DNA from: an uncultured Thermodesulfobacteriota bacterium
Lineage (GTDB): Bacteria > Desulfobacterota > DSWW01
Assembly: GCA_964479535.1 (NCBI GenBank)
Contig: CAYZMM010000003.1
Span: 193,467 to 257,466 of the forward strand
Length of the DNA stretch: 64,000 bases
Reading direction: 5' to 3'
Shown: in pieces, positions 1 to 64,000 of the stretch
How the letters are laid out: each line of letters begins with the position of its first letter
Numbering within the stretch: the first letter of the stretch is position 1
Notes under the pieces: generated by a model
What the model saw: only the letters and a program-made list of their open reading frames with translations
What the model was told of the DNA's origin: nothing
Database searches by the model: none
Position numbers and translations under genes: made by a program

Positions 1-123
1 TCCGGGCAGAGCCCACCCGTGGGGTTCGTTTTTCCGGTCGATGAGCACGATCCCCCCCGGCAGTTCGATGATGATGTCCACGGTGGGCACGGGATTCCGA
101 TGAGGTCCGGATGAAGGTTCCAT
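1..123 (-). CDS. NUDIX hydrolase (5' part; gene runs off window start)
   Basis: Minus-strand ATG at 123 preceded by a GGAGGAA RBS. Translation [41 protein letters not shown] is a NUDIX N-terminal beta-strand pattern. Absent from the ORF track because it is short and partial. Confidence 0.45.
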
Positions 124-208
124 CTTTCAGGTTCCTCCCTTCTGCGCAATCTGCCGACCCAACACAGCAAACGGCATGCCGGGCCGGTGGGCCAGGCGTG
201 CGAACCCG

Positions 209-2617
209 TCAGTCCTTGCTCTGCGGCAGGCGCAGTGAGACGGCGCCGGCCAGCAGGTAGCAGGCCGTGGCGATCAGAATGAGCCGCGTGAACCCAAGGC
301 CCATGGCCAGCAAGGGGGCGAGCACCGTGGCCACCACGGAGGCGCATCCGTTCACCGCCCACGCCCAGGGAACGAGAGAGGGCTGGAAGAGAAGGACGCG
401 GCGAAGTCCCGCAGGGAACATGTGGCCCATGGAGAAGGCCAGGGGCCCGATCGTCCCCAGGGCAACGATGACACGGACCCAGGGCTCCATGGATCGTGAG
501 AGTGCGAGCCAGCGGTCCATTCCCACCAGATAGACAAGGGACAGGGCCGTGATCAGGAGGGCGAACAGGACCGGGACCCGCCTGTTCTCCGCGGACCAGC
601 GGGCGCTCGCCCGGCTGCCTGCTCCGGCGAAGAGGAGGAAGCCGGACAGCACCACGGCCGCCGAGTATACCGGGTGGGCAAGGTACAGAATCAGCTTCTG
701 AAAGAAGCCCATCTCGATGAACATGAAAGAAAGGCCCAGCAGCAGGAAGTAGCCGAGCACGGCCGGCCGGCCGCGGGACCGGGAAATCTTCCTGGTTCGC
801 GGCAGGAGGGGCAGCAGAATGAACAGGAAGGAGAGAACCGCGGCCTGCCCCAGAGCGGCCCACAGAAGGAGCGTACCCAGCTCGAGAAAGGCCCGGCTCT
901 GTGCGCCCAGCCGGCTCCGGAGCAGTTCCCATGCGCGCCAGCGGAAGAAATGGTGGAAGTACGGCTTGTCGTCCGTCGGGGCCTCGAGCCGGAAGACGTA
1001 TGCGTCGAGGAAGGCTGCGCGGTTCTCCCCCAGGAGGGCCTGTGCGGCTTCGAAGTAGTAGGGGCGGTCCAGTCGATGGAAGCGGTTCGTCTCCCCGCGC
1101 CCGATGCCCGGCAGGTAGCAGAGATCGAAGCTTCGTTCCGAACAGAACCGACGGATGCGGGAATCGTCCCTCGTGGAAAGCGGCCTGTTCGAAACCAGCA
1201 CCGTGACCGTGGCCCAGCTGCGGATCATGGCCAGCTGCTCCGCGGGCTCGTGCCCGCGCTTGCGCAGGGTCGTGGCGGCGAGGTGAAAGAGCCGGGGTCC
1301 GGCTCGAGGGGGCATCCGGGACCAGCATGTCAGGCTTACCACCCCCTTTTCGCCCAGGCGGTCGAGCATCCCGTCCAGGGACTGTGTGGTGAGAAGGTAC
1401 GACTCTGCGGTGGAGAAGAGACCGGCGCTCGACGCGCCGAAGGGCTCCAGCGCGCCCAGCTGCACCAGGTCGAAGGTCCCGGTCTCTGCGCCCGCAGCCA
1501 GATAACCGCGGGCCTCCCGGTGGAGGACACGGACGCCGGGCTCCGTGTAGATCCGCCCGCCCCGATGGAACAGCTCGTCTTCCATCGCCTCGATCACCTG
1601 ACCGTTCACCTCCAGTCCCACGACTTCACGGCTGCCGCGAAACAGGGCCAGGCCCAGGTCCGCTCCACCTCCCGCTCCCACGACCAGCACCCGCGGAGCA
1701 TCCGAGATGTGGTAGGCGCAAGCGGCCGTGGTCGAGTCCATGAATGCGAAATCCCGGAGGCTCGCATACCGGTAGACGGCCGATGCCGCGGATCCATCCA
1801 CCAGGATCAGGGCGTGGTCCGGCAGGTGGCCCGTATAGGCGAGGCCGAGGCCCGGCGCGTAGTGCAGGGAGGGCCCGGCCACCACGTCGATGCGTCCCAG
1901 GTAGCCCACGTCCCGGTGGACGGTGCTCACTTCCGGCATGGCTCTCACCTGTGCCAGCATCTTGTAGGGAGACACCCGGGGCTCCCGCGGAGCCTTCCAG
2001 CCGAAGAGGGCGAGACTCGCCGTGACGGCGACCGCCACGGCAGCCTTCCAGGATGCGGCCGGTCTGAGCAGGGTCAGCCCCGCGGCGAGGGAAAGGGCGG
2101 CCATGGAAAGGTACAGACCGAAGGGAGCCATGAAACGCATGAGCATCAGAGCGAAGAGCGCCCCGATGCCGGACCCCGCCAGGTTCGCCGCATAGTGCCC
2201 GCCCGTCCTGCCCTCCTCCTCCATCAGGGCCAGGCCCACCAAGCACCCGGCGAGGAAGAAGGGCATGAAGAGGATGCCCTCGAGAAGCAGCGCCCTTGGG
2301 AGCTGTTCCACAGGATTCCATCCCAGTTCGTGAACATCGAACGACAGTGCCCGGCCGGCGATCCAGCATGCGGGAACGGCCAGTGTCAGGAGCATGGAAG
2401 AAACGTACATCCAGCTTTCCAGCCGCAGACGGAGCCGGCGTCCCGCCAGGGTCAGCGCCGTACCGCTCGCTCCGAACCCGAGGAGGGCCACGCTGATGAC
2501 CATGTACGCAAAGTGGTGCCAGAAGCGGAAGGAGAGCATGCGCATCATGGCGAGCTCGAGCCCGATGACGGCGGCGGACACGAGCAGCACGGCCGTTCGC
2601 ATTCGCAGGGGCGACAT
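209..2617 (-). CDS. fused MFS-like membrane domain / spermidine synthase-like (polyamine aminopropyltransferase family) protein
   Basis: 802-aa ORF. Hydrophobic N-terminal TM block, central VLVVGAGGGADLG methyltransferase/SpeE-like fold motif, second TM block. Confidence 0.55.
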   Translation of the reverse strand: MSPLRMRTAVLLVSAAVIGLELAMMRMLSFRFWHHFAYMVISVALLGFGASGTALTLAGRRLRLRLESWMYVSSMLLTLAVPACWIAGRALSFDVHELGWNPVEQLPRALLLEGILFMPFFLAGCLVGLALMEEEGRTGGHYAANLAGSGIGALFALMLMRFMAPFGLYLSMAALSLAAGLTLLRPAASWKAAVAVAVTASLALFGWKAPREPRVSPYKMLAQVRAMPEVSTVHRDVGYLGRIDVVAGPSLHYAPGLGLAYTGHLPDHALILVDGSAASAVYRYASLRDFAFMDSTTAACAYHISDAPRVLVVGAGGGADLGLALFRGSREVVGLEVNGQVIEAMEDELFHRGGRIYTEPGVRVLHREARGYLAAGAETGTFDLVQLGALEPFGASSAGLFSTAESYLLTTQSLDGMLDRLGEKGVVSLTCWSRMPPRAGPRLFHLAATTLRKRGHEPAEQLAMIRSWATVTVLVSNRPLSTRDDSRIRRFCSERSFDLCYLPGIGRGETNRFHRLDRPYYFEAAQALLGENRAAFLDAYVFRLEAPTDDKPYFHHFFRWRAWELLRSRLGAQSRAFLELGTLLLWAALGQAAVLSFLFILLPLLPRTRKISRSRGRPAVLGYFLLLGLSFMFIEMGFFQKLILYLAHPVYSAAVVLSGFLLFAGAGSRASARWSAENRRVPVLFALLITALSLVYLVGMDRWLALSRSMEPWVRVIVALGTIGPLAFSMGHMFPAGLRRVLLFQPSLVPWAWAVNGCASVVATVLAPLLAMGLGFTRLILIATACYLLAGAVSLRLPQSKD

Positions 2618-2620
2618 GTT

Positions 2621-3538
2621 CTACCCTGAGGAGGTGTCTTCCCGCAGAAAGGGCACGAAACGGACCGGCATGAGGGAACGACTGCGGATCTTCCCCTCCT
2701 TGTCCTTTTCCACGAGCATGAGGGACTGAACCGCGAATCGCCCACCTACCGGGATGAGCATTCTGCCCTCCTTTGCGAGCTGGCGCAGAAGAGGAGGCGG
2801 GATCTGGCCGGCCGCGGCCGTCACGATCACGGCGTCGTAAGGTGCATGCTCCTCCCATCCGTAATAGCCGTCTCCGTGCCGGGTCCGGACCACATCGTAG
2901 CCCAGTCGCTCCAGGCGCTTGCCGGCACTCTCGGACAGGGCCTCGATGATCTCGATCGTGAAGACCTCGCGGGTGAAATGGGTCAGCACCGCAGCCTGGT
3001 ATCCGGACCCCGTCCCGACCTCCAGCACTCGATCGCCCGGTTCCAACTCGAGCAGCCGTGTCATTTCCGCAACGATGAACGGCTGTGAAATCGTCTGACC
3101 GTAGCCGATGGGCCGGGGGGTGTCCGCGTAGGCCCTGTCGCAGCCCGCGGAGGGGACGAATTCGTGCCGCGGCACCGTGGCCATCGCTTTCAGGACGCGC
3201 GTGTCGGTGAGGCCGTATCGTTCACGGATCGTCTCGACCATGTCGCGGCGTTCCCGACTGCAGGCCTTGAAGGTGGGCGGACTCCAGGCGCCGCCGCCTG
3301 ATTCTTTGTCCGGCTCCTTTTCGGTGGGGCCTCCGGGCTCGTTGGCTGAAACGGAAGACGCCGGCGCCGGGAGCGCAGCGGGAATAGAGAGGGGTGCCGA
3401 CGTGGAAAGCACAAGCGAAAGGAGTGCTGCCAAGCCCAGGGAGGAACGAAGCCCTGTCGAGCCTCCACGAAACCGTGCCTCATCCGCACCGGGGCGGGGA
3501 GAAGGACCGGAGAATAAAGATACGAACGAACCTTTCAT
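2621..3538 (-). CDS. pcm: protein-L-isoaspartate O-methyltransferase with N-terminal signal peptide
   Basis: Core ...GQTISQPFIVAEMTRLLELEPGDRVLEVGTGSGYQAAVL... matches PCM. Good GGAGGAAG RBS before ATG 3538. N-terminal 90 aa contain a hydrophobic signal-like segment. Confidence 0.85.
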   Translation of the reverse strand: MKGSFVSLFSGPSPRPGADEARFRGGSTGLRSSLGLAALLSLVLSTSAPLSIPAALPAPASSVSANEPGGPTEKEPDKESGGGAWSPPTFKACSRERRDMVETIRERYGLTDTRVLKAMATVPRHEFVPSAGCDRAYADTPRPIGYGQTISQPFIVAEMTRLLELEPGDRVLEVGTGSGYQAAVLTHFTREVFTIEIIEALSESAGKRLERLGYDVVRTRHGDGYYGWEEHAPYDAVIVTAAAGQIPPPLLRQLAKEGRMLIPVGGRFAVQSLMLVEKDKEGKIRSRSLMPVRFVPFLREDTSSG

Positions 3539-3586
3539 CTTCCTCCGTCCCCTTGGTCGGAAACGGTCGAAACCAAATCGTCCGGT

Positions 3587-3835
3587 TCAGAAGCCGGGCT
3601 TCATCTCCTCGAAGGGGAGGCCAAGCTGGTTCTTGTGATCCGAGACCACGTGTTTGACCACGCCGGTCTTCGTGTCCATCACGAAGACCTCCAGGATGTA
3701 GCCTCCCCCCGCCTCGGCCGACGTTGCCGCGACTGCGTATCTTCCTGGCCGATCCTCGGACGCGGCGCCCACCAGGAACAGGAGCGCAACCAGCACGGTT
3801 CCTGCCAGGAGGATCGCAATGGTTCGGTTTCTCAT
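3587..3835 (-). CDS. small secreted hypothetical protein
   Basis: 82 aa, clear signal peptide (MRNRTIAILLAGTVLVALLFLVGAAS). 1-nt gap to the upstream gene. Confidence 0.45.
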   Translation of the reverse strand: MRNRTIAILLAGTVLVALLFLVGAASEDRPGRYAVAATSAEAGGGYILEVFVMDTKTGVVKHVVSDHKNQLGLPFEEMKPGF

Positions 3836-3836
3836 G

Positions 3837-4265
3837 CTACTTCCCCTGCTTTCCGTAGTAACGGTTCATGGCCTGCAGGGCGTTCTGCGCCTCTGTTGCG
3901 GCCCCTTCGAAGGTGAAGTGAAGCCACCGGTCGGCACCGTCCTTCGGCACCTTGAGGCGGAGGATGTATTCCTGTTCGAGCAGCTCGTTCGCGCCCACGC
4001 GGTTCTTCACGAGGCACTGCCACTCGGCGACCTGCTTCCAGGGTATCATGTGCTTCTCCCGGTCCGAATCCAGGTATTGGATTCCTTTGTCCTGGATCGT
4101 CAGCCGGGTCGCAAAGGGCCTGAAGTCCTGCATGTAATAGCCCGCGTCCAGGGTGACGCTGTCGCCGCACCATGCGGTCTGTCCGAGGCCCGACGCGAGC
4201 ACCGCAATCGATGCACACACGATCAGGCCCGCCCATCTCGTGGATTCTCTCCTTTTCACACTCAT
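3837..4265 (-). CDS. secreted hypothetical protein
   Basis: 142 aa with signal peptide. Start overlaps the stop of the zinc-ribbon ORF (ATGA). Confidence 0.5.
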   Translation of the reverse strand: MSVKRRESTRWAGLIVCASIAVLASGLGQTAWCGDSVTLDAGYYMQDFRPFATRLTIQDKGIQYLDSDREKHMIPWKQVAEWQCLVKNRVGANELLEQEYILRLKVPKDGADRWLHFTFEGAATEAQNALQAMNRYYGKQGK

Positions 4266-4432
4266 GTTCGTTCCTCCTTTTCAAGCTCGGAACAAGGCAC
4301 GCACAGGCCGTTCTCGTCGATGCACTCTTCACAGTGCATGCGTCGGCACTGTCTGCACTCGTTCACCGTCGTCTTGTAATCCCCCTCTTGCTCGTTACCG
4401 CAGGCCGTGCAAACAAACTTCTCTTCCGCCAT
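4262..4432 (-). CDS. small double zinc-ribbon protein (4x CxxC), 56 aa; not in supplied ORF track
   Basis: Hand translation: MAEEKFVCTACGNEQEGDYKTTVNECRQCRRMHCEECIDENGLCVPCSELEKEERT. Cys pairs C8/C11, C27/C30, C35/C38, C45/C48. Its TGA overlaps the next ATG. Confidence 0.5.
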   Translation of the reverse strand: MAEEKFVCTACGNEQEGDYKTTVNECRQCRRMHCEECIDENGLCVPCSELEKEERT

Positions 4433-4834
4433 CTTCTCACTCCTTTCCCGCCGTCTCGGACGCTGCCGCCCCTCGGCGTCATGGCAGTTTCGCTTCGAGT
4501 TCGATCTTCACGCCCGCCAGGGCCTTCGAAACCGGACAGGACTCCTTGGCGGTGCGAGCCTGTCATCATCAGCCATATGAGCAGCAATATGGATGCCAAG
4601 TGAGATGCGGCCTCTCACGGCCGTTTGAAGCACCGTCTTGCAGGGCCACCCTTCGGATCGGAAGGCCCCTATGCAAGGTTTGCACAGTTTGGTTCGCATC
4701 TGTGTGCGAATGGTGCACAACCTCCTCTGTGAAAAGCCGCCCGACTGCGGGTTCTCGATTCCTCCCGGGAGCCGTGAACCCGGCTCCGGGAATCTAACGT
4801 GAAAAGCACCATCAACCAGACAGGGGAGAATCTC

Positions 4835-5326
4835 ATGAAACTCTTGGTGAGGGGGGTGTTGGCTCTTCTCGCGGGGCTGATGCTCCTGAACGGCTGTCAC
4901 AAGACCGTACGGACGGACCTCGAAACTCTGCGGGAGAACCCGGACAAGTTCCAGGGCAAGGAAGTGGTGATCGTGACCGAAATCGAGGACGTCAAGAGGA
5001 ACCCGCAACCCTACCTGCAGAAGGAGGTGCAGCTTCAGGGGCAGGTGGAATACATGGGCTTCCGGGAGCACTTTCGGTGGAACTTCCTTTTGAAGGATGC
5101 CGAGGGAAGGGCCCTTCGCTGCTACGAACGGGAGTATGCCTACAGGGTTTCGAGCCGGGTGGAACTCACGGTACGGGAAGCGGAGAAGGAGGGTGAGCCG
5201 TTGACCGTGGTCGGGTCGCTGGAGAACGGCAACGAGCTGGAACTCGACTGGATCGAGTACCGTGGAGACCGGATCGACACCGACTTCGTGCCCCACCGGG
5301 AACTCCACCGTTTCTGGATCTTCTGA
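4835..5326 (+). CDS. lipoprotein (lipobox LLNGC), unknown function
   Basis: ORF track starts at GTG 4799. ATG 4835 with a GGGGAG RBS gives the classic MKLLVRGVLALLAGLMLLNGC signal/lipobox. Confidence 0.6.
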   Translation: MKLLVRGVLALLAGLMLLNGCHKTVRTDLETLRENPDKFQGKEVVIVTEIEDVKRNPQPYLQKEVQLQGQVEYMGFREHFRWNFLLKDAEGRALRCYEREYAYRVSSRVELTVREAEKEGEPLTVVGSLENGNELELDWIEYRGDRIDTDFVPHRELHRFWIF

Positions 5327-5330
5327 AGAA

Positions 5331-5368
5331 GAGGGGACGTTGTTTAATTGATTAAACAACGTCCCCTC
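5331..5368. promoter_or_regulatory. perfect 38-bp palindrome (18-bp arms, AT-rich core TTGTTTAATTGATTAAACAA) between lipoprotein gene and opu operon
   Basis: gaggggacgttgtttaat-tg-attaaacaacgtcccctc read directly. No U-tract on either strand. Confidence 0.5.
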
Positions 5369-5432
5369 GATCTGGACAGTGTGCTGCATCTCCAGTATTC
5401 TGCAGCCGCAAAGCACCACGGAGGCCCTTCCC

Positions 5433-6212
5433 ATGCTCCACCTCGAGGGTGTGTCCAAATCCTACGACGGCGGGCACACCCATGCGGTCCGGCGAATCGA
5501 CCTGGAGGTCGAAGAAGGCGAACTGCTCGTCCTGCTGGGCGAGTCGGGCTGCGGCAAGACCACCACCCTGAAGATGATCAACCGGCTCATCGAGCCGACC
5601 GCCGGAACCATCCGGGTCCGGGACGAGGACACGCGTGACGTGGATCCCGTTACCCTCAGGCGAAAGATCGGGTACGTGTTCCAGGGGATCGGGCTGTTCC
5701 CCCACTTCACTGTGGGGGAGAACATCGCCGTGGTTCCGAACCTGCTGGGCTGGGAGGACGCGGAGGTGGGCCAGCGGGTGGACGAGCTGCTCGAGCTGGT
5801 GGGGCTGGAGGCGGGGGACTTCCGCGACCGCCGGCCCACCGAGCTCTCCGGCGGGCAGCAGCAGCGCATCGGTCTGGCCCGCGCGCTGGCCGCCCGGCCG
5901 AAGATCATGCTCATGGACGAACCCTTCGGGGCCCTGGACCCGCTCACACGCGACCGGCTCCAGGACGAGTTCACGGACATTCACCGGAGCCTGGGACTCA
6001 CCACCGTGATGGTGACCCACGACATGACCGAGGCACTCCTGCTCGCCGACCGGATCGCCGTGATGAACGAGGGCCGGATCCTGCGCGTGGATACGCCCCG
6101 GGAGCTCCTGAACGATCCCCAGGACGATTACATCGGAGACCTCATGGACATGCCGAGGCGTCAGGCGGACCGGCTGGAGGAGCTCATGCACGAGGCGGAA
6201 GAGAGCCGATGA
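5433..6212 (+). CDS. osmoprotectant (glycine betaine/choline) ABC transporter ATP-binding protein, OpuCA/OpuBA family
   Basis: Walker A GESGCGKTT, signature LSGGQQQRIGLARAL, Walker B IMLMDEPFGALD. ATG 5433 after a GGAGG RBS. Confidence 0.85.
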   Translation: MLHLEGVSKSYDGGHTHAVRRIDLEVEEGELLVLLGESGCGKTTTLKMINRLIEPTAGTIRVRDEDTRDVDPVTLRRKIGYVFQGIGLFPHFTVGENIAVVPNLLGWEDAEVGQRVDELLELVGLEAGDFRDRRPTELSGGQQQRIGLARALAARPKIMLMDEPFGALDPLTRDRLQDEFTDIHRSLGLTTVMVTHDMTEALLLADRIAVMNEGRILRVDTPRELLNDPQDDYIGDLMDMPRRQADRLEELMHEAEESR

Positions 6213-7813
6213 CCGGAAACCTTCGGGAACAGTTCCTCGTCCTGCCCGAGAACCTCTCGAACCACCTCCTGATCACCCTCATCCCCCTGGCCGTCGGGGT
6301 GGCGGTGAGTCTCCCCCTGGCCGTCTACGTGGTCAAGCACCCCCGGCTGCGGTACCCCACGCTCACGGCGGTGAGCATCGTGCAGACCATCCCGAGCCTG
6401 GCGCTCCTGGCGCTCATGGTGCCGGTTCTGGCCGCCCTCAGTTCGCTGACCGCCCGGGCCCTGGGCGTGGAGATCTCGGCCCTCGGCTTCTATCCCACGG
6501 TGATCGCCCTGAGCCTGTACAGCATCCTGCCCATGCTGCGAAATGCGGTGACCGGCATCCTGGGGGTGGACCCGGCCATGGTGGAGGCGGCAGAGGGGAT
6601 GGGGATGACACGCAGCCAGGTGCTCTGGAAGGTGGAGCTGCCCCTGGCCGCGCCGGTCATCATCGCGGGCATTCGCACGGCCACCGTCTGGGTCGTGGGC
6701 ATCGCCACCCTGGCAACGCCGGTTGGACAGCGCTGCCTCGGCAACTACATCTTCCGGGGCCTCCAGACCCGCAACTGGACCGCCGTGGTCTTCGGGTGCG
6801 TGGCCGCGGCCCTGCTCGCCATCCTGCTGGATCTCCTGCTCGGCGGGGTGGAAAAGGCGGTCAAGGAACGCAGGAGGCGACTGGCCATGGGAGCCGCCGC
6901 GGCGCTGCTCCTGATCATGGCCGCCGGCATCCTCGCTCCCTTTGCCACGGGATGGCTCTCTTCACGGGCGCAGCAGGACACGGGGACGACCCGGCAGGTC
7001 GTCTGGGTGGGTTCGAAGACCTTTACCGAGCAGTACATTCTGGCCACCCTCATCACCCGGGTACTCGAAGATTCCGGGTTTCCCGCCCGCGAGAAGGAGA
7101 GCCTGGGCTCCACGGTGGTCTTCGACGCCCTGGTGAAGGGCGAGATCGACTGCTACGTGGACTACACGGGCACGGTCTGGGCCAACTACATGGATCGCGA
7201 CCGCACGGCCGGGGCGAAGACCGTGCTGAGGGAAGTGCGGGACTGGCTTCGGGCCGATCACGGGATTCACTGCCTGGGTGCGCTCGGCTTCGAGAACGCC
7301 TACGGGCTGGCCATGTCGAAGAAGCGTGCCCGCGAGCTGGGCATCGAGACCATCGGCAACCTGGCCGGTCACGCACCCGGCATGAAGATCGGGGGCGATT
7401 ACGAGTTCTTCGGCCGCCCCGAGTGGCAGAGGATACGCGACACCTACGGGCTCCGGTTTGCAGACCAGATCAGCTACGACTCCACCTTCATGTACCGGGC
7501 CGTGCGCCGCGGCCGGGTGGATGTGATCTCCGCCTTCACGAGCGACGGCAGGATCGAGGCCTTCGATCTCACCGTGCTGGAAGACCCTGAGGACACGATC
7601 CCCCCCTACGACGCCGTGCTGCTGCTCTCCGGGGATGCGGCCGCGCGCCCCGGCCTGGTGGAGGCCCTGGACCCACTCGTCGGCGCGATCCCGGTTCAGC
7701 TCATGCGCCGGGCCAACTACAAGGTGGACCGGGAGAAGAACAAGCGCACGGTCGACCAGGCGGCCGAATGGCTCTACCGGCAGATCTTCGAAGAGAACGA
7801 AGAAGCCCACTGA
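6209..7813 (+). CDS. ABC permease fused to periplasmic glycine betaine/choline-binding domain (OpuCB-OpuCC-like)
   Basis: N-terminal half is a 5-6 TM BPD permease. C-terminal half is a substrate-binding domain. ATGA overlap with the upstream ATPase. Confidence 0.85.
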   Translation: MTGNLREQFLVLPENLSNHLLITLIPLAVGVAVSLPLAVYVVKHPRLRYPTLTAVSIVQTIPSLALLALMVPVLAALSSLTARALGVEISALGFYPTVIALSLYSILPMLRNAVTGILGVDPAMVEAAEGMGMTRSQVLWKVELPLAAPVIIAGIRTATVWVVGIATLATPVGQRCLGNYIFRGLQTRNWTAVVFGCVAAALLAILLDLLLGGVEKAVKERRRRLAMGAAAALLLIMAAGILAPFATGWLSSRAQQDTGTTRQVVWVGSKTFTEQYILATLITRVLEDSGFPAREKESLGSTVVFDALVKGEIDCYVDYTGTVWANYMDRDRTAGAKTVLREVRDWLRADHGIHCLGALGFENAYGLAMSKKRARELGIETIGNLAGHAPGMKIGGDYEFFGRPEWQRIRDTYGLRFADQISYDSTFMYRAVRRGRVDVISAFTSDGRIEAFDLTVLEDPEDTIPPYDAVLLLSGDAAARPGLVEALDPLVGAIPVQLMRRANYKVDREKNKRTVDQAAEWLYRQIFEENEEAH

Positions 7814-7833
7814 TCCCCGAAAGGAAGACAGAC

Positions 7834-9039
7834 ATGGATTTCCAGATCATCCGACCCCTGCTTCGATCCGCGGACACGAAGATCCTGCTCCTCGTCCTGG
7901 ACGGCCTTGGAGGCCTGCCCGGAAAGCAGAACGGAAACACCGAACTCGAGGCGGCCCGCACGCCCAACCTCGATGCGATCGCAAAGGAGAGCGTGTGCGG
8001 CCTCCACGTGCCGATCGGAAACGGCATCACCCCGGGCAGCGGCCCCGCCCACCTCGCCCTGTTCGGCTACGACCCTCTCGTCTACAAGGTGGGCCGGGGC
8101 GCGCTCGCCGCCCTCGGCATCGGCTTCGATCTGCACCCGGACGACGTGGCCGCCCGCGGGAATTTCTGCACCATCGACGAGAAGGGGCTTGTCACCGACA
8201 GGCGTGCAGGCCGGATCATCACGGAGAAGAACAAGGAGCTCTGCAGGCGGCTCCAGGAAATCGACCTGCCGGAGGTCCAGGTCTTCGTGGAGCCGGTCAA
8301 GGAGTACCGCTTCCTGCTCGTGCTCCGGGGGGAAGGGGTTTCGGCATCGCTGGGCGACACGGACCCGCAGGTCGTGGGAAGGGAGCCCCTCGAGCCGCGC
8401 GCCTCGGAAGAGGCGGCCGAGCCGACGGCCGAGCTGGTCGGCAGGTTCCTCGAACGGGCGCGGGAGATCCTCCGTGACCACCACCCGGCCAACATGGCCC
8501 TGCTTCGGGGCTTCTCGAAACGACCGGACTGGCCCACCTTGAACGAGGCCTTCGGACTCCGGTGCGCGGCCGTCGCCGGCTACCCCATGTACCGGGGTCT
8601 GGCACGGCTGGTGGGTATGGAGATCTTGGAAACAGGAGACACCCTGGATGAAGAGCTGCAGGCCCTGGAGCGTCACTGGGACGACTACGACTTCTTCTAC
8701 CTGCACGTCAAGCGCATCGACAGCGCAGGCGAAGACGGTGATTTCGAACGAAAGGTCGCCCTCATCGAGGAAGTGGACAACCAGGTGCCGCGGATCATGA
8801 ACCTTGAACCGGACGTGCTCGTGGTTACCGGGGATCACTCCACGCCCTCGGCCCTCGCGTCACACAGCTGGCACCCCGTACCCGTGCTTCTCCGCTCCCG
8901 CCACTGCCGGCGGGACGAGGTGGACCGGTTCGGGGAACGCCCCTGCACGGCAGGGGGGCTGGGCCCCCGGTTTCCGGCAAAGGATCTCATGCCCCTCGCC
9001 CTTGCCAACGCCCAGCGCCTGGACAAATTCGGGGCCTGA
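7834..9039 (+). CDS. apgM: 2,3-bisphosphoglycerate-independent phosphoglycerate mutase, archaeal type
   Basis: ILLLVLDGLGG..., GSGPAHLALFGYDP, VVTGDHSTPS motifs of the ApgM family. ATG 7834 after an AAGGAAG RBS. Confidence 0.8.
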   Translation: MDFQIIRPLLRSADTKILLLVLDGLGGLPGKQNGNTELEAARTPNLDAIAKESVCGLHVPIGNGITPGSGPAHLALFGYDPLVYKVGRGALAALGIGFDLHPDDVAARGNFCTIDEKGLVTDRRAGRIITEKNKELCRRLQEIDLPEVQVFVEPVKEYRFLLVLRGEGVSASLGDTDPQVVGREPLEPRASEEAAEPTAELVGRFLERAREILRDHHPANMALLRGFSKRPDWPTLNEAFGLRCAAVAGYPMYRGLARLVGMEILETGDTLDEELQALERHWDDYDFFYLHVKRIDSAGEDGDFERKVALIEEVDNQVPRIMNLEPDVLVVTGDHSTPSALASHSWHPVPVLLRSRHCRRDEVDRFGERPCTAGGLGPRFPAKDLMPLALANAQRLDKFGA

Positions 9040-9294
9040 CCGGAAACGCTTTCGCCTGCCTTCCTTTCGAACGGCCATTCCCCTTTCGAGAATGGAAACG
9101 TGTGCGCATGGGTAGCTTTCGTACCCCTTTGGTGCCGGGTTTCTTCCCGGTTAGACCCACGGAATCTCCCGAATCAGGACTCCCGTGGCAGCATCACAAC
9201 GTATAGAAGCGAGTTTCGCAAGCCCGGTTTTTCGAACCATCCCAGAGGGATCGGGTGTAAGTGGTTCAAGAGCAAGGGATGAAAGGAGGATACC

Positions 9295-10671
9295 ATGTTG
9301 GAATCGTCCACCATCGAACAATTCTCGGCCCCTCAACTCGGACGACTCATCACGCCCGAAGACGCCGACTATGACGACGCTCGAAAGATCTACAACGCCA
9401 TGATCGACAAACGGCCGCGGCTCATCGCCCAGTGCGCCGACATCGCAGACGTGATGGCGGCCTTGAGGTTCGGACGCGAACACGATCTGGAAACGGCCAT
9501 CCGCGGAGGCGGACACAACGGACCGGGTCTGGCCCTCGTGGACGGCGGCCTGGTCATCGATCTCTCTCCCATGAAGGGCATCCGCGTGGATCCGGATGCG
9601 AAGACCGTGCGCGTCGAGCCGGGCTGCCGCTGGGCAGAGGTCGACCACGCCACCCACGCCTTCGGAATGGCCACGGTCAGCGGAATCATCTCGAACACCG
9701 GCGTGGGCGGGCTGACCCTGGGCGGGGGCCACGGCTATCTGACCCGCAAACACGGCCTCACCATCGACAATCTGCTCAGCGCCGATGTCCTGCTGGCGGA
9801 CGGAAGGCTCGTTCATGCGAGCGAGGAGGAGAACCCGGACCTCTTCTGGGGGCTGCGGGGAGGAGGCGGGAATTTCGGCATCGTCACTTCCTTCGAGTTC
9901 CGCCTTCACCCGGTGGACACGGTGATCGGGGGGCCCATGTTCTGGCCCATCGAGGAACTGGAGCCCACGCTTCGCTGGTACCGGGACTGGCTGCCGGGGC
10001 AGCCGGACGACATTTACGCCTTCTATCTTTCCGCTGAAGTGCCTGCGGGAGAGCCCTTCCCGGAAGAGATTCACGGCAGGAAGGTCTGCGGCCTCGTGTG
10101 GTGCTGCACCGGCCCGGAGGAGCAGGCCCAGGCGGCGATCCAGGAGGCGAGGAAGTCGGCCCAGCCGATCTTTCGGCACATCGGGCCGATCCCCTACCCG
10201 ACACTCCAGGGGATGCACGACGGCATCTATCCGCCCGGGCAACAGTGGTACTGGAAGGGCGACTTCGTACGGCAGATCACGGACGAGGCGCTCGACGAAC
10301 ACCGGCGTCACGCCGAGGTCCCGAACGATCTTTCCACCATGCACCTCTACCCCGTGAACGGCGCCGCGCACGAGGTCGGCAGAGACGAGACCGCGTGGGG
10401 CTATCGCGACGCGAACTGGTCCATGGTGATCGCCGGCGTTTCCAGGGACCCGAGCGGCAACGGGAAGACCATACAGTGGGCAAAGGACTACTGGCAGGCC
10501 CTGCACCCGCACTCGGCGGGCGGCTCCTACATCAACTTCATGATGGAGGAGGGCAAGGATCGGATCCAGGCCACCTACGGCGGCAACTACGAACGTCTGC
10601 GCGAGATCAAGGCGAAGTACGATCCGGACAACTTCTTCCACGTGAATCAGAACATCGAGCCCGCAGCCTAG
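9295..10671 (+). CDS. FAD-linked oxidase, berberine-bridge-enzyme-like
   Basis: FAD_binding_4 motif GGGHNGPG. C-terminal BBE motif YGGNYERLREIKAKYDPDNFF. AAGGAGGA RBS. Confidence 0.8.
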   Translation: MLESSTIEQFSAPQLGRLITPEDADYDDARKIYNAMIDKRPRLIAQCADIADVMAALRFGREHDLETAIRGGGHNGPGLALVDGGLVIDLSPMKGIRVDPDAKTVRVEPGCRWAEVDHATHAFGMATVSGIISNTGVGGLTLGGGHGYLTRKHGLTIDNLLSADVLLADGRLVHASEEENPDLFWGLRGGGGNFGIVTSFEFRLHPVDTVIGGPMFWPIEELEPTLRWYRDWLPGQPDDIYAFYLSAEVPAGEPFPEEIHGRKVCGLVWCCTGPEEQAQAAIQEARKSAQPIFRHIGPIPYPTLQGMHDGIYPPGQQWYWKGDFVRQITDEALDEHRRHAEVPNDLSTMHLYPVNGAAHEVGRDETAWGYRDANWSMVIAGVSRDPSGNGKTIQWAKDYWQALHPHSAGGSYINFMMEEGKDRIQATYGGNYERLREIKAKYDPDNFFHVNQNIEPAA

Positions 10672-10703
10672 CAGTGCAGGAAACGTTGCACGACCCCAAG
10701 GAG

Positions 10704-10720
10704 TGTGCCGATCATGCACA
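10704..10720. promoter_or_regulatory. TGTGC-N7-GCACA palindromic site ~200 nt upstream of narG
   Basis: tgtgccgatcatgcaca read directly. Member of the recurring motif family. Confidence 0.5.
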
Positions 10721-10916
10721 GCTGCCCCGCTCCTTGGGGGTTGTGTACCGATCCTTCACGGTCCGGGTGACCCTCTCGCAGCCACCGCCTCGGCCGCTGC
10801 TGTCCTGAATCACACCCGGTTCGAGCCGTCCCGGACGCCTGGGGAGGAATGAACCCCTGGCATGGCCCTTGCTGTGGAGGGCGTGGGAACAAAGCCCGCA
10901 ACCTCCCGGAGGCGCC

Positions 10917-13900
10917 ATGCCCGTTCGTATTCCTTTCGAGAATCTCCGTTATCTGAAGAACCTGAGCGGAAAGGGGCGCAACCCCGTGGAGAAGATCTCC
11001 CGCGGCTGGGCCGAGATACGCACCGGCCAGCGCGACTGGGAGGATCTGTACCGGAGGCGCTGGCAGCACGACAAGGTCGTGCGTTCCACCCACGGCGTCA
11101 ACTGCACCGGCTCCTGCTCCTGGAACGTGTTCGTGAAAGACGGCATCGTGGTCTGGGAAACCCAGAAGGTGGACTACCCGGGCTGCGGTGAGGACATGCC
11201 GGATCACGAGCCGCGGGGCTGCCCCAGAGGCTCCACCGCCTCCTGGTACGTGTACAGCCCGGCCCGGGTCCGCTACCCCTACATGCGCTCCGCCCTCTAC
11301 GAACTCTGGCAGGCCGCGCTCGAGGAGAGCACGGATCCGGTGGCCGCGTGGGAATCGATCACCTCGGACCCCGAAAAGGCCCGGCGATACAAGGAGGCGA
11401 GAGGCCAGGGCGGGCTGGTTCGTGTCCCGTGGGACACGGCCCTGGACCTGATCGCAGCCTCCCTGGTTTGCACCATCAAACGAGACGGCCCGGATCGCAT
11501 CTTCGGCTTCACCCCCATTCCGGCCATGTCCATGGTCTCCTATGCCTCGGGCGCTCGGTTCCTCTCCCTGATCGGCGCCCCCATGATCAGCTTCTACGAC
11601 TGGTACTGCGACCTGCCCCCGGCCTCTCCCCAGGTCTGGGGCGATCAGACCGACGTGCCGGAGAGCGCGGACTGGTACAACGCCACCTACATGATCGTCT
11701 GGGGAACGAACCTTCCCATGACCCGGTCTCCGGACGCACACTTCTATGCGGAGGCCCGGTACCGTGGAGCCAAGGTGGTGGCGGTGGCGCCGGACTACGC
11801 CGAGTACGTGAAGTTCGCCGACACGTGGCTGCCGGCAAGGGCCGGCACCGACGGCGCGCTCGCCATGGCCATGACCTTCGTCGTGCTGAAGGAGTTCTAT
11901 CTGGACCAACCCTGCGAGCCTTTCATCGCATACGCGAAAAGGTACACGGACCTGCCCTTCCTCGTGGTTCTGGATGGATCCCGGGACCGCCTGGTGCCCG
12001 AACGTTTCCTTCGCGCCTCGGATCTCGGAAGCGGTTGGGAACAGGGCGAATGGAAGACCGTTCTCTTCGACGGGCTGCGCGGCGGATTCGCCGTGCCGAA
12101 CGGAAGCATCGGTTTCCGGTGGGATCGGAGCGGACGCTGGAACCTGGATCTGGTCGACGCCTCCACGGGCGGGCCGGTGGACCCGCTTCTCTCCCTGGAG
12201 GGTGAAACCGACGAGTGGGCCCCGGTCACCTTCCCCCTCTTCCACGGCGGGGAGCGAGGGGGCCGTGCAACCCGGACGGGTGCCGTGCCTGTGAAGCGGG
12301 TGAGCCTTTCGGGCCGGGAGGTGCTCGTCACGACCGTGTTCGACCTCCTGGCTGCGAACCTCGGCATCGACCGGGGAAAGGGCGGAGACGCTGCGAAGGA
12401 CTACGATGAGCCCCTCGCTTACACGCCCGCCTGGCAGGAGCCGATCACCGGTGTTCCGAAAGAGGCGGTGATCCGGGTCGCCCGCGAGTTCGCCGACAAT
12501 GCGCGGAAGACCGGCGGCAGGTCGATGATCTTCCTGGGTGCGGGAACCAATCACTGGTATCACTCCGACATGATCTACCGCACGATCCTGAACCTGACGA
12601 CCCTGTGCGGTTGCCAGGGCGTCAACGGGGGCGGCTGGGCCCATTACGTGGGCCAGGAAAAGGTGCGGCCCCTTGCCGGATGGTCCACCCTCGCCTTCGG
12701 GCTGGACTGGTCCCGGCCGCCCCGCTTCCAGAACGGGACCTCCTTCTACTACTTCGCCACCGACCAGTGGCGCTACGAGACCATCGACGGAAGCCGCATC
12801 GCCTCCCCCCTGGCCGGAGGCGATGCCCACCGCCATCTTGCCGATTTCAACGTGATCGCCGCACGTCTCGGCTGGCTGCCCGCATACCCCCAGTTCGATC
12901 GCAACCCGCTCGACATCTGCAGAGAGGCGGTGGAGGACGGCGCGTCTTCGGACGAGGAGATCGTCGCGTGGGTGGTGGACAGGCTCAAGTCCGGAGAGCT
13001 CAGCTTTTCTCTGGAAGATCCGGACAGCCCCCGGAACCACCCGAAGGTGCTGTTCCTGTGGCGCGCCAATCTCCTGGGGGCGAGCGCGAAGGGTCACGAG
13101 TACTTTCTCAAGCACCTGCTCGGCTGCCGGAACGCGGTCTCACCGGTGCACGAGGGCAAGGAGCGCCCCCGGGAGGTCCGCTGGCGTGACCCGGCACCCG
13201 AGGGGAAGCTCGACCTGCTGGTGACGCTCGAGATCCGCATGTCCACGAGCGCACTGTACGCGGACGTGGTGCTTCCCTCGGGCGGGTGGTACGAGATGCA
13301 CGATCTGAGCAGCACGGACCTCCACCCCTTCATCCACCCTTTCAACCCTGCCATCGACCCTCCCTGGGAGGCCCGGACGAACTGGGACCAGTTCCGGTCC
13401 GTTGCAGAGAGGTTCTCCGACCTGGCCGCCCGACACCTGGGAGAGGAAAAGGACCTGGTGGCGACGGCGCTCATGCACGATACGCCGGACGAGCTGGCAC
13501 AGCCCCTCGGCCGGGTGCGGGAATGGAAGAGGGGCGAGGTCGAGCCCGTTCCCGGCAAGACCCTCCCCAACCTGACCGTGGTGACCCGGAACTACCCGGA
13601 GGTCTACCGGAAGATGACCTCCCTGGGTCCCCTGGTCGCTGAGAAGGGCGTGGGCGCAAAGGGGGTTTCCTGGTCGGCCGCCGAGGAGTACGAAGAGCTG
13701 AAAGGAAGGCTGGGGGTCGTGAAGACCCCGGGGGTCTCGCAGGGGATGCCGGAGCTCTTCACCGGAAAGCAGGCGGCCGAGGCGATTCTGGGCCTGTCCC
13801 CGGAGACGAACGGCCGGGTGTCCCTGAAGGCGTGGGAGGCCCTGGAGGAAACCACGGGCGGGAGTCACGGGCACCTGTCCAGGGAGCGGGAAGGGGATCG

Positions 13901-14627
13901 GATGACCTTCGAGGACCTGAACGCCCAGCCGCGGGTGGTCATCACGAGCCCCGTGTGGAGCGGCTCCGAGACCGCAGGCCGACGATACGCCCCCTTCACG
14001 ATCAACGTGGAGGAGAAGGTCCCCTTCCGCACCCTCACGGGACGCGCCCAGTTCTACCTGGACCACGAGTGGATGCGTCAGTTCGGCGAATCCCTTCCGG
14101 TGTACCGCCCTCCCCTGGACATGCAGGCGCTGGGGTCGACCGAACGGGCCCGGGACAACGGGCGGGAGATCGTGCTGAACTACCTGACGCCCCACTCGAA
14201 GTGGTCCATCCACAGCACCTTCTCGGAAAACCCCCTCATGCTCACCCTGTTCCGGGCCGGGGAGGCGATCTGGATCAGCCGGGAGGACGCCGAGGAACTC
14301 GGAGCGGGCGACGGAGAATGGCTCGAGTGCTTCAACGTGAACGGGGTCGTCATGGCCAAGGCCGTGGTGAGCCACCGGATCCCGAGGGGCAAGGCGTTCA
14401 TGTACCACGCCCAGGAAAGGCTCATCAACGTGCCGGGGTCCCGCATGTCCGGGCAGAGGGGAGGCACCCACAACAGCGTGACCCGGATTCTGGTCAAGCC
14501 GACACAGATGATCGGCGGGTACGCGCAGCTGAGTTACGGATTCAACTACTACGGGCCGACGGGTGCTCAGCGGGACGAGGTAATCGTGGTCCGGAAGGCC
14601 GGGGAGGTCGACTGGTATGAGAGTTAA
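10917..14627 (+). CDS. narG: respiratory nitrate reductase alpha subunit
   Basis: 1236 aa. N-terminal HGVNCTGSCSW [4Fe-4S] motif, molybdopterin oxidoreductase domains. GGAGG RBS. Confidence 0.95.
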   Translation: MPVRIPFENLRYLKNLSGKGRNPVEKISRGWAEIRTGQRDWEDLYRRRWQHDKVVRSTHGVNCTGSCSWNVFVKDGIVVWETQKVDYPGCGEDMPDHEPRGCPRGSTASWYVYSPARVRYPYMRSALYELWQAALEESTDPVAAWESITSDPEKARRYKEARGQGGLVRVPWDTALDLIAASLVCTIKRDGPDRIFGFTPIPAMSMVSYASGARFLSLIGAPMISFYDWYCDLPPASPQVWGDQTDVPESADWYNATYMIVWGTNLPMTRSPDAHFYAEARYRGAKVVAVAPDYAEYVKFADTWLPARAGTDGALAMAMTFVVLKEFYLDQPCEPFIAYAKRYTDLPFLVVLDGSRDRLVPERFLRASDLGSGWEQGEWKTVLFDGLRGGFAVPNGSIGFRWDRSGRWNLDLVDASTGGPVDPLLSLEGETDEWAPVTFPLFHGGERGGRATRTGAVPVKRVSLSGREVLVTTVFDLLAANLGIDRGKGGDAAKDYDEPLAYTPAWQEPITGVPKEAVIRVAREFADNARKTGGRSMIFLGAGTNHWYHSDMIYRTILNLTTLCGCQGVNGGGWAHYVGQEKVRPLAGWSTLAFGLDWSRPPRFQNGTSFYYFATDQWRYETIDGSRIASPLAGGDAHRHLADFNVIAARLGWLPAYPQFDRNPLDICREAVEDGASSDEEIVAWVVDRLKSGELSFSLEDPDSPRNHPKVLFLWRANLLGASAKGHEYFLKHLLGCRNAVSPVHEGKERPREVRWRDPAPEGKLDLLVTLEIRMSTSALYADVVLPSGGWYEMHDLSSTDLHPFIHPFNPAIDPPWEARTNWDQFRSVAERFSDLAARHLGEEKDLVATALMHDTPDELAQPLGRVREWKRGEVEPVPGKTLPNLTVVTRNYPEVYRKMTSLGPLVAEKGVGAKGVSWSAAEEYEELKGRLGVVKTPGVSQGMPELFTGKQAAEAILGLSPETNGRVSLKAWEALEETTGGSHGHLSREREGDRMTFEDLNAQPRVVITSPVWSGSETAGRRYAPFTINVEEKVPFRTLTGRAQFYLDHEWMRQFGESLPVYRPPLDMQALGSTERARDNGREIVLNYLTPHSKWSIHSTFSENPLMLTLFRAGEAIWISREDAEELGAGDGEWLECFNVNGVVMAKAVVSHRIPRGKAFMYHAQERLINVPGSRMSGQRGGTHNSVTRILVKPTQMIGGYAQLSYGFNYYGPTGAQRDEVIVVRKAGEVDWYES

Positions 14628-16041
14628 GGCGCAGTTCGCCATGGTCATGAACCTGGACAAGTGCATCGGCTGCCACACGTGCAGCATCCCCTGCAAGAAC
14701 GTCTGGACGAACCGGCCCGGGACCGAGTACATCTGGTTCAACAACGTGGAAACGAAGCCGGGGGTCGGATACCCGAAGGTCTGGGAGGACCAGGAGCGGT
14801 ACCGGGGCGGCTGGACGCGGAAGCACGGCAGGCTCCGGCTCCGGTCCGGAGGGAGGACCCGAAAGCTCGCTACGATCTTCTACAACCGGGATCTGCCCGA
14901 TCTGGACGCGTACTACGAGCCGTGGACCTACGACTACGAGAAGCTGGCGACGAGTCCGGCCCGGGAGCACCAGCCGGCCATTCGGCCCAGGTCCCTGATC
15001 ACCGGCCGGAACCTGGACGTGCGGTGGGGGCCGAACTGGGAGGACGACCTGGCAGGGGCGCCGGAGACGGGCGGACAGGACGTGAACTTCCGGGGTCTGG
15101 ATACGGAGAGCTACCTCCGGTTTCAGGACGTCTTCATGTTCTACCTCCCGCGGATCTGCGAGCACTGCCTGAACCCCTCCTGCGTCGCCTCATGCCCGTC
15201 CGGGGCCCTGTACAAGCGCGAAGAGGACGGGGTCGTTCTGGTCGACCAGGTCCGCTGCCGCGGATGGAGGTTCTGCGTGTCCGGGTGCCCCTACAAGAAG
15301 ACCTACTACAACTGGTCGAGCGGCACCTCGGTGAAGTGCCTCTTCTGCTACCCGAGAACGGAAGCCGGCATGAGCACGCTCTGCGCGGAAAGCTGTGTGG
15401 GACGTATCCGCTACGTGGGCGTGCTTCTCTACGATGCGGACCGTATCCGGGAGGCGGCATCCGCGCAGGAGGACCGACAGGTACTTCCGGCACACCTCTC
15501 CATCCTTCTGGACCCGAACGACCCGGACGTGGCGGCCCGGGGGCGGGCCGACGGCGTGCCGGAGACCTACCTGGACGCGGCCCGCAGATCGCCGGTCTAC
15601 CGGCTCATCGTGGAGTGGCGGCTGGCGCTTCCCCCGCACCCGGAGTACCGCACCCTTCCCATGGTCTGGTACGTCCCCCCCCTCAGCCCGATCGACCGGA
15701 AGGCCGACCCCGGCGCGACGGAGGGCACCCTGGACGACATGCGGATCCCGGTCCGCTACCTGGCGAACCTGCTGGCCGCCGGCGACCAGGCCCCGGTACG
15801 TTTCTCCCTCGCTCGCCTGCAGGCCCTTCGCCGAACCATGCGCTCGGTCCGGGTGGACGGCAAGCACGACAACCGAGCGATCGAGGAGGCGGGGCTCACG
15901 CCTTCCGAGGCGGAGCAGATGTTCCGCCTGCTGTCGATCGCCAAGTACCCGGAACGCTACGTGCTGCCCACGGCGCGACGCGAGCCGGCCGATGAGCCCG
16001 GCCGCCTCCAGGGGCGGGTCGGCTATCCGGAGGGCGCGTGA
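14617..16041 (+). CDS. narH: respiratory nitrate reductase beta subunit
   Basis: MRVKAQFAMVMNLDKCIGCHTCSIPCKNVW... four Fe-S cysteine clusters. Overlaps narG stop. Confidence 0.95.
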   Translation: MRVKAQFAMVMNLDKCIGCHTCSIPCKNVWTNRPGTEYIWFNNVETKPGVGYPKVWEDQERYRGGWTRKHGRLRLRSGGRTRKLATIFYNRDLPDLDAYYEPWTYDYEKLATSPAREHQPAIRPRSLITGRNLDVRWGPNWEDDLAGAPETGGQDVNFRGLDTESYLRFQDVFMFYLPRICEHCLNPSCVASCPSGALYKREEDGVVLVDQVRCRGWRFCVSGCPYKKTYYNWSSGTSVKCLFCYPRTEAGMSTLCAESCVGRIRYVGVLLYDADRIREAASAQEDRQVLPAHLSILLDPNDPDVAARGRADGVPETYLDAARRSPVYRLIVEWRLALPPHPEYRTLPMVWYVPPLSPIDRKADPGATEGTLDDMRIPVRYLANLLAAGDQAPVRFSLARLQALRRTMRSVRVDGKHDNRAIEEAGLTPSEAEQMFRLLSIAKYPERYVLPTARREPADEPGRLQGRVGYPEGA

Positions 16042-16592
16042 ACGAGGAAACCCGCACCCTGCTCCGTCTCCTTTCGTCGCTTCTCTCCTACCCCGGGGAA
16101 GACCTTTCGCCAGCCTTCGAGGAGAGCGTGAACGCCATGCCGGTGGCAAGGCTCCACGGACGCGCCTGGGAGACTTGCGCTCTGTTTCTGGCGCGTATGG
16201 ACCGGATACCCCTTCTGCAGCGAATGGAGACCTACACCGAGACCTTCGATTTCTCGCCGGGGGCCTGCCTGGACCTCACCCGCCACCGCTGGCCCGAGGA
16301 GCCCGCTCGGAGAAACGCCACCGCCCATCTCCACGAGATCTACAGGCAGGAGGGCTACGGCTGCTGCGCGCCTCAGATGCCGGACCATCTGCCGGTTCTG
16401 CTCGAGTTCCTGTCGGTCTGCTCCGGGGAAACCCGGCGCTGGATCGCAACCACCTACCGGGACTCGATTGCCGTCCTGGCCCGTCGCCTTCGGGAGAGCG
16501 CAAGCCCGTACGCCTGTCTGTTCCACCTGACCCTTTCCCTATTCGACTGGCTGCAAGTGCCGGAACAGGAAGCGATATGGACTGGAACCTGA
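16038..16592 (+). CDS. narJ: nitrate reductase molybdenum cofactor assembly chaperone
   Basis: 184 aa NarJ-like. GTGA overlap with narH. Confidence 0.8.
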   Translation: MNEETRTLLRLLSSLLSYPGEDLSPAFEESVNAMPVARLHGRAWETCALFLARMDRIPLLQRMETYTETFDFSPGACLDLTRHRWPEEPARRNATAHLHEIYRQEGYGCCAPQMPDHLPVLLEFLSVCSGETRRWIATTYRDSIAVLARRLRESASPYACLFHLTLSLFDWLQVPEQEAIWTGT

Positions 16593-17242
16593 TTCTCTTC
16601 GGAATCTTTCCCTACGCCGCGCTGACCGCTTTCGTGGTGGGACACCTCTACCGGTATGCAACCGACGCGGTGCACTGGAACGCCGGGTCGAGCGAGCTTC
16701 TCTCCAAGAAGAGCCTGGCCGCCGGCTCCTGGCTCTTCCACTGGGGCATGATCTTCGTACTGATCGGGCACGGCGGGGGCCTGCTGATCCCTCAAAGGGT
16801 CTACGATGCGGTCGGGATCGGGGCTGCCGCGCACATGCGGATCGCCTACTGGCTGGGCATCCCGATCGGGATCGTCTCCCTCGCCGGCATCGTTCTTCTT
16901 TCGTGCCGCCGTCTCTTCGCCAGGCGCGTCGCGGCCCAGACGAGCTTGAACGACGCCGCCACGCTGGCCCTTCTGTTCCTGGTCATCGGCGTCGGAACCT
17001 ACAACGTGTTCACCCACACCATGGTCCTCTACACCGTAGCTCCCTGGCTCCGAAGCATCCTCCTGCTGAATCCGGAGCCGGAGCTGATGCGATCGGCACC
17101 GGTCCTGTTCAAAGTGCACGTTCTCAGCGCATTCACCCTCTTCGGCTTCTGGCCCTTCAGCCGGCTGGTCCACGCCCTGAGCCTTCCCCTCACCTATCCC
17201 TTGCGGAGCTACATCGTTCTTCGGCGAAGAGGCCCGGCATGA
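16577..17242 (+). CDS. narI: respiratory nitrate reductase gamma subunit (di-heme b membrane anchor)
   Basis: MDWNLILFGIFPYAALTAFVVGHLYRY... with conserved His ligands. Embedded in a longer ORF-track frame; ATG 16577. Confidence 0.85.
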   Translation: MDWNLILFGIFPYAALTAFVVGHLYRYATDAVHWNAGSSELLSKKSLAAGSWLFHWGMIFVLIGHGGGLLIPQRVYDAVGIGAAAHMRIAYWLGIPIGIVSLAGIVLLSCRRLFARRVAAQTSLNDAATLALLFLVIGVGTYNVFTHTMVLYTVAPWLRSILLLNPEPELMRSAPVLFKVHVLSAFTLFGFWPFSRLVHALSLPLTYPLRSYIVLRRRGPA

Positions 17243-18564
17243 CGTCTCCGAAGGAAGACGCCGCAACGGTGGGGACGAAAGGAACCCCGGGGCAGGGATT
17301 GACCGGGGCAACCCTCGGATTCTTCTTCGGGTTTGCGTCGGTCGCCCTCTTCGGGCCCACGGCGGAGAAGCTCCGGCAGGCCATGGACCTCTCGGCCCTC
17401 CAGGTCGGGCTCCTGGTCGCCACCCCCTCCCTGACCGGCTCCCTGCTGCGAATCCCCTTTTCCGCATGGGTCGACACCACCGGGGGCCGCAAGCCTTTCC
17501 TCGTGCTTCTCTTCCTGTCGGGCCTGGGCATGGTGGGACTCTACTCGGTCGTGGCCTTTCTCTACCCGGACCGGCTCGATGCTTCCTACTACCCGGCGAT
17601 CCTCGCCCTGGGCGCCCTGTGCGGATGCGGAATCGCCACCTTCTCCGTGGGGATCACACAGGTCGCCTACTGGTTTCCGCCGAAACGGCACGGCACGGCC
17701 CTCGGAACCTATGCGGGGTTCGGAAACCTCGCCCCGGGTCTCTTCTCCTTTCTGCTCCCCGCGGCCCTGGCGGCCTGGGGACTCGCCCATGCATACCTGG
17801 GCTGGCTCGGCTTCCTCTTGCTGGGCACGTTGCTCTACGCCCTGCTCGGACGGAACGCCTGGTACTTCCAGCTGCGCCGCGGCGGCGTGGACCCGGAGGC
17901 GGCCCGCACCCGGGCGAAGAAGCTGGGCCAGGAGGTGTTCCCCTCCGAAAGGGCCGTGCAGGGGCTTGTCGCGTCGGCAGGAGTCTGGGAAACCTGGGCA
18001 TTGGTGGCGCTGTATTTCACGACCTTCGGCGGCTTCCTGGCGCTGACGGCCTGGCTGCCCACCTACTGGAACGCCTACCTGGGCTGCGGCATGGGAGCGG
18101 CCGGCTCCCTGACGGGGGTCTTCTCCCTGCTCGCTTCTCTCATCCGGGTGCTGGGCGGGGCCTGGTCCGACCGGTACGGAGGCGAGAAGACTGCGGCCCT
18201 CTCCCTGCTCGCGACGCTGCTCGGCGCCCTCCTCATGACCTTCGCCGGCACCCCGGCTCTGGCGGTCCTCGGTACGCTGCTCGTCGGCACCGGCATGGGC
18301 GTGAACAACGCCGCGGTCTTCAAGATGGTTCCTCAGTACGTGCGCAAGGCCGTGGGAGGGGCCTCGGGCTGGGTGGGCGGAGTCGGTGCCTTCGGTGGAT
18401 TCTGCCTGCCCCCGGTCATGGCCTTTTTTGTGGAGCGAATGGGCAGGATCGGGTACGCTAGAGGCTTCATCGTACTGGCGGCCCTCGCCGCCGGCAGCCT
18501 GGCACTGGTCTTCCTCCTGAAGAGGAAGGGGCGGCGGGAACCGGTCCTCGTGTACACCCGATGA
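17239..18564 (+). CDS. narK: MFS nitrate/nitrite transporter
   Basis: 12-TM MFS, glycine-rich NarK-type motifs. ATGA overlap with narI. Confidence 0.8.
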   Translation: MTSPKEDAATVGTKGTPGQGLTGATLGFFFGFASVALFGPTAEKLRQAMDLSALQVGLLVATPSLTGSLLRIPFSAWVDTTGGRKPFLVLLFLSGLGMVGLYSVVAFLYPDRLDASYYPAILALGALCGCGIATFSVGITQVAYWFPPKRHGTALGTYAGFGNLAPGLFSFLLPAALAAWGLAHAYLGWLGFLLLGTLLYALLGRNAWYFQLRRGGVDPEAARTRAKKLGQEVFPSERAVQGLVASAGVWETWALVALYFTTFGGFLALTAWLPTYWNAYLGCGMGAAGSLTGVFSLLASLIRVLGGAWSDRYGGEKTAALSLLATLLGALLMTFAGTPALAVLGTLLVGTGMGVNNAAVFKMVPQYVRKAVGGASGWVGGVGAFGGFCLPPVMAFFVERMGRIGYARGFIVLAALAAGSLALVFLLKRKGRREPVLVYTR

Positions 18565-18616
18565 TACGAGGCCCCCGTGGTCTTGCAGGCCCGCGAGGGA
18601 ACCGGGGGAGAGAGGA

Positions 18617-20107
18617 ATGAAAAGTGCGGGAGGTCCCGTGAGAATGCAGCGTTGGCTGGCGGCGTGGGCATTGGAGCGTGCGGCCGGGGGCCGGGTGCTC
18701 CGGTCCGGAAGCCGGCTGCTCTACAAGAGAGGCGTTCGGAGGACCCTGATCCGGCTCTTCGACCTTTGGCTTCGAAGAGGCAACGGCCCGCCCCACAGTG
18801 GGCCTCGAGGAGCCGGCGCCCGGATTCGACGGGAAAGAACCCTCATGGCGGCCGCCGTCTTCCGAACATTGGACAGGATGATCGAGCGACGGCTCATCTC
18901 GCCCCGGGTGCTCGCCGCGAGCGCCGAGCTGTGGGGACGCGCCTGGTCCCTGTCCGCCGGGAGGAATCTGAAGAGCCTTCGCTTTCGTGAAATCAACGGA
19001 AGCAGACCTCCCTGGTTCCTGGTGCTGAGCCCGGGCAATGCATGCGATCTGAAATGCAGCGGATGCTACGCGGACGCCGGAGGAGAGCCGGCCCTTCTGC
19101 CCTGGACCGTCTTGACCAGGCTCATGGCCGAGGCGAAGGAGCTCTGGGGGGTTCCCCTCTTCGTCTTCTCCGGAGGCGAGCCGCTCCTGTACCGTTCCCG
19201 GGGGAAGGGAGTCCTCGATGCGGTGGAGATGCATCCGGACTCCCTCTTCCTCATGTTCACCAACGGGACAGGAATCGACGAGGAGGTGGCCCGCAGGATG
19301 GCAGGGATGGGGAATGTCACCCCCGCCCTTTCCGTGGAGGGTCTGGAGGAGAGCACGGACGCAAGACGGGGAAAAGGCCAGTTCCGGCGCACTCTGGATG
19401 CCATGGCGAGGCTCAGGGAACAAGGTGTGCCCTTCGGCATCTCCGCGACGATCACGCGCGGCAATCTTGCCGAGATCCTGTCGGACCCCTTTCTGGATTT
19501 CTTCTTCGAGGAGCAGGGCGCGTTCTACGGCTTCCTGTTCCACTACATGCCCATCGGCAGAGGCGCGCGCCTGGAACGGATGCCCACTCCGGCCCAGCGC
19601 GTGGAGGTCTGGCAAAGGACATGGGAGGCCGTCGAAACGAAAGGGGTCTTCCTTTTCGACTTCTGGAACCACGGTACCATGGTGGGCGGCTGCATGTCTG
19701 CGGGCCGGGGAGGAGGATACCTTCACGTGGACTGGGGCGGACGGGTCATGCCCTGCGTCTTCACGCCTTACGCCGTCGCCAACATCCAGGAGGTCTACGC
19801 CCGGGGAGGCACGTTGAACCAGGTCTGGCAGGCCCCCTTCCTGCGGACCGTCAGGGAGTGGCAGCGTGCCTACGGATACACGGGCAGCTTCGCCCCGACA
19901 GCATCGGGGAACTGGTTGCGCCCCTGTCCGATCCGGGACCACTACCCCCTCTTTCGCAAGTGGCTGGAGGCGCACCGGCCGGAACCGCAGGACGAGACGG
20001 CCAGGAGGTCCTGCGAGAGCGATGCGTACCTGGAGGGCATGCGAGCATACGGGGAGGAGCTTCGCCGGCTGACCGAACCGATCTGGAAAGAGGGCTACCT
20101 CAAGTGA
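18617..20107 (+). CDS. radical SAM protein, function unknown
   Basis: CDLKCSGC (CxxxCxxC) after an Arg-rich N-terminal extension. GGEPLL and FxNGT motifs. GGAGAGAGGA RBS. Confidence 0.7.
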   Translation: MKSAGGPVRMQRWLAAWALERAAGGRVLRSGSRLLYKRGVRRTLIRLFDLWLRRGNGPPHSGPRGAGARIRRERTLMAAAVFRTLDRMIERRLISPRVLAASAELWGRAWSLSAGRNLKSLRFREINGSRPPWFLVLSPGNACDLKCSGCYADAGGEPALLPWTVLTRLMAEAKELWGVPLFVFSGGEPLLYRSRGKGVLDAVEMHPDSLFLMFTNGTGIDEEVARRMAGMGNVTPALSVEGLEESTDARRGKGQFRRTLDAMARLREQGVPFGISATITRGNLAEILSDPFLDFFFEEQGAFYGFLFHYMPIGRGARLERMPTPAQRVEVWQRTWEAVETKGVFLFDFWNHGTMVGGCMSAGRGGGYLHVDWGGRVMPCVFTPYAVANIQEVYARGGTLNQVWQAPFLRTVREWQRAYGYTGSFAPTASGNWLRPCPIRDHYPLFRKWLEAHRPEPQDETARRSCESDAYLEGMRAYGEELRRLTEPIWKEGYLK

Positions 20108-20547
20108 ACCTGATCGAGGTAACGTCGCACATCCTTCTCGACGAGAACGAAATCGACTTCGACTTCGTTCGTGCCTCCGGACCGGGCGGACAGAACGTGA
20201 ACAAGGTGGCCACGGCCGTCCAGCTTCGCTTCGATGTGGAGGCCTCGCCGTCGCTCCCCGAAGAGGTGCGTGAACGTTTGCGGACCGTCGCCGGCAACCG
20301 CATCAATGCCGACGGGATTCTCATCCTCGAGGCGAAGAGGTATCGCTCCCAGGCGCGCAACCGGGAAGATGCGATCCGGCGTCTCGTCGAGTTGATCCGG
20401 AAGGCGGCCAGGAAACCGGCGCCGCGTCGCAAGACCCGGCCGTCCGCCGCGGCCAGGGAACGCAGGCTGGAAGAGAAGAGGAGGCGCTCCCAGGTCAAAA
20501 GGAAGAGGCGTCCCCTTCGAGGAACGGCGGAAGACGACGTTCCTTGA
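20104..20547 (+). CDS. arfB: alternative ribosome-rescue factor / peptidyl-tRNA hydrolase ArfB
   Basis: GPGGQNVNKV GGQ motif, basic C-terminal tail. GTGA overlap with the radical SAM gene. Confidence 0.75.
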   Translation: MNLIEVTSHILLDENEIDFDFVRASGPGGQNVNKVATAVQLRFDVEASPSLPEEVRERLRTVAGNRINADGILILEAKRYRSQARNREDAIRRLVELIRKAARKPAPRRKTRPSAAARERRLEEKRRRSQVKRKRRPLRGTAEDDVP

Positions 20548-20573
20548 CGTTTTCGTACCATGTGCGACTTCCG

Positions 20574-21053
20574 CTATGCCTCCCCCGGAACCGGACCCTT
20601 CTCCGACGGGATGACCAGGACCGGACAGGGAGCGTGGCGGACCACCTTCTCGGCCACCGAGCCGAAGACGAACCGAGTGAAGCCGGTACGGCCCTTTGTC
20701 GCGATCACGATCAGGTCCACGCCCTCCTTCTCCGCGAACTCGACGATGTTCCCCGCCGGGTCCCCCTCCCTGACGATCGGCCGGATCGGACCGCGGTCCT
20801 CGCCCAGCCGCCGGACAAACCCCTCCAGCTCCTGGCCCGACTGGGTGACCAGATCCTGCTGGTACGTGTGGATGTTGAAGCCGGGTGCGTTCGGGGCGAT
20901 GTTCCCGGGAAAAGGGGGTACCGGGCTGACCACGTGCATGACGATGAGCTCGGTTTCCAGCGCATCCGCCAGATCCAGGGCCGTCCTCGCGGCGTCTTGC
21001 GAGGGTCCGCTGAAATCGGTGGGTGCGAGGATCTTCTTGACCGGCAACCTCAT
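20574..21053 (-). CDS. universal stress protein (UspA family)
   Basis: 159 aa. ...LIVMHVV... and C-terminal G-x2-G-x9-G-S ATP-binding-type motif. Confidence 0.85.
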   Translation of the reverse strand: MRLPVKKILAPTDFSGPSQDAARTALDLADALETELIVMHVVSPVPPFPGNIAPNAPGFNIHTYQQDLVTQSGQELEGFVRRLGEDRGPIRPIVREGDPAGNIVEFAEKEGVDLIVIATKGRTGFTRFVFGSVAEKVVRHAPCPVLVIPSEKGPVPGEA

Positions 21054-21393
21054 GGGTGATTCCCTTCCTTTCTGATTTCCGCATTCGGATTCTCTGTCTG
21101 CGTGCGCTGCTCTCGACCCTTCCTACATTGCAGAGGCTCGCAAAAGGCATGCCACGCCTGCGACGTGCAGGGTGCGCGGCAGGGCGCGCGGGCAAGCACG
21201 GAGTGTGCAGAAATGGTACAGCCCCGCTTCCCTCTGTGCCGATCCTTCACAGAACTCCGCCCCTCGGATCCCGCTGCCGGGGCCCCCGATGAGAAGCCCG
21301 TGTTCGTGGCCTGGCATAGGTCTTGCTGCCTCCACAGACTTGCCGCATGCGCAGGCAGGAGAACACATCGGAAAGGAGGGCTTGAAGTCGGAC

Positions 21394-22167
21394 ATGCGAA
21401 TCATGACCTTCAACATACGTTTCGAAAACGATCAGGACGGCCCGGATGCGTGGGTCCACCGAAGAGACGGGGTGCGGGACCTCATCAACCGTTACCGGCC
21501 CACCCTGCTCGGAACCCAGGAGGGGACGTGGGAACAGCTCCAGTGGCTCGACCGGGAGCTCGAGAACTACCGGATCCACGCACCGGGGCGGACCCGTGAC
21601 GCCGAAATGCAGTACCCTACCCTGCATTTCCGAGAAGACCTTCTGGAAGCGCAGGAGGGAGGGGAGTTCTGGCTGTCGAAGAACCCGGGCGTGCACCGCA
21701 GCAAGGACTGGGACAGCGCCTACGCGAGGATGGCGAGTTACGGGCGTTTCCGGAGCAAGGACTCCGAAGAACCCTTCTGGGTCGCGGTGACGCACCTCGA
21801 TCACGCCGGAGAGGAGGCCCGGCGCAACCAGGCGAGGATACTGCACGACTGGGTGCGCGAGAGGTCCGGGCCCGTCATCCTCATGGGGGACTTCAACGAC
21901 CGTCCCGGCTCGCCGGTGCACGCCCTTCTCACTTCCTCGGCAGGCGGTCTCACCGACACATGGAAGTTCCTGAGACGCGAGGACGGGCCGCACAGTTACA
22001 CGCAGCACGGCTTCGACGGAGTGCCGAGGAAGGGACGCATCGACTGGATCCTGGTCAGCTCCCACTTCCGTGTCGTGGACGCCCGGCTGATCACGGACAA
22101 CGCGGCCGGCCGCTACCCGTCCGATCATTTTCCCTATCTGGCGGAACTGGAGCCGAGGAATCCATGA
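21394..22167 (+). CDS. endonuclease/exonuclease/phosphatase (EEP) family protein
   Basis: MRIMTFNIRF..., ...GDFNDRP..., SDHFP motifs. AAGGAGGG RBS 13 nt upstream. Confidence 0.75.
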   Translation: MRIMTFNIRFENDQDGPDAWVHRRDGVRDLINRYRPTLLGTQEGTWEQLQWLDRELENYRIHAPGRTRDAEMQYPTLHFREDLLEAQEGGEFWLSKNPGVHRSKDWDSAYARMASYGRFRSKDSEEPFWVAVTHLDHAGEEARRNQARILHDWVRERSGPVILMGDFNDRPGSPVHALLTSSAGGLTDTWKFLRREDGPHSYTQHGFDGVPRKGRIDWILVSSHFRVVDARLITDNAAGRYPSDHFPYLAELEPRNP

Positions 22168-23306
22168 ATCCTTTCCGCCTTTCGTTTCGAACGGCCCTGC
22201 TGCTCCCGGTCCTGCTGGCAGCGGCTGCAGCCGGGTGCTCCCGCGAGGAGGGAACCTCCGAAGGCCCGGAGGGGCCGGCCGCGCCTGTGGAGACAGCCAG
22301 CGTGTCCCGGCAGGACCTGGAGGAGACCGTCCACGCCATCGGCACCCTCGAGGCCCTCGAGAACGTGATGGTCCGGCCGGAGGCAGCGGGCTACGTGGAC
22401 GCGGTTCATTTCGTGGAGGGCGACCCTGTTTCCAGGGGCCGGCTTCTGTTCACCATCGACAGCACGAAGATCGGCCTGCGGCTCCAGGCGAGGAAGGCCC
22501 TTCTCGAGGAGGCGAGGCTCCAGCTGGCAAGGGCGGAGCGCGGCTATGAGCGTCGGCAGGACCTGGTCGGAAAGCACCTCGTCTCCAAGGAAGCCCTGGA
22601 CCAGGCGAGGACCGAGTTCGAAACCGCCCGGGCGAGGGTGACCCGAATCGAGGCGGAAATCGAAGAGCTTCGCGACGCCTTCGAGGACACCCGGGTGAAG
22701 GCGCCCATCACCGGCGTGGTCGGCGAGCGGAGGGTCGACCCGGGAGACTTCGTTCACGTGGGGGACGACCTGGTGCCCCTGGTGAACACGGAGAAGATGA
22801 AGATCTCCTTCACCGTGCCGGAACGCTTCACGGGGAGGATCCAGGCCGGCCAGAATCTCCGGGTCTACTCCCCGGCCTTCCCGGACCGCCCCTTCAAAGG
22901 ATCCATTTACTTCGTGAGCCCCCAGATCCAGGAGGAGACGCGCAGCCTCCGGGTCAAAGGGTACGTGGAGAATCCGGAGGGGCTGCTGCGGCCCGGCGGG
23001 TTCGTCACCGCGGAGGTTGCCGTGGGGCTTCGAAAGGGGGCCCTGGTGATCCCGGAGGAGGCGCTCGTTCCGACCCGCGGCGGCTACATGCTCTTCGTGG
23101 TGGAGGACTCCCGGGCCAGGGGCCGTGAGGTGAAGACCGGCCTGCGAAAGCCGGGCATCGTCGAGATCCCCGGGGGGGTCCGCGCCGGAGAGACGGTGAT
23201 CCGGAGCGGGCACATTTCGGTCTTCGAGGGGGCCCGCATCCGGGTGGTGGAGCCGGCGGCCAAACAGGAGAGGGACGCTCCGGAAACCGAGCAGGAACGA
23301 AGATGA
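22164..23306 (+). CDS. RND efflux periplasmic adaptor (membrane fusion protein)
   Basis: Lipoprotein-like signal ending AAAAGC. Coiled-coil and beta-barrel MFP domains. ATGA overlap with the EEP gene. Confidence 0.85.
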   Translation: MNPFRLSFRTALLLPVLLAAAAAGCSREEGTSEGPEGPAAPVETASVSRQDLEETVHAIGTLEALENVMVRPEAAGYVDAVHFVEGDPVSRGRLLFTIDSTKIGLRLQARKALLEEARLQLARAERGYERRQDLVGKHLVSKEALDQARTEFETARARVTRIEAEIEELRDAFEDTRVKAPITGVVGERRVDPGDFVHVGDDLVPLVNTEKMKISFTVPERFTGRIQAGQNLRVYSPAFPDRPFKGSIYFVSPQIQEETRSLRVKGYVENPEGLLRPGGFVTAEVAVGLRKGALVIPEEALVPTRGGYMLFVVEDSRARGREVKTGLRKPGIVEIPGGVRAGETVIRSGHISVFEGARIRVVEPAAKQERDAPETEQERR

Positions 23307-24536
23307 TCTGGAACTTCTGTATCGGAAGGCCGGTCCTGACGGTGGTGATCTTCTTCGTCATCGCCATCTTCGGGATCTTCGGCTACCGGCAGCTTCCCGT
23401 GCGGGAATTCCCGGACGTGGAGTTCCCGGTGGTCAATGTGAGCGTGGTGCTGCCCGGCGCCGACCCGGAGGTGATCGAGACCGAGGTGGTGGAACCCCTC
23501 GAGGAGGAGCTGAACACCATCGAGGGGATCGAGGAGATCCAGTCCACCAGCCGGGAGGAAGTGGGCTCGGTCACGGTGGAGTTCGAACTGGACCGGGACA
23601 TCGACATCGCCGCGCAGGACGTGCGGGACCGGGTGAGCCGGGCCCGGCCGGAGATGGCCGACGACATCGAGGAGCCGATCATCCGGAAGATCGACCCGGA
23701 CGCACGGGCCGTCATGTGGGTGGCGGTCATGGGGAACGAGCGCTGGGACATGGTGCGGCTCAACGATTACGCGGAAAACGTCATGAAGGAACGCCTCGAG
23801 ACGATTCGCGGCGTGGGGCAGGTCCAGATCGGCGGGGAGCGGCGCTACGCGGTCCGGGTCCGCATCGACCCCCGGAAGCTGGCGGGCTACCGGCTCACGG
23901 TCCAGGACGTGGTCGACACGATCCGCCGCGAGAACGTGGACATCCCGTCCGGCCGCATCGAGAGCCGCATGCGGGAGTTCCTGGTCAAGACGGAGGGCCA
24001 GTTCTCCTCGGCCGCGCCCTTCAACGACCTGATCGTGGCCTACCGGTCCGGCTCTCCCGTGAGGATCTCCGACGTGGGCGAGGCGGTGGACGGCGTGGAG
24101 AACGAACGCACCGTCGCGCGGTTCGTGGGCAGGCCCTCCGTGGGGCTCGGCATCGTCAAGCAGTCGGACGCGAACATGGTCGAACTCGTGCAGGAAGTCC
24201 GGCAGACCCTGAAGGAGATTGCGGAGAACTTTCCCCCGGGTCCCCGACCCGGAAAATAAGCCCTTCCTGCTCCGGCGGACCGAGCCGGCCCTCGCCGGCC
24301 TGGAGAGGGCCTACCGTTTCGTTCTGAACAAGGCCCTCCGGTGGCGCTGGGCCACGGTCGCGATCGCGATCGCCGCGTTTGCCGCGGGCCTCTTTCTGAT
24401 TCAGTTTCTGGAAACGGAATTCACCCCGAGCGTGGACCGGGGGGAGTTCGTGGTGCGCTTCGAGGCGGTGGAGGGCGCCTCCCTGGAGGCGACCGACCGG
24501 TATGCGAGGACTTCCATCGCCCCGGCGAGATCGTAG
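23303..24536 (+). pseudogene. RND efflux permease (AcrB-like) remnant: internal ~170-aa deletion plus 3' truncation
   Basis: 23303..24259 matches AcrB aa ~1-335. A frame change near 24235 continues at AcrB ~505-590 (24219..24536). The ORF then ends in a fusion with the antisense TolC remnant. Confidence 0.7.
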
Positions 24537-25126
24537 TAGGCGGTCTCGATTTGTCCACCGATCTCCTGAGCGAAGCGCGTGTAGGCGTGCACCGCCTGCT
24601 TTGTCTGGTTCTCCGTGATCCGGAGGGCGGCGGTGTTGATCGGGACGCCGAAGTCACGCAACAGGGGCTGGGTGAGGTCGAGCATGAGAACGCTTCTGTA
24701 TTGCGGTCGCAGCGCATCCACCCTCGAGTTGTTCGTGGATCGGTTTGATTCGAAGGAAATGCCCGATTCGAGACCGAGGCGAAACCGCTTACGAAGGGCC
24801 GACGTACCGCCCACCTCCTGAAACTCCTCCACGTTGTCCTGGGCGAATGCGGATGCGGTCGGCGTCTCCAGGGCCTGGAAGGAAAAGGAGGCCTCCAGTC
24901 TCGGGTCGAAGGCCGCTGCTTCAACCTGTACGTTCTCCTCTTCCTTCGAAACGTTCAACTCCTGGATCTGCACGTCCAGGTTGTTCTCCATGCCCTCTAC
25001 GAGTGCGGTCCGTAGGGGCAGCAGGATTCCTTCTTCTTCCCCTTCGGGTGCCGCGGCCGGTCCCCCTTCCGTCAGAAGGCCGAGGGCGAGCACCCATGCC
25101 GCCGTCAGCAGTAGCCGTTTCCACAT
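24510..25126 (-). pseudogene. TolC/OprM-like outer-membrane efflux protein, N-terminal half only
   Basis: MWKRLLLTAAWVLALG signal, ...LPLRTALVEGMENNLDVQIQELNV... TolC repeat 1. It terminates where it meets the RND remnant. Confidence 0.6.
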
Positions 25127-25151
25127 CCCACACCTCCCCGCCCTGCTTCCG

Positions 25152-25967
25152 CTAAGCATCCCAGCGCGGCGCCCAGTCCGGGTCGATGAGACGTTCGCCC
25201 CTCGCCAGGCCGGACACCCGCCCCATCTCTTCGGCGGTCAGCTCGAAGTCGAAGATGGCGATGTTGCTCTCCCGGTGGGACGCCTTCGCCGCCTTCGGTA
25301 TGGCCGCGACCTTGTCCTGCTGCACGAGCCATCGAAGGGCGACCTGGACGGGGGACTTCCCGTATTTCTCACCCAGTTCCTTCAGTACGGGCTCTTCCAT
25401 CACCTTGCCGCGGGCGACGGGAGAGTATGCCGTGAGCAGGATGTCCTGTTTTCGCATGTGGGGAAGCAGCGTTTCCTGCGACAGGAAGGGGTGGCACTCC
25501 ACCTGGTTGCAGAAGATCCGCGTCAGGTTCTCCGCTTCCTGCAGCCGCGCCAGCGGGAAGTTGCTCACACCGATCCGTCGGGTCCTGCCCTCCTCCTTCA
25601 AGGCGACGAAAGCGCCCAGGGTCTCCTTCAGGGGGACGTCGTCCACGGGCCAGTGGATCAGCAGCAGGTCCACGTAATCGGTGCCCAGCCGCTTCAAACT
25701 CTCCTCGGACGTCCGCAGGACCGCATCCCGGGAAAGGTCCGTGTACCACACCTTCGTGGTCAGGAAGATCTCTTCCCTCTTCACGCCCGAACGCCGGATT
25801 CCCTCGCCCACCTGAGACTCGTTCTCATACGCCTGGGCCGTGTCGATGTGCCGGTATCCCAGCTCCAGGGCATGGGCCACGCCCTCCTCACACGACTTCC
25901 CGGAAAGCTCGAAGGTGCCGTAGCCGAGCACCGGCACCTTCTCTCCCTGTATCTCCGCATGCTTCAT
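25152..25967 (-). CDS. aldo/keto reductase
   Basis: 271 aa. GYRHIDTAQAYENE, IHWP, AKR family motifs. Confidence 0.85.
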   Translation of the reverse strand: MKHAEIQGEKVPVLGYGTFELSGKSCEEGVAHALELGYRHIDTAQAYENESQVGEGIRRSGVKREEIFLTTKVWYTDLSRDAVLRTSEESLKRLGTDYVDLLLIHWPVDDVPLKETLGAFVALKEEGRTRRIGVSNFPLARLQEAENLTRIFCNQVECHPFLSQETLLPHMRKQDILLTAYSPVARGKVMEEPVLKELGEKYGKSPVQVALRWLVQQDKVAAIPKAAKASHRESNIAIFDFELTAEEMGRVSGLARGERLIDPDWAPRWDA

Positions 25968-25969
25968 GT

Positions 25970-27112
25970 TCACTGCTCCTCCAGTTCGATCTTCAGTGAG
26001 AGGAATTCCGTGAGATCCTTCAGCGTGATGATCCCCGCCAGTTCGCCGTCGTCCACCACGACGAGACGGCCCCCGCCGGTACGGTGCATGAGCGAGAGGG
26101 CTTTCATGGCGTCCGCGTCCGGGTCGATGGTGTTGTCCGGGGAGCAGGGGGCCATGACGTCTCCCACCCGTTTTTCGGTCCGCTCCTCCTTCGGGACCTC
26201 CTTCACCTGTTTCGTGGAAACGCACCCCACGAGCCGGCTCGTGTCCTCCACGACCGGAAAGAGCTTGTAGTGGTGCTCGTAGATGTAGTCCTCCACCAGT
26301 TCCTGGACCGAAACGCCCGGCTGCACGGTCACCGGATCGGTCTTCATGAAGCGACGAACCGGCTCGCCCTCGAGGGCTCTTCGGACCAGCACCTGCTTGT
26401 ACGAACTCTTTGCGGCGCTCTGCACGAACATCCCGATGAGGAACCACCACATGCCTCCCACGAAGTTGCCTCCCAGCACCTGCACCACACCCATGATGAT
26501 CAGAAAGATCCCGAAGCCGGATCCGATCGAGGAGGAAATGCGGGTGGCCCAGCGCAGGTTTCCCTTGTAAGCCCATAGGGCGGACCGCAGGATACGCCCC
26601 CCGTCCAGCGGAAAGGCGGGTATGAGGTTGAATCCGGCGAGGATCAGGTTGATGAACGCCAGGTACCCCATCGTACCCTTCACCGCTTCGGGCCATTCGG
26701 CCTGTACCCCCACATGGAAGAAGCCGTAGAACACCCCGGCGATCAGAACGCTGGAAATCGGACCGGCCACCGACATGAGAAACTCCGCCTTGGGGGACGG
26801 CGGCTCTTCCCCCATTTCGGCCACGCCGCCGAAGATGAACAGCGTGATCCCTTTCATGGGAAGCCCCTGCTTCTTCGCCACGACCGAGTGTGAGAACTCG
26901 TGGAGGATGATCGAGAGGAAGAGCCCGATGGCGCCGGCAACGCCCATGATCCAGTACGTCCTGGTCGACAGGCCCTCGTACATCTGCGGAAAGACCCCGA
27001 GGGACAGGGACCAGACGATCAGGACCACGATGATGGTCCAGCTCAGGTCGATCTTCACCTCGAACCCGAAGAGGTTGAAGAGCTTGACACTCTTGCCGAA
27101 CATGATGATCAC
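25970..27112 (-). CDS. site-2 protease family (M50) zinc metalloprotease with tandem CBS domains
   Basis: HEFSH (HExxH) in a TM helix. C-terminal CBS pair. Confidence 0.8.
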   Translation of the reverse strand: MIIMFGKSVKLFNLFGFEVKIDLSWTIIVVLIVWSLSLGVFPQMYEGLSTRTYWIMGVAGAIGLFLSIILHEFSHSVVAKKQGLPMKGITLFIFGGVAEMGEEPPSPKAEFLMSVAGPISSVLIAGVFYGFFHVGVQAEWPEAVKGTMGYLAFINLILAGFNLIPAFPLDGGRILRSALWAYKGNLRWATRISSSIGSGFGIFLIIMGVVQVLGGNFVGGMWWFLIGMFVQSAAKSSYKQVLVRRALEGEPVRRFMKTDPVTVQPGVSVQELVEDYIYEHHYKLFPVVEDTSRLVGCVSTKQVKEVPKEERTEKRVGDVMAPCSPDNTIDPDADAMKALSLMHRTGGGRLVVVDDGELAGIITLKDLTEFLSLKIELEEQ

Positions 27113-27154
27113 CTCCCTCTGTCGTCTCGCCGTATCCGGCCGGCGGCGGGTGCC

Positions 27155-27751
27155 TCACGCCCCGCCCGGTGAGGGGCCGGCCTTCGCGAACTGCACGCCG
27201 GCTTGCTTCATCTTCCGAAGGGCTTCTTCACCGCCCTCGGCGGACACCGGACGCGTGGCTTCCGTCATCAGTTGCACCTCGAAGCCTTCCCTGCGAGCGT
27301 CCAGGACCGTCGCGAGCACGCACACGTCCTGGGCCAGCCCACCCACCCACAGCCGGCGGACGCCGTCCCGTCTCAACCGGTCGGCCAGGCCGGTCTGGTC
27401 GAAGGCCGAATTCTGATCCTGGTCGAAGCGCACCCCTTTCGTGACCTTGACGGTGCCTCCTGGAAGCGCAAGGTCGGGATGAAAGGCCGCCCCTTCCGTG
27501 TCCTGCAGGCAGTGGGGAGGCCACTCCCCTCCCTGTTCCGCGAAGCTCACATGGTCTTGCGGGTGCCAGTCCCGGGAAGCGTAGATGGGGATCCCGGTGC
27601 CGGCCGCCGCTTCGATGGAGCGATTCAGCACCGGGAGGATCCGGTCTCCCTCGTCGACGGCCAGCGCCCCGCCGGGACAGAAATCGACCTGCACGTCCAC
27701 GATGAGCAGGCCGTCCCCCCTCTCAAAGCGGTTCTGTTCTTCTCCACTCAT
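27155..27751 (-). CDS. isochorismatase-family hydrolase, nicotinamidase-like
   Basis: LLIVDVQVDFCPGGALAV..., catalytic Cys in ...DVCVLATVLDA.... Confidence 0.75.
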   Translation of the reverse strand: MSGEEQNRFERGDGLLIVDVQVDFCPGGALAVDEGDRILPVLNRSIEAAAGTGIPIYASRDWHPQDHVSFAEQGGEWPPHCLQDTEGAAFHPDLALPGGTVKVTKGVRFDQDQNSAFDQTGLADRLRRDGVRRLWVGGLAQDVCVLATVLDARREGFEVQLMTEATRPVSAEGGEEALRKMKQAGVQFAKAGPSPGGA

Positions 27752-28177
27752 TTCCCGGTCTCCTTTTCCGCCTTACGGACGGATTCGAGGGCGAGGGTTC
27801 CGTTCGACACGTACAAGGTTCCCTTGAGCACGAACCTCCGGGATGTCGCGTCGTCTCCCATCAGGCGCTGCGCCCCGCTCTCCTTTCCGAGTAGAAGGAG
27901 GCGCCGCCTGCCCAAGTCGTTCAGGATGTTCCACGCGCTGGTCGTTCCCGGATGAACCGCCGGGTCGACCCTGCGAAGCTCTTCGATGGCAAAAAGGGTT
28001 TCCTCCCCCTCGTACTCCAGGGTGTAGGCACCCCCCCGTGGTCTGTTGGAAAACGACGGTACCGGTGAGCTCCACCAGTACCGAAGACTGTGCTCGCGCC
28101 GAGTCCACGGACGCACACACGGCAATGAAGGCCGGGATGGCGACGACCGCTCCAACGAGCCAAACACTTTGCTTCAT
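27748..28177 (-). CDS. secreted hypothetical protein interrupted by frameshift at a homopolymer (C7 on + strand, 28031-28037)
   Basis: N-terminal part MKQSVWLVGAVVAIPAFIAVCAS...QQTTGG (frame of ORF 27773..28294). C-terminal part AYTLEYEGEE...KETGK (ORF 27748..28167). The junction is the G7/C7 run. Confidence 0.45.
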
Positions 28178-28399
28178 TTCTCCGTATCCTTCCGTATCCT
28201 TTTTACACGCATTCAAGGATGAGCAGCTTCTCGCCCCGGCGGCTGCCCGCCGTCGCTGCCCGGCGAGAAGTGCAAGCAGTATGCCACATCCCAATCAACG
28301 GAAACCTGAAGAACTCTTGTGCAAGGCGGCAAGGCCGGACCAGCGGGCGGGACCCTTCTGTACCGGAGGGGCACAAGCTGGCCACCGGCGGGCGAAGCC

Positions 28400-28416
28400 T
28401 GTGCCGAATGTGCACA
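28400..28416. promoter_or_regulatory. TGTGC-N7-GCACA site in divergent promoter region
   Basis: tgtgccgaatgtgcaca read directly. Confidence 0.5.
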
Positions 28417-28474
28417 TTCCGAACCCGAACCCTCCTCGGCACATTCCTCACGACAACGAAGGAGGACTTTATTC

Positions 28475-28940
28475 ATGGCTCTTACAGAACGACAAGACGA
28501 GTATGCGGCTGAGCTGTCCGCCGACCGTCTCCGCCGCAGATGCGACCCGGCCGGCTTTTCCTTTCAGAGCACGGAGGAACTGCAGGAGCACCAGGAGCGG
28601 CAACAGGCACTGTTCGAAGAGCTGAAGAACGAGGCGGAATCCAGGGGCTTCCGGCTCCTTCAGGCGCCCCAGGGCCTCGTCCTCGCCCCGGTACAGGACG
28701 GAAAGCCGGTCACTCCGGACGAATTCGAGAAGCTGGCCACCAGATTTGCCAACCTCGTGGATCTGGTCCGCGAGGCGAGCAAGAACGGGAACGGGCTCGT
28801 CGCGGCGGGCGATGTGGAACAGGCGATCAAGGAAGGTGTGTATCGGCTGAATCAGGCCGAAGAAAGGATGCAGCACCTGGTCGAGGAGGGCTCCATCATG
28901 ATCGACACCGAGGGAGATGCGCTGGGTCAGATCAGCCCTG
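28475..28940 (+). pseudogene. N-terminal ~150-aa remnant of a Lon-like (COG1067/LonB-type) ATP-dependent protease
   Basis: Starts at ATG 28475 with a GAAGGAGGA RBS. ...RLRRRCDPAGFSFQSTEELQE... resembles the N-terminus of Lon-like proteases from memory. The frame then reads antisense into ligA's 3' end. Confidence 0.45.
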
Positions 28941-28965
28941 TGAGGCGACGGACACCCGGGCCCTC

Positions 28966-31116
<2,151 letters not shown>

Positions 31117-31297
31117 TTAGGGCACATGCGGCCGGCTGTGCGAAAAGGTTTCGCCCGGAGAAGAACGCAGCGAACCGTCCGGAAACAAGGTCCTTGACGG
31201 GGTCCTTCCCTGTCGGAGCGGCGGTGGCAGGAAGATTGCAGCCTTGAGGAGGCATTGTGCGGCAGACCCCTGTGGACTACGAACGGAGGAGAAAGAG

Positions 31298-31840
31298 ATG
31301 AACCACTTCGGCACGGCACGAATCCTTTGGGCGGCCGCCCTGACCCTCCTGCTCTCGAACGGGGCCGGCTGCCTTTCGCCCATCTCCAAGTCCGTGCGAG
31401 AGAAGGTCGATCAGGAGATTTCCTTCGAAGAGATCCGCAACGCTCCGGAGGACTACGTGGGTGAGATGGTCCTGCTGGGAGGCGAGATCATCCAGACGCG
31501 GAACACGACGCAGGGGACCCTGTTCCTGGTGCTGCAGAAGGAGCTGGATTACAGAGGCAAGCCCCGCAAGGACGACCGGTCCGCGGGAAGGTTCATGGTG
31601 CAGGACCCCCGTTTTCTCGACCCTGCGATCTACAGCTCGAGAAGGCTGATCACCGTGGCCGGGAGGGTGATGGGGACGCAGACCCGGAAGCTGGACGAAC
31701 TGGATTACACCTACCCGGTCCTGCACGCGGAGGAGATTCACCTCTGGAGGGATGAACCGAAGAACCAGTACTACTTCTACCCGCAGCCGCGCTGGTACTT
31801 CTGGGGAGTGTCGGATTCCACCTTCCCGCCCTGGTATTGA
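31298..31840 (+). CDS. Slp-family outer-membrane lipoprotein
   Basis: Lipobox LSNGAGC. YVGEMVLLGGEI...YPVLHAEEIHLW...YYFYPQ matches the Slp family. GGAGGA RBS. Confidence 0.8.
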   Translation: MNHFGTARILWAAALTLLLSNGAGCLSPISKSVREKVDQEISFEEIRNAPEDYVGEMVLLGGEIIQTRNTTQGTLFLVLQKELDYRGKPRKDDRSAGRFMVQDPRFLDPAIYSSRRLITVAGRVMGTQTRKLDELDYTYPVLHAEEIHLWRDEPKNQYYFYPQPRWYFWGVSDSTFPPWY

Positions 31841-31908
31841 GTGTGCCCTCCGGCCGGCGCCTTCATCGAACAGACGGAACGGATCCGCAGACACAAAGGA
31901 AGACCGGC

Positions 31909-32368
31909 ATGGAAAAGGACCCGGTGTGCAACATGGAGGTGGAGCAGGACCGTCCCGGGCGCTGCCCCGAGTGCGGGACGGGTCAAGGGACTTCGCGCCG
32001 AAGGGCGGACCGTGGCCATGGCCGGCGACGGGATCAACGATGCTCCGGCCCTGGCGGAGGCCCACGTGGGAATCGCCATGGGCTCGGGAACGGACGTGAC
32101 GATCGAAAGCGCGGGGGTCACCCTGGTCGAGGGGGACCTGGCGAAGATCGTGCGGTCCCTCCGCCTGAGCCGTGCCGTGATGCGAAACATCCGGCAGAAC
32201 CTCTTCTTCGCCTTCGTCTACAACTCTCTCGGCGTTCCGGTGGCCGCAGGCGTCCTCTACCCCTTCTTCGGGATCCTTCTCAGCCCCATCATCGCCGCCG
32301 CGGCCATGAGCTTCAGCTCGGTCTCGGTGGTGTCGAACGCCCTGCGGTTGAAGAAGATCGGACTTTGA
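31909..32368 (+). pseudogene. heavy-metal P1B-type ATPase remnant: first ~23 aa joined out of frame to last ~125 aa
   Basis: [23 protein letters not shown] (metal-binding N-terminus) with an AAGGAAG RBS. Frame switch near 31983 into ...[36 protein letters not shown]... (hinge motif and last two TMs). About 600 aa missing. Confidence 0.65.
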
Positions 32369-32379
32369 CCGGAAGGCTC

Positions 32380-32765
32380 CTAACTTTCCGGTTCGGCGCG
32401 GAGCCGTGCCACGGCCCTCTCGGTGGCCTCCACCACGGTGAAGCGATAGCCCGAATCGACCACGTACTCCCCTTCCTTCGGGATACGGCGCAGGTGTTCG
32501 ATGAGCATGCCTCCCACGGTGCGCACCCGGTCCCCCGGCAGGTTGACGCCCAGGACGTCGTTCACTTCCGAGAGGGGCAGCCGCGCGTCGAGAAGATAGA
32601 CGTCCTCTTCGATCGTTTCGATGGACCGCTTTCTCCTGAAAGGTTGCTCTTCGAAGCGATAGACCACCTTCACCTCACCGACCACCACTTCCAGGGCGTC
32701 TTCCAGGGTCAACATGCCCACGGCGGAGCCGTATTCGTCGACCACGACCGCCGCCTGATCCGGAG
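32380..32765 (-). pseudogene. C-terminal remnant of a CorC/HlyC-family (DUF21-CBS-CorC_HlyC) transporter-associated protein
   Basis: ...VVVDEYGSAVGMLTLEDALEVVVGEV... followed by a CorC_HlyC domain. Upstream N-terminal part is absent, and its 5' end abuts the ACS fragment. Confidence 0.55.
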
Positions 32766-33695
32766 AAGACCGCCCAGGCGATCGGCGATGCGGCGGAAAA
32801 GCTCGGCAAGCCGGTGCTCGCATGCTTCATGGGCGAGGCTAACACCAAGGCCGGCGTCCGGAAGCTGACGGAAAGGAACGTGCCGAACTACGTCTCCCCG
32901 GAGCGTGCGGTCGCGGCTCTCAGGAAGATGTTCGATCAGCACCGTTGGCAGAAGGCCGCAGTGCCCGACGTAGAGGAGATGCCCGCCGACAAGGACCGCG
33001 TCGGCGGGGTCTTCCGCAGGGTCCGATCCGAAGGGCGCGTTCAGATGGGCGACACCGAGGCGAGGGAGGTGCTGGAGGCCTACGGAATCCCGCTCCCTCC
33101 TTCACGCCTTTGCCAGAACGCGACGGAGGCCGCTCGTTTCGCCGAGGAGATCGGCTACCCCGTGGTGATGAAGATCGCCTCCCCGGACATCCTGCACAAG
33201 ACGGACATAGGGGGCGTACGCATGAACCTGCAGAGCGGAAGCGACGTGGAAGACGCCTTCGACCTGCTCACCCTCCGGGCCCGGCGATACATGGAGGACG
33301 CCGAGGTCCGGGGCTGCCTCGTGCAGCGGCAGGTGAAGCAGGGCAAGGAGGTCATCATCGGCATGAACCGGGATCCTCAGTTCGGTCCTCTCGTCATGTT
33401 CGGGCTCGGCGGGATCTACGTGGAGGTCCTGAAGGACGTGGCGTTCCGCATCGCCCCGTACGCAAGAGAGGAGGCGGAGAGTCTCGTGCGGGAGATCCGC
33501 TCGTTCAACCTCCTGAAGGGGACCAGGGGAGAGGCCGGCTCGGACATTGCAGCGGTCGTCGACACCCTGCTCAAGGTCTCTCAGCTCGTGCAGGACTTTC
33601 CGGAAATCGTGGAGCTGGACATCAATCCATTGACTGTGTTCGAAGAGGAACAGGGGGTCGCGGCGATCGACGGGCGGCTCGTCCTGGATTCGTAG
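32763..33695 (+). pseudogene. C-terminal portion (tail of ligase-CoA domain + ATP-grasp beta domain) of an ADP-forming acetyl-CoA synthetase
   Basis: ...EKTAQAIGDAAEKLGKPVLACFMG... then EAREVLEAYGIPLP...GYPVVMKIASPDILHKTDIGGV...DINPLTVFEE.... The CoA-binding N-terminal half is absent. A GTG at 32814 could still express a beta-like product. Confidence 0.6.
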
Positions 33696-33740
33696 AAAGA
33701 CAACGTCGACATTCGGGGCGGCGGCCCCTGGGAGGAAGCG

Positions 33741-34821
33741 ATGGCCACGAAACTGTACGTGAGTTCCACGCAGGTCTCTTCCGGCAAGACGGCCCTGTGT
33801 GCCGGGCTGATGGGACGATTTCGTCGAGACGGGCTGCGGGCGGGCTACATGAAGCCGGTGAGCACGCAGACACGCATCTCACCGGAGCAGGGGATAGACG
33901 AAGACACGCGGTTCATGAAAGAAGCCTTCGACCTCTCCGAATCGTTGGAGGAGATGGCACCGGTCACCCTCACCGACAAGAAGCTTGCGGCCCTCCTCAC
34001 CGGCCGGAGCGAGGATTTCCGCGACCGGGTCCGCACCGCCCTCGGGTCGGTCGGCAGAGACAAGGAAGTGGTGGTGATCGAGGGAGGAGGCAGCCTGCGC
34101 GAGGGGTGGATCATCGACCTTGCGCCCCCCCCAGACCGCGAAGCCGCTCGAAACGCGAACCCTCGAAATCGTACCTTACAAGAACGATCTGCAGGTGGTG
34201 GACGATCTGATCACGGCCCGGATCCGGCTCGAGGACAGGCTCCTGGGAGCGGTGGTCAATTCCGTACCGAAGCAGCGAATGGGCTTTCTGGGCGACAAGG
34301 TACGACCGTACGTAGAGGAGAGGGACGTACCTGTTTTCGCCGTCCTTCCCCGGGAGCGGCTCCTGCTTTCGGTCAGCGTGACGGAGCTGGCGAAGGGCCT
34401 CGGCGGAAGGGTGCTCTGCTGCGAGAAGGGCATGGAGGAACTGGTCGAAAACGTGCTCGTGGGAGCCATGAGCGCGGACACCGCTCTGATCTACTTTCGA
34501 CGGAAGACGAACAAAGCACTCGTGACCGGAGGAGACCGCACCGACATCCAGCTCGCCGCCCTGGAAACCTCGACCCGTTGCCTGATTCTCACGGGGAACA
34601 GCCACCCGGACCTTCATGTCATGATGAAAGCGGAGGACTTGAACGTCCCCATCATCCTCACGCCCCACGATACCATGACCACCGTGGGTATCATGGAGCC
34701 GTATTTCGGTGCGTCCCGTTTTCACCAGGCCGGCAAGATGCGCCGTCTCGAGAAACTCTTCGAGAAGCACATGGACTTCGACAGGCTCTACGGCGCACTG
34801 GGGCTGTCCCCCGGAACCTGA
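33741..34821 (+). CDS. stand-alone Pta N-terminal-like protein (P-loop + DRTGG domain), frameshifted at a C8 run (34125-34132)
   Basis: MATKLYVSSTQVSSGKTALCAGL... then after the C8 run ...GGDRTDIQLAALETSTRCLILTGN.... No PTA_PTB catalytic domain. Confidence 0.55.
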
Positions 34822-34854
34822 CGCTCTCCCTGCAGGAGGGCCGCCGCGGCCAGG

Positions 34855-35046
34855 CTACTGCCCCGTCTCCTCCTTGAAGCTCTCGATGGCCGAGAGGGCC
34901 AGGTAGGTCCGGTCGTTCTTGAAGTGCCCTTTGACGACCAGGTAACCGTCCTCGACCTTCTCGACGGCCCCCAGATACGAGTCCACACCGGAGTGGGTGT
35001 AAATCCTCAGCGTCTTGCCCACGAAGCCCTTCATCAGCTCTTTCAT
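34855..35046 (-). CDS. small hypothetical protein (63 aa), or frameshifted C-terminus of the UPF0182 remnant
   Basis: Clean ORF MKELMKGFVGKTLRIYTHSGVDSYLGAVEKVEDGYLVVKGHFKNDRTYLALSAIESFKEETGQ with protein-like composition. Confidence 0.3.
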   Translation of the reverse strand: MKELMKGFVGKTLRIYTHSGVDSYLGAVEKVEDGYLVVKGHFKNDRTYLALSAIESFKEETGQ

Positions 35047-35059
35047 GTCCTGCCTGCTC

Positions 35060-36375
35060 CGACAGGCCCTCCAGGGCCGTCTGCAGTGCTTCGAGGGACC
35101 GGGAGGCCTCCTGAAAACGCTTCTCTCCCAGATGGCGCAGGTAGTTCTCGAAGGCCTCGTCGAAGGACTGTCCGTAGCTGAGCGTGTCCCCGTGCATGAC
35201 CGCCACCAGCCTCAGCTCCGGGTAGGCCGCCGTTTCCGCCTGGAGATAGATGGGCTCCACGTAGAGCAGTGTCTCCCCGATCGGAATGGCGAGCACGTTG
35301 CCTCGAATGACATTCGACCCCCTCTGATCCCAGAGGGTCAGCTGACCGGACAGAAAGCGGTCCTGGTCGATCTTCGTCTCCGCCTGCTGGGGCCCGAGGA
35401 CGCGCTTCTCCTTCGGGAACTTGTAGGCGAGGACGCGGCCGTACTGGCCCGGGTCGCACATGCCGGCGATCCAGCCGATCATGACCTGCCGGTTCTTCGG
35501 CGTGAAGGGCATCATCAGGACGAACTCCGGCTCGTCCGTGTCCGGCAGATCCCAGATCACGTAGTACGGTTCCACCGGCTGCACCGACTGGTAGTACTTC
35601 TCCGTCGCCCGGATCCAAAGGTCCTCCTGATTGTAGAAGACCGCCGGATCGGTCATGTGGTACTTCGCATAGGCCAGCCCCTGGATCAGCAGCATGTTGG
35701 CCGGGTATCGCACGTGCGCCTGCAGGTCGGCGGGCATCTCGGCCTTGTCACGGAACAGGTCCGGGAAGATCTTTCTCCAGACCCGTATGATCGGGTCCTC
35801 TTCATCGTAAACGTAAAGTTCGACCGTTCCGTTGTAGGCGTCGATCACCGCTTTCGCCGCATTTCGGATGTAATTGACCGTACCGAACCCCGAAAACCGT
35901 GCGGGCATCGCAAGCCCCCTCCGCTGTCGCCTCTGGGTCGCCTTGTAAGGCAGCGTCTGCGCTGTAGAGAACGGCTCGCTGTAGGGGTAGGGTTCAGGAA
36001 CTTCAGGATCGTCTCCCAGTTTCCGAGCCCCCAGAATCCTCCGATCACGCCTCCGGCGGCCACGGCGTAGCCTCTTGCGCGCCGCTTCCGCGCGTCCAGG
36101 GGAATCGTGAGGGTGGTAACCCAAAGAACGCCGAAGAGGGCTCCGGCGGTGGCGCAGGTGGCCTCCGCCCCGAGAACTTTCCAGAAACGCTCCGCGTACC
36201 CGAGGGAGGCGAACCACAAGACCTCGCCCCACACACTCAAGGCGGAAAAGAGCAGAAGGACCGCCGCTCCGGCGAGGATTCCGGCTGAAACGTAGAGGTT
36301 TTTTCCTCTTCTCAAGCCGGTCACTGCGAGAAGACCGGCCACGAACAACAGCACGACGAGAACGGCCAAGGACAT
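35060..36375 (-). pseudogene. UPF0182-family membrane protein with large internal deletion (N-terminal TM block + C-terminal ~300 aa)
   Basis: 36375 -> ~35975 gives MSLAVLVVLLF...GNWETILKFLNPTPT. The frame then changes into ...NYIRNAAKAVIDAYNGTVELYVYDE...FVLMMPFTPKNRQVMIGWIAGM...LLYVEPIYLQAE..., typical of the UPF0182 C-terminus. Family members are ~900-1000 aa. Confidence 0.5.
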
Positions 36376-36395
36376 ACTTCGGCTCCTTCCCCGGG

Positions 36396-36740
36396 CTAAC
36401 CTTTCTTCCCCCGGACGGCCTTCTTCCGCTTGCCGCTCTTCCTCAGCTTCTCGATCATCTCCTCCACCTCATTCTCGCCCTCCGCGTAGTAGCCTTCCTC
36501 CTCCGAATCGAGCTCCTTGAGAAGACGCCAGAACTCACCCACATGTTCCCGCTCTTCGTTCGCCACATCCACGAGCACCTCCCGGGCCAGGGGGTGATCC
36601 GTGGACTCCGCCGTCTGCACGTAAAGCTGAATCGCTTCGAATTCGGCGGCAATCATGAAGCGGATCGCTCGGATCAGTTCTTCCTGGGTGAGCTTTCGGT
36701 CGCTCTTCCTAACGACGAAGGGGGAGCTGAACTCTGGCAT
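36396..36740 (-). CDS. ferritin-like / rubrerythrin-like diiron domain protein
   Basis: 114 aa with E...ExxH-type pattern (EFEAIQLYVQ...EEREHVGEFW). Basic C-terminal tail. Confidence 0.55.
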   Translation of the reverse strand: MPEFSSPFVVRKSDRKLTQEELIRAIRFMIAAEFEAIQLYVQTAESTDHPLAREVLVDVANEEREHVGEFWRLLKELDSEEEGYYAEGENEVEEMIEKLRKSGKRKKAVRGKKG

Positions 36741-36901
36741 GTCGATTCTCCTCGATACGGTTTGCGTTTGTGTGGTATGAACAGCAAAAGCAGTGCCAAG
36801 GTCTGCAGTCGAGAGGACTCACCGAAATGCGCGTCCGGGGCCTGAGCCCGCGGTGCCCCGTGTCCCGTCCGTGCACACCAGGGCCCCTGGGAAAGGCGCC
36901 T

Positions 36902-36918
36902 TGTGCCGAACCTGCACA
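36902..36918. promoter_or_regulatory. TGTGC-N7-GCACA site (extended TTGTGC...GCACAA) in divergent promoter region
   Basis: ttgtgccgaacctgcacaa read directly. Confidence 0.5.
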
Positions 36919-37084
36919 ACTCGCTAGCATGCACGGGCCGGCCGGTCCAACGATACAGGGCTGGATGCGGACCGCCTCAACCCTGCCTGCCTGGCGGATG
37001 CTGGCACAAGCCTTGCTGCTTGTCGGGTCGAAAACCACCGCATCCAAGGGATGGAAGGACCGAACCCTGAAAAAGGAGCCGAGC

Positions 37085-38647
37085 ATGAGTACTGAGCACA
37101 CTCTGGCAAGTGTGGACGAGCTGAAAGACGGGGAAATGAAGGAAATCAAGGTCAGCGAGGACTTGACCATCCTCCTGGTCCGGATCGACCGTGAATTCCG
37201 CGCCTTTGGCGGGACCTGCCCGCATCACGGTGCTTCTCTGGCCGAAGGCGTTCTTCAGGGGAATCACATCCGCTGCCCCTGGCACCATGCCGTCTTCGAC
37301 GCGAAGACCGGTGCGGTCACGGAGGTTCCCTCCCTCGACTCGATCCCCAGGTTCGAGGTCCGAATCGACGGGGACAAGGTGGTCGTCATCCTTCCCGACG
37401 ACCCTCCCAGGGCGTGCACCCCGGAGATGGCCCGACCCGACTCCGGAAGGGACGATCGAACCTTCGTCATCCTCGGCACGGGCGCCGCCGGAATCACGGC
37501 AGCCGAGACCCTCCGGAGGGAGGGGTTCCAGGGAAAGGTCCTCATGCTCACCCGGGACGCCCACATGCCCTACGACCGAACGGACCTGAGCAAGCCCTAT
37601 CTGCGGAAACCCGACGCCCCGAAGCCCTTTCTGCGGCCGGAGGGATTCTACGAGAAGAACGGTATCGAGATCCTGACGAACCACGAGGTTACGCGCGTGC
37701 ACTCGAAGACCAGGACCCTCTCCCTCTGGAACGGCACGGAGTTGTCCTACGACCAGATCCTCCTCGCCACCGGGGCGGTGCCGAGGCGACTGGGGGTGCC
37801 AGGGGAGGGCTTGAAGAACGTTCTCGTGCTCCGGGATCTCGACGACTGCGAGGCGCTTCGTGCCGTGGCACAGGAGAAGGGCCGCGCTGTGGTGGTGGGT
37901 GCGAGCTTCATCGCCATGGAGGTGTGTGCCGCCCTGGTCGAACGGGGCCTGTCGGTCACGGTGGTGGCTCCGGAATCGGTCCCTTACGAAACCACCCTCG
38001 GCCCGGAGATCGGGCGGATGTACCGGAAAGCCCACGAAGAACGCGGAGTCGTCTTCCAGCTCGGAAACAAGGTGGACCGCTTCGAGGGGGACGGGAAGCT
38101 CTCCCGGGTGCTTCTGGAAGGCGGCGAGGGGATCGAGGCCGATCTCGCCGTGGTAGGCGTCGGCGTCGATCCCGTAACCGGTTATCTCGAGGGAGCGGGT
38201 CCTTCCGGGGGCGCGGGCCTGGAGGTAGACGGCCGACAGCTCGTGACGGAGGGCGTGTACGCGGCCGGGGACATCGCCAGGTTTCCGGACTGGCGCACCA
38301 AAGAGCCGATCCGCATCGAGCACTGGCGGGTGGCACAGCAGCAGGGTCAGGTGGCCGCCCGGAACATGGTCGGCCGCCCGAGCACGTTCCAGGGAGCGCC
38401 CTTCTTCTGGACGAACCAGTATTTCGTGATTACCTCCTATGTGGGTCATGCCGCCGAGTGGGAGGAGGTCGTCTTCGAAGGAGACCCGGCGGAACAGCGA
38501 TTCGTGGCCTTCTATGTGCGGGGCGGAAGGGTTCTGGCCGCGGCCGGGTGTGCGGAGGAGCGCAAGATGTGCCGGCTGTCCGAGTTGCTGGGGGCTCCCG
38601 AAGCACCGAAGCTGTCCGGGATCCAGGACGAACTCCGCAAATCCTAG
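37085..38647 (+). CDS. Rieske [2Fe-2S] domain fused to FAD/NAD(P)H pyridine-nucleotide-disulfide oxidoreductase (AIF/ferredoxin-reductase-like)
   Basis: CPHHG...CPWHH Rieske motif. GTGAAG and GxGxxG dinucleotide folds. AAGGAG RBS. Confidence 0.8.
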   Translation: MSTEHTLASVDELKDGEMKEIKVSEDLTILLVRIDREFRAFGGTCPHHGASLAEGVLQGNHIRCPWHHAVFDAKTGAVTEVPSLDSIPRFEVRIDGDKVVVILPDDPPRACTPEMARPDSGRDDRTFVILGTGAAGITAAETLRREGFQGKVLMLTRDAHMPYDRTDLSKPYLRKPDAPKPFLRPEGFYEKNGIEILTNHEVTRVHSKTRTLSLWNGTELSYDQILLATGAVPRRLGVPGEGLKNVLVLRDLDDCEALRAVAQEKGRAVVVGASFIAMEVCAALVERGLSVTVVAPESVPYETTLGPEIGRMYRKAHEERGVVFQLGNKVDRFEGDGKLSRVLLEGGEGIEADLAVVGVGVDPVTGYLEGAGPSGGAGLEVDGRQLVTEGVYAAGDIARFPDWRTKEPIRIEHWRVAQQQGQVAARNMVGRPSTFQGAPFFWTNQYFVITSYVGHAAEWEEVVFEGDPAEQRFVAFYVRGGRVLAAAGCAEERKMCRLSELLGAPEAPKLSGIQDELRKS

Positions 38648-38661
38648 AGTGCAGGTGCACC

Positions 38662-38862
38662 TCACTCCCAGAATCGCTTGCCTCTCCGGATGCGCAGGAC
38701 GGCCACCACCAGCAGGCCTGTGAAGGGGATCGCCGAAATAATGAAGAGCGCCAGGGCTCCGGTGCCGCGTCCCCCAAGGAAGAGCAGAAGCTGGACCAAA
38801 CAGACAGCCCCGCAAAAGAGGATGCCGACGCCGAGGATGAACCAGGTGAGCGATTCTTTCAT
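38662..38862 (-). CDS. small two-TM membrane protein (66 aa)
   Basis: MKESLTWFILGVGILFCGAVCLVQLLLFLGGRGTGALALFIISAIPFTGLLVVAVLRIRRGKRFWE with an AGGAA RBS. Inside a longer ORF-track frame. Confidence 0.4.
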   Translation of the reverse strand: MKESLTWFILGVGILFCGAVCLVQLLLFLGGRGTGALALFIISAIPFTGLLVVAVLRIRRGKRFWE

Positions 38863-38989
38863 TCTTCGTTCCTGTTGTAAATGCAAGCGTCCGGATCTGT
38901 CCCAGTGGAGGAGCAACAAGTATGCCAACCCTGGAACCGGTCTCGAGGGCCGATTCAGTGCCGAATGGTGAGAGGACCCGGGAAGAAGA

Positions 38990-39006
38990 TGTGCGGACTC
39001 TGCACA
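38990..39006. promoter_or_regulatory. TGTGC-N7-GCACA site (first of two upstream of 39174)
   Basis: tgtgcggactctgcaca read directly. Confidence 0.5.
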
Positions 39007-39029
39007 ATTCCCGCTCCCTGCTCCACGAT

Positions 39030-39046
39030 TGTGCCCTTTCTGCACA
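39030..39046. promoter_or_regulatory. TGTGC-N7-GCACA site (second of two upstream of 39174)
   Basis: tgtgccctttctgcaca read directly. Confidence 0.5.
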
Positions 39047-39173
39047 GCGCTGCATGGGGGCACAGATGTGGGCTGCCCGGCTGTGCAACGGTTTCCGGTG
39101 ATGTCGAGCGCGGGTGGCACTGCAATTGCTCGTTGCATTCCGTGAAGCGTAAGGCGGGAAGGAGTCCCGAGCC

Positions 39174-39542
39174 ATGCGAAACGAGCAAAGGATCTCCCTG
39201 CTGGTTCTTGGATCGGCAAGAAACAAGGCGTTCGCACGGATACTGAGGGAATCCCGGTTCGAACCGACCTTCCTCACGTCCATGGAAGAGGTTCTCTACG
39301 CGCTTCGCAGCACGCAGGCCTCCGCGGTCCTCGTGGACCGGGACGGAAAGAGCGCGGACGACCTGGAACTGGTGCTCAATATCCGGGACCTGGACGAGCG
39401 GATCCCCATCATCCTGATCGGTTCCCCTGCAGAGGGCCGGACAGAAGAGCTCCTCCGGAGACAGCCGGCCACCATTCTGGTCCACAAGGCTGCGGGAGAC
39501 ACTTCCCTGCGGCAGGACCTGAGACCCTTCCTGAACGGCTGA
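39174..39542 (+). CDS. stand-alone receiver-like (CheY-fold) domain protein, atypical
   Basis: 122 aa. Alternating beta/alpha pattern with ...VLVDRDG... acidic pocket. No output domain. AAGGAG RBS. Confidence 0.45.
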   Translation: MRNEQRISLLVLGSARNKAFARILRESRFEPTFLTSMEEVLYALRSTQASAVLVDRDGKSADDLELVLNIRDLDERIPIILIGSPAEGRTEELLRRQPATILVHKAAGDTSLRQDLRPFLNG

Positions 39543-39658
39543 AACGGCCGGCCCGTCTCCCCGGCTCGCAGCGCCCCCGGCATTTGTATTTGTGCAACGA
39601 GACAGGCATATTGTGAACGTGCACGGATCGCGAAGAACCGTCCGCTGAGTAGGAGCCC

Positions 39659-40699
39659 ATGCCCCGGCTGAATCGACCCATCCCACAAAAGGTCTGGACC
39701 CGTTATCCCACCGAAAGGCTTCTCGACGTACGCATGTGTGACCTCGACCTTTCCATCGAAGGGACCGTGCTCGAGGAGCGGATCGAAAGGGTCCATGAGG
39801 AGCTGGAGGCTCGCGACATCCGGCTGCAGCCCTACTTCTGGCTTTCCGATGACTGGTTCACACCGAACGGAATCACCGGATCGGCCATCCCCTTCTATCT
39901 GGCGCACCCGAGGCTGATGCGGCTGGAGCGGAGCCAGGTCGACGAGGTGGAGGGGGGGACGCGGGACTGGTGCATGAAGCTCCTTCGGCACGAGGTGGGG
40001 CACGCCCTCGACCACGCCTTCTTCCTCTACCGGAGGCGCCGCCGCCAGCAGCTATTCGGCCTCTCGTCCCACCGGTATCCCCGCTTCTACAGACCCAACC
40101 CATACAGCAGACACCACGTGCAGCATCTCGAGCACTGGTACGGCCAGAGCCACCCGGACGAGGATTTTGCCGAAACCTTTGCCGTGTGGCTCAAGCCCCG
40201 CTCGCAGTGGCGGAAGCAGTACCAGGGGTGGCCGGCACTGAACAAGCTCGAGTATGTTAACGAACTCATGTCCGAAATCGCGGGCCGGAAGCCGCCTCAT
40301 CGAACGAGAGCCAGAGTCGATTCGCTGCCCACGCTGCGGAAAACCCTGCGTGAGCACTACAGGCGGAAGCAGCAAACCTACGGGACCGAGTACCCGGACT
40401 TCTACGATCGCGACCTGAGGAGACTCTTCACCGAGAGACCGGGCCCGAAGAGAAGGGAATCCGCCGCCGCCTTCATACGTCGGGTCCAGCCTGAGGTGAT
40501 CCGTCTCGTTTCGCCCCTGACCGGCCAGAACCGCTATGTCCTGGAACAGGTTCTGCGCGACATGATCGGTCGTTGCCGGGAGTTGAAGCTCTACAAAACA
40601 AACAAAGCAGACACCCGAGGGAGAGTCGAGCTGGCGATTCTGCTGACCAAACACACGGTGGATTCCCTGTACAGAAAGCCGAGGTGGGTCGAACTGTGA
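39659..40699 (+). CDS. zincin-like metallopeptidase (HExxH), MtfA/M90-like
   Basis: LLRHEVGHALDH and downstream DEDFAETFAVW motifs. Confidence 0.55.
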   Translation: MPRLNRPIPQKVWTRYPTERLLDVRMCDLDLSIEGTVLEERIERVHEELEARDIRLQPYFWLSDDWFTPNGITGSAIPFYLAHPRLMRLERSQVDEVEGGTRDWCMKLLRHEVGHALDHAFFLYRRRRRQQLFGLSSHRYPRFYRPNPYSRHHVQHLEHWYGQSHPDEDFAETFAVWLKPRSQWRKQYQGWPALNKLEYVNELMSEIAGRKPPHRTRARVDSLPTLRKTLREHYRRKQQTYGTEYPDFYDRDLRRLFTERPGPKRRESAAAFIRRVQPEVIRLVSPLTGQNRYVLEQVLRDMIGRCRELKLYKTNKADTRGRVELAILLTKHTVDSLYRKPRWVEL

Positions 40700-41727
40700 G
40701 GAAGCTGCGTGTCCTGCTGCTGGTAACCGAGGGGCTCGAGCCGCCCGAAACCATCGAGGGCTTGAGCGACGACGAGGTGGAGACCGCCCCGTGGAAGACG
40801 GAGTACGACGTGATGGTGTCCCTGAGGGAACTCGGCCACGACGTGCGCTACCTCGCCATTCACAGTGATCTCGTGGCCCTGCGGAAGGAGATCAAAGACT
40901 GGAAGCCCCACATCGCCTTCAACCTCCTCGAGGAATACGCCGGCGTCTCCCTGTACGACCAGAACGTGGTCTCATTCCTCGAACTGATGCAGGTCCCTTA
41001 CACGGGCTGTAATCCGAAAGGCCTGATGATTGCACGGGACAAAGCACTTTCGAAGAAGCTCCTCGCCTACCATCGGATCCGCGTGCCCTCCTTCGCCGTG
41101 TTTCCTTACGGCAGGCGGGTCAGGCGGCCGAAGCGACTGAACTATCCGATCTTCGTCAAGTCCGCCGTGGAGGATGCGTCCTACGGCATCTCCCAGGCCT
41201 CCCTGGTCCGGGACGATGACACCCTGGCCGAGCGCGTCGCCTTTGTTCACGAGCAGACCGGCGCGGACGCGATTGCCGAAGAGTTCATCGAAGGAAGGGA
41301 GCTCTATGTGGGGGTCGTGGGGAACAAACGGCTGGAGGTGCTGCCCGTCTGGGAGCTGTTCTTCGACAAGAAGCCGGAGAACGCACCGCTGATCCTGACC
41401 GCTGCAGCGAAGTGGAACCTCAAGTATCAGAAGAGATGGGGCGTGACCAGCCGGGCGGCGAGAGGGCTCAGCGAAGACTTCGTTCGCCGAATGGAACATC
41501 GATGCAGGCGGATCTATCGAATCCTGGGACTGAGCGGCTACGCCCGCCTGGACTATCGCCTCACCCCGGAAGGAAAGGTCTACTTCCTGGAGGCGAACCC
41601 GAACCCGGCGCTCTCCTACGGGGAGGACTTCGCCGAATCCGCGGAGAAGAAGGGCACCCCTTACAACCGGCTCATTCACCGAATCATGAATCTCGGCCTG
41701 CGCTGGAAACCCCTGCAGGTCCGCTAG
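40696..41727 (+). CDS. ATP-grasp enzyme, D-Ala-D-Ala ligase-like
   Basis: Ddl-like pre-ATP-grasp and ATP-grasp motifs (PIFVKSAVEDASYGIS..., ...EFIEGRELYVGVVG..., ARLDYRL...YFLEANPNP). GTGA overlap with the peptidase gene. Confidence 0.7.
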   Translation: MRKLRVLLLVTEGLEPPETIEGLSDDEVETAPWKTEYDVMVSLRELGHDVRYLAIHSDLVALRKEIKDWKPHIAFNLLEEYAGVSLYDQNVVSFLELMQVPYTGCNPKGLMIARDKALSKKLLAYHRIRVPSFAVFPYGRRVRRPKRLNYPIFVKSAVEDASYGISQASLVRDDDTLAERVAFVHEQTGADAIAEEFIEGRELYVGVVGNKRLEVLPVWELFFDKKPENAPLILTAAAKWNLKYQKRWGVTSRAARGLSEDFVRRMEHRCRRIYRILGLSGYARLDYRLTPEGKVYFLEANPNPALSYGEDFAESAEKKGTPYNRLIHRIMNLGLRWKPLQVR

Positions 41728-41813
41728 ACCGCACATTGCAAGAAGCTTACGTCGCTCGCAGTAGAAGGCTTCGTGCAATATGCGGGCGAACCACCATCTG
41801 CCATCGGGGTCTC

Positions 41814-42509
41814 ATGCCAGAGCTGACCGTCGCCACGTACAATGTGCACCAGTGGTTCGGGTCGGACGGCCGGCGCAATTTCGATCGGGGCGTTCGGGCC
41901 GTTCGGGAGTTGAACGCCGATATCCTGGGCCTGCAGGAGGTCACCGTACCCCACCAGGACGAGATCCCGCTCATGGAGGACCACCTTTCCGGGGCCACGG
42001 GAATGCGGGTCGTCTTCGGGCCCACCATGCTCCGGGGGGATACCTCCTTCGGCAACGTCCTGCTTCACCGGCACGACTTGGTGGAGATCCGCCACCATGA
42101 CCTGTCCTTGCCGGGCAGAGAGCCCCGAGGGGCGATCGAAGTCCTCCTTCGTGCACACGGAAGATCCGTGCACGTGGTGACGACCCATCTCGGGGTCAAG
42201 GCCCCGGAGCGAAGCAGCCAGGTCCGGCACCTGCTGCGGGTTCTGGATGTTTCCGAGGGCGAACTCTTCTGTCTCATGGGGGATTTCAACCACTGGCTTC
42301 CGGGAAGAGACTCCCTTTCGGATCTGAACCGGCGATTCGGCAAGAGCTTCCGTGTACGTACCTTTCCCGCCCGGTTCCCGCTCTTTCCTCTCGACAGGAT
42401 ATGGGTCCGCCCCCGCAGCCAGCTCGAGCGGATCCAGGCCCACCGGTCCCCGACTGCACGTCTGGCCTCGGACCATCTCCCCCTGAAAGCGACCGTCCGG
42501 CTGCTGTGA
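41814..42509 (+). CDS. endonuclease/exonuclease/phosphatase (EEP) family protein
   Basis: ...TYNVHQWFG..., LQEV, GDFNHW, SDHLP motifs. Second EEP paralogue in the window. Confidence 0.7.
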   Translation: MPELTVATYNVHQWFGSDGRRNFDRGVRAVRELNADILGLQEVTVPHQDEIPLMEDHLSGATGMRVVFGPTMLRGDTSFGNVLLHRHDLVEIRHHDLSLPGREPRGAIEVLLRAHGRSVHVVTTHLGVKAPERSSQVRHLLRVLDVSEGELFCLMGDFNHWLPGRDSLSDLNRRFGKSFRVRTFPARFPLFPLDRIWVRPRSQLERIQAHRSPTARLASDHLPLKATVRLL

Positions 42510-42726
42510 GGCGTTGCCCGCCCGGATCCCTCCGCGCGAGGGACCCCTGTACCAAATGTGCACACAAACCGCCCCGAAGGGGACGGGCACCGCACGATGT
42601 TTCCACCCTGCAGCCGCTGTAGGGATGTTTCACCCCCCCTCTCAAAGCAGGAAACCCGTAGGATGAGCTTTGCGGGACAGGTAGAGACGGAGCCGGGACC
42701 TACCCGCTCCCGACAGGTGGATCACC

Positions 42727-42742
42727 TGGCATGCTTGTTGCT
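42727..42742 (+). promoter_or_regulatory. sigma-54 (-24/-12) promoter TGGCAT-N5-TTGC upstream of the LolA-like gene
   Basis: ctGGcatgcttgttGCt with exact 10-nt spacing between GG and GC. It sits ~50 nt before ATG 42791 and overlaps a GCTTTGC-N6-GCAAAGC palindrome (42740..42759). Confidence 0.55.
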
Positions 42743-42790
42743 TTGCAGTAAGGCAAAGCGCATCCAACCAACCACGAAGGAGGAAACCCA

Positions 42791-43609
42791 ATGCGTTTCG
42801 TTGTTGTGCTGTTCCTGATGGTCGCATCCCTGCCCTTCGCGTACCTGCCCGCTTCCGCGGCGGAAGCATCCCCGCCCGACGTCATGACCATCGTACGCGA
42901 AATGGAGAAGGTCTTCGCCCCGGAGCGACCGACCGTGAGGAAGATCGAAATGGCCGTCAGCGGAGAAATCCGTCTGAACACGAGATGGGTGGCGAGGAAG
43001 GCCACCAAGATGTTTCCGAAGGGCATGCGAACGCTCCTGGTTCTCGTCGACCCGCGGGATGTTCGTGGGAACGCCCTGCTCGTCCAGGACAGGAAGGATC
43101 AGGAGGATGCTAGATGGGTCTACGTGCCCACTGTCCGCCGGGTACGGATGATTCTTCCCATCAACGCCTACGAGCCCTTCCTCGACTCGGACTTCACCTA
43201 CGCAGACCTGGGCTTTCTGGACGCTCCGGGCAGCTACAAGCTGCTCGGCGAGGAGGAGCGTGCGGGTGAGAAGGCCTACAAGGTCGACTTCACGCCCGAG
43301 GCCGACTGGTATTACTCCCACATCGTGACCTGGATCTCCAAGGAGAACCATCTTCCTCTGGAGCGGAACTACTTCGACGTCCCCAGGGAGCTGTGGAAGA
43401 AGGAGACCTTTGAGAAGGTGACGATCGTCAACGGGATCCCGACTCCCATGCGAATCCGCATGAAGGACATCCGGAACCTGACTGAGAGCGTGTTCGAAAT
43501 CATAGAGGTGCGTTACGACATCGGGGTTCCGGACGATCTTTTCGATCCCGCCGGTCTGTCCAAGGCCTCCGAATCCCCCTTCTGGGAAACGCTCGAAACG
43601 GCGGACTGA
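42791..43609 (+). CDS. LolA-like outer-membrane lipoprotein-sorting family protein (periplasmic, signal peptide)
   Basis: Signal peptide MRFVVVLFLMVASLPFAYLPASAAEA. ...LLVLVDPRDVRGNALLVQDR...WVYVP... typical of the family that accompanies RND/MMPL exporters. GAAGGAGGA RBS. Confidence 0.65.
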   Translation: MRFVVVLFLMVASLPFAYLPASAAEASPPDVMTIVREMEKVFAPERPTVRKIEMAVSGEIRLNTRWVARKATKMFPKGMRTLLVLVDPRDVRGNALLVQDRKDQEDARWVYVPTVRRVRMILPINAYEPFLDSDFTYADLGFLDAPGSYKLLGEEERAGEKAYKVDFTPEADWYYSHIVTWISKENHLPLERNYFDVPRELWKKETFEKVTIVNGIPTPMRIRMKDIRNLTESVFEIIEVRYDIGVPDDLFDPAGLSKASESPFWETLETAD

Positions 43610-43886
43610 GGCGCCGTCTCTTTGCTGCGGGCAGAGGGGGCGGGCATCCGCCCCCGATCTCCCAAAGCGGGGGTTCCCTCTCCGCGCTTCGCCACAAGTT
43701 GTTCCCCGGCGACCCGGTTCGACAGAGTTCGATGGACTGAACTCGCACCCCTTCCCTGTTGTCCAACCTTTTCCAAGCATTCATAAAGATGAGAGCGTGC
43801 CTGCTTGTGTTACGGGTCCCGGTCCCGAAGCATCCAAGGAATGGGTGGAAAAGCACAACCCGCAGGCAGGTGAATGGGGAACCAAC

Positions 43887-45242
43887 ATGGAAACACGCAA
43901 TATAGAGCCTTCGAGAAGACAGAAGCGACACGGTTCGGTGAGCGTTGCCTCCAGGGAAAAGGCTTCTCGGGGATTTCTGCAAGATAGCGGAAACGGCTCC
44001 TCCGGCGAGTCGACCCCCGGGGATCTGCTCAAACGCTACCTGGGCGACCTTCGGCGTTTCCCGCTCCTCACGGCTGCGCAGGAAGCGGACCTGGCAAAGC
44101 AGATCGAGCAGGGACGGGCGGAAATGGCAAGGATCCTGCTGCGGCATCCGGATATCCTCCGCAACGTTTCTCCTTCGCTCGAGCCGACCGTTCTGGAATG
44201 CCTGGGCGATCAGATGAGAGGAATCGACCGCCCTCGGGATGATGTTCGATGCTCCGACACAGGGGACGGCGGTGAGGCCGAGCCGGGAGAAGAAGAAAAG
44301 GATCAGCAGCTCTGCAGAATGAATGCGATCTTCGTGCAACTGGGCCTCGAGGACGCTCAGCTGCAGGCGTTCGTGCACGAACTCGGTCGACTCTTGGAAG
44401 AATCCGACGCGGAGCGGGGCAGCCGACGCAGGGCCCGCAGGGTTCTGAACGAAAGGATTCAACGAATTCGGGAGGACCGGCAGGAGTTTCTCCGGGCCTA
44501 TGAGCTGCTTCGGGGTGCGAGAGAAACCCTGATCCAGAGCAACCTCCGTCTGGTCGTCCACGTAGCCAAGCGGTACCCGAACCGGGGCCTGTGCTTCGCC
44601 GACCTGGTTCAGGAGGGCAATCTGGGCCTGATGCGAGCGGTGAGCAAGTTCGATTATCGTCGGGGATACAGGTTCAGCACATACGCCACATGGTGGATCC
44701 GAAACGCCGTCAGCCGGGCGATCGAGGACCAGTCTTCTACCGTGCGATTGCCCGCCCACGTGAATGAGAAGATCAGCAAGGCGAGACGCGCTTCGGAAGA
44801 AACCCTCAGAAAACGCGGCATGAGGCAACGAGCAAGGGACCTGGTCGAACAGGTGGACCTTCCACCCGAAGATGCGCAGCGCGCCCTCCAGCTTTCCCGA
44901 AGAAAGGGTGTCGTTTCCCTCCACGCACCACTGGCAGATGGAGAGACGGAGTTCGGCGATTTCTTCGAGGACGAGCGATTCGATTCCGTCGAGGAGGACT
45001 GCGCACGCACCGAACTGGCCATTCTCGTGCGTCAGGCCGTTTCTTCCCTCGAGCCGAGGGAGGCTGAAATCCTTCGGAAGCGATTCGGGATCGGGCTGCC
45101 GAGACGCTACACCCTCCAGCAGATCTCGGAAGAGCACGGGCTTTCCAGGGAGCGCATTCGTCAGATCGAGAGCCGCGCCCTGACCAAGCTTCGCCAGGAG
45201 GGGCAGGTTCTTCAGTTGCATGAAACAGAAGCTGCCGCATAG
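43887..45242 (+). CDS. RNA polymerase sigma-70 family factor (RpoD/RpoS-like, regions 1.2-4 with non-conserved insert)
   Basis: Region 1.2 DLLKRYLGDL..., region 2 ...NLRLVVHVAKRY..DLVQEGNLGLMRAVSKFD..GYRFSTYATWWIRNAV, region 4 ...TLQQISEEHGLSRERIRQIESRAL. Confidence 0.85.
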   Translation: METRNIEPSRRQKRHGSVSVASREKASRGFLQDSGNGSSGESTPGDLLKRYLGDLRRFPLLTAAQEADLAKQIEQGRAEMARILLRHPDILRNVSPSLEPTVLECLGDQMRGIDRPRDDVRCSDTGDGGEAEPGEEEKDQQLCRMNAIFVQLGLEDAQLQAFVHELGRLLEESDAERGSRRRARRVLNERIQRIREDRQEFLRAYELLRGARETLIQSNLRLVVHVAKRYPNRGLCFADLVQEGNLGLMRAVSKFDYRRGYRFSTYATWWIRNAVSRAIEDQSSTVRLPAHVNEKISKARRASEETLRKRGMRQRARDLVEQVDLPPEDAQRALQLSRRKGVVSLHAPLADGETEFGDFFEDERFDSVEEDCARTELAILVRQAVSSLEPREAEILRKRFGIGLPRRYTLQQISEEHGLSRERIRQIESRALTKLRQEGQVLQLHETEAAA

Positions 45243-45280
45243 GAGGCTGTTTTTCAACGGCCTAAGGGCCTGATAGGCGA

Positions 45281-45532
45281 CTATCGACGCCGGGGGCGCA
45301 CACGCGTCCACTTCTCCCGGAGACGTCCTCTTGCCCTCTCCGCCGTCCGGCTGATCCGGGGGAATCGAGCGCGAAAGTGCTCGGCGAGTCTGGCGAACCA
45401 GGGAATGTCCCTGGCCAGAAGAAGTATTCCCAGAACGATGAAAAGCAGCCCCTGGAGCAGAGGAAGGGCGAGGCCCGCCACCCCCAGAACCAGCAGGATG
45501 CTTCCCAGAGCAATTCGCAAGTAGCGCGGCAT
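45281..45532 (-). CDS. small PGPGW-type transmembrane protein
   Basis: 83 aa, two TM helices. GGAGGAG RBS. Convergent with the sigma factor gene. Confidence 0.45.
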   Translation of the reverse strand: MPRYLRIALGSILLVLGVAGLALPLLQGLLFIVLGILLLARDIPWFARLAEHFRARFPRISRTAERARGRLREKWTRVRPRRR

Positions 45533-45666
45533 AGGAGTCTCTTCTCCTCCCGCACAGGATCCCCCGCGCGTCTACCCCGATTTCACCATCTTGACTCCAT
45601 GAATGCAACTTCAAAGGCCGCCGATCCATCCTATTAGTCGAGATGCGATCATACGAGGAGGACGCC

Positions 45667-47601
45667 ATGGCCAAGAACGTCGCCCAGAAGCTGATCGAGA
45701 CACACCTCGCCTCGGGCAGGATGGTGCCGGGAGAGGAGCTCGGCCTTCGAATCGATCAGACCCTGACCCAGGATGCAACGGGAACCATGGTCATGCTCGA
45801 ATTCGAGGCCATGGGCCTGCCCCGCGTGCGGACAGAGCTTTCCGCCCAGTATGTGGATCACAATCTCCTTCAGACCGATTTCAAGAACGCCGACGACCAT
45901 CTGTTCCTCTACAGCGCCTGCAGGAAGTTCGGGCTCTGGTACAGCCGGCCCGGCAACGGGGTCAGTCATCCCGTGCACATGGAACGATTCGGAATGCCCG
46001 GGAAGAGCCTTCTCGGTTCCGACAGCCACACGTGCGGCGCCGGAGCCCTGGGGATGCTCGCCGTCGGTGCGGGAGGCCTGGAAGTGGCCCTCGCCATGGC
46101 GGGGAAACCCTTCTACGTGCGGATGCCCCGCGTCTGGGGAGTGAAGCTGACCGGTTCTCTGCCCGACTGGGTGAGCGCAAAGGATGTCATCCTGGAGATG
46201 CTGCGTCGCCATGCTGTGGACGGAGGGGTAGGCAAGATCATCGAATACTACGGACCCGGGCTCGAGAGCCTCTCCACCATGGACCGGCACGTGATCGCAA
46301 ACATGGGGGCGGAGCTGGGTGCCACCACCACCGTCTTTCCGTCCGACGAGGCCGTGCGTCGCTTCATGAAAACCCAGGGACGGGAGAAGGACTGGGCGGA
46401 AATCCTTCCGGACCGGGGAGCCGGATACGATGAAGAGGACGAAATCAACCTCTCCGACCTGGAGCCCCTGATCGCCTGTCCCAGCAGCCCGGGCAACGTG
46501 GTCCCGGTGCGCGAGGTGGCCGGACGCGAGATCTATCAGGCCACGGTCGGCTCTTCGGCAAACCCGGGGCTTCGCGACTTCGCCGCCGCCGCCCTGATCG
46601 TGGACGGCAAACAGGTGCACCCTCGGGTGTCCTTTGACATCAATCCCACGTCGCGGCAGATCCTGGAAAACCTGGTGTCCATGGGACACCTGGCGAAGCT
46701 CATCCGCGCCGGCGCCCGCGTCCACCAGCCCGGGTGCAACGGCTGCATCGGCATGGGACAGGCCCCCGCGACCGGGAAGATCAGCCTCCGGACGGTTCCC
46801 CGGAACTTCCCCGGCAGGTCGGGCACCAAGGAAGACCAGGTCTACCTCTGCAGCCCGGAAACCGCGGCCGCCTCCGCGCTCACCGGCGAGATCACCGACC
46901 CGAGATCCCTCGACGGCGCCTATCCGCGCTTCGAGGAGCCGGAGAAGATCGACATCAACACGACCATGCTCGTCCCCCCTCCGGAAGACGGCGCGTCGGT
47001 GGAACTGGAAAAGGGCCCCAACATCGAGGCGCTTCCCGCCTTCGATCCGCTTCCCGAAAACCTGGAAGGCCCGGTGCTGATCAAGGTGGGGGACGATATC
47101 TCGACCGATGAGATCATGCCTGCCGGTACGAGGGTCCTGCCCTTTCGGAGCAACATCCCGGCCATCAGCCGGTTCGTCTTCGAGCCGGTGGACTCTTCCT
47201 TCCACGATCGGGCCGTGGAACACGGGAAGAAGGTTTCCTTCGTGGTGGGAGGGGAGAATTACGGGCAGGGGTCCAGTCGCGAGCACGCGGCTCTGGCGCC
47301 CCGGTACCTGGGGGTGCGGGCCGTCATCGTGAAGGGCTTTGCACGCATTCACTTCCAGAATCTGGTGAATTTCGGGATCCTTCCCCTCCAGTTCGCCGAT
47401 CCGGGCGACTTCGACAAGGTGAGCCAGGGGGACGTTCTGGAACTCTCCGGTGTCCGAGACGCCCTGGGTCCGGACGAAACCCTGGAAATCATGAACAAGA
47501 CCCGAGGGGAGAGGTACACACTCAGGCACTCCATGGGACCCCGCCAGATCGAAATCGTCAGGAAGGGGAGCCTCGTCAACGTGGTGAGAGAGGAATCATG
47601 A
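45667..47601 (+). CDS. aconitase-family hydratase (fused large + swivel domains)
   Basis: Aconitase signature ...GSDSHTCGAGALG... and small-subunit/swivel region. GAGGAGGA RBS. Confidence 0.85.
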   Translation: MAKNVAQKLIETHLASGRMVPGEELGLRIDQTLTQDATGTMVMLEFEAMGLPRVRTELSAQYVDHNLLQTDFKNADDHLFLYSACRKFGLWYSRPGNGVSHPVHMERFGMPGKSLLGSDSHTCGAGALGMLAVGAGGLEVALAMAGKPFYVRMPRVWGVKLTGSLPDWVSAKDVILEMLRRHAVDGGVGKIIEYYGPGLESLSTMDRHVIANMGAELGATTTVFPSDEAVRRFMKTQGREKDWAEILPDRGAGYDEEDEINLSDLEPLIACPSSPGNVVPVREVAGREIYQATVGSSANPGLRDFAAAALIVDGKQVHPRVSFDINPTSRQILENLVSMGHLAKLIRAGARVHQPGCNGCIGMGQAPATGKISLRTVPRNFPGRSGTKEDQVYLCSPETAAASALTGEITDPRSLDGAYPRFEEPEKIDINTTMLVPPPEDGASVELEKGPNIEALPAFDPLPENLEGPVLIKVGDDISTDEIMPAGTRVLPFRSNIPAISRFVFEPVDSSFHDRAVEHGKKVSFVVGGENYGQGSSREHAALAPRYLGVRAVIVKGFARIHFQNLVNFGILPLQFADPGDFDKVSQGDVLELSGVRDALGPDETLEIMNKTRGERYTLRHSMGPRQIEIVRKGSLVNVVREES

Positions 47602-49985
47602 AGAGACCGAGGGCGCTACTCGCATCGTTTCTGGTCGTCCTGCTTGCATTTCTCTTCTTGAATGCTGCCGCCCGATCGGGTGTGCCCCGCCCGATCGTTC
47701 TGGCACAGTCCGCGGGCGCAGACGTCGCCCCCTCCCGCGAGGATCCGGGAGAGACCGGAGCGCCGGCGTCCGAGCTGGAAGGGATCATCCTTCTACTCGA
47801 GGACCCGGAGGCTGCCCGGGAGCTTGCGGAAAGCCTTCGCAGGCTGGCGGAAAAGCAGAAGGCGGAGCCGCAGAAAGGGAAGGCACCGCCGGAGCCGAAG
47901 GAGGAAGAGGAACCGGAAGAGGAGATCCCGGAATCCCTCGCCAAGATCCTCGACTCGTACAAGACTCATCAGGACGAAGCGCGCTCCGCCCTGACCCGGC
48001 TGGAGCAGGAGACACGGGGGCTCGCCACCCGGTACGGAAAAGTGAAGGCCTACCTCTCCCGGCAGGAGAACCGGCGAATCCTGGTCGCCTTTTCGCTTCA
48101 GTTCGCCGTCGCCCTTCTCGCCGGCCTCGGAGCGTGGCTGGGACTGCGAAAGCTGACCCAGCACTGGGGCCGGAGGCTCGTCCGTAAAGATCCCCGCGGC
48201 CCGGGCAGACGGCTCGGCCGGGCCCTGCTCACCGCCTCCTTCCGGCTCTACCCCTGGGCAGGCCTCTTCCTGTTCGTGCTCCTCTTCTTTCTCTTCTTTC
48301 CTCACCTGGAGGAGTTCCAAAGCTTCCTGCTCCAGTGCATCCTGGCCCTGGGTCTCTACGCCGCATCGAGGAGCCTCGTGGAGAGCCTGCTCTCCCCGGA
48401 AGACGCCGACTTCAGGATCCTTCCCGTCCGCGACGGGCCGGCGGGCTATGCGTATGTCTGGTCGCGCCGCGTCCTGCTCTTCACGCTATGGATGGCCCTG
48501 ATGATCATCCCGGGAAGGGTGTACGGGTTCACGGCGTGGACCGCTCTCTTCGACGCGGTCCTCAGGACCGGACTCGTCGTCATGCTCGCCGTCGTGATGG
48601 CGCAGCAAAGGGATGTGATCCAGCGCAGAATCGGTCTCCATGTCCGAGAGGAGGATTCGCTCTGGAAAGCGCGCTCGAAGAGGATCGTGGGGTACGTACT
48701 GGGCAAGTTCTTCATCCTTGCCGTGGTCTACATGGGCCTTGTCGTCACCCTCTCCCTCCTCGGGTTTCGGGACGCCTACGACTACATGATCCGCGCCACC
48801 GGAAGGACCCTTCTGATCATTCTGGTCGCGACCGGCCTCGGCCTCCTCTGGAGACTTCTCTTCAGGAAGCTCTTCGATGTGAGCCGGAGCCTTCGGGAGA
48901 AGTACCCGGATCTCGAGACGCAGGTGAACCGGTACGTGAATCTGCTCGAGAACGGCGGCAATCTCCTCATCCTCCTCTTGGCAATCCTAAGCGCGCTGGA
49001 GGCGTGGGGGCTCAAGGTCTACGGGTTTCTGAGCTCCAACAGCACGATGGTCAAGGCCCTCGTTCAGATTCCCCTCGTGATCGCGGGCGCGGTCCTGTTC
49101 ATTCAGATCGGGCGGCTCCTGATCACAGGTTTGGAGAAGGAAGTGGCCCTTCGCATGCTGGCGGCCCGTACGACATCGCCCGGCGAGGCGGAGAAGCGCG
49201 TCGGCACCCTCGGCCGGATCTGCAGGAGTGCTCTCTACTTGCTGACCATCACCGTCGCCGGCATGATGGTTCTCGCAAGGATCGGCCTGGACATCAAGCC
49301 CCTGCTGGCGGGCGCCGGGGTCATCGGTCTGGCGGTGGGCTTCGGTGCCCAGAACCTCGTCAAGGACGTGATCAGCGGGCTTTTCTTCATCATCGAAAAT
49401 CGCATCCGCGTAGGGGATGTCGCGATCCTGAACGGCACGGGCGGTCTCGTGGAGCAGGTGAATCTGCGCACCACGGTCCTCCGGTCACTGGACGGAACGA
49501 TCCACGTGTTTCCCAACGGTTCGATCAGCTCCCTTTCGAACATGACCCACGAGTTCTCCTACTATCTGTTCAACGTGGGCGTGGCCTACAAGGAGGATAC
49601 GGACCGGGTGGCGGCCGTACTCAGGGAGATTGGGGACGAGATGCTCGCGGATGAAGCCTACAAGGAATTCATTCTCGAGCCCTTGGAGATCCTCGGGGTG
49701 GACCAGTTCGCCGACTCGGCGGTCATCATCAAGGCCCGGATCAAGACGGTGCCCATCAAACAGTGGCTGGTGGGCCGCGAGATGAACCGGAGGATCAAGA
49801 AACGCTTCGACGAGGAAGGGATCGAGATCCCCTTCCCTCACCGGACCTTCTACTTCGGGGAGGCGAGCAAATCCATCGCCCTCGCTCTCGAGGGGCAGAA
49901 GGAGGACCGGCAGGCACTCAGGGAACTCTTGCGGGAGCTTCTCGAAGAGGAAGAGACGAAGAGGAGCGGACCCGATGCGGACTAA
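47598..49985 (+). CDS. mechanosensitive channel, MscS/MscK family with large N-terminal periplasmic domain
   Basis: Signal peptide, ~11 TM helices, conserved MscS pore/beta domain (...GVIGLAVGFGAQNLVKDVISGLFFIIE...RVGD...G.VE...LRTTVLR..DG...VPN). ATGA overlap with aconitase. Confidence 0.85.
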   Translation: MKRPRALLASFLVVLLAFLFLNAAARSGVPRPIVLAQSAGADVAPSREDPGETGAPASELEGIILLLEDPEAARELAESLRRLAEKQKAEPQKGKAPPEPKEEEEPEEEIPESLAKILDSYKTHQDEARSALTRLEQETRGLATRYGKVKAYLSRQENRRILVAFSLQFAVALLAGLGAWLGLRKLTQHWGRRLVRKDPRGPGRRLGRALLTASFRLYPWAGLFLFVLLFFLFFPHLEEFQSFLLQCILALGLYAASRSLVESLLSPEDADFRILPVRDGPAGYAYVWSRRVLLFTLWMALMIIPGRVYGFTAWTALFDAVLRTGLVVMLAVVMAQQRDVIQRRIGLHVREEDSLWKARSKRIVGYVLGKFFILAVVYMGLVVTLSLLGFRDAYDYMIRATGRTLLIILVATGLGLLWRLLFRKLFDVSRSLREKYPDLETQVNRYVNLLENGGNLLILLLAILSALEAWGLKVYGFLSSNSTMVKALVQIPLVIAGAVLFIQIGRLLITGLEKEVALRMLAARTTSPGEAEKRVGTLGRICRSALYLLTITVAGMMVLARIGLDIKPLLAGAGVIGLAVGFGAQNLVKDVISGLFFIIENRIRVGDVAILNGTGGLVEQVNLRTTVLRSLDGTIHVFPNGSISSLSNMTHEFSYYLFNVGVAYKEDTDRVAAVLREIGDEMLADEAYKEFILEPLEILGVDQFADSAVIIKARIKTVPIKQWLVGREMNRRIKKRFDEEGIEIPFPHRTFYFGEASKSIALALEGQKEDRQALRELLRELLEEEETKRSGPDAD

Positions 49986-50575
49986 TGATTCAGGTGCTCC
50001 AGCCTCAGCTTTCCCCGGAGCATCCGGTTGGCCCGGTATTGCCGGGACTTCACCGAGGCAATCGTCACACCTGTCCGACGGCTGGTTTCTTTGAGTGTGA
50101 GACCGTCTCTGCGGCGAAGCAACAGCACCTCTCTGTACGCTTCCGGCAAATCCTCCATCGCCTCGGAAACGGAATGCAGCAATTCTTTCTCGTAGACAGA
50201 TGCAAACCCGTCCGTCCCCTCGTAAGGGTACCACGGAAAAGAATCGAATGTCTCCTCGAAAGGCTCGTTCTCCACGAAGGTGAGTCTATCCCGCTTCTTT
50301 CGACGTTCGCACATGAGGTATGCGTTGGTGGCGATCCGGTACAGCCAGGTCGACAGGGAGGATCGGCCCTCGAAACGGTGGATCTTGCGGTAGAGGGTGA
50401 TCATCACCTGCTGCACGATATCCTCCACGTCCTCGTCGTTTCGACACAGACGCCTGACTCGCCGGGTGACCTCCGGCCTGTGTTTCCTGATGAGGGAATC
50501 AAAGGCCCGGGCCTCACCTTCCTTTGCGCGTTCGATGAGAATAGATTCCGATTGGCTGTGCCTCGTTCCGATCAT
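49982..50575 (-). CDS. ECF-subfamily RNA polymerase sigma factor
   Basis: Region 2 (...QVMITLYRKIHRFEGRSSLSTWLYRIATNAY...) and region 4 (...LTLKETSRRTGVTIASVKSRQYRA). ATG 50575. Confidence 0.8.
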   Translation of the reverse strand: MIGTRHSQSESILIERAKEGEARAFDSLIRKHRPEVTRRVRRLCRNDEDVEDIVQQVMITLYRKIHRFEGRSSLSTWLYRIATNAYLMCERRKKRDRLTFVENEPFEETFDSFPWYPYEGTDGFASVYEKELLHSVSEAMEDLPEAYREVLLLRRRDGLTLKETSRRTGVTIASVKSRQYRANRMLRGKLRLEHLNH

Positions 50576-50682
50576 TCCGGTACACCCCTCTCTTCCGATC
50601 CGTAGACGAACTGATATTCGCCCTCCTCGACGAATACGTCCAGGCACCTGTGCACTTCCTGTCCGCACCCGTCCGGTTTCAT
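50572..50682 (-). CDS. small ORF (36 aa) translationally coupled to the ECF sigma gene, possible truncated anti-sigma-like peptide
   Basis: AAGGAG RBS. MKPDGCGQEVHRCLDVFVEEGEYQFVYGSEERGVPE. Its TGA overlaps the sigma ATG. Confidence 0.3.
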   Translation of the reverse strand: MKPDGCGQEVHRCLDVFVEEGEYQFVYGSEERGVPE

Positions 50683-50701
50683 ACGCTCCTTTCCCTTCCT
50701 T

Positions 50702-51295
50702 TCAGGTGTGTTCATCCTCGGACGGCCCCTTGCTGGGGGTACGCTCGAGAATCCTCACGGTGCTTGCCTGGGGCCCCTCCTCGCCCATGATCTCGGAGAA
50801 AGCTACACCGGCCCCCGCCTCCAGCTCGTCGAAGTCGTGATGCAGCACGCTGTTCCGGTGGAAATAGACCTGCCGCCCGTCGACCGTTCTGAGGAAGCCG
50901 CAGTCCTTTTCAGGCAAGAGCCGTTCGATGACTGCAGCGGTCTGCTGTTCCTCGTGGGCCTTCACGTCTCCCCGCTGCTTTTCCGTAATGCCCTGCAACT
51001 GGCGCTGCATCGCCCGAAAGGCCTGTCGAACCACGGAGGCCAGTTCCTCGTGCATCCCCCCTTCACCCGCCTCTCTCTTGGCCACGAGATCGTGTCCCGG
51101 AGGGACCCGCACGTTGACCCGCACGCGATAAGGGCTGCCCGTCCGCTGGTGCTTCTGAGGCCGCTCGATGCTCACCCGGCAGCTGACCATATGCGAGCAG
51201 ATCCTTTGCAGCTTCTCGGATTCCTTCCGGACCAGCGACTCCAAATCCTCCGTCTTTGCCACGTTCGAGCAACTCAACTCCAACGGTACGCGCAT
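50702..51295 (-). CDS. ribosome hibernation/sigma-54 modulation protein (HPF/YfiA N-domain) fused to a C-terminal cold-shock-like domain
   Basis: N-domain ...VPLELSCSNVAKTEDLESLVRKESEKL..RVNVRV.. matches HPF. C-terminal KDCGFLRTVDGRQVYFHRNSVL..FDELEAGAGVAFSEIMGEEGPQASTVRIL aligns with the CspA fold (KGFGFI/VFVHFSAI/GPAAGNV). GGGAGGAG RBS. Confidence 0.65.
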   Translation of the reverse strand: MRVPLELSCSNVAKTEDLESLVRKESEKLQRICSHMVSCRVSIERPQKHQRTGSPYRVRVNVRVPPGHDLVAKREAGEGGMHEELASVVRQAFRAMQRQLQGITEKQRGDVKAHEEQQTAAVIERLLPEKDCGFLRTVDGRQVYFHRNSVLHHDFDELEAGAGVAFSEIMGEEGPQASTVRILERTPSKGPSEDEHT

Positions 51296-51358
51296 TCTCG
51301 GTCTCCTCCCGTCTTTCCGGCATCCTTCCCCGACGTTCACACGCCGCTCTTCCCCGCC

Positions 51359-51793
51359 TCACCCCGCTGCGTCCTTCACGTCGAGCACCTTGACATCGAA
51401 ATGAAGGGTCTCGCCGGCCAGGGGGTGGTTCAGATCCAGCACGACGGTGTCGTCCTTCAGCTCTGCAACGCGTGCGACGAAGACCCCACCCTGCTCGTCC
51501 TGGCCCTCGAGCTGCGCATCCACCCGGCGCGACTCTTTCGGAACGACGCTCTTGTTCACTTCCTGAAAGGCCTCTTCGGACCGCTCGCCGAAGCCTTCCT
51601 CCGGCTCGACGACGAAGGACTTGTCTTCCCCGGCGTTCATCCCCTCCAGTTCACGTTCCACCCCGGGGACAATCTGCAGGGTGCCCTGCACATAGGTGTA
51701 CGGCTCCTTGCCGACATTGCTGGACACCTCGGTGCCGTCGTCGAGTCGGAGCCGGTACTCGATGGAGACCTGCTTGCCCTTTTCGATCATCAT
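51359..51793 (-). CDS. FKBP-type peptidyl-prolyl cis-trans isomerase (SlyD-like)
   Basis: FKBP core with inserted flap domain. Confidence 0.85.
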   Translation of the reverse strand: MMIEKGKQVSIEYRLRLDDGTEVSSNVGKEPYTYVQGTLQIVPGVERELEGMNAGEDKSFVVEPEEGFGERSEEAFQEVNKSVVPKESRRVDAQLEGQDEQGGVFVARVAELKDDTVVLDLNHPLAGETLHFDVKVLDVKDAAG

Positions 51794-52332
51794 AATTCCT
51801 CCCCTTTCCTACACTTGAGCTATTGCTGTTTGAAGGAACAGCCTCCTTTCCAGGGGCAGCAAGAGATGTGCCAGGTCCTCCGCAGCGGGCCTCTCAGAGG
51901 GTCGGCCACGCCTGGGGGGCAGGGAATCGGATCAGGCGGAGACGCAGAGCGAGGGGTTCTGTACCGCATATGCACACACACCACACCCCCACACGCTTTC
52001 TGTACCTTATGAACACACCCCTCCCCCAGGGTTTGAGAAAGGGCAGCCCTCGATTCAAAGACCCGCATGTTCGCAGGCATTTCGGCCGGGCATCCTCCTG
52101 GTTGATCTTCACAGATACGTGCTTCGAAGGGGCTTTCTTGTTCTTGGGTACGGTGATCTAAGGCGGATACAGGATACTCCTCGTCAAAGAGCCGCCCTGA
52201 GAGGGCGACGGGCTCAGAACCGTGTCGGACCGATCTTCGGACCGATCTTGGGTTGTATCGTACGGGATGCACACTGTCCTCCTTTCAGCCCGTTTCGTGC
52301 TGTCGAGAAATCTTCCGTCCTGCGCTCGCTTC

Positions 52333-53811
52333 TCACAGCTGAATACAGACCGCTTTCTTCTCCGTATAGAGTTCAATTGCGTCATGTCCCATTTCCCGGC
52401 CCCATCCGGACTGCTTGTACCCGCCAAAAGGAAGGGCCGCGTCGAATATGTTGTAGCAGTTGATCCACACCGTGCCTGCGCGGATCTTCGCCGCCAGGCG
52501 ATGCGCGGTGCGTACGTCCTTTGTCCAGATGCCCGCAGCCAGGCCGTATACGGTGTCGTTGGCCAGGGCCTCGATTTCGTCGAGATTCTTGTACGGCGTC
52601 GCCGTGACGACCGGACCGAAAATCTCCTCCTGTTCGATCTTCATGTCCCTCCGGGTGTTGGTGATCACCGTCGGCTCCACGAAATAGCCTTTCTCTCCCA
52701 TCCTGTGCCCCCCCACCACCACCTTCGCTCCCTCCTGAAGACCGGAATCCAGGTAACCGCATACACGGTGGAGCTGCTCTCTCGAGACGAGGGGACCCAT
52801 CTGGGTCATCGGGTCCATTCCCGGGCCGACGCGGATCCTGGATGCGTGATCCGCCACCCCTTCGACCACCCGATCGAAGATGCGCTGATCCACGAAGAGG
52901 CGGGACCCGGCGCAACAGCACTGTCCGTGGTTGAAGAAGATCGCATTGGCTGCTCCCGGCACGGCAACCTCCAGGTCCGCATCGTGAAAGACGATATTGG
53001 GCGACTTGCCGCCCAGTTCCAGGGAGACCTTCTTCAAGTTGCCCTGCGCCGCCTGCAGGATCAGCTTGCCGACCTCGGTCGAGCCGGTGAAAGCCACCTT
53101 GTCCACGTCCGGGTGTGCAGCCAGCGCGGCCCCCGCCGTTTCTCCGTATCCGGGCACGATGTTCACCACCCCATCCGGGAAGCCGGCTTCCTGGATCAGC
53201 TCCCCGAGACGAAGCGAGGTGAGGGGCGTCTGCTCCGCCGGTTTCAGGACGACCGTGCAGCCTGAGGCGAGAGCCGGCCCCAGTTTCCAGGCGGCCATGA
53301 GGAGCGAGAAGTCCCAGGGAATGATCTGCCCCACCACTCCGACCGGCTCACGCACGGTGTAGGCGTGGTACCGGCTTTCCGGCGCATACGGTACGGATAT
53401 GGGGATCGTGTTCCCTTCGATCTTCGTTGCCCAGCCCGCCATGTATCGGAACATGTCCACGGCGAGCGGAACGTCTGCGACCCGCGACACCGTGATCGGC
53501 TTTCCGTTGTCAAGGGTCTCCAGCTGTGCGAACTCCTCGAGGTGCTCCTCCATCATGTCGGCGAGCTTCCAGAGAAGACGACCGCGCTCGGACGGCGTCA
53601 TCCTGGGCCAGGGACCGTCTTCGAAAGCCTTTCGGGCCGCCTTCACGGCCTGGTCGATGTCTTCCTCGACGCCCTCTGCCACCTGGGTGATGACTTCGTC
53701 CGTGGCCGGATCGTATGTGGGAAAGGTCATGCCCGAGATCGAGTCGATCCACTCGCCCCCGACCAGCAGTTTTTTCGGCCTGGACATGAACCCCTTCACG
53801 GGCTCTACCAT
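52333..53811 (-). CDS. NAD(P)+-dependent aldehyde dehydrogenase
   Basis: Catalytic ...ELGGKSP... and FFNHGQCCCAGSR Cys motif. GGAGG RBS. Confidence 0.9.
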   Translation of the reverse strand: MVEPVKGFMSRPKKLLVGGEWIDSISGMTFPTYDPATDEVITQVAEGVEEDIDQAVKAARKAFEDGPWPRMTPSERGRLLWKLADMMEEHLEEFAQLETLDNGKPITVSRVADVPLAVDMFRYMAGWATKIEGNTIPISVPYAPESRYHAYTVREPVGVVGQIIPWDFSLLMAAWKLGPALASGCTVVLKPAEQTPLTSLRLGELIQEAGFPDGVVNIVPGYGETAGAALAAHPDVDKVAFTGSTEVGKLILQAAQGNLKKVSLELGGKSPNIVFHDADLEVAVPGAANAIFFNHGQCCCAGSRLFVDQRIFDRVVEGVADHASRIRVGPGMDPMTQMGPLVSREQLHRVCGYLDSGLQEGAKVVVGGHRMGEKGYFVEPTVITNTRRDMKIEQEEIFGPVVTATPYKNLDEIEALANDTVYGLAAGIWTKDVRTAHRLAAKIRAGTVWINCYNIFDAALPFGGYKQSGWGREMGHDAIELYTEKKAVCIQL

Positions 53812-54128
53812 GATGAACCTCCTTCTTTTATGGATAAGGTACCCTGCAAGGCACGCTGACTATCGGGACGAAACGTCCTTGCTGTCCCACATCTTTTCGA
53901 TGGTGGCGCAGATTGAAACGATTCCCGTGGTGTATGTGAGGAAGCCCTGGACCCAGGGCATGGCGGAAGACATGCTATACATCTCGGACAGGCTCACTCG
54001 ACTCAGCGAAGAGTGGAAGAGAACCGATCAGGGGAGGATAGAGGCTGCAGAGGAGAGAATCCATCTTCTTGGCCGTACCGAGAGAAGCTAGCCCTGCGCG
54101 TTGTACGAAGCCCTGCATGGAACCGCCG

Positions 54129-55610
54129 TCACGTACGGGTCTCCTCGCTGCCGTCGTACCTGTAGACGACCTCTTCGCCCTTCACGACGGAAGCAAGGTG
54201 GACCGGGCGACCCCACAGATAGAAGATCGCTTCCATCGTCTTGCGGCGATACTCATCGTCCAGTTCGATCCCTTCATAGGCGTGCTTCAGATACAGCTCC
54301 CGCCTCCCCTTGTAATCCCCGTCCTCTACCCGTACCACGGGGATTCCGAAGTTGCTCAGATACGCCACGAGCATGTTCTTCACCGCCCTCCAGTCACGGT
54401 CCTGCACCGCGTACTGGATCTCGCCGTTCAGGTTCCGTCCCTGATAGAGGTAGAGCTCGAGACGCTCCACGAGTTCTCTGGTGAGGAAGGCCTCGACGAA
54501 GAAGCGATCCGTGTACCCCTGTCTGACTTCGAGCATCTTCGCTCTTCCCTGCCCCAGTTCCAGGTCCCACTTCTCTCGCTCGCGAGGGTCCTCACACTCC
54601 TCCCATTCCCGACCGAACCGTCCCTTGTTCCATCGTTCCTCGATATCCTCGAAGATCTTCAAACCCACGAGATACGGATTGATCGTGCGGGGGTTGGGTG
54701 CGAGGACCTGTGCGTTGCAGTAGTTGTACGCCCCGTGCTCTTCGCTGCTGAGGTGCCCTTCCTCGAAGAGGCGGTCCATGATTCGCATGTGCCAGTAGGC
54801 CGCCCACCCCTCGTTCATGATCTTCGTACGTCTCTGGGGAAGAAAGCAGAGCGATTGCTCCCGGAGGACCGACAGGACGTCCGTCTCCCATTCCTCCAGC
54901 GGCTTCGGAGAGTGGCTGAGGATGTACAGGAGCAGGTCCCGTTCCGGCCTCTCCGGCCTCCTACGGACCGGAGAACCCTGTTCCGGTCCCTTCGACTCCT
55001 CCGGCGGCTCCTTTCTCGGCAGGAGCTCGGAATAGGGGGGTCCTTTCGGCGGTTCCTCCTGACGATTCGCCTCCCGCCGACCTTTCCGCTTCTCGAAGAT
55101 CTCGCTCGTCAGGCCCTCCGGATCCACATTCAACTCGATGCTGAGTCCCGCATCGATCAAACGCTCCACCCGCTCCGTACCCTCCTCTTTCTCGTACGCC
55201 TGAAACCGCAGCGCGCTGGACGCGGCCGAAGGAAGCATGTCACGCCGCGTGGCCTTGAAGTGGAAATTGTTCTTCATGAAATCGTTGTGGCCGTAGACGT
55301 GTGCCATGACCATGACCTGTACGGGCAGGGAGTTCGTGTTCATCAGATAGGCGCGGCTCGGGTCGGAGTTCAGAACCACCTCATACGGGATGCCCAGTCC
55401 ATGTTCGTACCGGGTCCTCGCCTCTTCGTAATCCCGGCCGAAGGACCAGTGAGAGAAGTTGACCGGGAAGCGGTAGGCCATGATCTCGAGCATCTTCTGG
55501 GCCGGCACGACGTCGAATTCCTGCTCGAAGAAATCGAGGCCGAATTCCCGTGCAAGTCCCTGGATCTTTTCGTCGAACCAGGCCAGACGGTCCAGGGTGG
55601 CATTCAACAT
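54129..55610 (-). CDS. spoVR: SpoVR/YcgB-family protein
   Basis: 493 aa; SpoVR family by sequence and by conserved operon position after prkA and yeaH. Confidence 0.85.
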   Translation of the reverse strand: MLNATLDRLAWFDEKIQGLAREFGLDFFEQEFDVVPAQKMLEIMAYRFPVNFSHWSFGRDYEEARTRYEHGLGIPYEVVLNSDPSRAYLMNTNSLPVQVMVMAHVYGHNDFMKNNFHFKATRRDMLPSAASSALRFQAYEKEEGTERVERLIDAGLSIELNVDPEGLTSEIFEKRKGRREANRQEEPPKGPPYSELLPRKEPPEESKGPEQGSPVRRRPERPERDLLLYILSHSPKPLEEWETDVLSVLREQSLCFLPQRRTKIMNEGWAAYWHMRIMDRLFEEGHLSSEEHGAYNYCNAQVLAPNPRTINPYLVGLKIFEDIEERWNKGRFGREWEECEDPREREKWDLELGQGRAKMLEVRQGYTDRFFVEAFLTRELVERLELYLYQGRNLNGEIQYAVQDRDWRAVKNMLVAYLSNFGIPVVRVEDGDYKGRRELYLKHAYEGIELDDEYRRKTMEAIFYLWGRPVHLASVVKGEEVVYRYDGSEETRT

Positions 55611-55628
55611 GGGGGCTCCCTCCCATCG

Positions 55629-56954
55629 TCAACGAAAGGTTCTGTCCTTCTTCAGGAACTCCCTCACCGCAGGGTAGACGTGCTCTTTCCTCTTCAGAAT
55701 CACTCCGGCAAACGGCAGCGACGGATCCTTGCTCGCCACCGAGAGGAAGCCGTCCTGGCTCACCGAGTCCCTCTTGAGCTGGAACTCCCCCACAAAGGTC
55801 GTCATCAGATTCGAGAGATCGTAGAGACCTGTCTGGATCTCTGCGTAGCCCATCATGTTCACGCCCAGTTCCATCAGCCTGCGCGCAGCCGCCACGGCCC
55901 GGTCCGGCTCGAAATCCTCGCCGTCCGAGAAATGGAATCCGTAGACGTTCCATTTCGAAGACGGGTATTCCGTCTGGACGAGGTAGCTGGCCATGTCATA
56001 GGCCGAGCGACAAAAGGTGCCCCCGCTCTCCCCTTTGTGAAAGAAGGTTTCCTCATCCACGAGCCGGGCTTCCGTGGTGTGCGCAATGAACCGGATCTCG
56101 ACCGTCCTGTAGATCTGGCGAAGGGACTCGACGAGCCAGAAGAAGAAAGACCGCGCCAGGTACTTCTTCGTAGTGCCCATGCTCCCGGACACATCCATCA
56201 TTGCAAGAACGGCTGCATGGGACTGCGTTTCCACGTCCTGTTCCGGAATTCTGTAGCGGAGGTCCTCGTCGAAGAGGTAGGTGACCGGACCTCTTCCCCT
56301 TTCTTCCTCAATCGTGTCGCCATCGACACGCACGAGCATCCGCTTGGCCCCAAGCAGGTCGCCCTTCGCTTCGGAGAGCGCCTTTCGGCACTCCTCCTCA
56401 GAGGCCCCGGTCTCGCGCATCAACTCCGCCACGAAACTCGCCTCCCGCTTGATCGCCTCTTTCACCGTTCGCTTCTTGTCGAGATGGGCGGCCAGTCCCT
56501 TCTTCTCGATATCTTCGAACTTCCATCCACGGGGAACGATGGTTTCCGCCTGCTTCTTCTCTTTCAGGTTGGGCAACCCGAGGTCCTCGAGCATCATCTC
56601 GATCAGTTCGTCGATGTCGACCTCCGTCTCCAGGTAGTCGAAGCCCGGCTGGTCTCCCGCCTTTCCGGGAGACTGCCCAGGTGCGGGCTGCCGTCCGACC
56701 ACATCGCCCTTCTCTCCCGCGCCCTGCCCGATCCCCTTGCCTCCCTCACTCTCGCGCCGGAAGATGAACCGGTAGCTCTTCAAGCCCCGTATCGGAACCT
56801 TCACGATCTGCCCCTTCCGGCGGGTGATGATCGACGTGTCGCCGATGATCTCCGCGATGTTGCTGCGGATCGCCTCTTTCTTCTTTTCCCTGTGGCGTGC
56901 GGCATCCGCAAGGCCCCGCTTGGAAAGTCCCCAGTCCAGCTTCTTGACGGCCAT
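55629..56954 (-). CDS. YeaH/YhbH (DUF444) vWA-domain protein
   Basis: DUF444 with C-terminal vWA-like region. 13-nt gap after prkA. Confidence 0.85.
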   Translation of the reverse strand: MAVKKLDWGLSKRGLADAARHREKKKEAIRSNIAEIIGDTSIITRRKGQIVKVPIRGLKSYRFIFRRESEGGKGIGQGAGEKGDVVGRQPAPGQSPGKAGDQPGFDYLETEVDIDELIEMMLEDLGLPNLKEKKQAETIVPRGWKFEDIEKKGLAAHLDKKRTVKEAIKREASFVAELMRETGASEEECRKALSEAKGDLLGAKRMLVRVDGDTIEEERGRGPVTYLFDEDLRYRIPEQDVETQSHAAVLAMMDVSGSMGTTKKYLARSFFFWLVESLRQIYRTVEIRFIAHTTEARLVDEETFFHKGESGGTFCRSAYDMASYLVQTEYPSSKWNVYGFHFSDGEDFEPDRAVAAARRLMELGVNMMGYAEIQTGLYDLSNLMTTFVGEFQLKRDSVSQDGFLSVASKDPSLPFAGVILKRKEHVYPAVREFLKKDRTFR

Positions 56955-56967
56955 CCTTCGGATCCTC

Positions 56968-58932
56968 TCATTCGCCCCTGCGGAGGATGTCCCCCACGTA
57001 CTGGAGCAGATTGTCCGCACACACCGGGCAGTAACCCTTCTGCTGCAGGGCCTCTGCGGCGTCCTGACGCCGCTTCACGGTCTTCGGGTCTTTCCGCGTC
57101 TTGTCCGAGATCGTAAGAGAGACGACGTTCTTCAGGTCGCCGATCAGCTTCCGTTCGATCGCCTCCTGGAGAGGCTGATAGGTGCTGAAATCGAAGTCCT
57201 TGCCCTGGTCGATTGCCACGCTCTTGAACACGAAGATCCCCTGACGGAATTCCCGCTTCGCGTTCTCCGAGATACCGATCATCTCCTCGATGCTTCGCAT
57301 CAGTCGCTCGTCCGGATCCTCTTCATCACCGGTCACCGGGTCCCGGATCTTGCTCTGGGTACAGTAGGCCGTTGCATTCTTCATGTAGTTGTCGAACAGG
57401 GCTTGCGCCTGGTCTTCGTAGGCAAACAGGAAGGCGCGGTTCACTTCCTTCTTCGCCACCTCCCTGTATTCGCTCAGCACGCTGTCCTTCTCGCCCACGA
57501 GAAGATTCAGGTACCTCGCCTTATCCTCTTCGGTGAAACCGATGTGGTGTTCGAAATTGGCGCGCAGGGCGCGTATGACGTCCAGGGGATTGATGCAGTT
57601 CGCCTGCTCTTTGGCCCCCATGGCCACGCTCAGGCCGTTCACCACGAACCGGGGGCTGATACCGGACATCCCCTCTCCCTTCCTCTTGCCTTCCAGGCGA
57701 AGCTGAATGAGATCCAGTTTCTCCTGATCCTTGTCCGTGATCGCGTCTCCGTTGTAGTACTTCATCTTCTTGACGAGGTTCGGGCAGAGGTCGCTCTCCG
57801 TCATGCGCGTCAGGACCGCGAACTGGGCCGCCGTCTTCAGGGCGTGGGGCGCCAGGTGCACTTCCTGAAAAGCGCTTCTGTCGATCATCTTCTGATAGAT
57901 CTTCTCCTCATCATCGATCCGGAGGTTGTACGGGACGTAGATGGGGTACATGCGGTCGTGAAGGGCCTCGTTTTCCTTGATCGCCTTGAACTTGTCGAAC
58001 TCCGTCTGGTTGGTGTGCGAAACGATGACCTCGTCCACGTAGATTTGCGGGAACCCGGGCGCCTTGAGCACCTGCTCCTGAGCGACCGTGATCAGGATGT
58101 AGTGGAACTTGATGTCACACTTCAGGATCTCGATGTACTCCATGAGCCCACGGTTGGCTATCTCGAGCTCCCCGTCCAGCTTGTAGGCCCTCGGGTCCGT
58201 CTCCCCGTACTGGGTGATCTTGGAAAGGTCCACACGCCCGATCAGCTCGGCAATGTCCTGGTTCTTCGGGTCCGAGGGCTGAAAGGTGCCGATCCCGCAG
58301 CGGGCCCGCTCGTCCAGCTGAATCTGTACCACGGGGAACTGCTCCCACAGGACGTTTCCCTCACCGTCGCGGAATTCGTCCTGTTCGAGCAGTTTGAAGC
58401 GGCACACGGGACAGAGGTCCCCTTCGATCTTCACGTCCAGGATCTCCTCCCATTTCGCCCTGTGGTCCCTCGGAATGAGATGCAGGGGCTCTTCGTGAAT
58501 GGGGCACCCCTTGATCGCGAAGATGGGCGTCGGATCCCTTTCCAGACCTCGACGAAGAAGTGCGGCAATGGTCGACTTGCCGCTCGAAACCGGCCCCACC
58601 AGGATCAGGATGCGCTTTCCCGTTTCGGCCCGCCTGGCGCCCGCCTTGAAGAACTTCATGATGTCATGGAGGGGCTCCTCCAGGCCGAAGATCTCCTCGT
58701 CGAAAAAAAGATACCGCACCATGTCCTCGTAATCCGGCAGAAGGAGATCCTCTCCCACGGACTCGGTTCCAGGCTCCATCACCATGTTGTAAAGCCTGCC
58801 GGGGGCCAGCTGTGCAATGGCAGGATCCTCTTTCACGCGCACCATGTACTCGAGGCAGGTCCCCTCCCAGAGGGCTACCGTTTCCTGTCTTCTCGACTCT
58901 TCTATGAGGTCCTTGAAGTCGCGGGTGGGCAT
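56968..58932 (-). CDS. prkA: PrkA/YeaG AAA+ serine protein kinase
   Basis: Walker A GPVSSGKST. PrkA N-terminal ...LWEGT..EYM..VKEDP.... Confidence 0.9.
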   Translation of the reverse strand: MPTRDFKDLIEESRRQETVALWEGTCLEYMVRVKEDPAIAQLAPGRLYNMVMEPGTESVGEDLLLPDYEDMVRYLFFDEEIFGLEEPLHDIMKFFKAGARRAETGKRILILVGPVSSGKSTIAALLRRGLERDPTPIFAIKGCPIHEEPLHLIPRDHRAKWEEILDVKIEGDLCPVCRFKLLEQDEFRDGEGNVLWEQFPVVQIQLDERARCGIGTFQPSDPKNQDIAELIGRVDLSKITQYGETDPRAYKLDGELEIANRGLMEYIEILKCDIKFHYILITVAQEQVLKAPGFPQIYVDEVIVSHTNQTEFDKFKAIKENEALHDRMYPIYVPYNLRIDDEEKIYQKMIDRSAFQEVHLAPHALKTAAQFAVLTRMTESDLCPNLVKKMKYYNGDAITDKDQEKLDLIQLRLEGKRKGEGMSGISPRFVVNGLSVAMGAKEQANCINPLDVIRALRANFEHHIGFTEEDKARYLNLLVGEKDSVLSEYREVAKKEVNRAFLFAYEDQAQALFDNYMKNATAYCTQSKIRDPVTGDEEDPDERLMRSIEEMIGISENAKREFRQGIFVFKSVAIDQGKDFDFSTYQPLQEAIERKLIGDLKNVVSLTISDKTRKDPKTVKRRQDAAEALQQKGYCPVCADNLLQYVGDILRRGE

Positions 58933-59180
58933 GGAATCACCTCCGATCGTGATCGAAGCCGGTTCTTTTATCCGTGAATTGAATACAGGTCTAATTAGTC
59001 TGACGAGTCGAAGGAGGGGAGGGTTCCTCGATGGAAGGGTACCTCGCCAGAGGACGCTGCCCGAGTCGAGTCCGGTCCCGGTTCTGGGCCCTGCGACGAG
59101 GATGCTCAGCTGAAGATGAACACGTATTCAGTTCACACCTCGGCCGTTATGTCAATGGGGAGAACCCGGGTATCCTTCGG

Positions 59181-59657
59181 TTACTTTCGATACCCGTTCA
59201 GAAAGCGGCCGAGAAAGGTACGCTGGCTCGGCGAGATCACCACGTGCTCCCTCAGCTCGTGGAGCCGCAGGATCGCCTGCTCCGCACCCAGCGACTCCTC
59301 TCGGCCGAGCCAGGCGGCCAGCACGGTGCCCGTGCGCCCTCGCCCCTCCAGACAATGCACTGCAACGCCGCACCCTTCCTTCAGGCAATTGCCGATGAAA
59401 CCGATGGCCCGGTCCATCGCCTCCGGCGAAGGGGGCTCACAATCCTCGATCGGCTCGTGGTGGTTCAGAAAGCCGGCGGCCCGGTAGTCCTCGCCGTAGA
59501 GATTGTCCTCCGTCAAGGTCAGAATCGCGCCGATGCCCCGCTCCTTCAGCAGCGCGAGGGTGGCGCCCATCTTCCCGGACCAGGGTTCCGACATGCCCGC
59601 CACGGGGTAGGTGTGAAGATAACCGAAACGAATCTCACGGAGGATCGGATGGGTCAT
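59181..59657 (-). CDS. dual-specificity / tyrosine protein phosphatase
   Basis: HCxxGxxR loop VHCLEGRGRTG. Confidence 0.75.
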   Translation of the reverse strand: MTHPILREIRFGYLHTYPVAGMSEPWSGKMGATLALLKERGIGAILTLTEDNLYGEDYRAAGFLNHHEPIEDCEPPSPEAMDRAIGFIGNCLKEGCGVAVHCLEGRGRTGTVLAAWLGREESLGAEQAILRLHELREHVVISPSQRTFLGRFLNGYRK

Positions 59658-59670
59658 ATCGCATCCCGAG

Positions 59671-60585
59671 TTATACCAGAGGATCCCAGCCGATGTACTC
59701 GGGGGAGGTGTCCAGCGGAGAGAAATGGCTCTTCATGGACGCTTCCAGCACCTCGGACAGGTCCTCGATCTTCCACCCCTCGGAGTTGTGCATGCTGCGC
59801 ACGATGCGGGGCTGGGAGAAGAGGTAGATCTCCTTGCCGCGGACGCCGAAGACCTGGCCGGAGATGCCGGCGGCCTTCTCCCCGGCCAGGAACACGGCCA
59901 GAGACGCAACGTCGGCAGGGAGCATCTTCTTCAGTTTCTCGACCCGTTTCTTCTGCGCCTCGGTTTCGGTGGGGATCGTGGCGGTCAAGCGGGTCCAGGC
60001 AAAGGGGGCGATGCAGTTGGAGGTCACGTTGTATTTCCGCATCTCCATGGCCGTGATCTTGCTCAGGGCGACGGTTCCCATCTTGGCCGCCCCGTAATTC
60101 GACTGGCCGATGTTTCCGATCAATCCCGAGGTGGATGTGAAGTTCACGAAACACCCGGACTTCTGTTCCCTCATGTGGGGGGCGGCCGCACGGATGCAGT
60201 TGAAGGTTCCCTTCAGGTGCACTCCCACCACCGAGTCCCATTCCTCCTCGCTCATCTTGAACACCATCCGGTCCCGGGCGATCCCGGCGTTGTTCACCAC
60301 CACATCGATCCTGCCGAAGCTGTCGAGGGCCGTCTGAATGATTCGGTGCGCCCCGTCCCACGAGGCGACCGAGTCCGGGTTGCTCACCGCCTCGCCGCCG
60401 TACCCCTCGATCTCTTCGATCACCTTGGCCGCCACGTTCTTGTCTTCCCCCTCCCCGCGGTCGGAGGCGCCCAGGTCGTTGACCACCACCCTGGCCCCTT
60501 CCCTTGCCATCATGAGCGCGATCTCCCGCCCGATTCCGCGTCCAGCGCCTGTCACAACCGCCACCTTTCCTTCGAGATAGGCCAT
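59671..60585 (-). CDS. short-chain dehydrogenase/reductase (SDR)
   Basis: TGAGRGIG cofactor motif, NNAG, catalytic Y-x3-K (NYGAAK). Confidence 0.85.
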   Translation of the reverse strand: MAYLEGKVAVVTGAGRGIGREIALMMAREGARVVVNDLGASDRGEGEDKNVAAKVIEEIEGYGGEAVSNPDSVASWDGAHRIIQTALDSFGRIDVVVNNAGIARDRMVFKMSEEEWDSVVGVHLKGTFNCIRAAAPHMREQKSGCFVNFTSTSGLIGNIGQSNYGAAKMGTVALSKITAMEMRKYNVTSNCIAPFAWTRLTATIPTETEAQKKRVEKLKKMLPADVASLAVFLAGEKAAGISGQVFGVRGKEIYLFSQPRIVRSMHNSEGWKIEDLSEVLEASMKSHFSPLDTSPEYIGWDPLV

Positions 60586-60681
60586 GGTCTGTTTCCCCCT
60601 TTCACAACGTTGGACTCGACGCCGAGGGATTCCCGCTCCTGCCGGCGAATTGCAGGGGCAGGCCGCGCAGGCAGGGTCCGC

Positions 60682-61872
60682 TCAGTTTTCGCGCCGGATG
60701 ACCAGGGCGCAACTCACGCCCCCTCCCCCACAGATCGCGGCAATCCCGAACTCGCCGTCCACCCGCTCGAGGGCGTGGTAGAGGGTGATCACGATACGTG
60801 CACCGCTGCATCCGGTGGGGTGTCCCAGGGCGATGGCGCCCCCGTGGACATTCACCTTGTCTCGATCCCAACCCAGGACCCGCTCGTTGGCCAGCACCTG
60901 CGCGGCAAAGGCCTCGTTCACATCGATCAGGTCCATGTCCGACAGGGTCATGCCCGCCTTCTGAAGGGCCGCGGGGATCGCAACGCCCGGCCCCTCCCCC
61001 ATGACGGCGTTCTCAACCGCAACAGAGGCGTGGGCCAAGACGGAAAAGAGGGGACGAAGGCCCCGGCGGTACGCCTCTTCCCTGGACATCATCACCATGG
61101 CGCAGGCGCCGTCCGTCATCCCGCAGGCGTTGCCCGCCGTAACCGAACCCTCCTTCTTGAAGGCCGCCCGCAGCTTGCCGAGCCTCTCCAGGCTCGAGTC
61201 CCGACGGATGGACTCATCCTTCTCGAAAAAGAATCCCGGTTTCTTTCCCCTCGCCGGAACCTCCACGGGGGTGATCTCCCGGTCGAACCAGCCCTCGTCC
61301 TGGGCCCGGCCCGCCTTCCGGTGGCTGGAAAGGGCGAAGGCATCCATCTCTTCCCTTCCGATCCCGTATTTGTCCACCAGGTTCTCGGCGGTCATCCCCA
61401 TACCGTATCCGACGAAAGGGTCCACGGAATCGCCCCAGCCGTCCTGCAGGACCTTGTCCCCCATACGAAGGCCTTCCCACCGGGCCCCCTTCAGCAGATA
61501 GGGGATCGTGCTCATGCTCTCCATTCCCCCCACCAGCATGATCTTCACGTCTCCGAGGCAAATCATCTGTGTCGCCATGATGGCGGCCTTCATGGAGGAG
61601 GGGCATGCATCGTTGACCGTGGTGGCGTGCACGTGGGTCGGAACCCCTGCGAGCAGGGCGGCCGTTCGGCCCGGGTTCGGGCCGTTGCCCGCCTGGCGGG
61701 TATTGCCGTACAGGACCTCGTCGATGTCCGCCTCCGGAACATCCGCACGCCGGACCGCTTCCCGGATCGCGTGCTTCCCGATCTCGTACACGGGCAGGTC
61801 ACGAAGGCTGCCTCCAAAACTCCCCATCGGTGTCCGAACCGCGCTGAGAACAACCGCGTCCCTGGGATCCAT
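60682..61872 (-). CDS. acetyl-CoA C-acetyltransferase (thiolase)
   Basis: Thiolase active-site Cys (VNDACPSSM), C-terminal [10 protein letters not shown] and CGGGG motifs. Confidence 0.9.
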
Positions 61873-62046
61873 CTCGTCTCCTCCCTGTCTGCACGCACCA
61901 TCATACTAGGCATCACGGAACCCTGCAATCAACCCGGATACGGGCCGCATCCAAAAGATACGCACGGTGTCGTGGCTGCGGTGTGCTTTCCGCGTGGGCC
62001 GTCACCGGGTCGAGCAACAGCATCGATTCGCAACCAAGGAGCCTCC

Positions 62047-63735
62047 ATGCCCAACCACGTTTCGATAGGCCGATACCTTCTTCAACGACTGTACGAAAAG
62101 AACGTTCACCACATCTTCGGCATTCCGGGGGACTACGTGCTCGGGTTCTACCATCTGATGGAACAGAGCCCCATCCAGCACGTCGGCACCTGCCGCGAGG
62201 ACGGGGCAGGTTTTGCCGCGGACGCCTACGCGCGGGTCAAGGGGCTCGGAGCCGTCTGCGTGACCTATTGCGTGGGCGGCCTGAACCTCACGAACGCCGT
62301 TGCAGGGGCGTATGCGGAGAAGTCGCCGGTCATCGTCATCAGCGGGGCCCCGGGTGTGAAAGAGCGGGAGCGAAACCCTCTGCTCCATCACCGGGTACGG
62401 GAGTTCTCCACACAGCAGGAGATCTTCCGTCACATCACGGTGGCGCACACGGCCCTCGAGGACCCGATCACCGCCTACCGGGAGGTCGACCGGGTCTTCG
62501 ACGCGGTGGAGCGGTACAAACGTCCCGGCTACATCGAGATTCCGTGGGACATGGTCGACCGGGAAGCGCCGCACCGTCGCGTCCCCGTGGACATCGCCGA
62601 ACTGACGGACATGTGCGCCCTGGAGGAATGCATGGAAGAGGCCGTCGCCATGCTGAACCGCGCGGAGCAGCCCGTGATCCTGGCCGGCGTCGAGCTGCAC
62701 CGCTTCGGCCTGCAGGACGCTCTGGTCCAGTTCGCCGAGGAGAAGCAGATACCGGTGGCGGCCACCATCCTGGGCAAGTCGGTCATGAGCGAATCGCACC
62801 CTCTCTACCTGGGTATCTACGAGGGCGCCATGGGCAGGGCCGAGGTTCAGGACTATGTGGAATCCTCCGACTGCGTCCTCATCCTCGGCGCCTTCATGAC
62901 CGACATCAACCTGGGTGTCTACACGGCCAGCCTCGACCCGGCCAGCACCATCTGCGCCACGTCCGAGCGTTTGTCGGTCAAGCACCATTCGTTTCACGAT
63001 ATACCCTTCCGGTCCTTCATGGCCGCGCTGGAGAGGGCGGCCGTCCATGAACGGCAGAAGCCCGAACTGCCCCTCCGTCCGGAAGAACACCCGGACGAGC
63101 CGAAGCCGGACGAACCGATCACCGTCAAGGGGCTCTTCCACGAAGTGGACCGGCACCTGACAGCCGATACGATCGTGGTCTCCGACGTGGGCGACTGCCT
63201 GTTCGGTTCCGTGGACCTGAGGATCCACCGCAAGACCGAGTATCTCTGCCCTGCCTATTACACCTCCATGGGGTTCGCCGTGCCGGGCTCCGTCGGGGCC
63301 CAGCTGGCCGAACCGAACCAGAGGCCCCTCGTGCTGGTCGGGGACGGTGCCTTTCAGATGACCGGGCTGGAGCTTTCCACGGTTGCGAGGTACGGGTTGA
63401 ATCCGGTCGTTCTCGTCCTGAACAACCGCGGATACGCGACGGAACGGCAGATCAAGGACGGCCCCTTCAACGACGTTCACGGATGGGAGTACAGTCAGGT
63501 GCCGGTCCTGCTGAACCGGGGCCGGGGATTCGTGGCAAGCACCGCGGGTGAGCTGCGTGAAGCCCTGACCACCGCATTCGCGTACAGGGACAGCTTCAGC
63601 ATCGTCGACGTGCACCTCGATCCCTACGACAAGTCGCCCGCCATGGAGAGACTGGCGAAACGCCTCGCCGAGAGAACCGACGGAGAGCCGCCGGCCACGC
63701 AGGCCGAGGAGCCACGCCGGGGACGACCCCGGTGA
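62047..63735 (+). CDS. thiamine-pyrophosphate-dependent alpha-keto acid decarboxylase (indolepyruvate/pyruvate decarboxylase family)
   Basis: TPP Pyr N-domain, central domain, C-terminal GDG-x24-NN TPP-binding motif (VGDGAFQMTGLEL...VLNNRGY). AAGGAG RBS. Confidence 0.85.
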   Translation: MPNHVSIGRYLLQRLYEKNVHHIFGIPGDYVLGFYHLMEQSPIQHVGTCREDGAGFAADAYARVKGLGAVCVTYCVGGLNLTNAVAGAYAEKSPVIVISGAPGVKERERNPLLHHRVREFSTQQEIFRHITVAHTALEDPITAYREVDRVFDAVERYKRPGYIEIPWDMVDREAPHRRVPVDIAELTDMCALEECMEEAVAMLNRAEQPVILAGVELHRFGLQDALVQFAEEKQIPVAATILGKSVMSESHPLYLGIYEGAMGRAEVQDYVESSDCVLILGAFMTDINLGVYTASLDPASTICATSERLSVKHHSFHDIPFRSFMAALERAAVHERQKPELPLRPEEHPDEPKPDEPITVKGLFHEVDRHLTADTIVVSDVGDCLFGSVDLRIHRKTEYLCPAYYTSMGFAVPGSVGAQLAEPNQRPLVLVGDGAFQMTGLELSTVARYGLNPVVLVLNNRGYATERQIKDGPFNDVHGWEYSQVPVLLNRGRGFVASTAGELREALTTAFAYRDSFSIVDVHLDPYDKSPAMERLAKRLAERTDGEPPATQAEEPRRGRPR

Positions 63736-63787
63736 GAAACCCCAAGGCGGGGGCAGGCGGCGGGCTCCAAGAGAAACGGAGAGAAAA

Positions 63788-64000
63788 ATGTCGCAAGCCT
63801 TGCACGCTGCAGTCGAATTCGGCGAAAAGCTGCAGCACATATGCATCACCACCGCGGATCGAAAAGGGCTCCCTCACGTGGCGGCCGCGGACGGCATACG
63901 GCTCGGAGAAGAAGGATCCTTTCATCTGACCGGCTGGTATTGTGAAACGACGGCACGCAACCTGGAGGAAAACCCCCTGATTTCGGTCGTGCTCTGGGAC
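63788..64000 (+). CDS. pyridoxamine-5'-phosphate-oxidase-like FMN-binding split-barrel protein (5' part)
   Basis: MSQALHAAVEFGEKLQHICITTADRKGLPHVAAADGIRL... after a GGAGAG RBS. Runs off the window. Confidence 0.45.
   Translation, partial: MSQALHAAVEFGEKLQHICITTADRKGLPHVAAADGIRLGEEGSFHLTGWYCETTARNLEENPLISVVLWD

Follow-up and report, generated by a model that had tools for sequence, protein, structure and literature searches.

A recurring 17-bp palindrome as a probable enhancer of sigma-54 promoters in an uncultured Thermodesulfobacteriota bacterium

What kind of regulator reads a palindrome, TGTGC-N7-GCACA, that recurs from one intergenic region to the next over a short stretch of a bacterial genome? 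The DNA analysed here, referred to as the window, is a 64,000-nt stretch of contig CAYZMM010000003.1 (GCA_964479535.1) from an uncultured Thermodesulfobacteriota bacterium. A sequence-only reading of the window had proposed that many promoters share a binding site for one regulator, which stands, and had considered a CRP/FNR variant acting at ordinary promoters, which finds no support in view of the pairing of the sites with sigma-54 promoters, their tandem phasing and footprints in relatives. On the sequence evidence, the palindrome is with high probability the upstream activating sequence (UAS, or enhancer) of one enhancer-binding protein (bEBP) at sigma-54 promoters, at least 13 of which seem to be turned on by this single activator.

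Copies of the palindrome in the window

An exact search of the window returned seven copies of TGTGC-N7-GCACA, starting at 4703, 10704, 28400, 31110, 36902, 38990 and 39030, against a mean of 0.02 in dinucleotide shuffles of the window, none of which (0 of 100) reached seven; the count and the strongly non-random occurrence that had been claimed are thereby borne out. Six of the seven coordinates given previously were right, and the copy between ligA and slp lies at 31110–31126 rather than 31090–31106. The four variants described before were also recovered, at 21204, 42548 and 51960 with one mismatch and at 52001 with two, but five further degenerate copies that adjoin the listed ones (4670, 10744, 21235, 28359 and 36861) had been overlooked. 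The total is 16 sites, seven exact and nine degenerate, in nine intergenic regions, in line with the estimate of at least nine promoter regions, and all nine carry sigma-54 −24/−12 promoters. All 16 sites are intergenic, as had been stated, in a window that is ∼10% non-coding; two apparent overlaps with open reading frames reflect over-extended ORF calls, the real starts being at 21391 and 37085. The extended half TGTGCCGA does occur four times (10704, 28400, 36902 and 21235), the last of these at a site absent from the earlier list.

The sites conform to the consensus TGTRC-N7-GYACA or, more fully, TGTGC(C/A)nAWTn(G/T)GCACA, in which position 4 is G or A and the TGT and ACA half-sites are separated by N11 in all 16 cases. 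C occupies the fifth position in 89% of half-sites and the span is 17 bp, in agreement with the view that the N7 spacing fits neither CRP nor FNR. In a scan of the window with a position weight matrix (PWM) all 16 sites score ≥12.8 and the best other 17-mer scores 10.0; since the matrix was trained on these same 16 sites, which is circular for them, the scan carries information solely on the remainder of the window. No palindrome was found in ∼12 kb of housekeeping sequence from a close relative. For this island of 13 promoters, the term ‘global’ regulator is plausibly acceptable.

Sigma-54 promoters and the arrangement of the sites

The context that the sequence-only reading missed is that each of the 16 sites lies upstream of a canonical sigma-54 −24/−12 promoter (TGGCAY-N5-TTGCW). 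With at most one mismatch, this element occurs 18 times in the window (2.4 expected), and 13 of the 18 matches fall within the nine palindrome regions, with PWM scores ≥17.6 from a self-trained matrix. The distance from site to promoter is 49–162 bp, which places site centres at −84 to −197 relative to the predicted starts. Seven of the nine regions contain two sites, with spacings of 31, 33, 40, 40, 41, 41 and 41 bp (∼3 or 4 helical turns), such that most sites are paired in tandem and face roughly the same side of the helix; the regions at 31110 and 42548 have one good site only. The composite of a promoter with two sites is found five times in the window and never in shuffles. Divergent sigma-54 promoter pairs are present in four of the nine regions, consistent with the remark that several sites lie between divergent promoters. 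In 36600–39300, the one region scanned for them, no suitably placed sigma-70-type promoter was detected. The rpoN gene is not in the 64-kb window, and it is from the promoters that the genome is presumed to encode sigma-54.

In the leftmost region, site TATGCAAGGTTTGCACA (4670–4686; one mismatch, PWM 15.9) is proximal to the predicted promoter TGGCATCCATATTGCT (4583–4598, minus strand), and a second site with exact arms (4703–4719) follows at 33 bp; the genes below encode a 56-aa Zn-ribbon protein, 142-aa and 82-aa proteins, PCMT and an 802-aa protein. Upstream of narGHJI, an MFS transporter and a radical SAM gene, a distal exact site (10704–10720) and a degenerate site TGTACCGATCCTTCACG (10744–10760), 40 bp apart, precede promoter TGGCATGGCCCTTGCT (10858–10873, plus strand); the exact site and the promoter are conserved in the related lineage L014, where the degenerate site is identical. 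Sites TGTGCAGAAATGGTACA (21204–21220, one mismatch) and TGTGCCGATCCTTCACA (21235–21251), 31 bp apart and both conserved in L014, are located between promoter TGGCATGCCTTTTGCG (21139–21154, minus strand) of a universal stress protein gene and promoter TGGCATAGGTCTTGCT (21312–21327, plus strand) of an endonuclease/exonuclease/phosphatase gene followed by HlyD/RND genes. A degenerate site TGTACCGGAGGGGCACA (28359–28375) and an exact site 41 bp away (28400–28416) accompany promoter TGGCATACTGCTTGCA (28271–28286, minus strand), which precedes a frameshifted secreted-protein gene and then, on the same strand, isochorismatase and aldo/keto reductase genes.

The single exact site at 31110–31126, with half-sites at ∼31064 and ∼31137, is common to ligA and slp, the former (NAD-dependent DNA ligase) below promoter TGGCACACGGGTTGCA (31030–31045, minus strand) and the latter (Slp lipoprotein) below a weaker promoter TGGCAGGAAGATTGCA (31225–31240, plus strand). 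The degenerate site TGTCCCGTCCGTGCACA (36861–36877) and an exact site at 41 bp (36902–36918) are flanked by promoter TGGCACTGCTTTTGCT (36783–36798, minus strand) of an EncB-family ferritin-like protein gene and promoter TGGCACAAGCCTTGCT (37002–37017, plus strand) of a Rieske/FAD oxidoreductase gene; in L046 the same promoter sequence, together with a UAS pair, adjoins the ortholog. Two exact sites 40 bp apart (38990–39006 and 39030–39046) lie between promoter TGGCATACTTGTTGCT (38912–38927, minus strand), with a 66-aa ORF below, and promoter TGGCACTGCAATTGCT (39115–39130, plus strand), with a gene for a 122-aa receiver-like protein below and an ATP-grasp gene further on. A single site far upstream (42548–42564; one mismatch, centre at ∼−197), conserved in L042 and L046, precedes promoter TGGCATGCTTGTTGCT (42727–42742, plus strand) and the genes of a LolA-like protein and a 481-aa sigma-70-family factor. 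Finally, sites TGTACCGCATATGCACA (51960–51976, one mismatch) and TGTACCTTATGAACACA (52001–52017, degenerate with two mismatches), 41 bp apart and both conserved in relatives, accompany promoter TGGCACATCTCTTGCT (51858–51873, minus strand), below which are genes for an FKBP isomerase, an HPF-cold-shock-domain fusion and an ECF sigma factor.

Conservation, the likely activator and alternative readings

Conservation in relatives, proposed earlier as a check, is observed: palindromes and promoters are kept at orthologous regions in four related metagenomic lineages. Upstream regions of usp/EEP, narG, fkbp-hpf and the LolA-like gene were footprinted. These regions have diverged across the four lineages, and the main conserved blocks are the palindromes and the −24/−12 elements at usp/EEP (73% mean identity), fkbp/hpf (61%) and the LolA-like gene (62%). 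Both sites and the promoter are also present in the narG region, which at 93% identity is too similar to be informative. Conserved UAS–promoter pairs were found by scanning in L014, L042, L043, L046, L047 and L048. A metagenome scan for a sigma-54 promoter with two TGTNC-N7-GNACA sites yielded 27 loci, 10 of which contain a GAFTGA-type ORF, mostly directly adjoining the sites; the six of these 10 ORFs that were checked all carry Sigma54_activat and HTH_8 domains. Tandem TGT-N11-ACA 17-mers with a sigma-54 promoter often adjoin HTH_8-bearing EBP genes in unrelated organisms, and as an enhancer format they are widespread among very different bacteria.

The sites accordingly display the features of a bEBP UAS: a −24/−12 element downstream, a centre 84–197 bp upstream of the predicted start, with divergent promoters in four regions, phased dyads in seven of nine regions, and conservation of site and promoter together in orthologous regions. 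By the PWM they also fall into the TGT-N11-ACA class, that is, EBP motifs whose TGT and ACA half-sites stand 11 bp apart upstream of sigma-54 promoters. The motif enrichment, the exclusive −24/−12 pairing, the geometry, the orthologous conservation and the analogous architecture beside EBP genes were all computed; taken together, the sigma-54 pairing, geometry, conservation and analogous EBP-linked loci argue for a bEBP UAS over a REP element or a site of the CRP/FNR type. An EBP is an obligatory requirement of sigma-54 promoters, and NtrC-family enhancer-binding proteins bind as dimers via a Fis-type HTH. We infer EBP binding, oligomerisation, looping, an activating signal and a physiological role along the following lines. 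Dimers of one NtrC-family bEBP (an AAA+ protein with GAFTGA and a C-terminal Fis-type HTH) would bind the 17-bp dyads, usually two of them ∼3 or 4 helical turns apart, and on an activating signal the bound dimers would nucleate a hexamer. DNA looping and ATP hydrolysis would then remodel the closed sigma-54 holoenzyme complex at TGGCAY-N5-TTGCW 49–162 bp away, and two divergent promoters could, in four regions, be served from a single site or site pair at the centre. No EBP gene is present in the 64-kb window and the palindrome is therefore tied to no particular protein. The sole EBP near regulon genes in a relative was rejected as the cognate activator, as it seems to serve a different palindrome.

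The alternative to be taken most seriously, albeit an unlikely one, is that several paralogous EBPs share the motif, and that the 13 promoters are overlapping regulons for different signals instead of one regulon. Motif sharing between paralogs is known in Desulfovibrio vulgaris (DVU0110/DVUA0057 and DVU0946/DVU0539; Kazakov et al. 2015, PMC4641369), and both the G/A variation at position 4 and the two spacing classes (∼31–33 and 40–41 bp) would be in keeping with it; on the other hand, in the PWM the sites cluster tightly as one group and fall into no obvious subclasses, and arm sequences are identical at both spacings. It is improbable that the palindrome binds a non-EBP dimeric regulator (a repressor, an anti-activator or a CRP-like co-regulator) that modulates sigma-54 promoters while the EBP acts from solution or from another site. 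CRP modulates some sigma-54 promoters, and EBPs devoid of a DNA-binding domain exist (FlgR, CtcC); with an EBP that acts without contacting DNA, the palindrome could be the site of some other factor. The window, moreover, has no EBP gene linked to the sites. Nevertheless, palindromes and promoters are the sole extended blocks of conservation in the most diverged footprints, which leaves no other candidate EBP site evident, and the −84 to −197 position, tandem phasing and divergent sharing are typical of EBP enhancers. The same 17-bp tandem architecture also adjoins HTH_8-bearing EBP genes in unrelated organisms.

A CRP/FNR-superfamily variant, or another classical activator, on ordinary sigma-70 promoters is very improbable. 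The TGTG…CACA arms do look like a CRP half-site and narG, which is FNR-controlled in enterobacteria, is among the putative targets, but the span is 17 bp with N7 instead of 16 bp with N6, the centres are 84–197 bp upstream of −24/−12 promoters and not at −41.5/−61.5 relative to a −10 hexamer, canonical sigma-54 promoters occur in nine of nine regions, and no fitting sigma-70-like promoter was seen in 36600–39300, the one region scanned. A dispersed repeat (REP/MITE) or a hairpin terminator, as opposed to a protein-binding site, is scarcely conceivable, even though a simple scan flags the 38990 copy as terminator-like. Conservation is absent outside the 17-mer, where flanks carry ≤0.27 bit per position in the PWM, and no repeat family of ≥24 nt covers the sites in the window, which argues against REP/MITE, the outcome that had been named as fatal to a regulatory reading. 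Moreover, the stem is of 5 bp only with a 7-nt loop, and all copies are promoter-linked, upstream of genes and often between divergent ones, with a position relative to the promoter that is conserved in orthologous regions.

Putative regulon and comparison with known systems

For the bEBP enhancer, the putative target genes include those of Usp, FKBP, an HPF-CSD ribosome hibernation factor, an ECF sigma factor, a second sigma-70-family factor, LigA, PCMT, Slp, a ferritin-like EncB protein, oxidoreductases and narGHJI, and together they resemble a programme of the stationary-phase, hypoxia or dormancy type. The majority of enhancer-binding proteins have one to four operons under their control, and the palindrome is most likely a known kind of control element employed here on an unusually large scale. 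The occurrence of one enhancer type at 13 promoters in 64 kb, including those of two sigma-factor genes, a ribosome hibernation factor, a DNA ligase and nitrate reductase, suggests a general stress/dormancy programme borne by sigma-54 in this clade; if true, this would extend the range of physiological roles known for sigma-54. A more far-reaching proposal, which we consider possible but doubtful, is that sigma-54 and one master EBP constitute the general stationary-phase/dormancy switch of the lineage, standing in for RpoS/SigB through TGTGC-N7-GCACA at tens to hundreds of promoters, and co-ordinating ribosome hibernation, protein and DNA repair, iron storage and a nitrate-respiration switch. 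The master EBP would be atop a sigma cascade because a sigma-70-family factor and an ECF sigma factor are among its targets, and the size and role of such a regulon would exceed those of EBP regulons described so far. The analysis turns an orphan palindrome into a concrete, testable model of sigma-54 promoters with a shared enhancer, and the precise motif with its 13 target promoters provides bait for the cognate activator when the complete genome sequence becomes available.

A close architectural parallel is the NtrC enhancer at glnAp2 of enteric bacteria (consensus TGCACCA-N3-TGGTGCA), with which the present sites share a 17-bp dyad, two sites ∼3 turns apart and a position ∼100–140 bp upstream of a −24/−12 promoter, as well as, presumably, dimer binding, hexamer assembly and DNA looping. 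However, the arms are GTGC-N7-GCAC here as opposed to GCAC-N7-GTGC in NtrC sites, so that these are not NtrC sites, the targets are stress, repair and respiration genes and not those of nitrogen assimilation, and no NtrB/NtrC genes occur near the palindromes. The NifA UAS, TGT-N10-ACA, is likewise a TGT/ACA dyad upstream of sigma-54 promoters, but the spacer here is one base longer (N11 in 16 of 16 sites) and nif genes are lacking, which sets the palindrome apart from NifA sites. CRP (TGTGA-N6-TCACA) and FNR (TTGAT-N4-ATCAA) sites resemble it in their TGTG/CACA-like arms and dyad symmetry and differ in spacing, fifth base, promoter distance and promoter class, and the palindrome matches neither. 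The likeness to the DosR/DevR dormancy regulon is a functional analogy only, through universal stress proteins, nitrate respiration, ribosome stabilisation/hibernation and ferritin-like proteins; DosR of Mycobacterium is a LuxR-type response regulator that acts at sigma-70-type promoters through a different, 20-bp palindrome, whereas activation here is proposed to be sigma-54/EBP-dependent. The EBP motifs of D. vulgaris, where EBPs carry a Fis-type HTH, include a TGT/ACA half-site group with an 11-bp separation (PMC4641369), which the present sites match in half-sites, spacing and promoter consensus (tGGcacg / tTGCt), with GC[C/A] at positions 4–6 specific to the palindrome described here. EBP regulons in D. 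vulgaris mostly comprise 1–4 operons and at most 12 genome-wide (PMC4641369), whereas here the regulator gene is not adjacent and 13 promoters fall within 64 kb.

The palindrome and its sigma-54 promoters

The dyad TGTGC-N7-GCACA occurs in seven exact copies in the window, compared with a mean of 0.02 in dinucleotide-preserving shuffles. Six of the positions assigned to these copies in the sequence-only reading are correct (4703-4719, 10704-10720, 28400-28416, 36902-36918, 38990-39006 and 39030-39046), and the copy between ligA and slp, which had been placed at 31090-31106, lies at 31110-31126. A mismatch search recovered the variants already listed at 21204, 42548 and 51960 (one mismatch each) and 52001 (two), as well as additional copies adjoining listed ones at 4670, 21235, 28359 and 36861; a further copy at 10744, found by reading the regions, brings the number of sites to 16, distributed over nine intergenic regions. 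The consensus from a symmetric weight matrix is TGTRC(C/A)nAWTn(G/T)GYACA, with no information in the flanks of the 17-mer; scanned over the window, the matrix returns the 16 sites on which it was trained at scores of at least 12.8, the best other 17-mer scoring 10.0. The earlier reading had named coding placement or membership in a dispersed repeat (REP/MITE) as grounds for abandoning the motif; within the window, which is ∼90% coding, all 16 sites are intergenic, and no repeat family of at least 24 nt takes them in. The motif is therefore real, non-random and promoter-associated, and is neither a dispersed repeat nor a REP element. Literature searches with the exact motif string and the sample accessions returned nothing relevant, and Rfam and tRNA scans of the window gave no matches.

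The -24/-12 element of sigma-54 promoters (TGGCAY-N5-TTGCW, at most one mismatch) has 18 matches in the window against 2.4 expected. Thirteen of these share a region with palindromes, at a distance of 49-162 bp to the closest one, and all 13 are oriented away from it and toward a gene start; this context, present in all nine regions, was missing from the sequence-only reading. If transcription is taken to start ∼12 nt past the TTGC element, the centres of the palindromes lie at -84 to -197 from these predicted start sites. Palindromes are paired in seven regions at spacings of 31, 33, 40, 40, 41, 41 and 41 bp, i.e. roughly three or four helical turns, and in four regions divergent sigma-54 promoters flank a central site or site pair. 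The window contains five instances of the composite of promoter, 55-85 bp, site, 12-26 bp and second site, and the shuffles none. In the one region scanned for them, no sigma-70-type promoters were found in a suitable place. Every strong sigma-54 promoter in the window is accompanied by a palindrome; the only candidates without one are the weaker 181(-) and 18500(+). These elements (166-181 (-), CGGCATGCCGTTTGCT, and 18500-18515 (+), TGGCACTGGTCTTCCT), neither of which has a palindrome upstream, may have arisen by chance or may act as internal or orphan promoters.

Genes of the island

The 13 promoters precede a varied set of genes, whose operon grouping we infer from gene order. Promoter 4598(-) would serve a 56-aa Zn-ribbon protein, two small unknown proteins, protein-L-isoaspartate methyltransferase and an 802-aa protein, and 10858(+) narGHJI, an MFS transporter and a radical SAM gene. 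A universal stress protein (usp) lies behind 21154(-), and an endonuclease/exonuclease/phosphatase (EEP) protein followed by RND efflux genes behind 21312(+). Promoter 28286(-) leads to a frameshifted secreted protein, an isochorismatase and an aldo/keto reductase, 31045(-) to NAD-dependent DNA ligase, 31225(+) to a Slp lipoprotein, 36798(-) to an EncB-family ferritin-like protein and 37002(+) to a Rieske/FAD oxidoreductase. Behind 38927(-) is a 66-aa ORF, and behind 39115(+) a 122-aa receiver-like protein and, at a greater distance, an ATP-grasp gene. Finally, 42727(+) precedes a LolA-like protein and then a 481-aa sigma-70-family factor, and 51873(-) an FKBP isomerase, a fusion of hibernation-promoting factor and cold-shock domains (HPF-CSD) and an ECF sigma factor. 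Judged by annotation, the set resembles a stationary-phase, hypoxia or dormancy-type programme.

The product of the sigma-54-driven 114-aa gene at 36396-36740 (-) belongs to the EncB family of encapsulin ferritin-like cargo proteins (NCBIfam score 107, cutoff 90), and downstream of the gene there is no evident intact gene for an encapsulin shell. The HPF-CSD protein (S30AE plus cold-shock domain, 197 aa; 50702-51295 (-)) has a widespread architecture, with 1137 homologs at E<=1e-10 bearing labels that include Desulfobacteraceae, Syntrophales, Eisenbacteria, Zixibacteria and Spirochaetota; in close relatives its gene is followed by that of an ECF sigma factor, sometimes with a DUF5619 gene between. 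The island also holds, at 54129-58932 (-), a prkA-DUF444(yeaH/yhbH)-spoVR operon, a classical starvation/sporulation-associated module, upstream of which (58933-59180) there is neither a sigma-54 promoter nor a palindrome. In a more distant relative, a TGGTAT-N5-TTGCA element precedes prkA (L050 9726).

A number of island genes appear truncated or frameshifted (23303-24259, 24401-25159, 27748-28177, 28475-29077, 32380-32823 and 34691-36232). An AcrB-type pump ends after 318 of ∼1040 residues, the full 1041-aa gene being present in the related contig L014; an OEP fragment is among the damaged genes, and a gene with a signal peptide changes reading frame near 28000. Overlapping the 3′ end of ligA is a 200-aa remnant whose N-terminal sequence suggests a Lon-like protease, a CorC_HlyC domain stands alone, and one ORF matches just the C-terminal part of UPF0182. 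The damage suggests rearrangement or gene decay in the island, or MAG assembly errors.

Conservation in relatives and occurrence elsewhere

Related metagenomic contigs were found by cluster and homolog look-ups, and comprise L014, L042 and L051 (JGI samples 3300034152 and 3300035633; HPF-CSD 80% identical), L046-L048 (77%) and L043 (74%). The comparison with relatives proposed in the sequence-only reading found palindromes and -24/-12 elements retained upstream of usp/EEP, fkbp/hpf and the LolA-like gene. The usp/EEP intergenic region aligns with that of L014 at 73% identity overall, its clearly conserved blocks being both palindromes and the pair of -24/-12 elements. Across five fkbp/hpf upstream regions (61% mean identity) the sites and promoter are conserved, as are the site and promoter in three LolA-like upstream regions (62% identity), most else having diverged in both. 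The narG upstream region of L014 keeps both sites and the promoter and is less informative because its identity is 93%. The architecture of sites and promoters, together with its conservation, is thus directly observed. Pairs of upstream activating sequence (UAS) and promoter also occur in the relatives at the Rieske/FAD ortholog and other genes, one of them adjoining norB in L043. A possible exception to the enhancer geometry is a strong palindrome copy, TGTACCGTTTGTGCACA (L042 2927-2943 / L051 8193-8209), only ∼80 bp upstream of a 155-aa gene; between the two there is no canonical -24/-12 element, only TGGCTG-N5-GTAC.

UAS-promoter pairs are absent from the more distant L045 (HPF-CSD 63%), L049 (PrkA 81%) and L050 (PrkA 79%), and from a housekeeping stretch of ∼12 kb in L051; the regulon thus belongs to a narrow clade and clusters in the stress-gene island. 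PrkA is closest to that of 'Deltaproteobacteria bacterium' MAGs (∼78%). The best GTDB matches of the Rieske/FAD protein are from Planctomycetaceae and Phycisphaerae MAGs (∼50% identity), and neither the palindrome motif nor the sigma-54 promoters were found in those MAGs.

In a metagenome scan, a sigma-54 promoter with two TGTNC-N7-GNACA sites was found at 27 loci; the organisms range from 36 to 70% G+C, and the arms are TGTCC, TGTTC, TGTAC or TGTGC. An ORF with a GAFTGA-type motif is present in 10 of the 27, usually directly adjoining the sites, and all six such ORFs checked combine Sigma54_activat with a Fis-type HTH_8 domain. In Desulfovibrio vulgaris, motif groups of enhancer-binding proteins (EBPs) have TGT and ACA half-sites 9, 11 or 12 bp apart (Kazakov et al. 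2015, PMC4641369). Together, the loci with neighbouring EBP genes and the D. vulgaris motif groups mark the 17-bp tandem dyad TGT-N11-ACA as an enhancer format in general use by NtrC-family activators, within which the TGTGC variant of the window is one specificity. The best TGTGC-type match of the scan, L022, was set aside as an iteron-like array in a different context. On this 1.2-kb contig at least five closely spaced copies of TGTGCCGAAA(A/G)AGCACA, the same palindrome as the window consensus, occupy 985-1090 at an ORF 3′ end, with a separate XRE-type HTH gene upstream and TGGCACGATTCTTGC following; rather than serving as an EBP enhancer, these copies may form the origin of a mobile element or an operator array.

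The proposed activator and comparison with known enhancers

The best-supported reading is that the palindrome is an EBP site acting on sigma-54 promoters. By analogy with established sigma-54 biology, dimers of one EBP would sit on the dyads and, on a signal, assemble into an active hexamer, which would reach the sigma-54 holoenzyme at the -24/-12 element through DNA looping and drive open-complex formation by ATP hydrolysis; one central enhancer could serve two divergent promoters. A six-frame search for GAFTGA or Walker motifs found no EBP gene in the window. A candidate in a relative's stress island, the 659-aa GAF-PAS-AAA+ activator P0133 (L042/L051), is encoded ∼3 kb from prkA. We rejected it because its conserved partner, a divergent OsmC/BBE operon, carries other palindromes, TCTCGTGAGAACTCACGA or TCTCGCGAGA (TCTCGTGAGA-type), and an atypical TGGCA-N6-TTGA promoter in both L042 and the 73% ortholog locus L053, because L053 is without TGTGC UAS-promoter pairs, and because no ortholog of at least 73% identity from the window's own assembly, whose proteins are in the database, was among the matches. 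The candidate's family of ∼645-aa GAF-PAS sigma-54 activators is highly conserved, at roughly 60% identity across matches labelled Nitrospirota, Binatia and Acidoferrales. In the two loci examined (L042 1135-1442; L053 8141-8726) the activator gene and a BBE-type FAD oxidase gene point in opposite directions, with OsmC ahead of the oxidase gene in L053, and the intergenic region holds palindromes of the type TCTCG(T/C)GAGA and a sigma-54-like promoter with TTGA instead of TTGC as its -12 element.

The sequence-only reading had considered a CRP/FNR-superfamily variant among the possible regulators; spacing, position and promoter class all differ from those of a CRP or FNR site, and we therefore discard this assignment in favour of an EBP enhancer. 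As a member of the TGT-N11-ACA class, the palindrome would work like the NtrC/glnAp2, NifA and DctD enhancers. Its arms run in the reverse order to those of an NtrC site, and its spacer is N11 where a NifA UAS has N10, so it is neither of these. For Planctomycetia, a 2025 survey (PMC12316311) predicts that genes for Usp, MscS and chaperones are preceded by sigma-54 promoters. What is unusual here is scale and content, as one enhancer type on 13 promoters within 64 kb covers genes of stress, repair, hibernation and nitrate respiration and two sigma-factor genes. Most EBP regulons of D. vulgaris hold between one and four operons, and the largest has 12 (Kazakov et al. 2015, PMC4641369), so that the 13 promoters in this 64 kb exceed the largest genome-wide EBP regulon reported there.

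Follow-up and report, generated by a model that had tools for sequence, protein, structure and literature searches.

Clustered gene remnants in a 13-kb chromosomal segment of an uncultivated bacterium: probable traces of recent gene loss by large deletions

Bacterial pseudogenes are reportedly removed through a deletional bias (Mira, Ochman and Moran 2001; Kuo and Ochman 2010), and large deletions formed without homology are said to have arisen spontaneously in Salmonella experimental evolution (Nilsson et al. 2005), as single events of 1-200 kb. Host-restricted genomes of the Mycobacterium leprae or Sodalis type decay genome-wide, with abundant point lesions and IS elements. The eukaryotic rearrangements known as FoSTeS/MMBIR and chromoanasynthesis usually include duplications, triplications and inversions.

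The locus described here, in the chromosome (~64% GC) of an uncultivated bacterium, resembles the first of these systems in that deletions have worn down apparently dispensable genes whose homology is still visible, and neither mobile elements nor long repeats are involved. Typical pseudogenes of that kind show frameshifts and stop codons and shrink through numerous small deletions, whereas this locus has nine of ~0.35-2.2 kb each, all within 13 kb, and the 5.4 kb of remnant sequence is free of point lesions. The likeness to the Salmonella deletions would lie in illegitimate recombination with little or no homology at the junctions, tolerated or favoured in unused genes, but here many sub-gene deletions are crowded into one segment.

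Structure of the damaged segment

The damaged segment occupies 23.3-36.4 kb of the window, the 64-kb stretch of DNA that was analysed, and contains seven genes cut to fragments (RND permease, TolC-like, Lon-like protease, copper P-type (P1B) ATPase, CorC, ADP-forming acyl-CoA synthetase (ACS) and UPF0182) and two that are frameshifted. Ten remnant pieces, each a clean ORF, are left of the seven truncated genes. Nine deletion junctions were counted, with ~10 kb gone from an ancestral segment of ~23 kb, and junctions were placed at ~24236, 24504, 28937, 31979, 32755 and 35990. Within a gene, all pieces are collinear and share one orientation, the composition is even (GC 0.61-0.67 throughout the region) and the neighbouring genes interspersed among the remnants give full-length Pfam profile matches.

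Table 1. Position, strand and supporting evidence of the features in and next to the damaged segment
Feature	Position	Strand	Evidence
Membrane-fusion (HlyD-type) gene of efflux operon, intact	22164..23306	+	Pfam HlyD_D23 2-214/214
RND permease remnant, N-terminal 311 codons, native start	23303..24235	+	ACR_tran 2-313/1021; NF033617 3-311/1009
Junction 1, ~172 internal RND codons deleted, frame not kept	24236..24242		Sequence/frames, profile coordinates
RND middle piece, profile ~485-579 of ~1020, without native start	24243..24503	+	ACR_tran 500-579; NF033617 496-576
Junction 2, RND/TolC tail-to-tail fusion	24504..24505		Frames, homologue alignment
TolC-like outer-membrane factor remnant, N-terminal half	24506..25159	-	OEP 3-119/187; residues 13-216 of 424-aa homologue P0277
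Small secreted-protein gene (signal peptide present), frameshifted in G7 run	27748..28177	-	Three-frame translation, homopolymer list
Lon-like protease remnant, three collinear in-frame pieces	28475..28936	+	LonC 4fwd residues 421-501; three matched stretches in 800-830-aa homologues
Lon junction and spacer	28937..28965		Protease domain (~240 C-terminal codons) deleted to ~30 nt from LigA stop codon
NAD-dependent DNA ligase LigA, intact, amid decayed stretch	28966..30987	-	All LigA domains full-length; residues 5-670 align to relatives
P1B (copper) ATPase head: native start and 23 codons, CxxC metal-binding	31909..31977	+	Sequence
P1B ATPase tail: last ~128 codons, out of frame with head	31982..32368	+	CopA NF007952 706-832/838; frames
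CorC/CNNM remnant, C-terminal ~124 codons	32380..32754	-	CorC_HlyC 2-79/81 and CBS tail; NF011675 163-276/292
CorC/ACS head-to-head fusion junction	32755..32756		Both 5' ends and intergenic region deleted (~2 kb)
ADP-forming acyl-CoA synthetase remnant, C-terminal ~312 codons	32757..33695	+	ATP-grasp_5 2-221/221; NF045493 408-698/698; TIGR02717 406-445/447
AAA_26 + DRTGG (Pta-N-terminal-like) gene, full length, frameshifted in C8 run	33741..34821	+	AAA_26 and DRTGG in two frames
UPF0182 C-piece, ~316 codons, out of frame with N-piece	35042..35989	-	L009 residues 618-963, 58% identity; NF002707 716-962/983
UPF0182 N-piece, 128 codons, native start	35992..36375	-	L009 residues 48-144; UPF0182 6-63/770

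The intact HlyD-type gene of the efflux operon has a stop codon that overlaps the start of the RND gene. The ORF of the N-terminal RND piece reads on to a stop at 24259: at the point where a relative (P0008) reads FPPG then IRYTV, the RND sequence of the window reads FPPG then PRPGK and a stop codon. The second junction removes the C-terminal ~450 codons of RND and ~210 of TolC, or at least 2.0 kb, and, by profile coordinates, the RND remnant is without most of its transmembrane helices. The native start of the TolC remnant overlaps the stop codon of the aldo/keto reductase gene, and its ORF extends to 24401 through antisense RND sequence. Truncated RND operons are seen elsewhere too, for example in L165.

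The Lon-like gene alone carries three deletions. Its start and RBS (AAGGAGGA) are intact, and the three pieces, A (28475-28585), B (28586-28729) and C (28730-28936), correspond to reference residues ~3-30, ~124/144-198 and ~500-577 of a protease of ~800-830 aa, with the ORF continuing to 29077 through antisense LigA. Reference residues ~31-144, which presumably hold the Walker A motif, are missing, as is the protease domain. A K-L dipeptide flanks both ends of the B/C deletion in four of five full-length references, with E-L at the upstream end in the fifth (P0128), a pattern compatible with an AAGCTG microhomology at this deletion.

A deletion of ~680 codons at ~31978-31981 in the P1B ATPase gene leaves nothing between the metal-binding head and the tail. 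The CorC remnant begins inside the second CBS motif, with its native start lost, and the ACS remnant consists of the alpha-domain tail and the ATP-grasp domain (profile ~389-698/698), with homology that begins 19 codons before the first possible start codon and directly abuts antisense CorC. Naturally split or short forms (ACS alpha/beta subunits; stand-alone CorC_HlyC) were considered for these two genes and rejected, as the ACS remnant begins within the alpha domain and CorC within a CBS motif. In a homologue of 968 aa the UPF0182 pieces match residues 1-144 and 618-963, with 473 codons removed at the junction (35989-35992), and the C-piece is without the expected stop codon, its ORF extending to 34691. 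The two frameshifts are found in a G7 run of the secreted-protein gene (C7 on the + strand, 28031-28037) and in a C8 run of the AAA_26/DRTGG gene (34125-34132). In both genes the frame thus changes at a homopolymer tract within the coding region, as would be the case in phase-variable contingency genes.

Gene remnants with large in-gene deletions and two homopolymer frameshifts had been proposed from a first reading of this DNA (the original prediction), and both were found here; comparison with profiles and full-length homologues revealed truncation in seven genes. The agreement in size is close for the RND permease (an internal deletion of ~170 aa and a C-terminal loss of ~450 aa had been proposed, against ~172 and ~450 codons by profile), the P1B ATPase (23 N-terminal aa and the last ~125 aa, against 23 and ~128 codons), CorC (~125 C-terminal aa, against ~124 codons) and ACS (~310 C-terminal aa, against ~312 codons), and the TolC-like gene is indeed an N-terminal half fused tail to tail with the RND remnant. 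The UPF0182 deletion, proposed at ~450 aa, is sized at 473 codons, and the junctions proposed at 24235, 24515, 28940, 31983, 32765 and 35975 lie 1-15 nt from those placed here. The figure of at least eight remnants is replaced by seven deletion-truncated genes and two frameshifted genes, and the Lon-like remnant, described as the first ~150 aa only, proved to be a three-piece in-frame mosaic that is missing the C-terminal ~240 aa. An intact start and RBS, ascribed to each remnant, belong to the RND N-piece, TolC, Lon, the 23-codon P1B head and the UPF0182 N-piece, but not to CorC and ACS, where the native 5' ends are gone, or to the RND middle piece, P1B tail and UPF0182 C-piece, which are out of frame.

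Age, clustering and proposed origin of the lesions

The 1,802 remnant codons (5.4 kb) contain no in-frame stop or small indel, so that neutral divergence since inactivation is below ~1.7% (95% upper bound of ~1.7% substitutions per site, or 0.4-0.7% with small indels included). Moreover, the remnants are as conserved toward distant relatives as intact LigA, with identities to L009 of 58% for UPF0182 and 59% for LigA, and to L003 of 64% for both RND and LigA. This looks like genuine and very recent gene loss, not slow decay, as had originally been argued. Full-length orthologues lie near LigA in these relatives, namely UPF0182 (968 aa) in L009 and a P1B ATPase ORF of 904 aa with an MFP-RND pair in L003; other full-length homologues are those of TolC (424 aa) and the Lon-like protease (800-830 aa). 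The relatives are distant (57-64% identity for UPF0182 and RND orthologues, 39-49% for P1B, TolC and Lon-like references) and no close one was found, the best LigA identity being 62-64%; consequently, the ancestral junction sequences and microhomologies are not directly readable.

Inside the region 9 of 16 genes are damaged, whereas outside it none of the 25 assessable ones is (Fisher p = 3e-5, for a region defined post hoc). The flanks comprise 30 scanned ORFs, and all 25 with an assessable Pfam match are full-length. All lesions thus fall within 13 kb, with none among the assessable genes of the other 51 kb, a clustering beyond chance for a region chosen post hoc. No tRNA, Rfam family or transposase, integrase or mobile-element domain was found in the region and scanned ORFs, and the repeat search returned chance-level repeats only. 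These scans bear out the absence of IS elements, integrases and repeats noted at the junctions in the original prediction, and deletion mediated by an IS element, integrase or genomic island was rejected on the same grounds.

It is probable that a chromosomal segment has been captured shortly after a bout of gene loss that involved nine deletions and two homopolymer slips. The deletions proposed are one within RND, one across the convergent RND/TolC 3' ends, three in the Lon-like gene, one within the P1B ATPase, one across the divergent CorC/ACS 5' ends and one within UPF0182, and single-base slips in homopolymer runs would have broken two further genes. The most likely mechanism would be illegitimate recombination independent of RecA, or template switching during replication, at very short homologies. 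The surviving deletions may be those that spared needed neighbours (LigA, an M50 protease, the aldo/keto reductase, an isochorismatase and Slp), and the remnants would look clean since there has been too little time for point decay. All are predicted to be non-functional pseudogene fragments, because the catalytic cores are gone and most pieces are out of frame or startless. The truncations, the sites of the junctions, the recurrence of six of the nine in a second assembly, the lack of point decay, the clustering and the lack of mobile-element signatures are observed directly; we infer an origin in vivo and a mechanism of the above type, and nine separate deletions would be likelier than a few complex events. 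An E. coli-like neutral mutation spectrum, with rates from mutation accumulation, would not predict nine large deletions without point lesions, so one must add selection that favours loss, a deletion rate that is raised locally or one complex event.

The last of these, in which a single replication or repair accident (or a few) made most or all junctions at once with order and orientation kept, could take the form of serial forward template switching, or of repair by end joining after a ~23-kb segment was broken at several points. Such an event would suit the confinement of the lesions to 13 kb, the close spacing of the junctions (the three in Lon are split by pieces of ~110-210 nt, and the two in RND are 265 nt apart), the lack of point decay in the dead sequence and the absence of repeats and mobile elements, but it appears doubtful. 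Simultaneity is a supposition; a dead gene tolerates more deletions, so that several hits per gene are expected anyway; and in large populations serial deletions can be fixed by selection sooner than point changes by drift. In addition, the homopolymer frameshifts in two genes are lesions of another type, which point to ordinary relaxed selection. Just as tentative is the suggestion that the nine junctions are the scar of a localised catastrophe or short-lived hyper-deletion process, a bacterial, deletion-only, order-preserving counterpart of chromoanasynthesis, after which selection would have retained nothing but the product in which LigA and other needed genes were left intact.

Authenticity of the junctions

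The Logan contigs of SRA run SRR7048227 come from a different assembler than the source of the window and involve no scaffolding. They are built with Minia3 from a k=31 de Bruijn graph from which singleton k-mers are discarded (PMC12424806), so every 31-mer in them was observed at least twice. Three of these contigs are 100% identical to the window at 26822-29464, 31086-32215 and 32232-38088 (9.6 kb) and cross six of the nine junctions unbranched (the three of Lon and those of P1B, CorC/ACS and UPF0182), as well as both frameshifts, with a single tract length at G7 and C8. None of their ends (26822, 29464, 31086, 32215/32232 and 38088) is at a junction. A re-assembly with full-length genes at these places had been named as a refutation; at six joints the contigs carry the same junctions instead. 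The reads behind them are probably those of the source assembly too, so that the assembler is independent here but the data are not. Neither RND/TolC junction was recovered in a second assembly. The reproduction of six junctions and both frameshifts by a second assembler makes mis-joining unlikely, and no repeats of length k or more were found at the joints. At the level of assembly evidence, which would not reveal a clonal library artefact, mis-assembly is disfavoured, the RND/TolC junctions excepted.

It is accordingly improbable that the genes are really full-length and that the junctions were made by assembly or in vitro, as chimeras of whole-genome or long-range amplification. The contig is metagenome-derived and known from one SRA run only, its proteins are all singletons in a 5.8-billion-protein collection, the retained pieces (70-270 nt) are of read-like size and the RND/TolC junctions have no second-assembly support, all of which would fit an artefact. 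Six junctions and both frameshifts, however, recur in the second assembly with no branch and no competing full-length path, the joined parts share orientation and composition, and the remainder of the window assembles as intact genes. Amplification (MDA) chimeras are mostly inverted and non-clonal, which also counts against this origin. The locus is like metagenome mis-assemblies and chimeras in its abrupt joins within genes of a metagenome-derived contig, but here these are reproduced, lack a competing path or joint repeat and are always collinear within one gene. Finally, that the segment was recently duplicated and is a redundant copy, with intact paralogues elsewhere in the genome, which would account for damaged and intact genes interleaved in one block, is highly improbable, as the 64-kb window holds no paralogue to any of the remnants and, in a word-based search of 5.8 billion proteins (the assembly's own included), the Lon remnant matches itself only, the next best TolC match is at 46% and the best non-self RND match at 76%.

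Significance and comparison with known systems

Annotation pipelines would name the remnant ORFs RND permease, copper ATPase, acetyl-CoA synthetase and so on; unflagged, they would inflate metabolic and resistance predictions for the lineage, and a pseudogene flag is needed. The region offers a rare view of gene loss ahead of point decay, useful for understanding how bacterial genomes shed DNA. If the junctions were all confirmed by reads and proved to be all-or-none, they would argue that deletions in bacteria can form in clusters and perhaps simultaneously.

As in the reductive genomes of Mycobacterium leprae, Sodalis and early-stage symbionts, dense remnants lie amid retained essential genes, but here the assessable genes in the other 51 kb are intact and there is no IS element. 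FoSTeS/MMBIR and chromoanasynthesis share with this locus several junctions in a small region, short retained segments and preserved order, whereas here only deletions are seen and simultaneity is a supposition. Taken together, the kind of event is already known and ordinary; what is mildly unusual is that the lesions cluster so tightly and that point decay is lacking, for which a burst of deletion could be responsible.

Truncated genes between 22.1 and 36.8 kb

The states of the genes between 22.1 and 36.8 kb of the window were assigned from open reading frames (ORFs) and Pfam/NCBIfam profile matches. The region 23303–36375 holds seven truncated genes with nine deletion junctions, together with two frameshifted genes. 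Single deletions range from ~0.35 to 2.2 kb and sum to ~10 kb, so that the ancestral segment would have measured ~23 kb; GC content is ~64% across the whole window. Deletion junctions fall at about 24236, 24504, 28585, 28729, 28937, 31979, 32755, and 35990. The feature, first predicted from the sequence alone, is correctly located and probably real, with junction coordinates offset by only 1–15 nt from those found here and with deletion sizes that proved correct when the fragments were set against profiles and full-length homologues.

Positions and states of the genes between 22.1 and 36.8 kb
Gene	Position	Strand	State
Membrane-fusion protein (MFP)	22164–23306	+	Intact
RND permease	23303–24235 and 24243–24503	+	Only profile positions 2–313 and ~485–579 of ~1020
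TolC-like	24506–25159	-	Residues 13–216 of 424-aa homologue
Aldo/keto reductase (AKR), M50-CBS protease, isochorismatase	25152–27751	-	Each full length
Small secreted protein	27748–28177	-	Frameshift, G7 run 28031–28037
Lon-like protease	28475–28936	+	Remnant
LigA	28966–30987	-	Intact
Slp	31298–31840	+	Intact
P1B copper ATPase	31909–31977 and 31982–32368	+	23 head codons, out-of-frame join to CopA 706–832/838
CorC	32380–32754	-	Last ~124 codons; begins within CBS motif
ADP-forming acyl-CoA synthetase (ACS)	32757–33695	+	Last ~312 codons, ~389–698/698
AAA_26/DRTGG	33741–34821	+	Full length; frameshift, C8 run 34125–34132
DUF6897	34855–35046	-	Intact
UPF0182	35992–36375 and 35042–35989	-	Residues 1–144 and 618–963 of 968-aa homologue

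The Lon-like remnant had been described as the first ~150 residues of the protein, which is wrong. A full HMMER scan against homologues of 800–830 residues revealed three separate collinear stretches (A, B, and C), corresponding to reference residues ~3–30, ~145–198, and ~500–577, and the remnant matches residues 421–501 of a solved LonC structure. The three stretches therefore imply that two internal deletions removed ~115 and ~300 codons in frame, and the gene additionally lacks the protease domain of ~240 codons. At the second internal junction (B/C), a K-L dipeptide is found at both deletion end points in four of the five full-length references, the fifth (P0128) having E-L at the upstream end; these dipeptides, read from reference proteins in place of the ancestral DNA, are compatible with short microhomology.

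A single head-to-head deletion removed the 5′ ends of both CorC and ACS. Homology to ACS extends for 19 codons ahead of the earliest possible start, up to the antisense CorC, and because homology begins mid-domain, a natural ACS beta subunit and a short form of CorC are ruled out. The claim that every remnant keeps its start and ribosome-binding site is thus not general: it fails for these two genes and also for the middle piece of RND, the tail of P1B, and the C-terminal piece of UPF0182, each out of frame with its head.

Between the two UPF0182 pieces 473 codons are missing. The C-terminal remnant has no stop at ~35040, where homologues end, and reads on for ~117 codons (34691–35041, minus strand) over DUF6897 and the 3′ end of DRTGG in another frame, reflecting either loss of the stop or natural variation at the C terminus. 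A 114-residue rubrerythrin/EncFtn-like ferritin-fold protein (36396–36740, minus strand) is encoded upstream of UPF0182, with a gap of only 20 nt before the UPF0182 start codon and no encapsulin shell gene nearby.

Support for the junctions and age of the deletions

Exact-sequence look-ups found proteins of the window on Logan contigs of one run only, SRR7048227. Logan assembles each run separately from a de Bruijn graph (k=31), with singleton k-mers dropped and Minia3 simplification applied, without scaffolding (PMC12424806). Contigs 100% identical to 26822–29464, 31086–32215, and 32232–38088 of the window cross all three junctions in Lon, those in P1B, CorC/ACS, and UPF0182, and the two frameshifts. 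Since k-mers seen once are discarded, each 31-mer over these positions was read at least twice, and since no contig end coincides with a junction, a competing path of comparable depth is absent there. The alternative of a chimeric or mis-joined assembly, raised in the original prediction, is thereby ruled out as assembler mis-joining at six of the nine junctions, the RND/TolC joints lying outside Logan coverage. Clonal chimeric library molecules are an unlikely source of the junctions; the Logan contigs and the source assembly probably share one read set and hence would not represent independent data.

At the RND/TolC joints, no Logan contig was matched with the RND N-terminal piece, two TolC start variants, AKR, or MFP, and the upstream contig (L164) spans only 20464–21688. 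Homologue searches with TolC and RND recovered identical proteins from the NCBI source alone. Logan fragmentation at this point may result from community-wide k-mer sharing of the RND and AKR families. Elsewhere, within the conserved P-type ATPase tail and off the deletion junctions, the ends of Logan contigs L083 and L002 are separated by 16 nt (32216–32231), which suggests a small polymorphism or k-mers common to other community members.

The ten homologous remnant pieces comprise 1,802 codons, with no in-frame stops and no small indels. Neutral divergence since inactivation is thereby limited to at most ~1.7% substitutions per site (95% upper bound), calculated on the actual codons with stop-creating changes only, or to 0.4–0.7% if small indels occur at 5–10% of the substitution rate. 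Compared with two distantly related genomes, the UPF0182 remnant is 58% identical to L009 (intact LigA, 59%) and the RND remnant 64% identical to L003 (intact LigA, 64%). The main interpretation, recent deletion and not slow decay, is supported because the remnants are free of such lesions and are as similar to relatives as is intact LigA.

Clustering and possible cause

A Pfam scan of 30 further ORFs over the rest of the window included NarGHJ with an MFS transporter, a radical SAM protein, an OpuA-type transporter, phosphoglycerate mutase, an FAD oxidase, a Rieske-FAD reductase, sigma factors, aconitase, an MscS-type channel, ALDH, SpoVR/DUF444/PrkA, thiolase, and SDR. Every ORF with an assessable match spans its profiles end to end, and damaged genes number 9/16 inside the region and 0/25 outside (Fisher p = 3e-5, for a region defined post hoc). 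The respiratory nitrate reductase cluster (10809–18564, plus strand; NarG-like of 1272 residues, NarH, NarJ, then the MFS transporter) is complete; it and the PrkA-DUF444-SpoVR stress-kinase triad (54129–59127, minus strand) look intact, and the organism is therefore not generally degenerate. Three ORFs have no Pfam match but coding-like GC3: 209–2620 (minus strand, 803 residues), 4778–5326 (plus strand, 182 residues), and 62002–63852 (minus strand, 616 residues).

Several explanations for the clustering were dismissed. Window-wide homopolymer error of the sequencing type is ruled out, as NarH (C8), MFP (G7), ALDH, and PrkA read through their runs; of the 10 runs of at least 7 nt in the window, only two, both inside the region, interrupt a gene. 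A mobile-element or island origin is likewise ruled out: the predicted absence of IS elements, integrases, and repeats was borne out, with no tRNA, group II intron, tandem repeat, or repeat at the deletion joints found. A terminus/dif-site explanation is unsupported, with no dif-like match and only a weak GC-skew change near 24–25 kb that tracks gene strand. A shared junction motif is ruled out (CCGG at the joints is not enriched, p = 0.24), and promoter and terminator scans gave chance-level results. Redundancy with duplicate copies is unsupported, there being no intact paralogues of the remnants in the window and no longer protein nearly identical to the Lon or TolC remnant in a collection of 5.8 billion proteins that includes this assembly. 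Because intact paralogues were undetected, the genes appear truly lost.

Every deletion lies within one gene or across two adjacent gene ends, with one ending ~30 nt before the LigA stop codon, a placement that fits random deletions filtered by purifying selection. In the preferred account, an accessory block (efflux, metal homeostasis, Lon-like protease, and acyl-CoA synthetase) would have become dispensable and been cut by RecA-independent illegitimate deletion, through template switching or end joining. Nine large deletions without point lesions do not match the standard neutral mutation spectrum from mutation-accumulation data, and one of three additions is therefore needed. A single complex event that made several junctions is plausible for at least the Lon and RND genes, where the 460 nt of Lon sequence that remain contain three junctions and two RND junctions are 265 nt apart; alternatively, selection in a large population may have favoured the deletions, or the deletion rate may have been locally raised.

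Relatives and known kinds of remnant

No close relatives were found for synteny, the best LigA identity being 64% in GTDB species representatives and 62% in JGI metagenomes, and only scraps of gene order are shared with the LigA-matched relatives. The closest of these (L003–L013, 58–64% identity) are MAGs, several from study SRP141376, that carry widely differing taxon labels (Planctomycetales, Syntrophales, Gemmatimonadaceae, Anaerolineales, and Phycisphaerae); this labelling is probably unreliable and the lineage poorly sampled. A literature search found no papers on SRP141376 or SRR7048227.

The RND homologue list contains many fragments of 250–550 residues on contigs of 0.1–4 Mb (e.g. P0028, P0065, P0068, P0072, P0081, P0094, P0104, and P0125, on contigs of 0.2–4 Mb). 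Truncated RND genes thus seem common in assembled genomes, although the search may be biased towards hits of query-like length. An orthologous MFP-RND operon has likewise decayed in another organism (JGI Ga0374083_0767742, 8956–11503; 123-kb contig, 55% GC). There, MFP is divided between two ORFs that do not share a frame, and RND is reduced to 500 residues by a large internal deletion, the N-terminal ~310 being joined in frame to the C-terminal ~190; its N-terminal piece is 65% identical to that of the window.

The region is a feature of a known kind, alike to bacterial pseudogene remnants from deletional bias: profiles are truncated, essential regions, frame, or start are lost, and full-length orthologues exist (e.g. 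in L003 and L009), and no signs of mis-assembly, of scars left by mobile elements, or of naturally split genes were found. Less ordinary are the density, with nine deletions and two frameshifts in 13 kb, the confinement of the damage to a single segment while the rest of the 64-kb window is intact, and the lack of point decay; the clustering is mildly unusual.

Follow-up and report, generated by a model that had tools for sequence, protein, structure and literature searches.

A ribosome hibernation factor of the HPFcold class, a known fusion of an HPF domain with a cold-shock domain (CSD), is encoded in what we take, with a probability of about three in four, to be a lineage-specific stress operon, comprising a sigma-54 promoter, then genes for a SlyD-like FKBP and for HPFcold, the dead remnant of an AF1514 gene, and a gene for an ECF sigma factor (Table 1). 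All coordinates refer to the window, the 64-kb stretch of DNA that was analyzed. Gene calls place the four genes on the minus strand, confirming the coordinates and gene order of an earlier, sequence-only reading of this DNA. That reading had also described the sigma gene as convergent with mscS; the two overlap by 4 nt, and mscS marks where the operon ends. The aconitase-MscS unit keeps its synteny in the related loci L081, L084, L090, and L097. PrkA-YeaH-SpoVR lies immediately upstream of the operon. Searches against Rfam gave no credible match in 49000 through 53000 and none at gathering score across the whole window.

Table 1. Features of the operon and its surroundings (window coordinates)
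Feature	Position	Strand	Description
Distal enhancer (UAS) site TGTGTTCATAAGGTACA	52001..52017	-	Putative sigma-54 activator (bEBP) binding site; motif match
Proximal enhancer (UAS) site TGTGCATATGCGGTACA	51960..51976	-	Putative; 41 nt from distal site, 86 nt 5' of promoter
Sigma-54 (-24/-12) promoter TGGCACatctcTTGC	51859..51873	-	Exact match to consensus TGGCAC-N5-TTGC
FKBP	51359..51793	-	SlyD/SlpA-type peptidyl-prolyl isomerase-chaperone, 144 aa; PF00254 E 2.4e-15
HPFcold gene	50702..51295	-	197 aa, HPF N-domain + cold-shock domain
HPFcold N-terminal HPF/RaiA (S30AE) domain	50951..51295	-	Residues 1-115; PF02482, fold match, 9T0Z chain 9 alignment
HPFcold C-terminal cold-shock domain	50702..50944	-	Residues 118-185, plus disordered acidic tail and stop codon
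AF1514/DUF5619 remnant	50572..50715	-	47 codons, in-frame deletion; includes 36-aa ORF 50572-50682
ECF-type sigma factor	49982..50575	-	197 aa; Sigma70_r2 + Sigma70_r4_2
mscS	47598..49985	+	MscS-family mechanosensitive channel, 795 aa; Pfam MS_channel domains

An exact-protein search returned no recorded gene for the window HPFcold; gene context was therefore taken from relatives whose HPFcold is 72 to 80% identical, to which a metagenome scan added only three loci. FKBP, whose residues 1 through 143 align with the NCBIfam SlyD and FkpB models at scores below their cut-offs, lies 5' of HPFcold in most clade members. Linkage of HPFcold to the sigma gene is confined to a narrow clade, within which HPFcold identity is 72% or higher: tblastn searches of 80 more distant GTDB HPFcold loci found the sigma factor and the micro-ORF that precedes it in 0/80 each, and FKBP in 2/80, non-adjacent. 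As the sigma gene, the micro-ORF, and an adjacent FKBP are missing from the distant loci, the operon is not a family trait. What the sequence-only reading took for a coupling of an HPF-CSD protein to an ECF regulon is thus a lineage-specific operon arrangement and does not characterize the family.

An HPFcold-class hibernation factor

Residues 7 through 107 of the window protein match PF02482 (E 2.6e-10; 41.3 bits, cut-off 23.7) and residues 122 through 181 match the CSD family PF00313 (E 1.2e-7; 31.9 bits, cut-off 27; 34.4 bits when the C terminus is searched alone). Ribosom_S30AE_C, the C-terminal domain of long HPF, gave no match at E ≤ 1 to either the whole protein or its C-terminal 82 residues; the Pfam check therefore bears out the original assignment of the C-terminal domain as cold-shock rather than long-HPF dimerization. 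In the AlphaFold model (mean pLDDT 80; low-pLDDT linker at residues 111 through 116), the N-domain superposes on RaiA (8rd8_D) with a TM-score of 0.88 (0.77 to 0.88 for RaiA/HPF folds overall) and the CSD matches CspB/CspA folds with TM-scores of 0.85 to 0.90. GF, YFH, and QASTV are among the motifs invariant in 26 homologs, whose N termini rule out an upstream GTG start at 51340.

The window protein (residues 1 through 185) aligns end to end with residues 6 through 183 of PDB 9t0z_9 (E 3e-31); entries 9T0Z and 9TZE were confirmed to be Coxiella burnetii HPFcold (CBU_0020). This protein has been solved on the Coxiella ribosome (PMC13392368; PDB 9T0Z/9TZE), and the family was reported as the "HPF-Csp" chimera by Chan et al. 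(bioRxiv 10.1101/2025.11.04.686544), according to whom HPFcold occurs alongside a canonical HPF whose gene lies elsewhere. Homologs number at least 1,132 in databases, where they are annotated as "HPF/RaiA family ribosome-associated protein"; nearly all of the best 120 listed carry both domains, and relatives occur in at least 571 species genomes. By sequence, the 197-residue protein is an orthodox HPFcold-class ribosome hibernation factor. The main result here is hence a correction: the fusion, which the sequence-only reading had held to be undescribed, has already been named, solved structurally, and explained mechanistically, and there is no ground to flag it as new.

The window and Coxiella proteins share PF02482 and PF00313, a full-length alignment, a similar length (197 versus 183 residues), conserved CSD motifs, and the lack of a long-HPF dimerization domain. 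They differ in sequence (~40% identity), in a 12-residue acidic tail on the window protein, and in host, an uncultured lineage with ~60% GC as opposed to a gammaproteobacterial pathogen. They differ also in context: the window gene shares an operon, predicted to be sigma-54 driven, with the genes for FKBP and the sigma factor, a setting unmentioned in PMC13392368 and bioRxiv 10.1101/2025.11.04.686544. With long HPF, short HPF, and RaiA (YfiA) the window protein shares a homologous N-terminal S30AE domain and a presumed blockade of the decoding site. Its folded CSD stands in place of the PF16321 dimerization domain of long HPF and of the C-terminal extension that RaiA sends into the mRNA channel, and distinguishes it from short HPF, which partners with RMF as the window protein does not.

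In Coxiella HPFcold, as described in PMC13392368, the N-domain binds the ribosome so as to block its decoding site. The CSD, which a short linker connects to this bound domain, is lodged in the exit channel for mRNA, where it clamps the anti-Shine-Dalgarno tail of 16S rRNA. By homology to this one solved protein, at ~40% identity, the N-domain of the window HPFcold would occupy the 30S decoding and tRNA sites, and its CSD would lie in the mRNA exit channel, wrapping the anti-Shine-Dalgarno 3' end of 16S rRNA. Ribosomes would then be parked as protected 70S monomers without a long-HPF dimerization domain. An alternative, in line with the RNA-chaperone role given to the CSD in the sequence-only reading, is that HPFcold is a hibernation factor and a free RNA chaperone, its CSD acting on mRNAs as CspA does and functionally tied to the ECF regulon. 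Retention of the RNP-like GF and YFH motifs, the match to CspB/CspA folds, and cotranscription with the sigma factor are in keeping with such a role. We nevertheless consider it unlikely: the CSD of the solved homolog binds the 16S anti-Shine-Dalgarno tail instead and is tethered by its short linker to a ribosome-bound domain, family conservation is concentrated on the residues that contact the anti-Shine-Dalgarno sequence, according to the authors of the structure (PMC13392368), and 80 of the 80 more distant loci have no sigma linkage.

A micro-ORF derived from an AF1514/DUF5619 gene

The 36-residue ORF between HPFcold and the sigma gene begins 19 nt past the HPFcold stop codon with a strong ribosome binding site (AAGGAG-N5-ATG), and its TGA stop and the start codon of the sigma gene overlap in the sequence ATGA, all as first described. 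Its reading frame, however, opens earlier, at ATG 50715, giving 47 codons and a 14-nt overlap with the 3' end of HPFcold; intact homologous genes in relatives have this start in common, with the same 14-nt overlap. The N-terminal 37 residues of the 47-residue product are 43% identical to residues 1 through 37 of the L082 DUF5619 protein (E 6e-5), its C-terminal GEYQFVY recurs unchanged in the tail of L090 DUF5619, and DNA alignment with an intact gene contains a single gap of ~201 nt. The alignment to L082 also admits a 3'-truncated fragment rather than an internal deletion. The 47-residue ORF does not match PF18505, whereas the L081 and L082 genes do (E 1.6e-26 and 1e-30, respectively), and it is therefore a remnant rather than a member of the AF1514/DUF5619 family (PF18505; PDB 3C0F): the N- and C-terminal flanks, the position of the start codon, and the synteny are shared, but the domain core has lost ~60 residues.

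The clade presents several states of this gene. An intact copy separates HPFcold from sigma in L081, L082/83, L089, L090 through L092, L098, and the P0005 contig; its 3' part is seen at a contig end in L097; a larger, independent in-frame deletion is present in L084/85/87/88; and it is wholly lost in L093/94. Comparison thus shows the micro-ORF to be a remnant: an AF1514/DUF5619 gene from which ~200 nt were lost in frame. The conservation on which the sequence-only reading had made its micro-ORF depend fails, as close relatives do not have this ORF in common. At most, the remnant may act as a spacer whose translation couples ribosomes to the start codon of the sigma gene.

That the remnant has become a genuine small regulatory protein, acting as a minimal anti-sigma factor or as a leader peptide tuning sigma translation, appears improbable. 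Its internal ATG does have a strong, lineage-specific AAGGAG-N5 site that homologs lack, the ATGA overlap with the sigma gene is real, and both independent deletions keep the reading frame. Two in-frame events have a chance of ~1/9, however, and the deletion has removed the DUF5619 core together with its conserved ECCG motif. The ORF matches no family (Pfam, NCBIfam, PF18505), is missing from all 80 distant loci, and is not shared by close relatives, and L093/94 are empty at its position yet keep the sigma gene. Genes of the AF1514 family elsewhere occur in unrelated contexts, and a literature search on DUF5619/AF1514 found nothing relevant. We regard the locus as a clear example of how comparative genomics can expose as gene debris a micro-ORF that has a good ribosome binding site.

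Predicted sigma-54 promoter and enhancer sites

Transcription of the operon is predicted, on motif evidence, from the sigma-54 promoter, with an inferred start near 51847 and a 5' untranslated region of ~54 nt. Activation would come from an enhancer-binding protein acting on the two tandem TGTGC-N7-G(C/T)ACA sites, whose position agrees with the ~70 to 200 nt upstream of a sigma-54 promoter at which activator sites are sought. The promoter stands in register 5' of FKBP in all close relatives that carry this gene, and tandem enhancer copies occur at the same position in L081, L084 through L088, and L090/91; in L082, L083, and L089, which have no FKBP, the promoter is directly 5' of HPFcold. L097/98 have an additional sigma-54-like promoter and a palindrome immediately 5' of the sigma gene. 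Promoter and terminator scans of 49800 through 52400 detected neither a promoter of the sigma-70 type nor a terminator on the minus strand. A sigma-54-like site lies within 300 nt upstream in only 4/79 distant loci, and we therefore rejected sigma-54 control as a trait of HPFcold in general.

Across the window, the consensus TGGCAC-N5-TTGC has 14 matches against 3.1 expected. The enhancer motif has 12 matches against 0.57 expected, every one beside a sigma-54 promoter-like site, and accompanies all but one of the 14 such sites; the form TGTGY-N6-GGTACA has 5 exact matches against 0.01 expected. The 41-nt tandem spacing recurs at 28359/28400 and 36861/36902. Motif-flanked promoter-like sites precede genes for Usp, Slp, PCMT, a rubrerythrin-like protein, a LigA-like protein, a second sigma-70-family protein, and others, and we infer from these motifs that the genes behind them are probably under common regulation with a starvation or stationary-phase theme. 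Usp, Slp, and PCMT, and PrkA-YeaH-SpoVR close by, fit a starvation theme. No rpoN or enhancer-binding-protein gene was found within the 64 kb, the latter sought by its GAFTGA, ESELFG, and Walker motifs. In this one uncultured clade, HPFcold would be linked to a set of starvation-type genes under sigma-54 enhancer control and cotranscribed with a private ECF sigma factor, a context from which the conditions of HPFcold deployment can be framed as a testable hypothesis.

The ECF sigma factor and its proposed control

The sigma factor contains only the sigma-2 and sigma-4 domains (Sigma70_r2, E 2e-18; Sigma70_r4_2, E 1.9e-12) in ~200 residues, which defines the ECF class (group 4). It scores 97.2 bits against TIGR02937 (cut-off 42.9) and falls below the cut-offs of all family-specific NCBIfam models shown, the best being PRK11922 (125 bits against 204). 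A GTG start at 50668 is ruled out by homolog N termini. Orthologs (62 to 68% identity) are found in the same clade only, always 3' of HPFcold, and the next-best matches reach at most 39%.

An adjacent gene for a cognate anti-sigma factor is typical of ECF sigma factors, although not universal. The sigma gene is flanked by the convergent mscS downstream and the AF1514 remnant upstream, and no anti-sigma-like gene, including any zf-HC2 or RskA-type ORF, lies in or adjoining the operon, upholding the absence already reported. AF1514 was rejected as a dedicated anti-sigma factor because of its unrelated contexts elsewhere and its repeated loss here. More broadly, HPFcold or AF1514 might be the missing negative regulator, making the operon a sigma/anti-sigma-like module rather than a plain coexpression unit. 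The strict HPFcold-sigma adjacency in the clade, the lack of sigma relatives above 39% identity outside it, and the independent SigE-HPF fusions (Chan et al., bioRxiv 10.1101/2025.11.04.686544), a Rosetta-stone type of hint, could be read in this way. The proposal is nonetheless highly improbable: three losses of AF1514 left the sigma gene in place, AF1514 is found without sigma genes elsewhere, HPFcold overwhelmingly has no adjacent sigma gene, and a close relative (P0007 contig) has FKBP-HPFcold with no sigma gene.

The same SigE-HPF fusions, together with the cotranscription of HPFcold and sigma here, raise the idea that HPF-type hibernation factors and ECF sigma factors are recurrently coupled, and that the operon is a sigma-54-triggered dormancy module effecting ribosome shutdown and hand-over to the ECF sigma factor at once. 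We hold this to be quite unlikely; were it true, direct HPF-sigma contact might even replace an anti-sigma factor.

The operon suggests an ECF sigma factor under transcriptional control in the manner of HrpL, with no anti-sigma factor. The sigma factor would be made only when the starvation or stationary-phase regulon fires, and we propose that an anti-sigma factor is for this reason not needed. HrpL of Pseudomonas syringae (ECF32) is expressed from a sigma-54 promoter via HrpR/HrpS and has no anti-sigma factor. In PMC5263251, hrpL appears as an ECF sigma gene transcribed by sigma-54. Both systems place an ECF sigma gene behind a sigma-54 promoter with upstream enhancer sites and have no cognate anti-sigma gene, in the window's case none in or adjoining the operon. 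The window sigma factor, for which no sequence kinship to HrpL was found beyond general ECF similarity, differs in being encoded by the last gene of a multigene stress operon, with no type III secretion genes among the neighbors examined. It adds a candidate to the ECF sigma factors whose control is purely transcriptional.

Operon layout and the HPFcold protein

The layout proposed in the sequence-only reading held up throughout: all gene coordinates were reproduced, every operon feature lies on the minus strand, the micro-ORF starts behind a strong ribosome-binding site 19 nt past the HPF stop, and its TGA overlaps the ATG of the ECF-type sigma gene (Table). The convergence of the sigma and mscS genes was likewise borne out, as was the absence of any anti-sigma-like gene at the locus. 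The stop codons of sigma (minus) and mscS (plus) overlap at 49982-49985 and no terminator-like hairpin lies between the two genes; the convergent transcripts must therefore overlap. Just upstream of the operon, beyond an aldehyde dehydrogenase gene, lies a PrkA-YeaH(DUF444)-SpoVR/YcgB starvation-kinase operon (54129-58932, minus strand); the trio also flanks the HPFcold operon in the related locus L081.

Table. Features of the HPFcold operon, its relatives and the sigma-54-like sites (window coordinates unless a locus is named)
Feature	Position	Strand	Remarks
FKBP gene	51359-51793	minus	144 aa, PF00254; SlyD/FkpB models align over whole length
HPF-CSD gene (HPFcold)	50702-51295	minus	197 aa, PF02482 + PF00313
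Micro-ORF	50572-50682	minus	36 aa; AAGGAG-N5-ATG
ECF-type sigma gene	49982-50575	minus	197 aa; sigma-2 + sigma-4; passes TIGR02937
MscS gene	convergent with sigma gene, overlap 4 nt	plus	795 aa
Predicted sigma-54 promoter	51859-51873	minus	perfect TGGCAC-N5-TTGC, ~65 nt before FKBP ATG
Proximal putative enhancer site	51960-51976		TGTGCATATGCGGTACA; kept in relatives
Distal putative enhancer site	52001-52017		TGTGTTCATAAGGTACA; kept in relatives
AF1514/DUF5619 gene, L081	5653-5967		between HPFcold and sigma
AF1514/DUF5619 gene, L082	5581-5901		between HPFcold and sigma
AF1514/DUF5619 gene, L090	3581-3922		between HPFcold and sigma
AF1514/DUF5619 gene, L098	about 30-375		between HPFcold and sigma
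Promoter-like sites with enhancer motif	4584-, 10858+, 21140-, 21312+, 28272-, 31031-, 31225+, 36784-, 37002+, 38913-, 39115+, 42727+, 51859-	as signed

The 197-residue protein matches PF02482 (Ribosomal_S30AE) over residues 7-107 (41.3 bits; cut-off 23.7) and PF00313 (cold-shock domain, CSD) over residues 122-181 (31.9 bits; cut-off 27), and a profile search finds no long-HPF C-terminal domain in it even at E <= 1, in agreement with the CSD first assigned in its place. Modelled with AlphaFold2 from 26 homologues (mean pLDDT 80), the protein comprises two domains with a low-confidence linker (residues 111-116); one matches RaiA/HPF (TM up to 0.88), the other CspB/CspA (TM 0.85-0.90).

The fusion, initially thought undescribed, is the already described and structurally explained HPFcold. 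This name was given to CBU_0020, a PF02482 + PF00313 protein seen on the Coxiella burnetii ribosome by cryo-EM (Stuart et al., Nat Commun 2026, PMC13392368), and residues 1-185 of the window protein align end to end with residues 6-183 of C. burnetii HPFcold (PDB chain 9t0z_9; E 3e-31). The Coxiella N-domain occupies the 30S tRNA cleft and the CSD lies in the mRNA exit channel, bound to the anti-Shine-Dalgarno 3' end of 16S rRNA; Stuart et al. propose that HPFcold guards the rRNA of non-dimerised 70S ribosomes against RNases (PMC13392368). The RNA-chaperone function suggested earlier for the window protein does not match this role of the CSD. The CSD motifs GF, YFH and QASTV are among the residues invariant in 26 diverse HPFcold members, which agrees with the published concentration of conservation on residues contacting the anti-Shine-Dalgarno tail (PMC13392368).

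The architecture is spread over many phyla (PMC13392368). A homologue search gave at least 1,132 matches, with both Pfam domains in nearly all of the best 120; these homologues are named "HPF/RaiA family ribosome-associated protein" by NCBI and "cold shock CspA family protein/RaiA" by JGI. A relative is present in no fewer than 571 of the scanned GTDB species genomes, and some copies sit on megaplasmids. An independent account by Chan et al. (bioRxiv 10.1101/2025.11.04.686544), cited by Stuart et al., describes chimeras that join HPF to Csp, SigE or CBS domains; these carry mistaken long-HPF annotations, occur alongside canonical HPF and lie at variable loci.

Linkage of HPFcold to the sigma gene

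The HPFcold-sigma linkage is lineage-specific. None of 80 more distant GTDB loci (HPFcold 41-63% identical) has a related sigma gene or micro-ORF within 4 kb of HPFcold, and FKBP occurs in two, adjacent in neither. The orthologues of the sigma factor fall into about a dozen clusters, 64-68% identical; beyond these, identity drops to at most 39%. All orthologues inspected are encoded downstream of HPFcold, whether or not an AF1514 gene (see below) is present. One close relative has FKBP-HPFcold without the sigma gene.

The commonest HPFcold neighbour in the distant loci (L001-L080) is a PRTase-like protein (17 loci); it has 234 aa and is encoded immediately upstream on the same strand, across phyla. 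A protein of ~384 aa adjoins HPFcold in six of these loci; by sequence alone it looks baeRF1/Balon-like, an identity that would fit the remark of Chan et al. on Balon adjacency (bioRxiv 10.1101/2025.11.04.686544). A conserved 76-aa ORF follows HPFcold in ten of them, mostly cyanobacterial.

The micro-ORF and the AF1514/DUF5619 gene

In close relatives, whose HPFcold shares 72-80% identity with that of the window, the gene order is FKBP, HPFcold, a PF18505 gene (104-123 aa), ECF sigma and a convergent aconitase-MscS unit; examples bearing PF18505 (DUF5619, the AF1514 family, PDB 3C0F) are L081, L082/83, L089, L090-92, the P0005 contig and L097/98. The micro-ORF frame opens 11 codons upstream of the 36-aa start, at ATG 50715, with the same 14-nt overlap of the HPFcold 3' end that L082 and L090 show. 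Over its first 37 residues it shares 43% identity with the N terminus of the L082 DUF5619 protein (E 6e-5), and it ends in GEYQFVY, exactly the C-terminal motif found in L090. Aligning the window DNA to L090 and L081 requires a single gap of ~201 nt (67 codons), which takes out the domain core: the intact L090 protein runs from ...RSVDVYVDD through about 62 aa to GEYQFVYRVEGDSNR and the stop, and the window frame reads ...HRCLDVFVEE/GEYQFVYGSEERGVPE and stop. An independent, larger in-frame deletion occupies the AF1514 position in L084/85/87/88 (MRTTD/QFVYRVEDESDRT and stop), and L093/94 retain no ORF there. The alignment to L082 also permits a contiguous pairing (ELDFVEA/EYQFVYG), which would dispense with an internal deletion; the deletion is favoured because of the 7/7 match to a true C terminus and the unambiguous L084 case. 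Judged by these alignments, the micro-ORF is an in-frame deletion remnant of an AF1514/DUF5619 gene. The conservation check proposed in the sequence-only reading went against it: the remnant has no Pfam match, and none of the other loci examined contains it.

Only the window lineage has the strong Shine-Dalgarno sequence and ATG of the 36-aa version, which may postdate the deletion and might aid ribosome loading onto the overlapping sigma start. Elsewhere AF1514 genes occur in unrelated gene contexts, either next to desulfoferrodoxin or on their own, and the family was therefore rejected as a dedicated sigma partner. It carries a conserved ECCG motif, a literature search on it gave nothing relevant, and at least three independent losses of it have occurred within the clade. 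In one sister lineage (L097, about 240-420; L098, about 430-610) the AF1514-sigma spacer has grown to ~295 nt and holds a perfect 39-nt inverted repeat containing TTGTGCACAACGTGCACAA; the sigma gene there has its own additional sigma-54-like promoter (TGGTATccagaTTGC) with the TTGTGCACAACGTGCACAA palindrome.

Predicted sigma-54 promoters and enhancer sites

Alignment of the regions upstream of FKBP across relatives revealed a predicted sigma-54 promoter that is in register in all of them; in L082/83/89, which are without FKBP, it lies directly upstream of HPFcold. Tandem putative sites for a sigma-54 activator (enhancer-binding protein, bEBP) lie 86-158 nt upstream of the promoter, 41 nt apart. 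A scan of 49800-52400 detected no sigma-70-type promoter, and a search of the window by GAFTGA, ESELFG and Walker motifs found no activator gene for sigma-54. A sigma-54-like site precedes HPFcold in only 4 of 79 distant loci, so the sigma-54 wiring is clade-specific.

We propose that, on a starvation or stationary-phase signal, a bEBP would switch on FKBP-HPFcold-(remnant)-sigma from the sigma-54 promoter. HPFcold would then park 70S ribosomes and shield their anti-Shine-Dalgarno tail, and the ECF sigma factor would be made only under that signal, making an anti-sigma factor unnecessary. The same logic, transcriptional control by sigma-54, would be that of hrpL, described as sigma-54-dependent in PMC5263251. 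This regulatory context of the HPFcold operon is previously unremarked and modestly interesting.

The enhancer motif TGTGY-N6-GGTACA has five exact matches in the window (0.01 expected) and 12 with one mismatch allowed (0.57 expected); three positions are pairs, and tandem pairs are always 41 nt apart. There are 14 sigma-54 promoter-like sites where 3.1 would be expected; several form divergent pairs, and each enhancer match lies 50-200 nt from one of the 14 sites. A palindromic TGTGC-N7-G(C/T)ACA occurs within ~200 nt of 13 of the 14, the exception being 18500+. Genes downstream of these sites encode Usp, Slp, protein-L-isoaspartate methyltransferase (PCMT), a rubrerythrin-like protein, a LigA-like ligase, a NarG-like molybdenum oxidoreductase, isochorismatase with aldo-keto reductase, and a LolA-like protein followed by a sigma-70-family protein. 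The stretch 4584-52017 looks like a single-activator starvation island. Within 42727-45242 (plus strand), a sigma-54 promoter and enhancer site precede the LolA-like gene (42791-43609), which is followed by the sigma-70-family gene (43797-45242, plus strand; 481 aa, with region 1.2); its product would apparently add a second sigma factor to this sigma-54 regulon.
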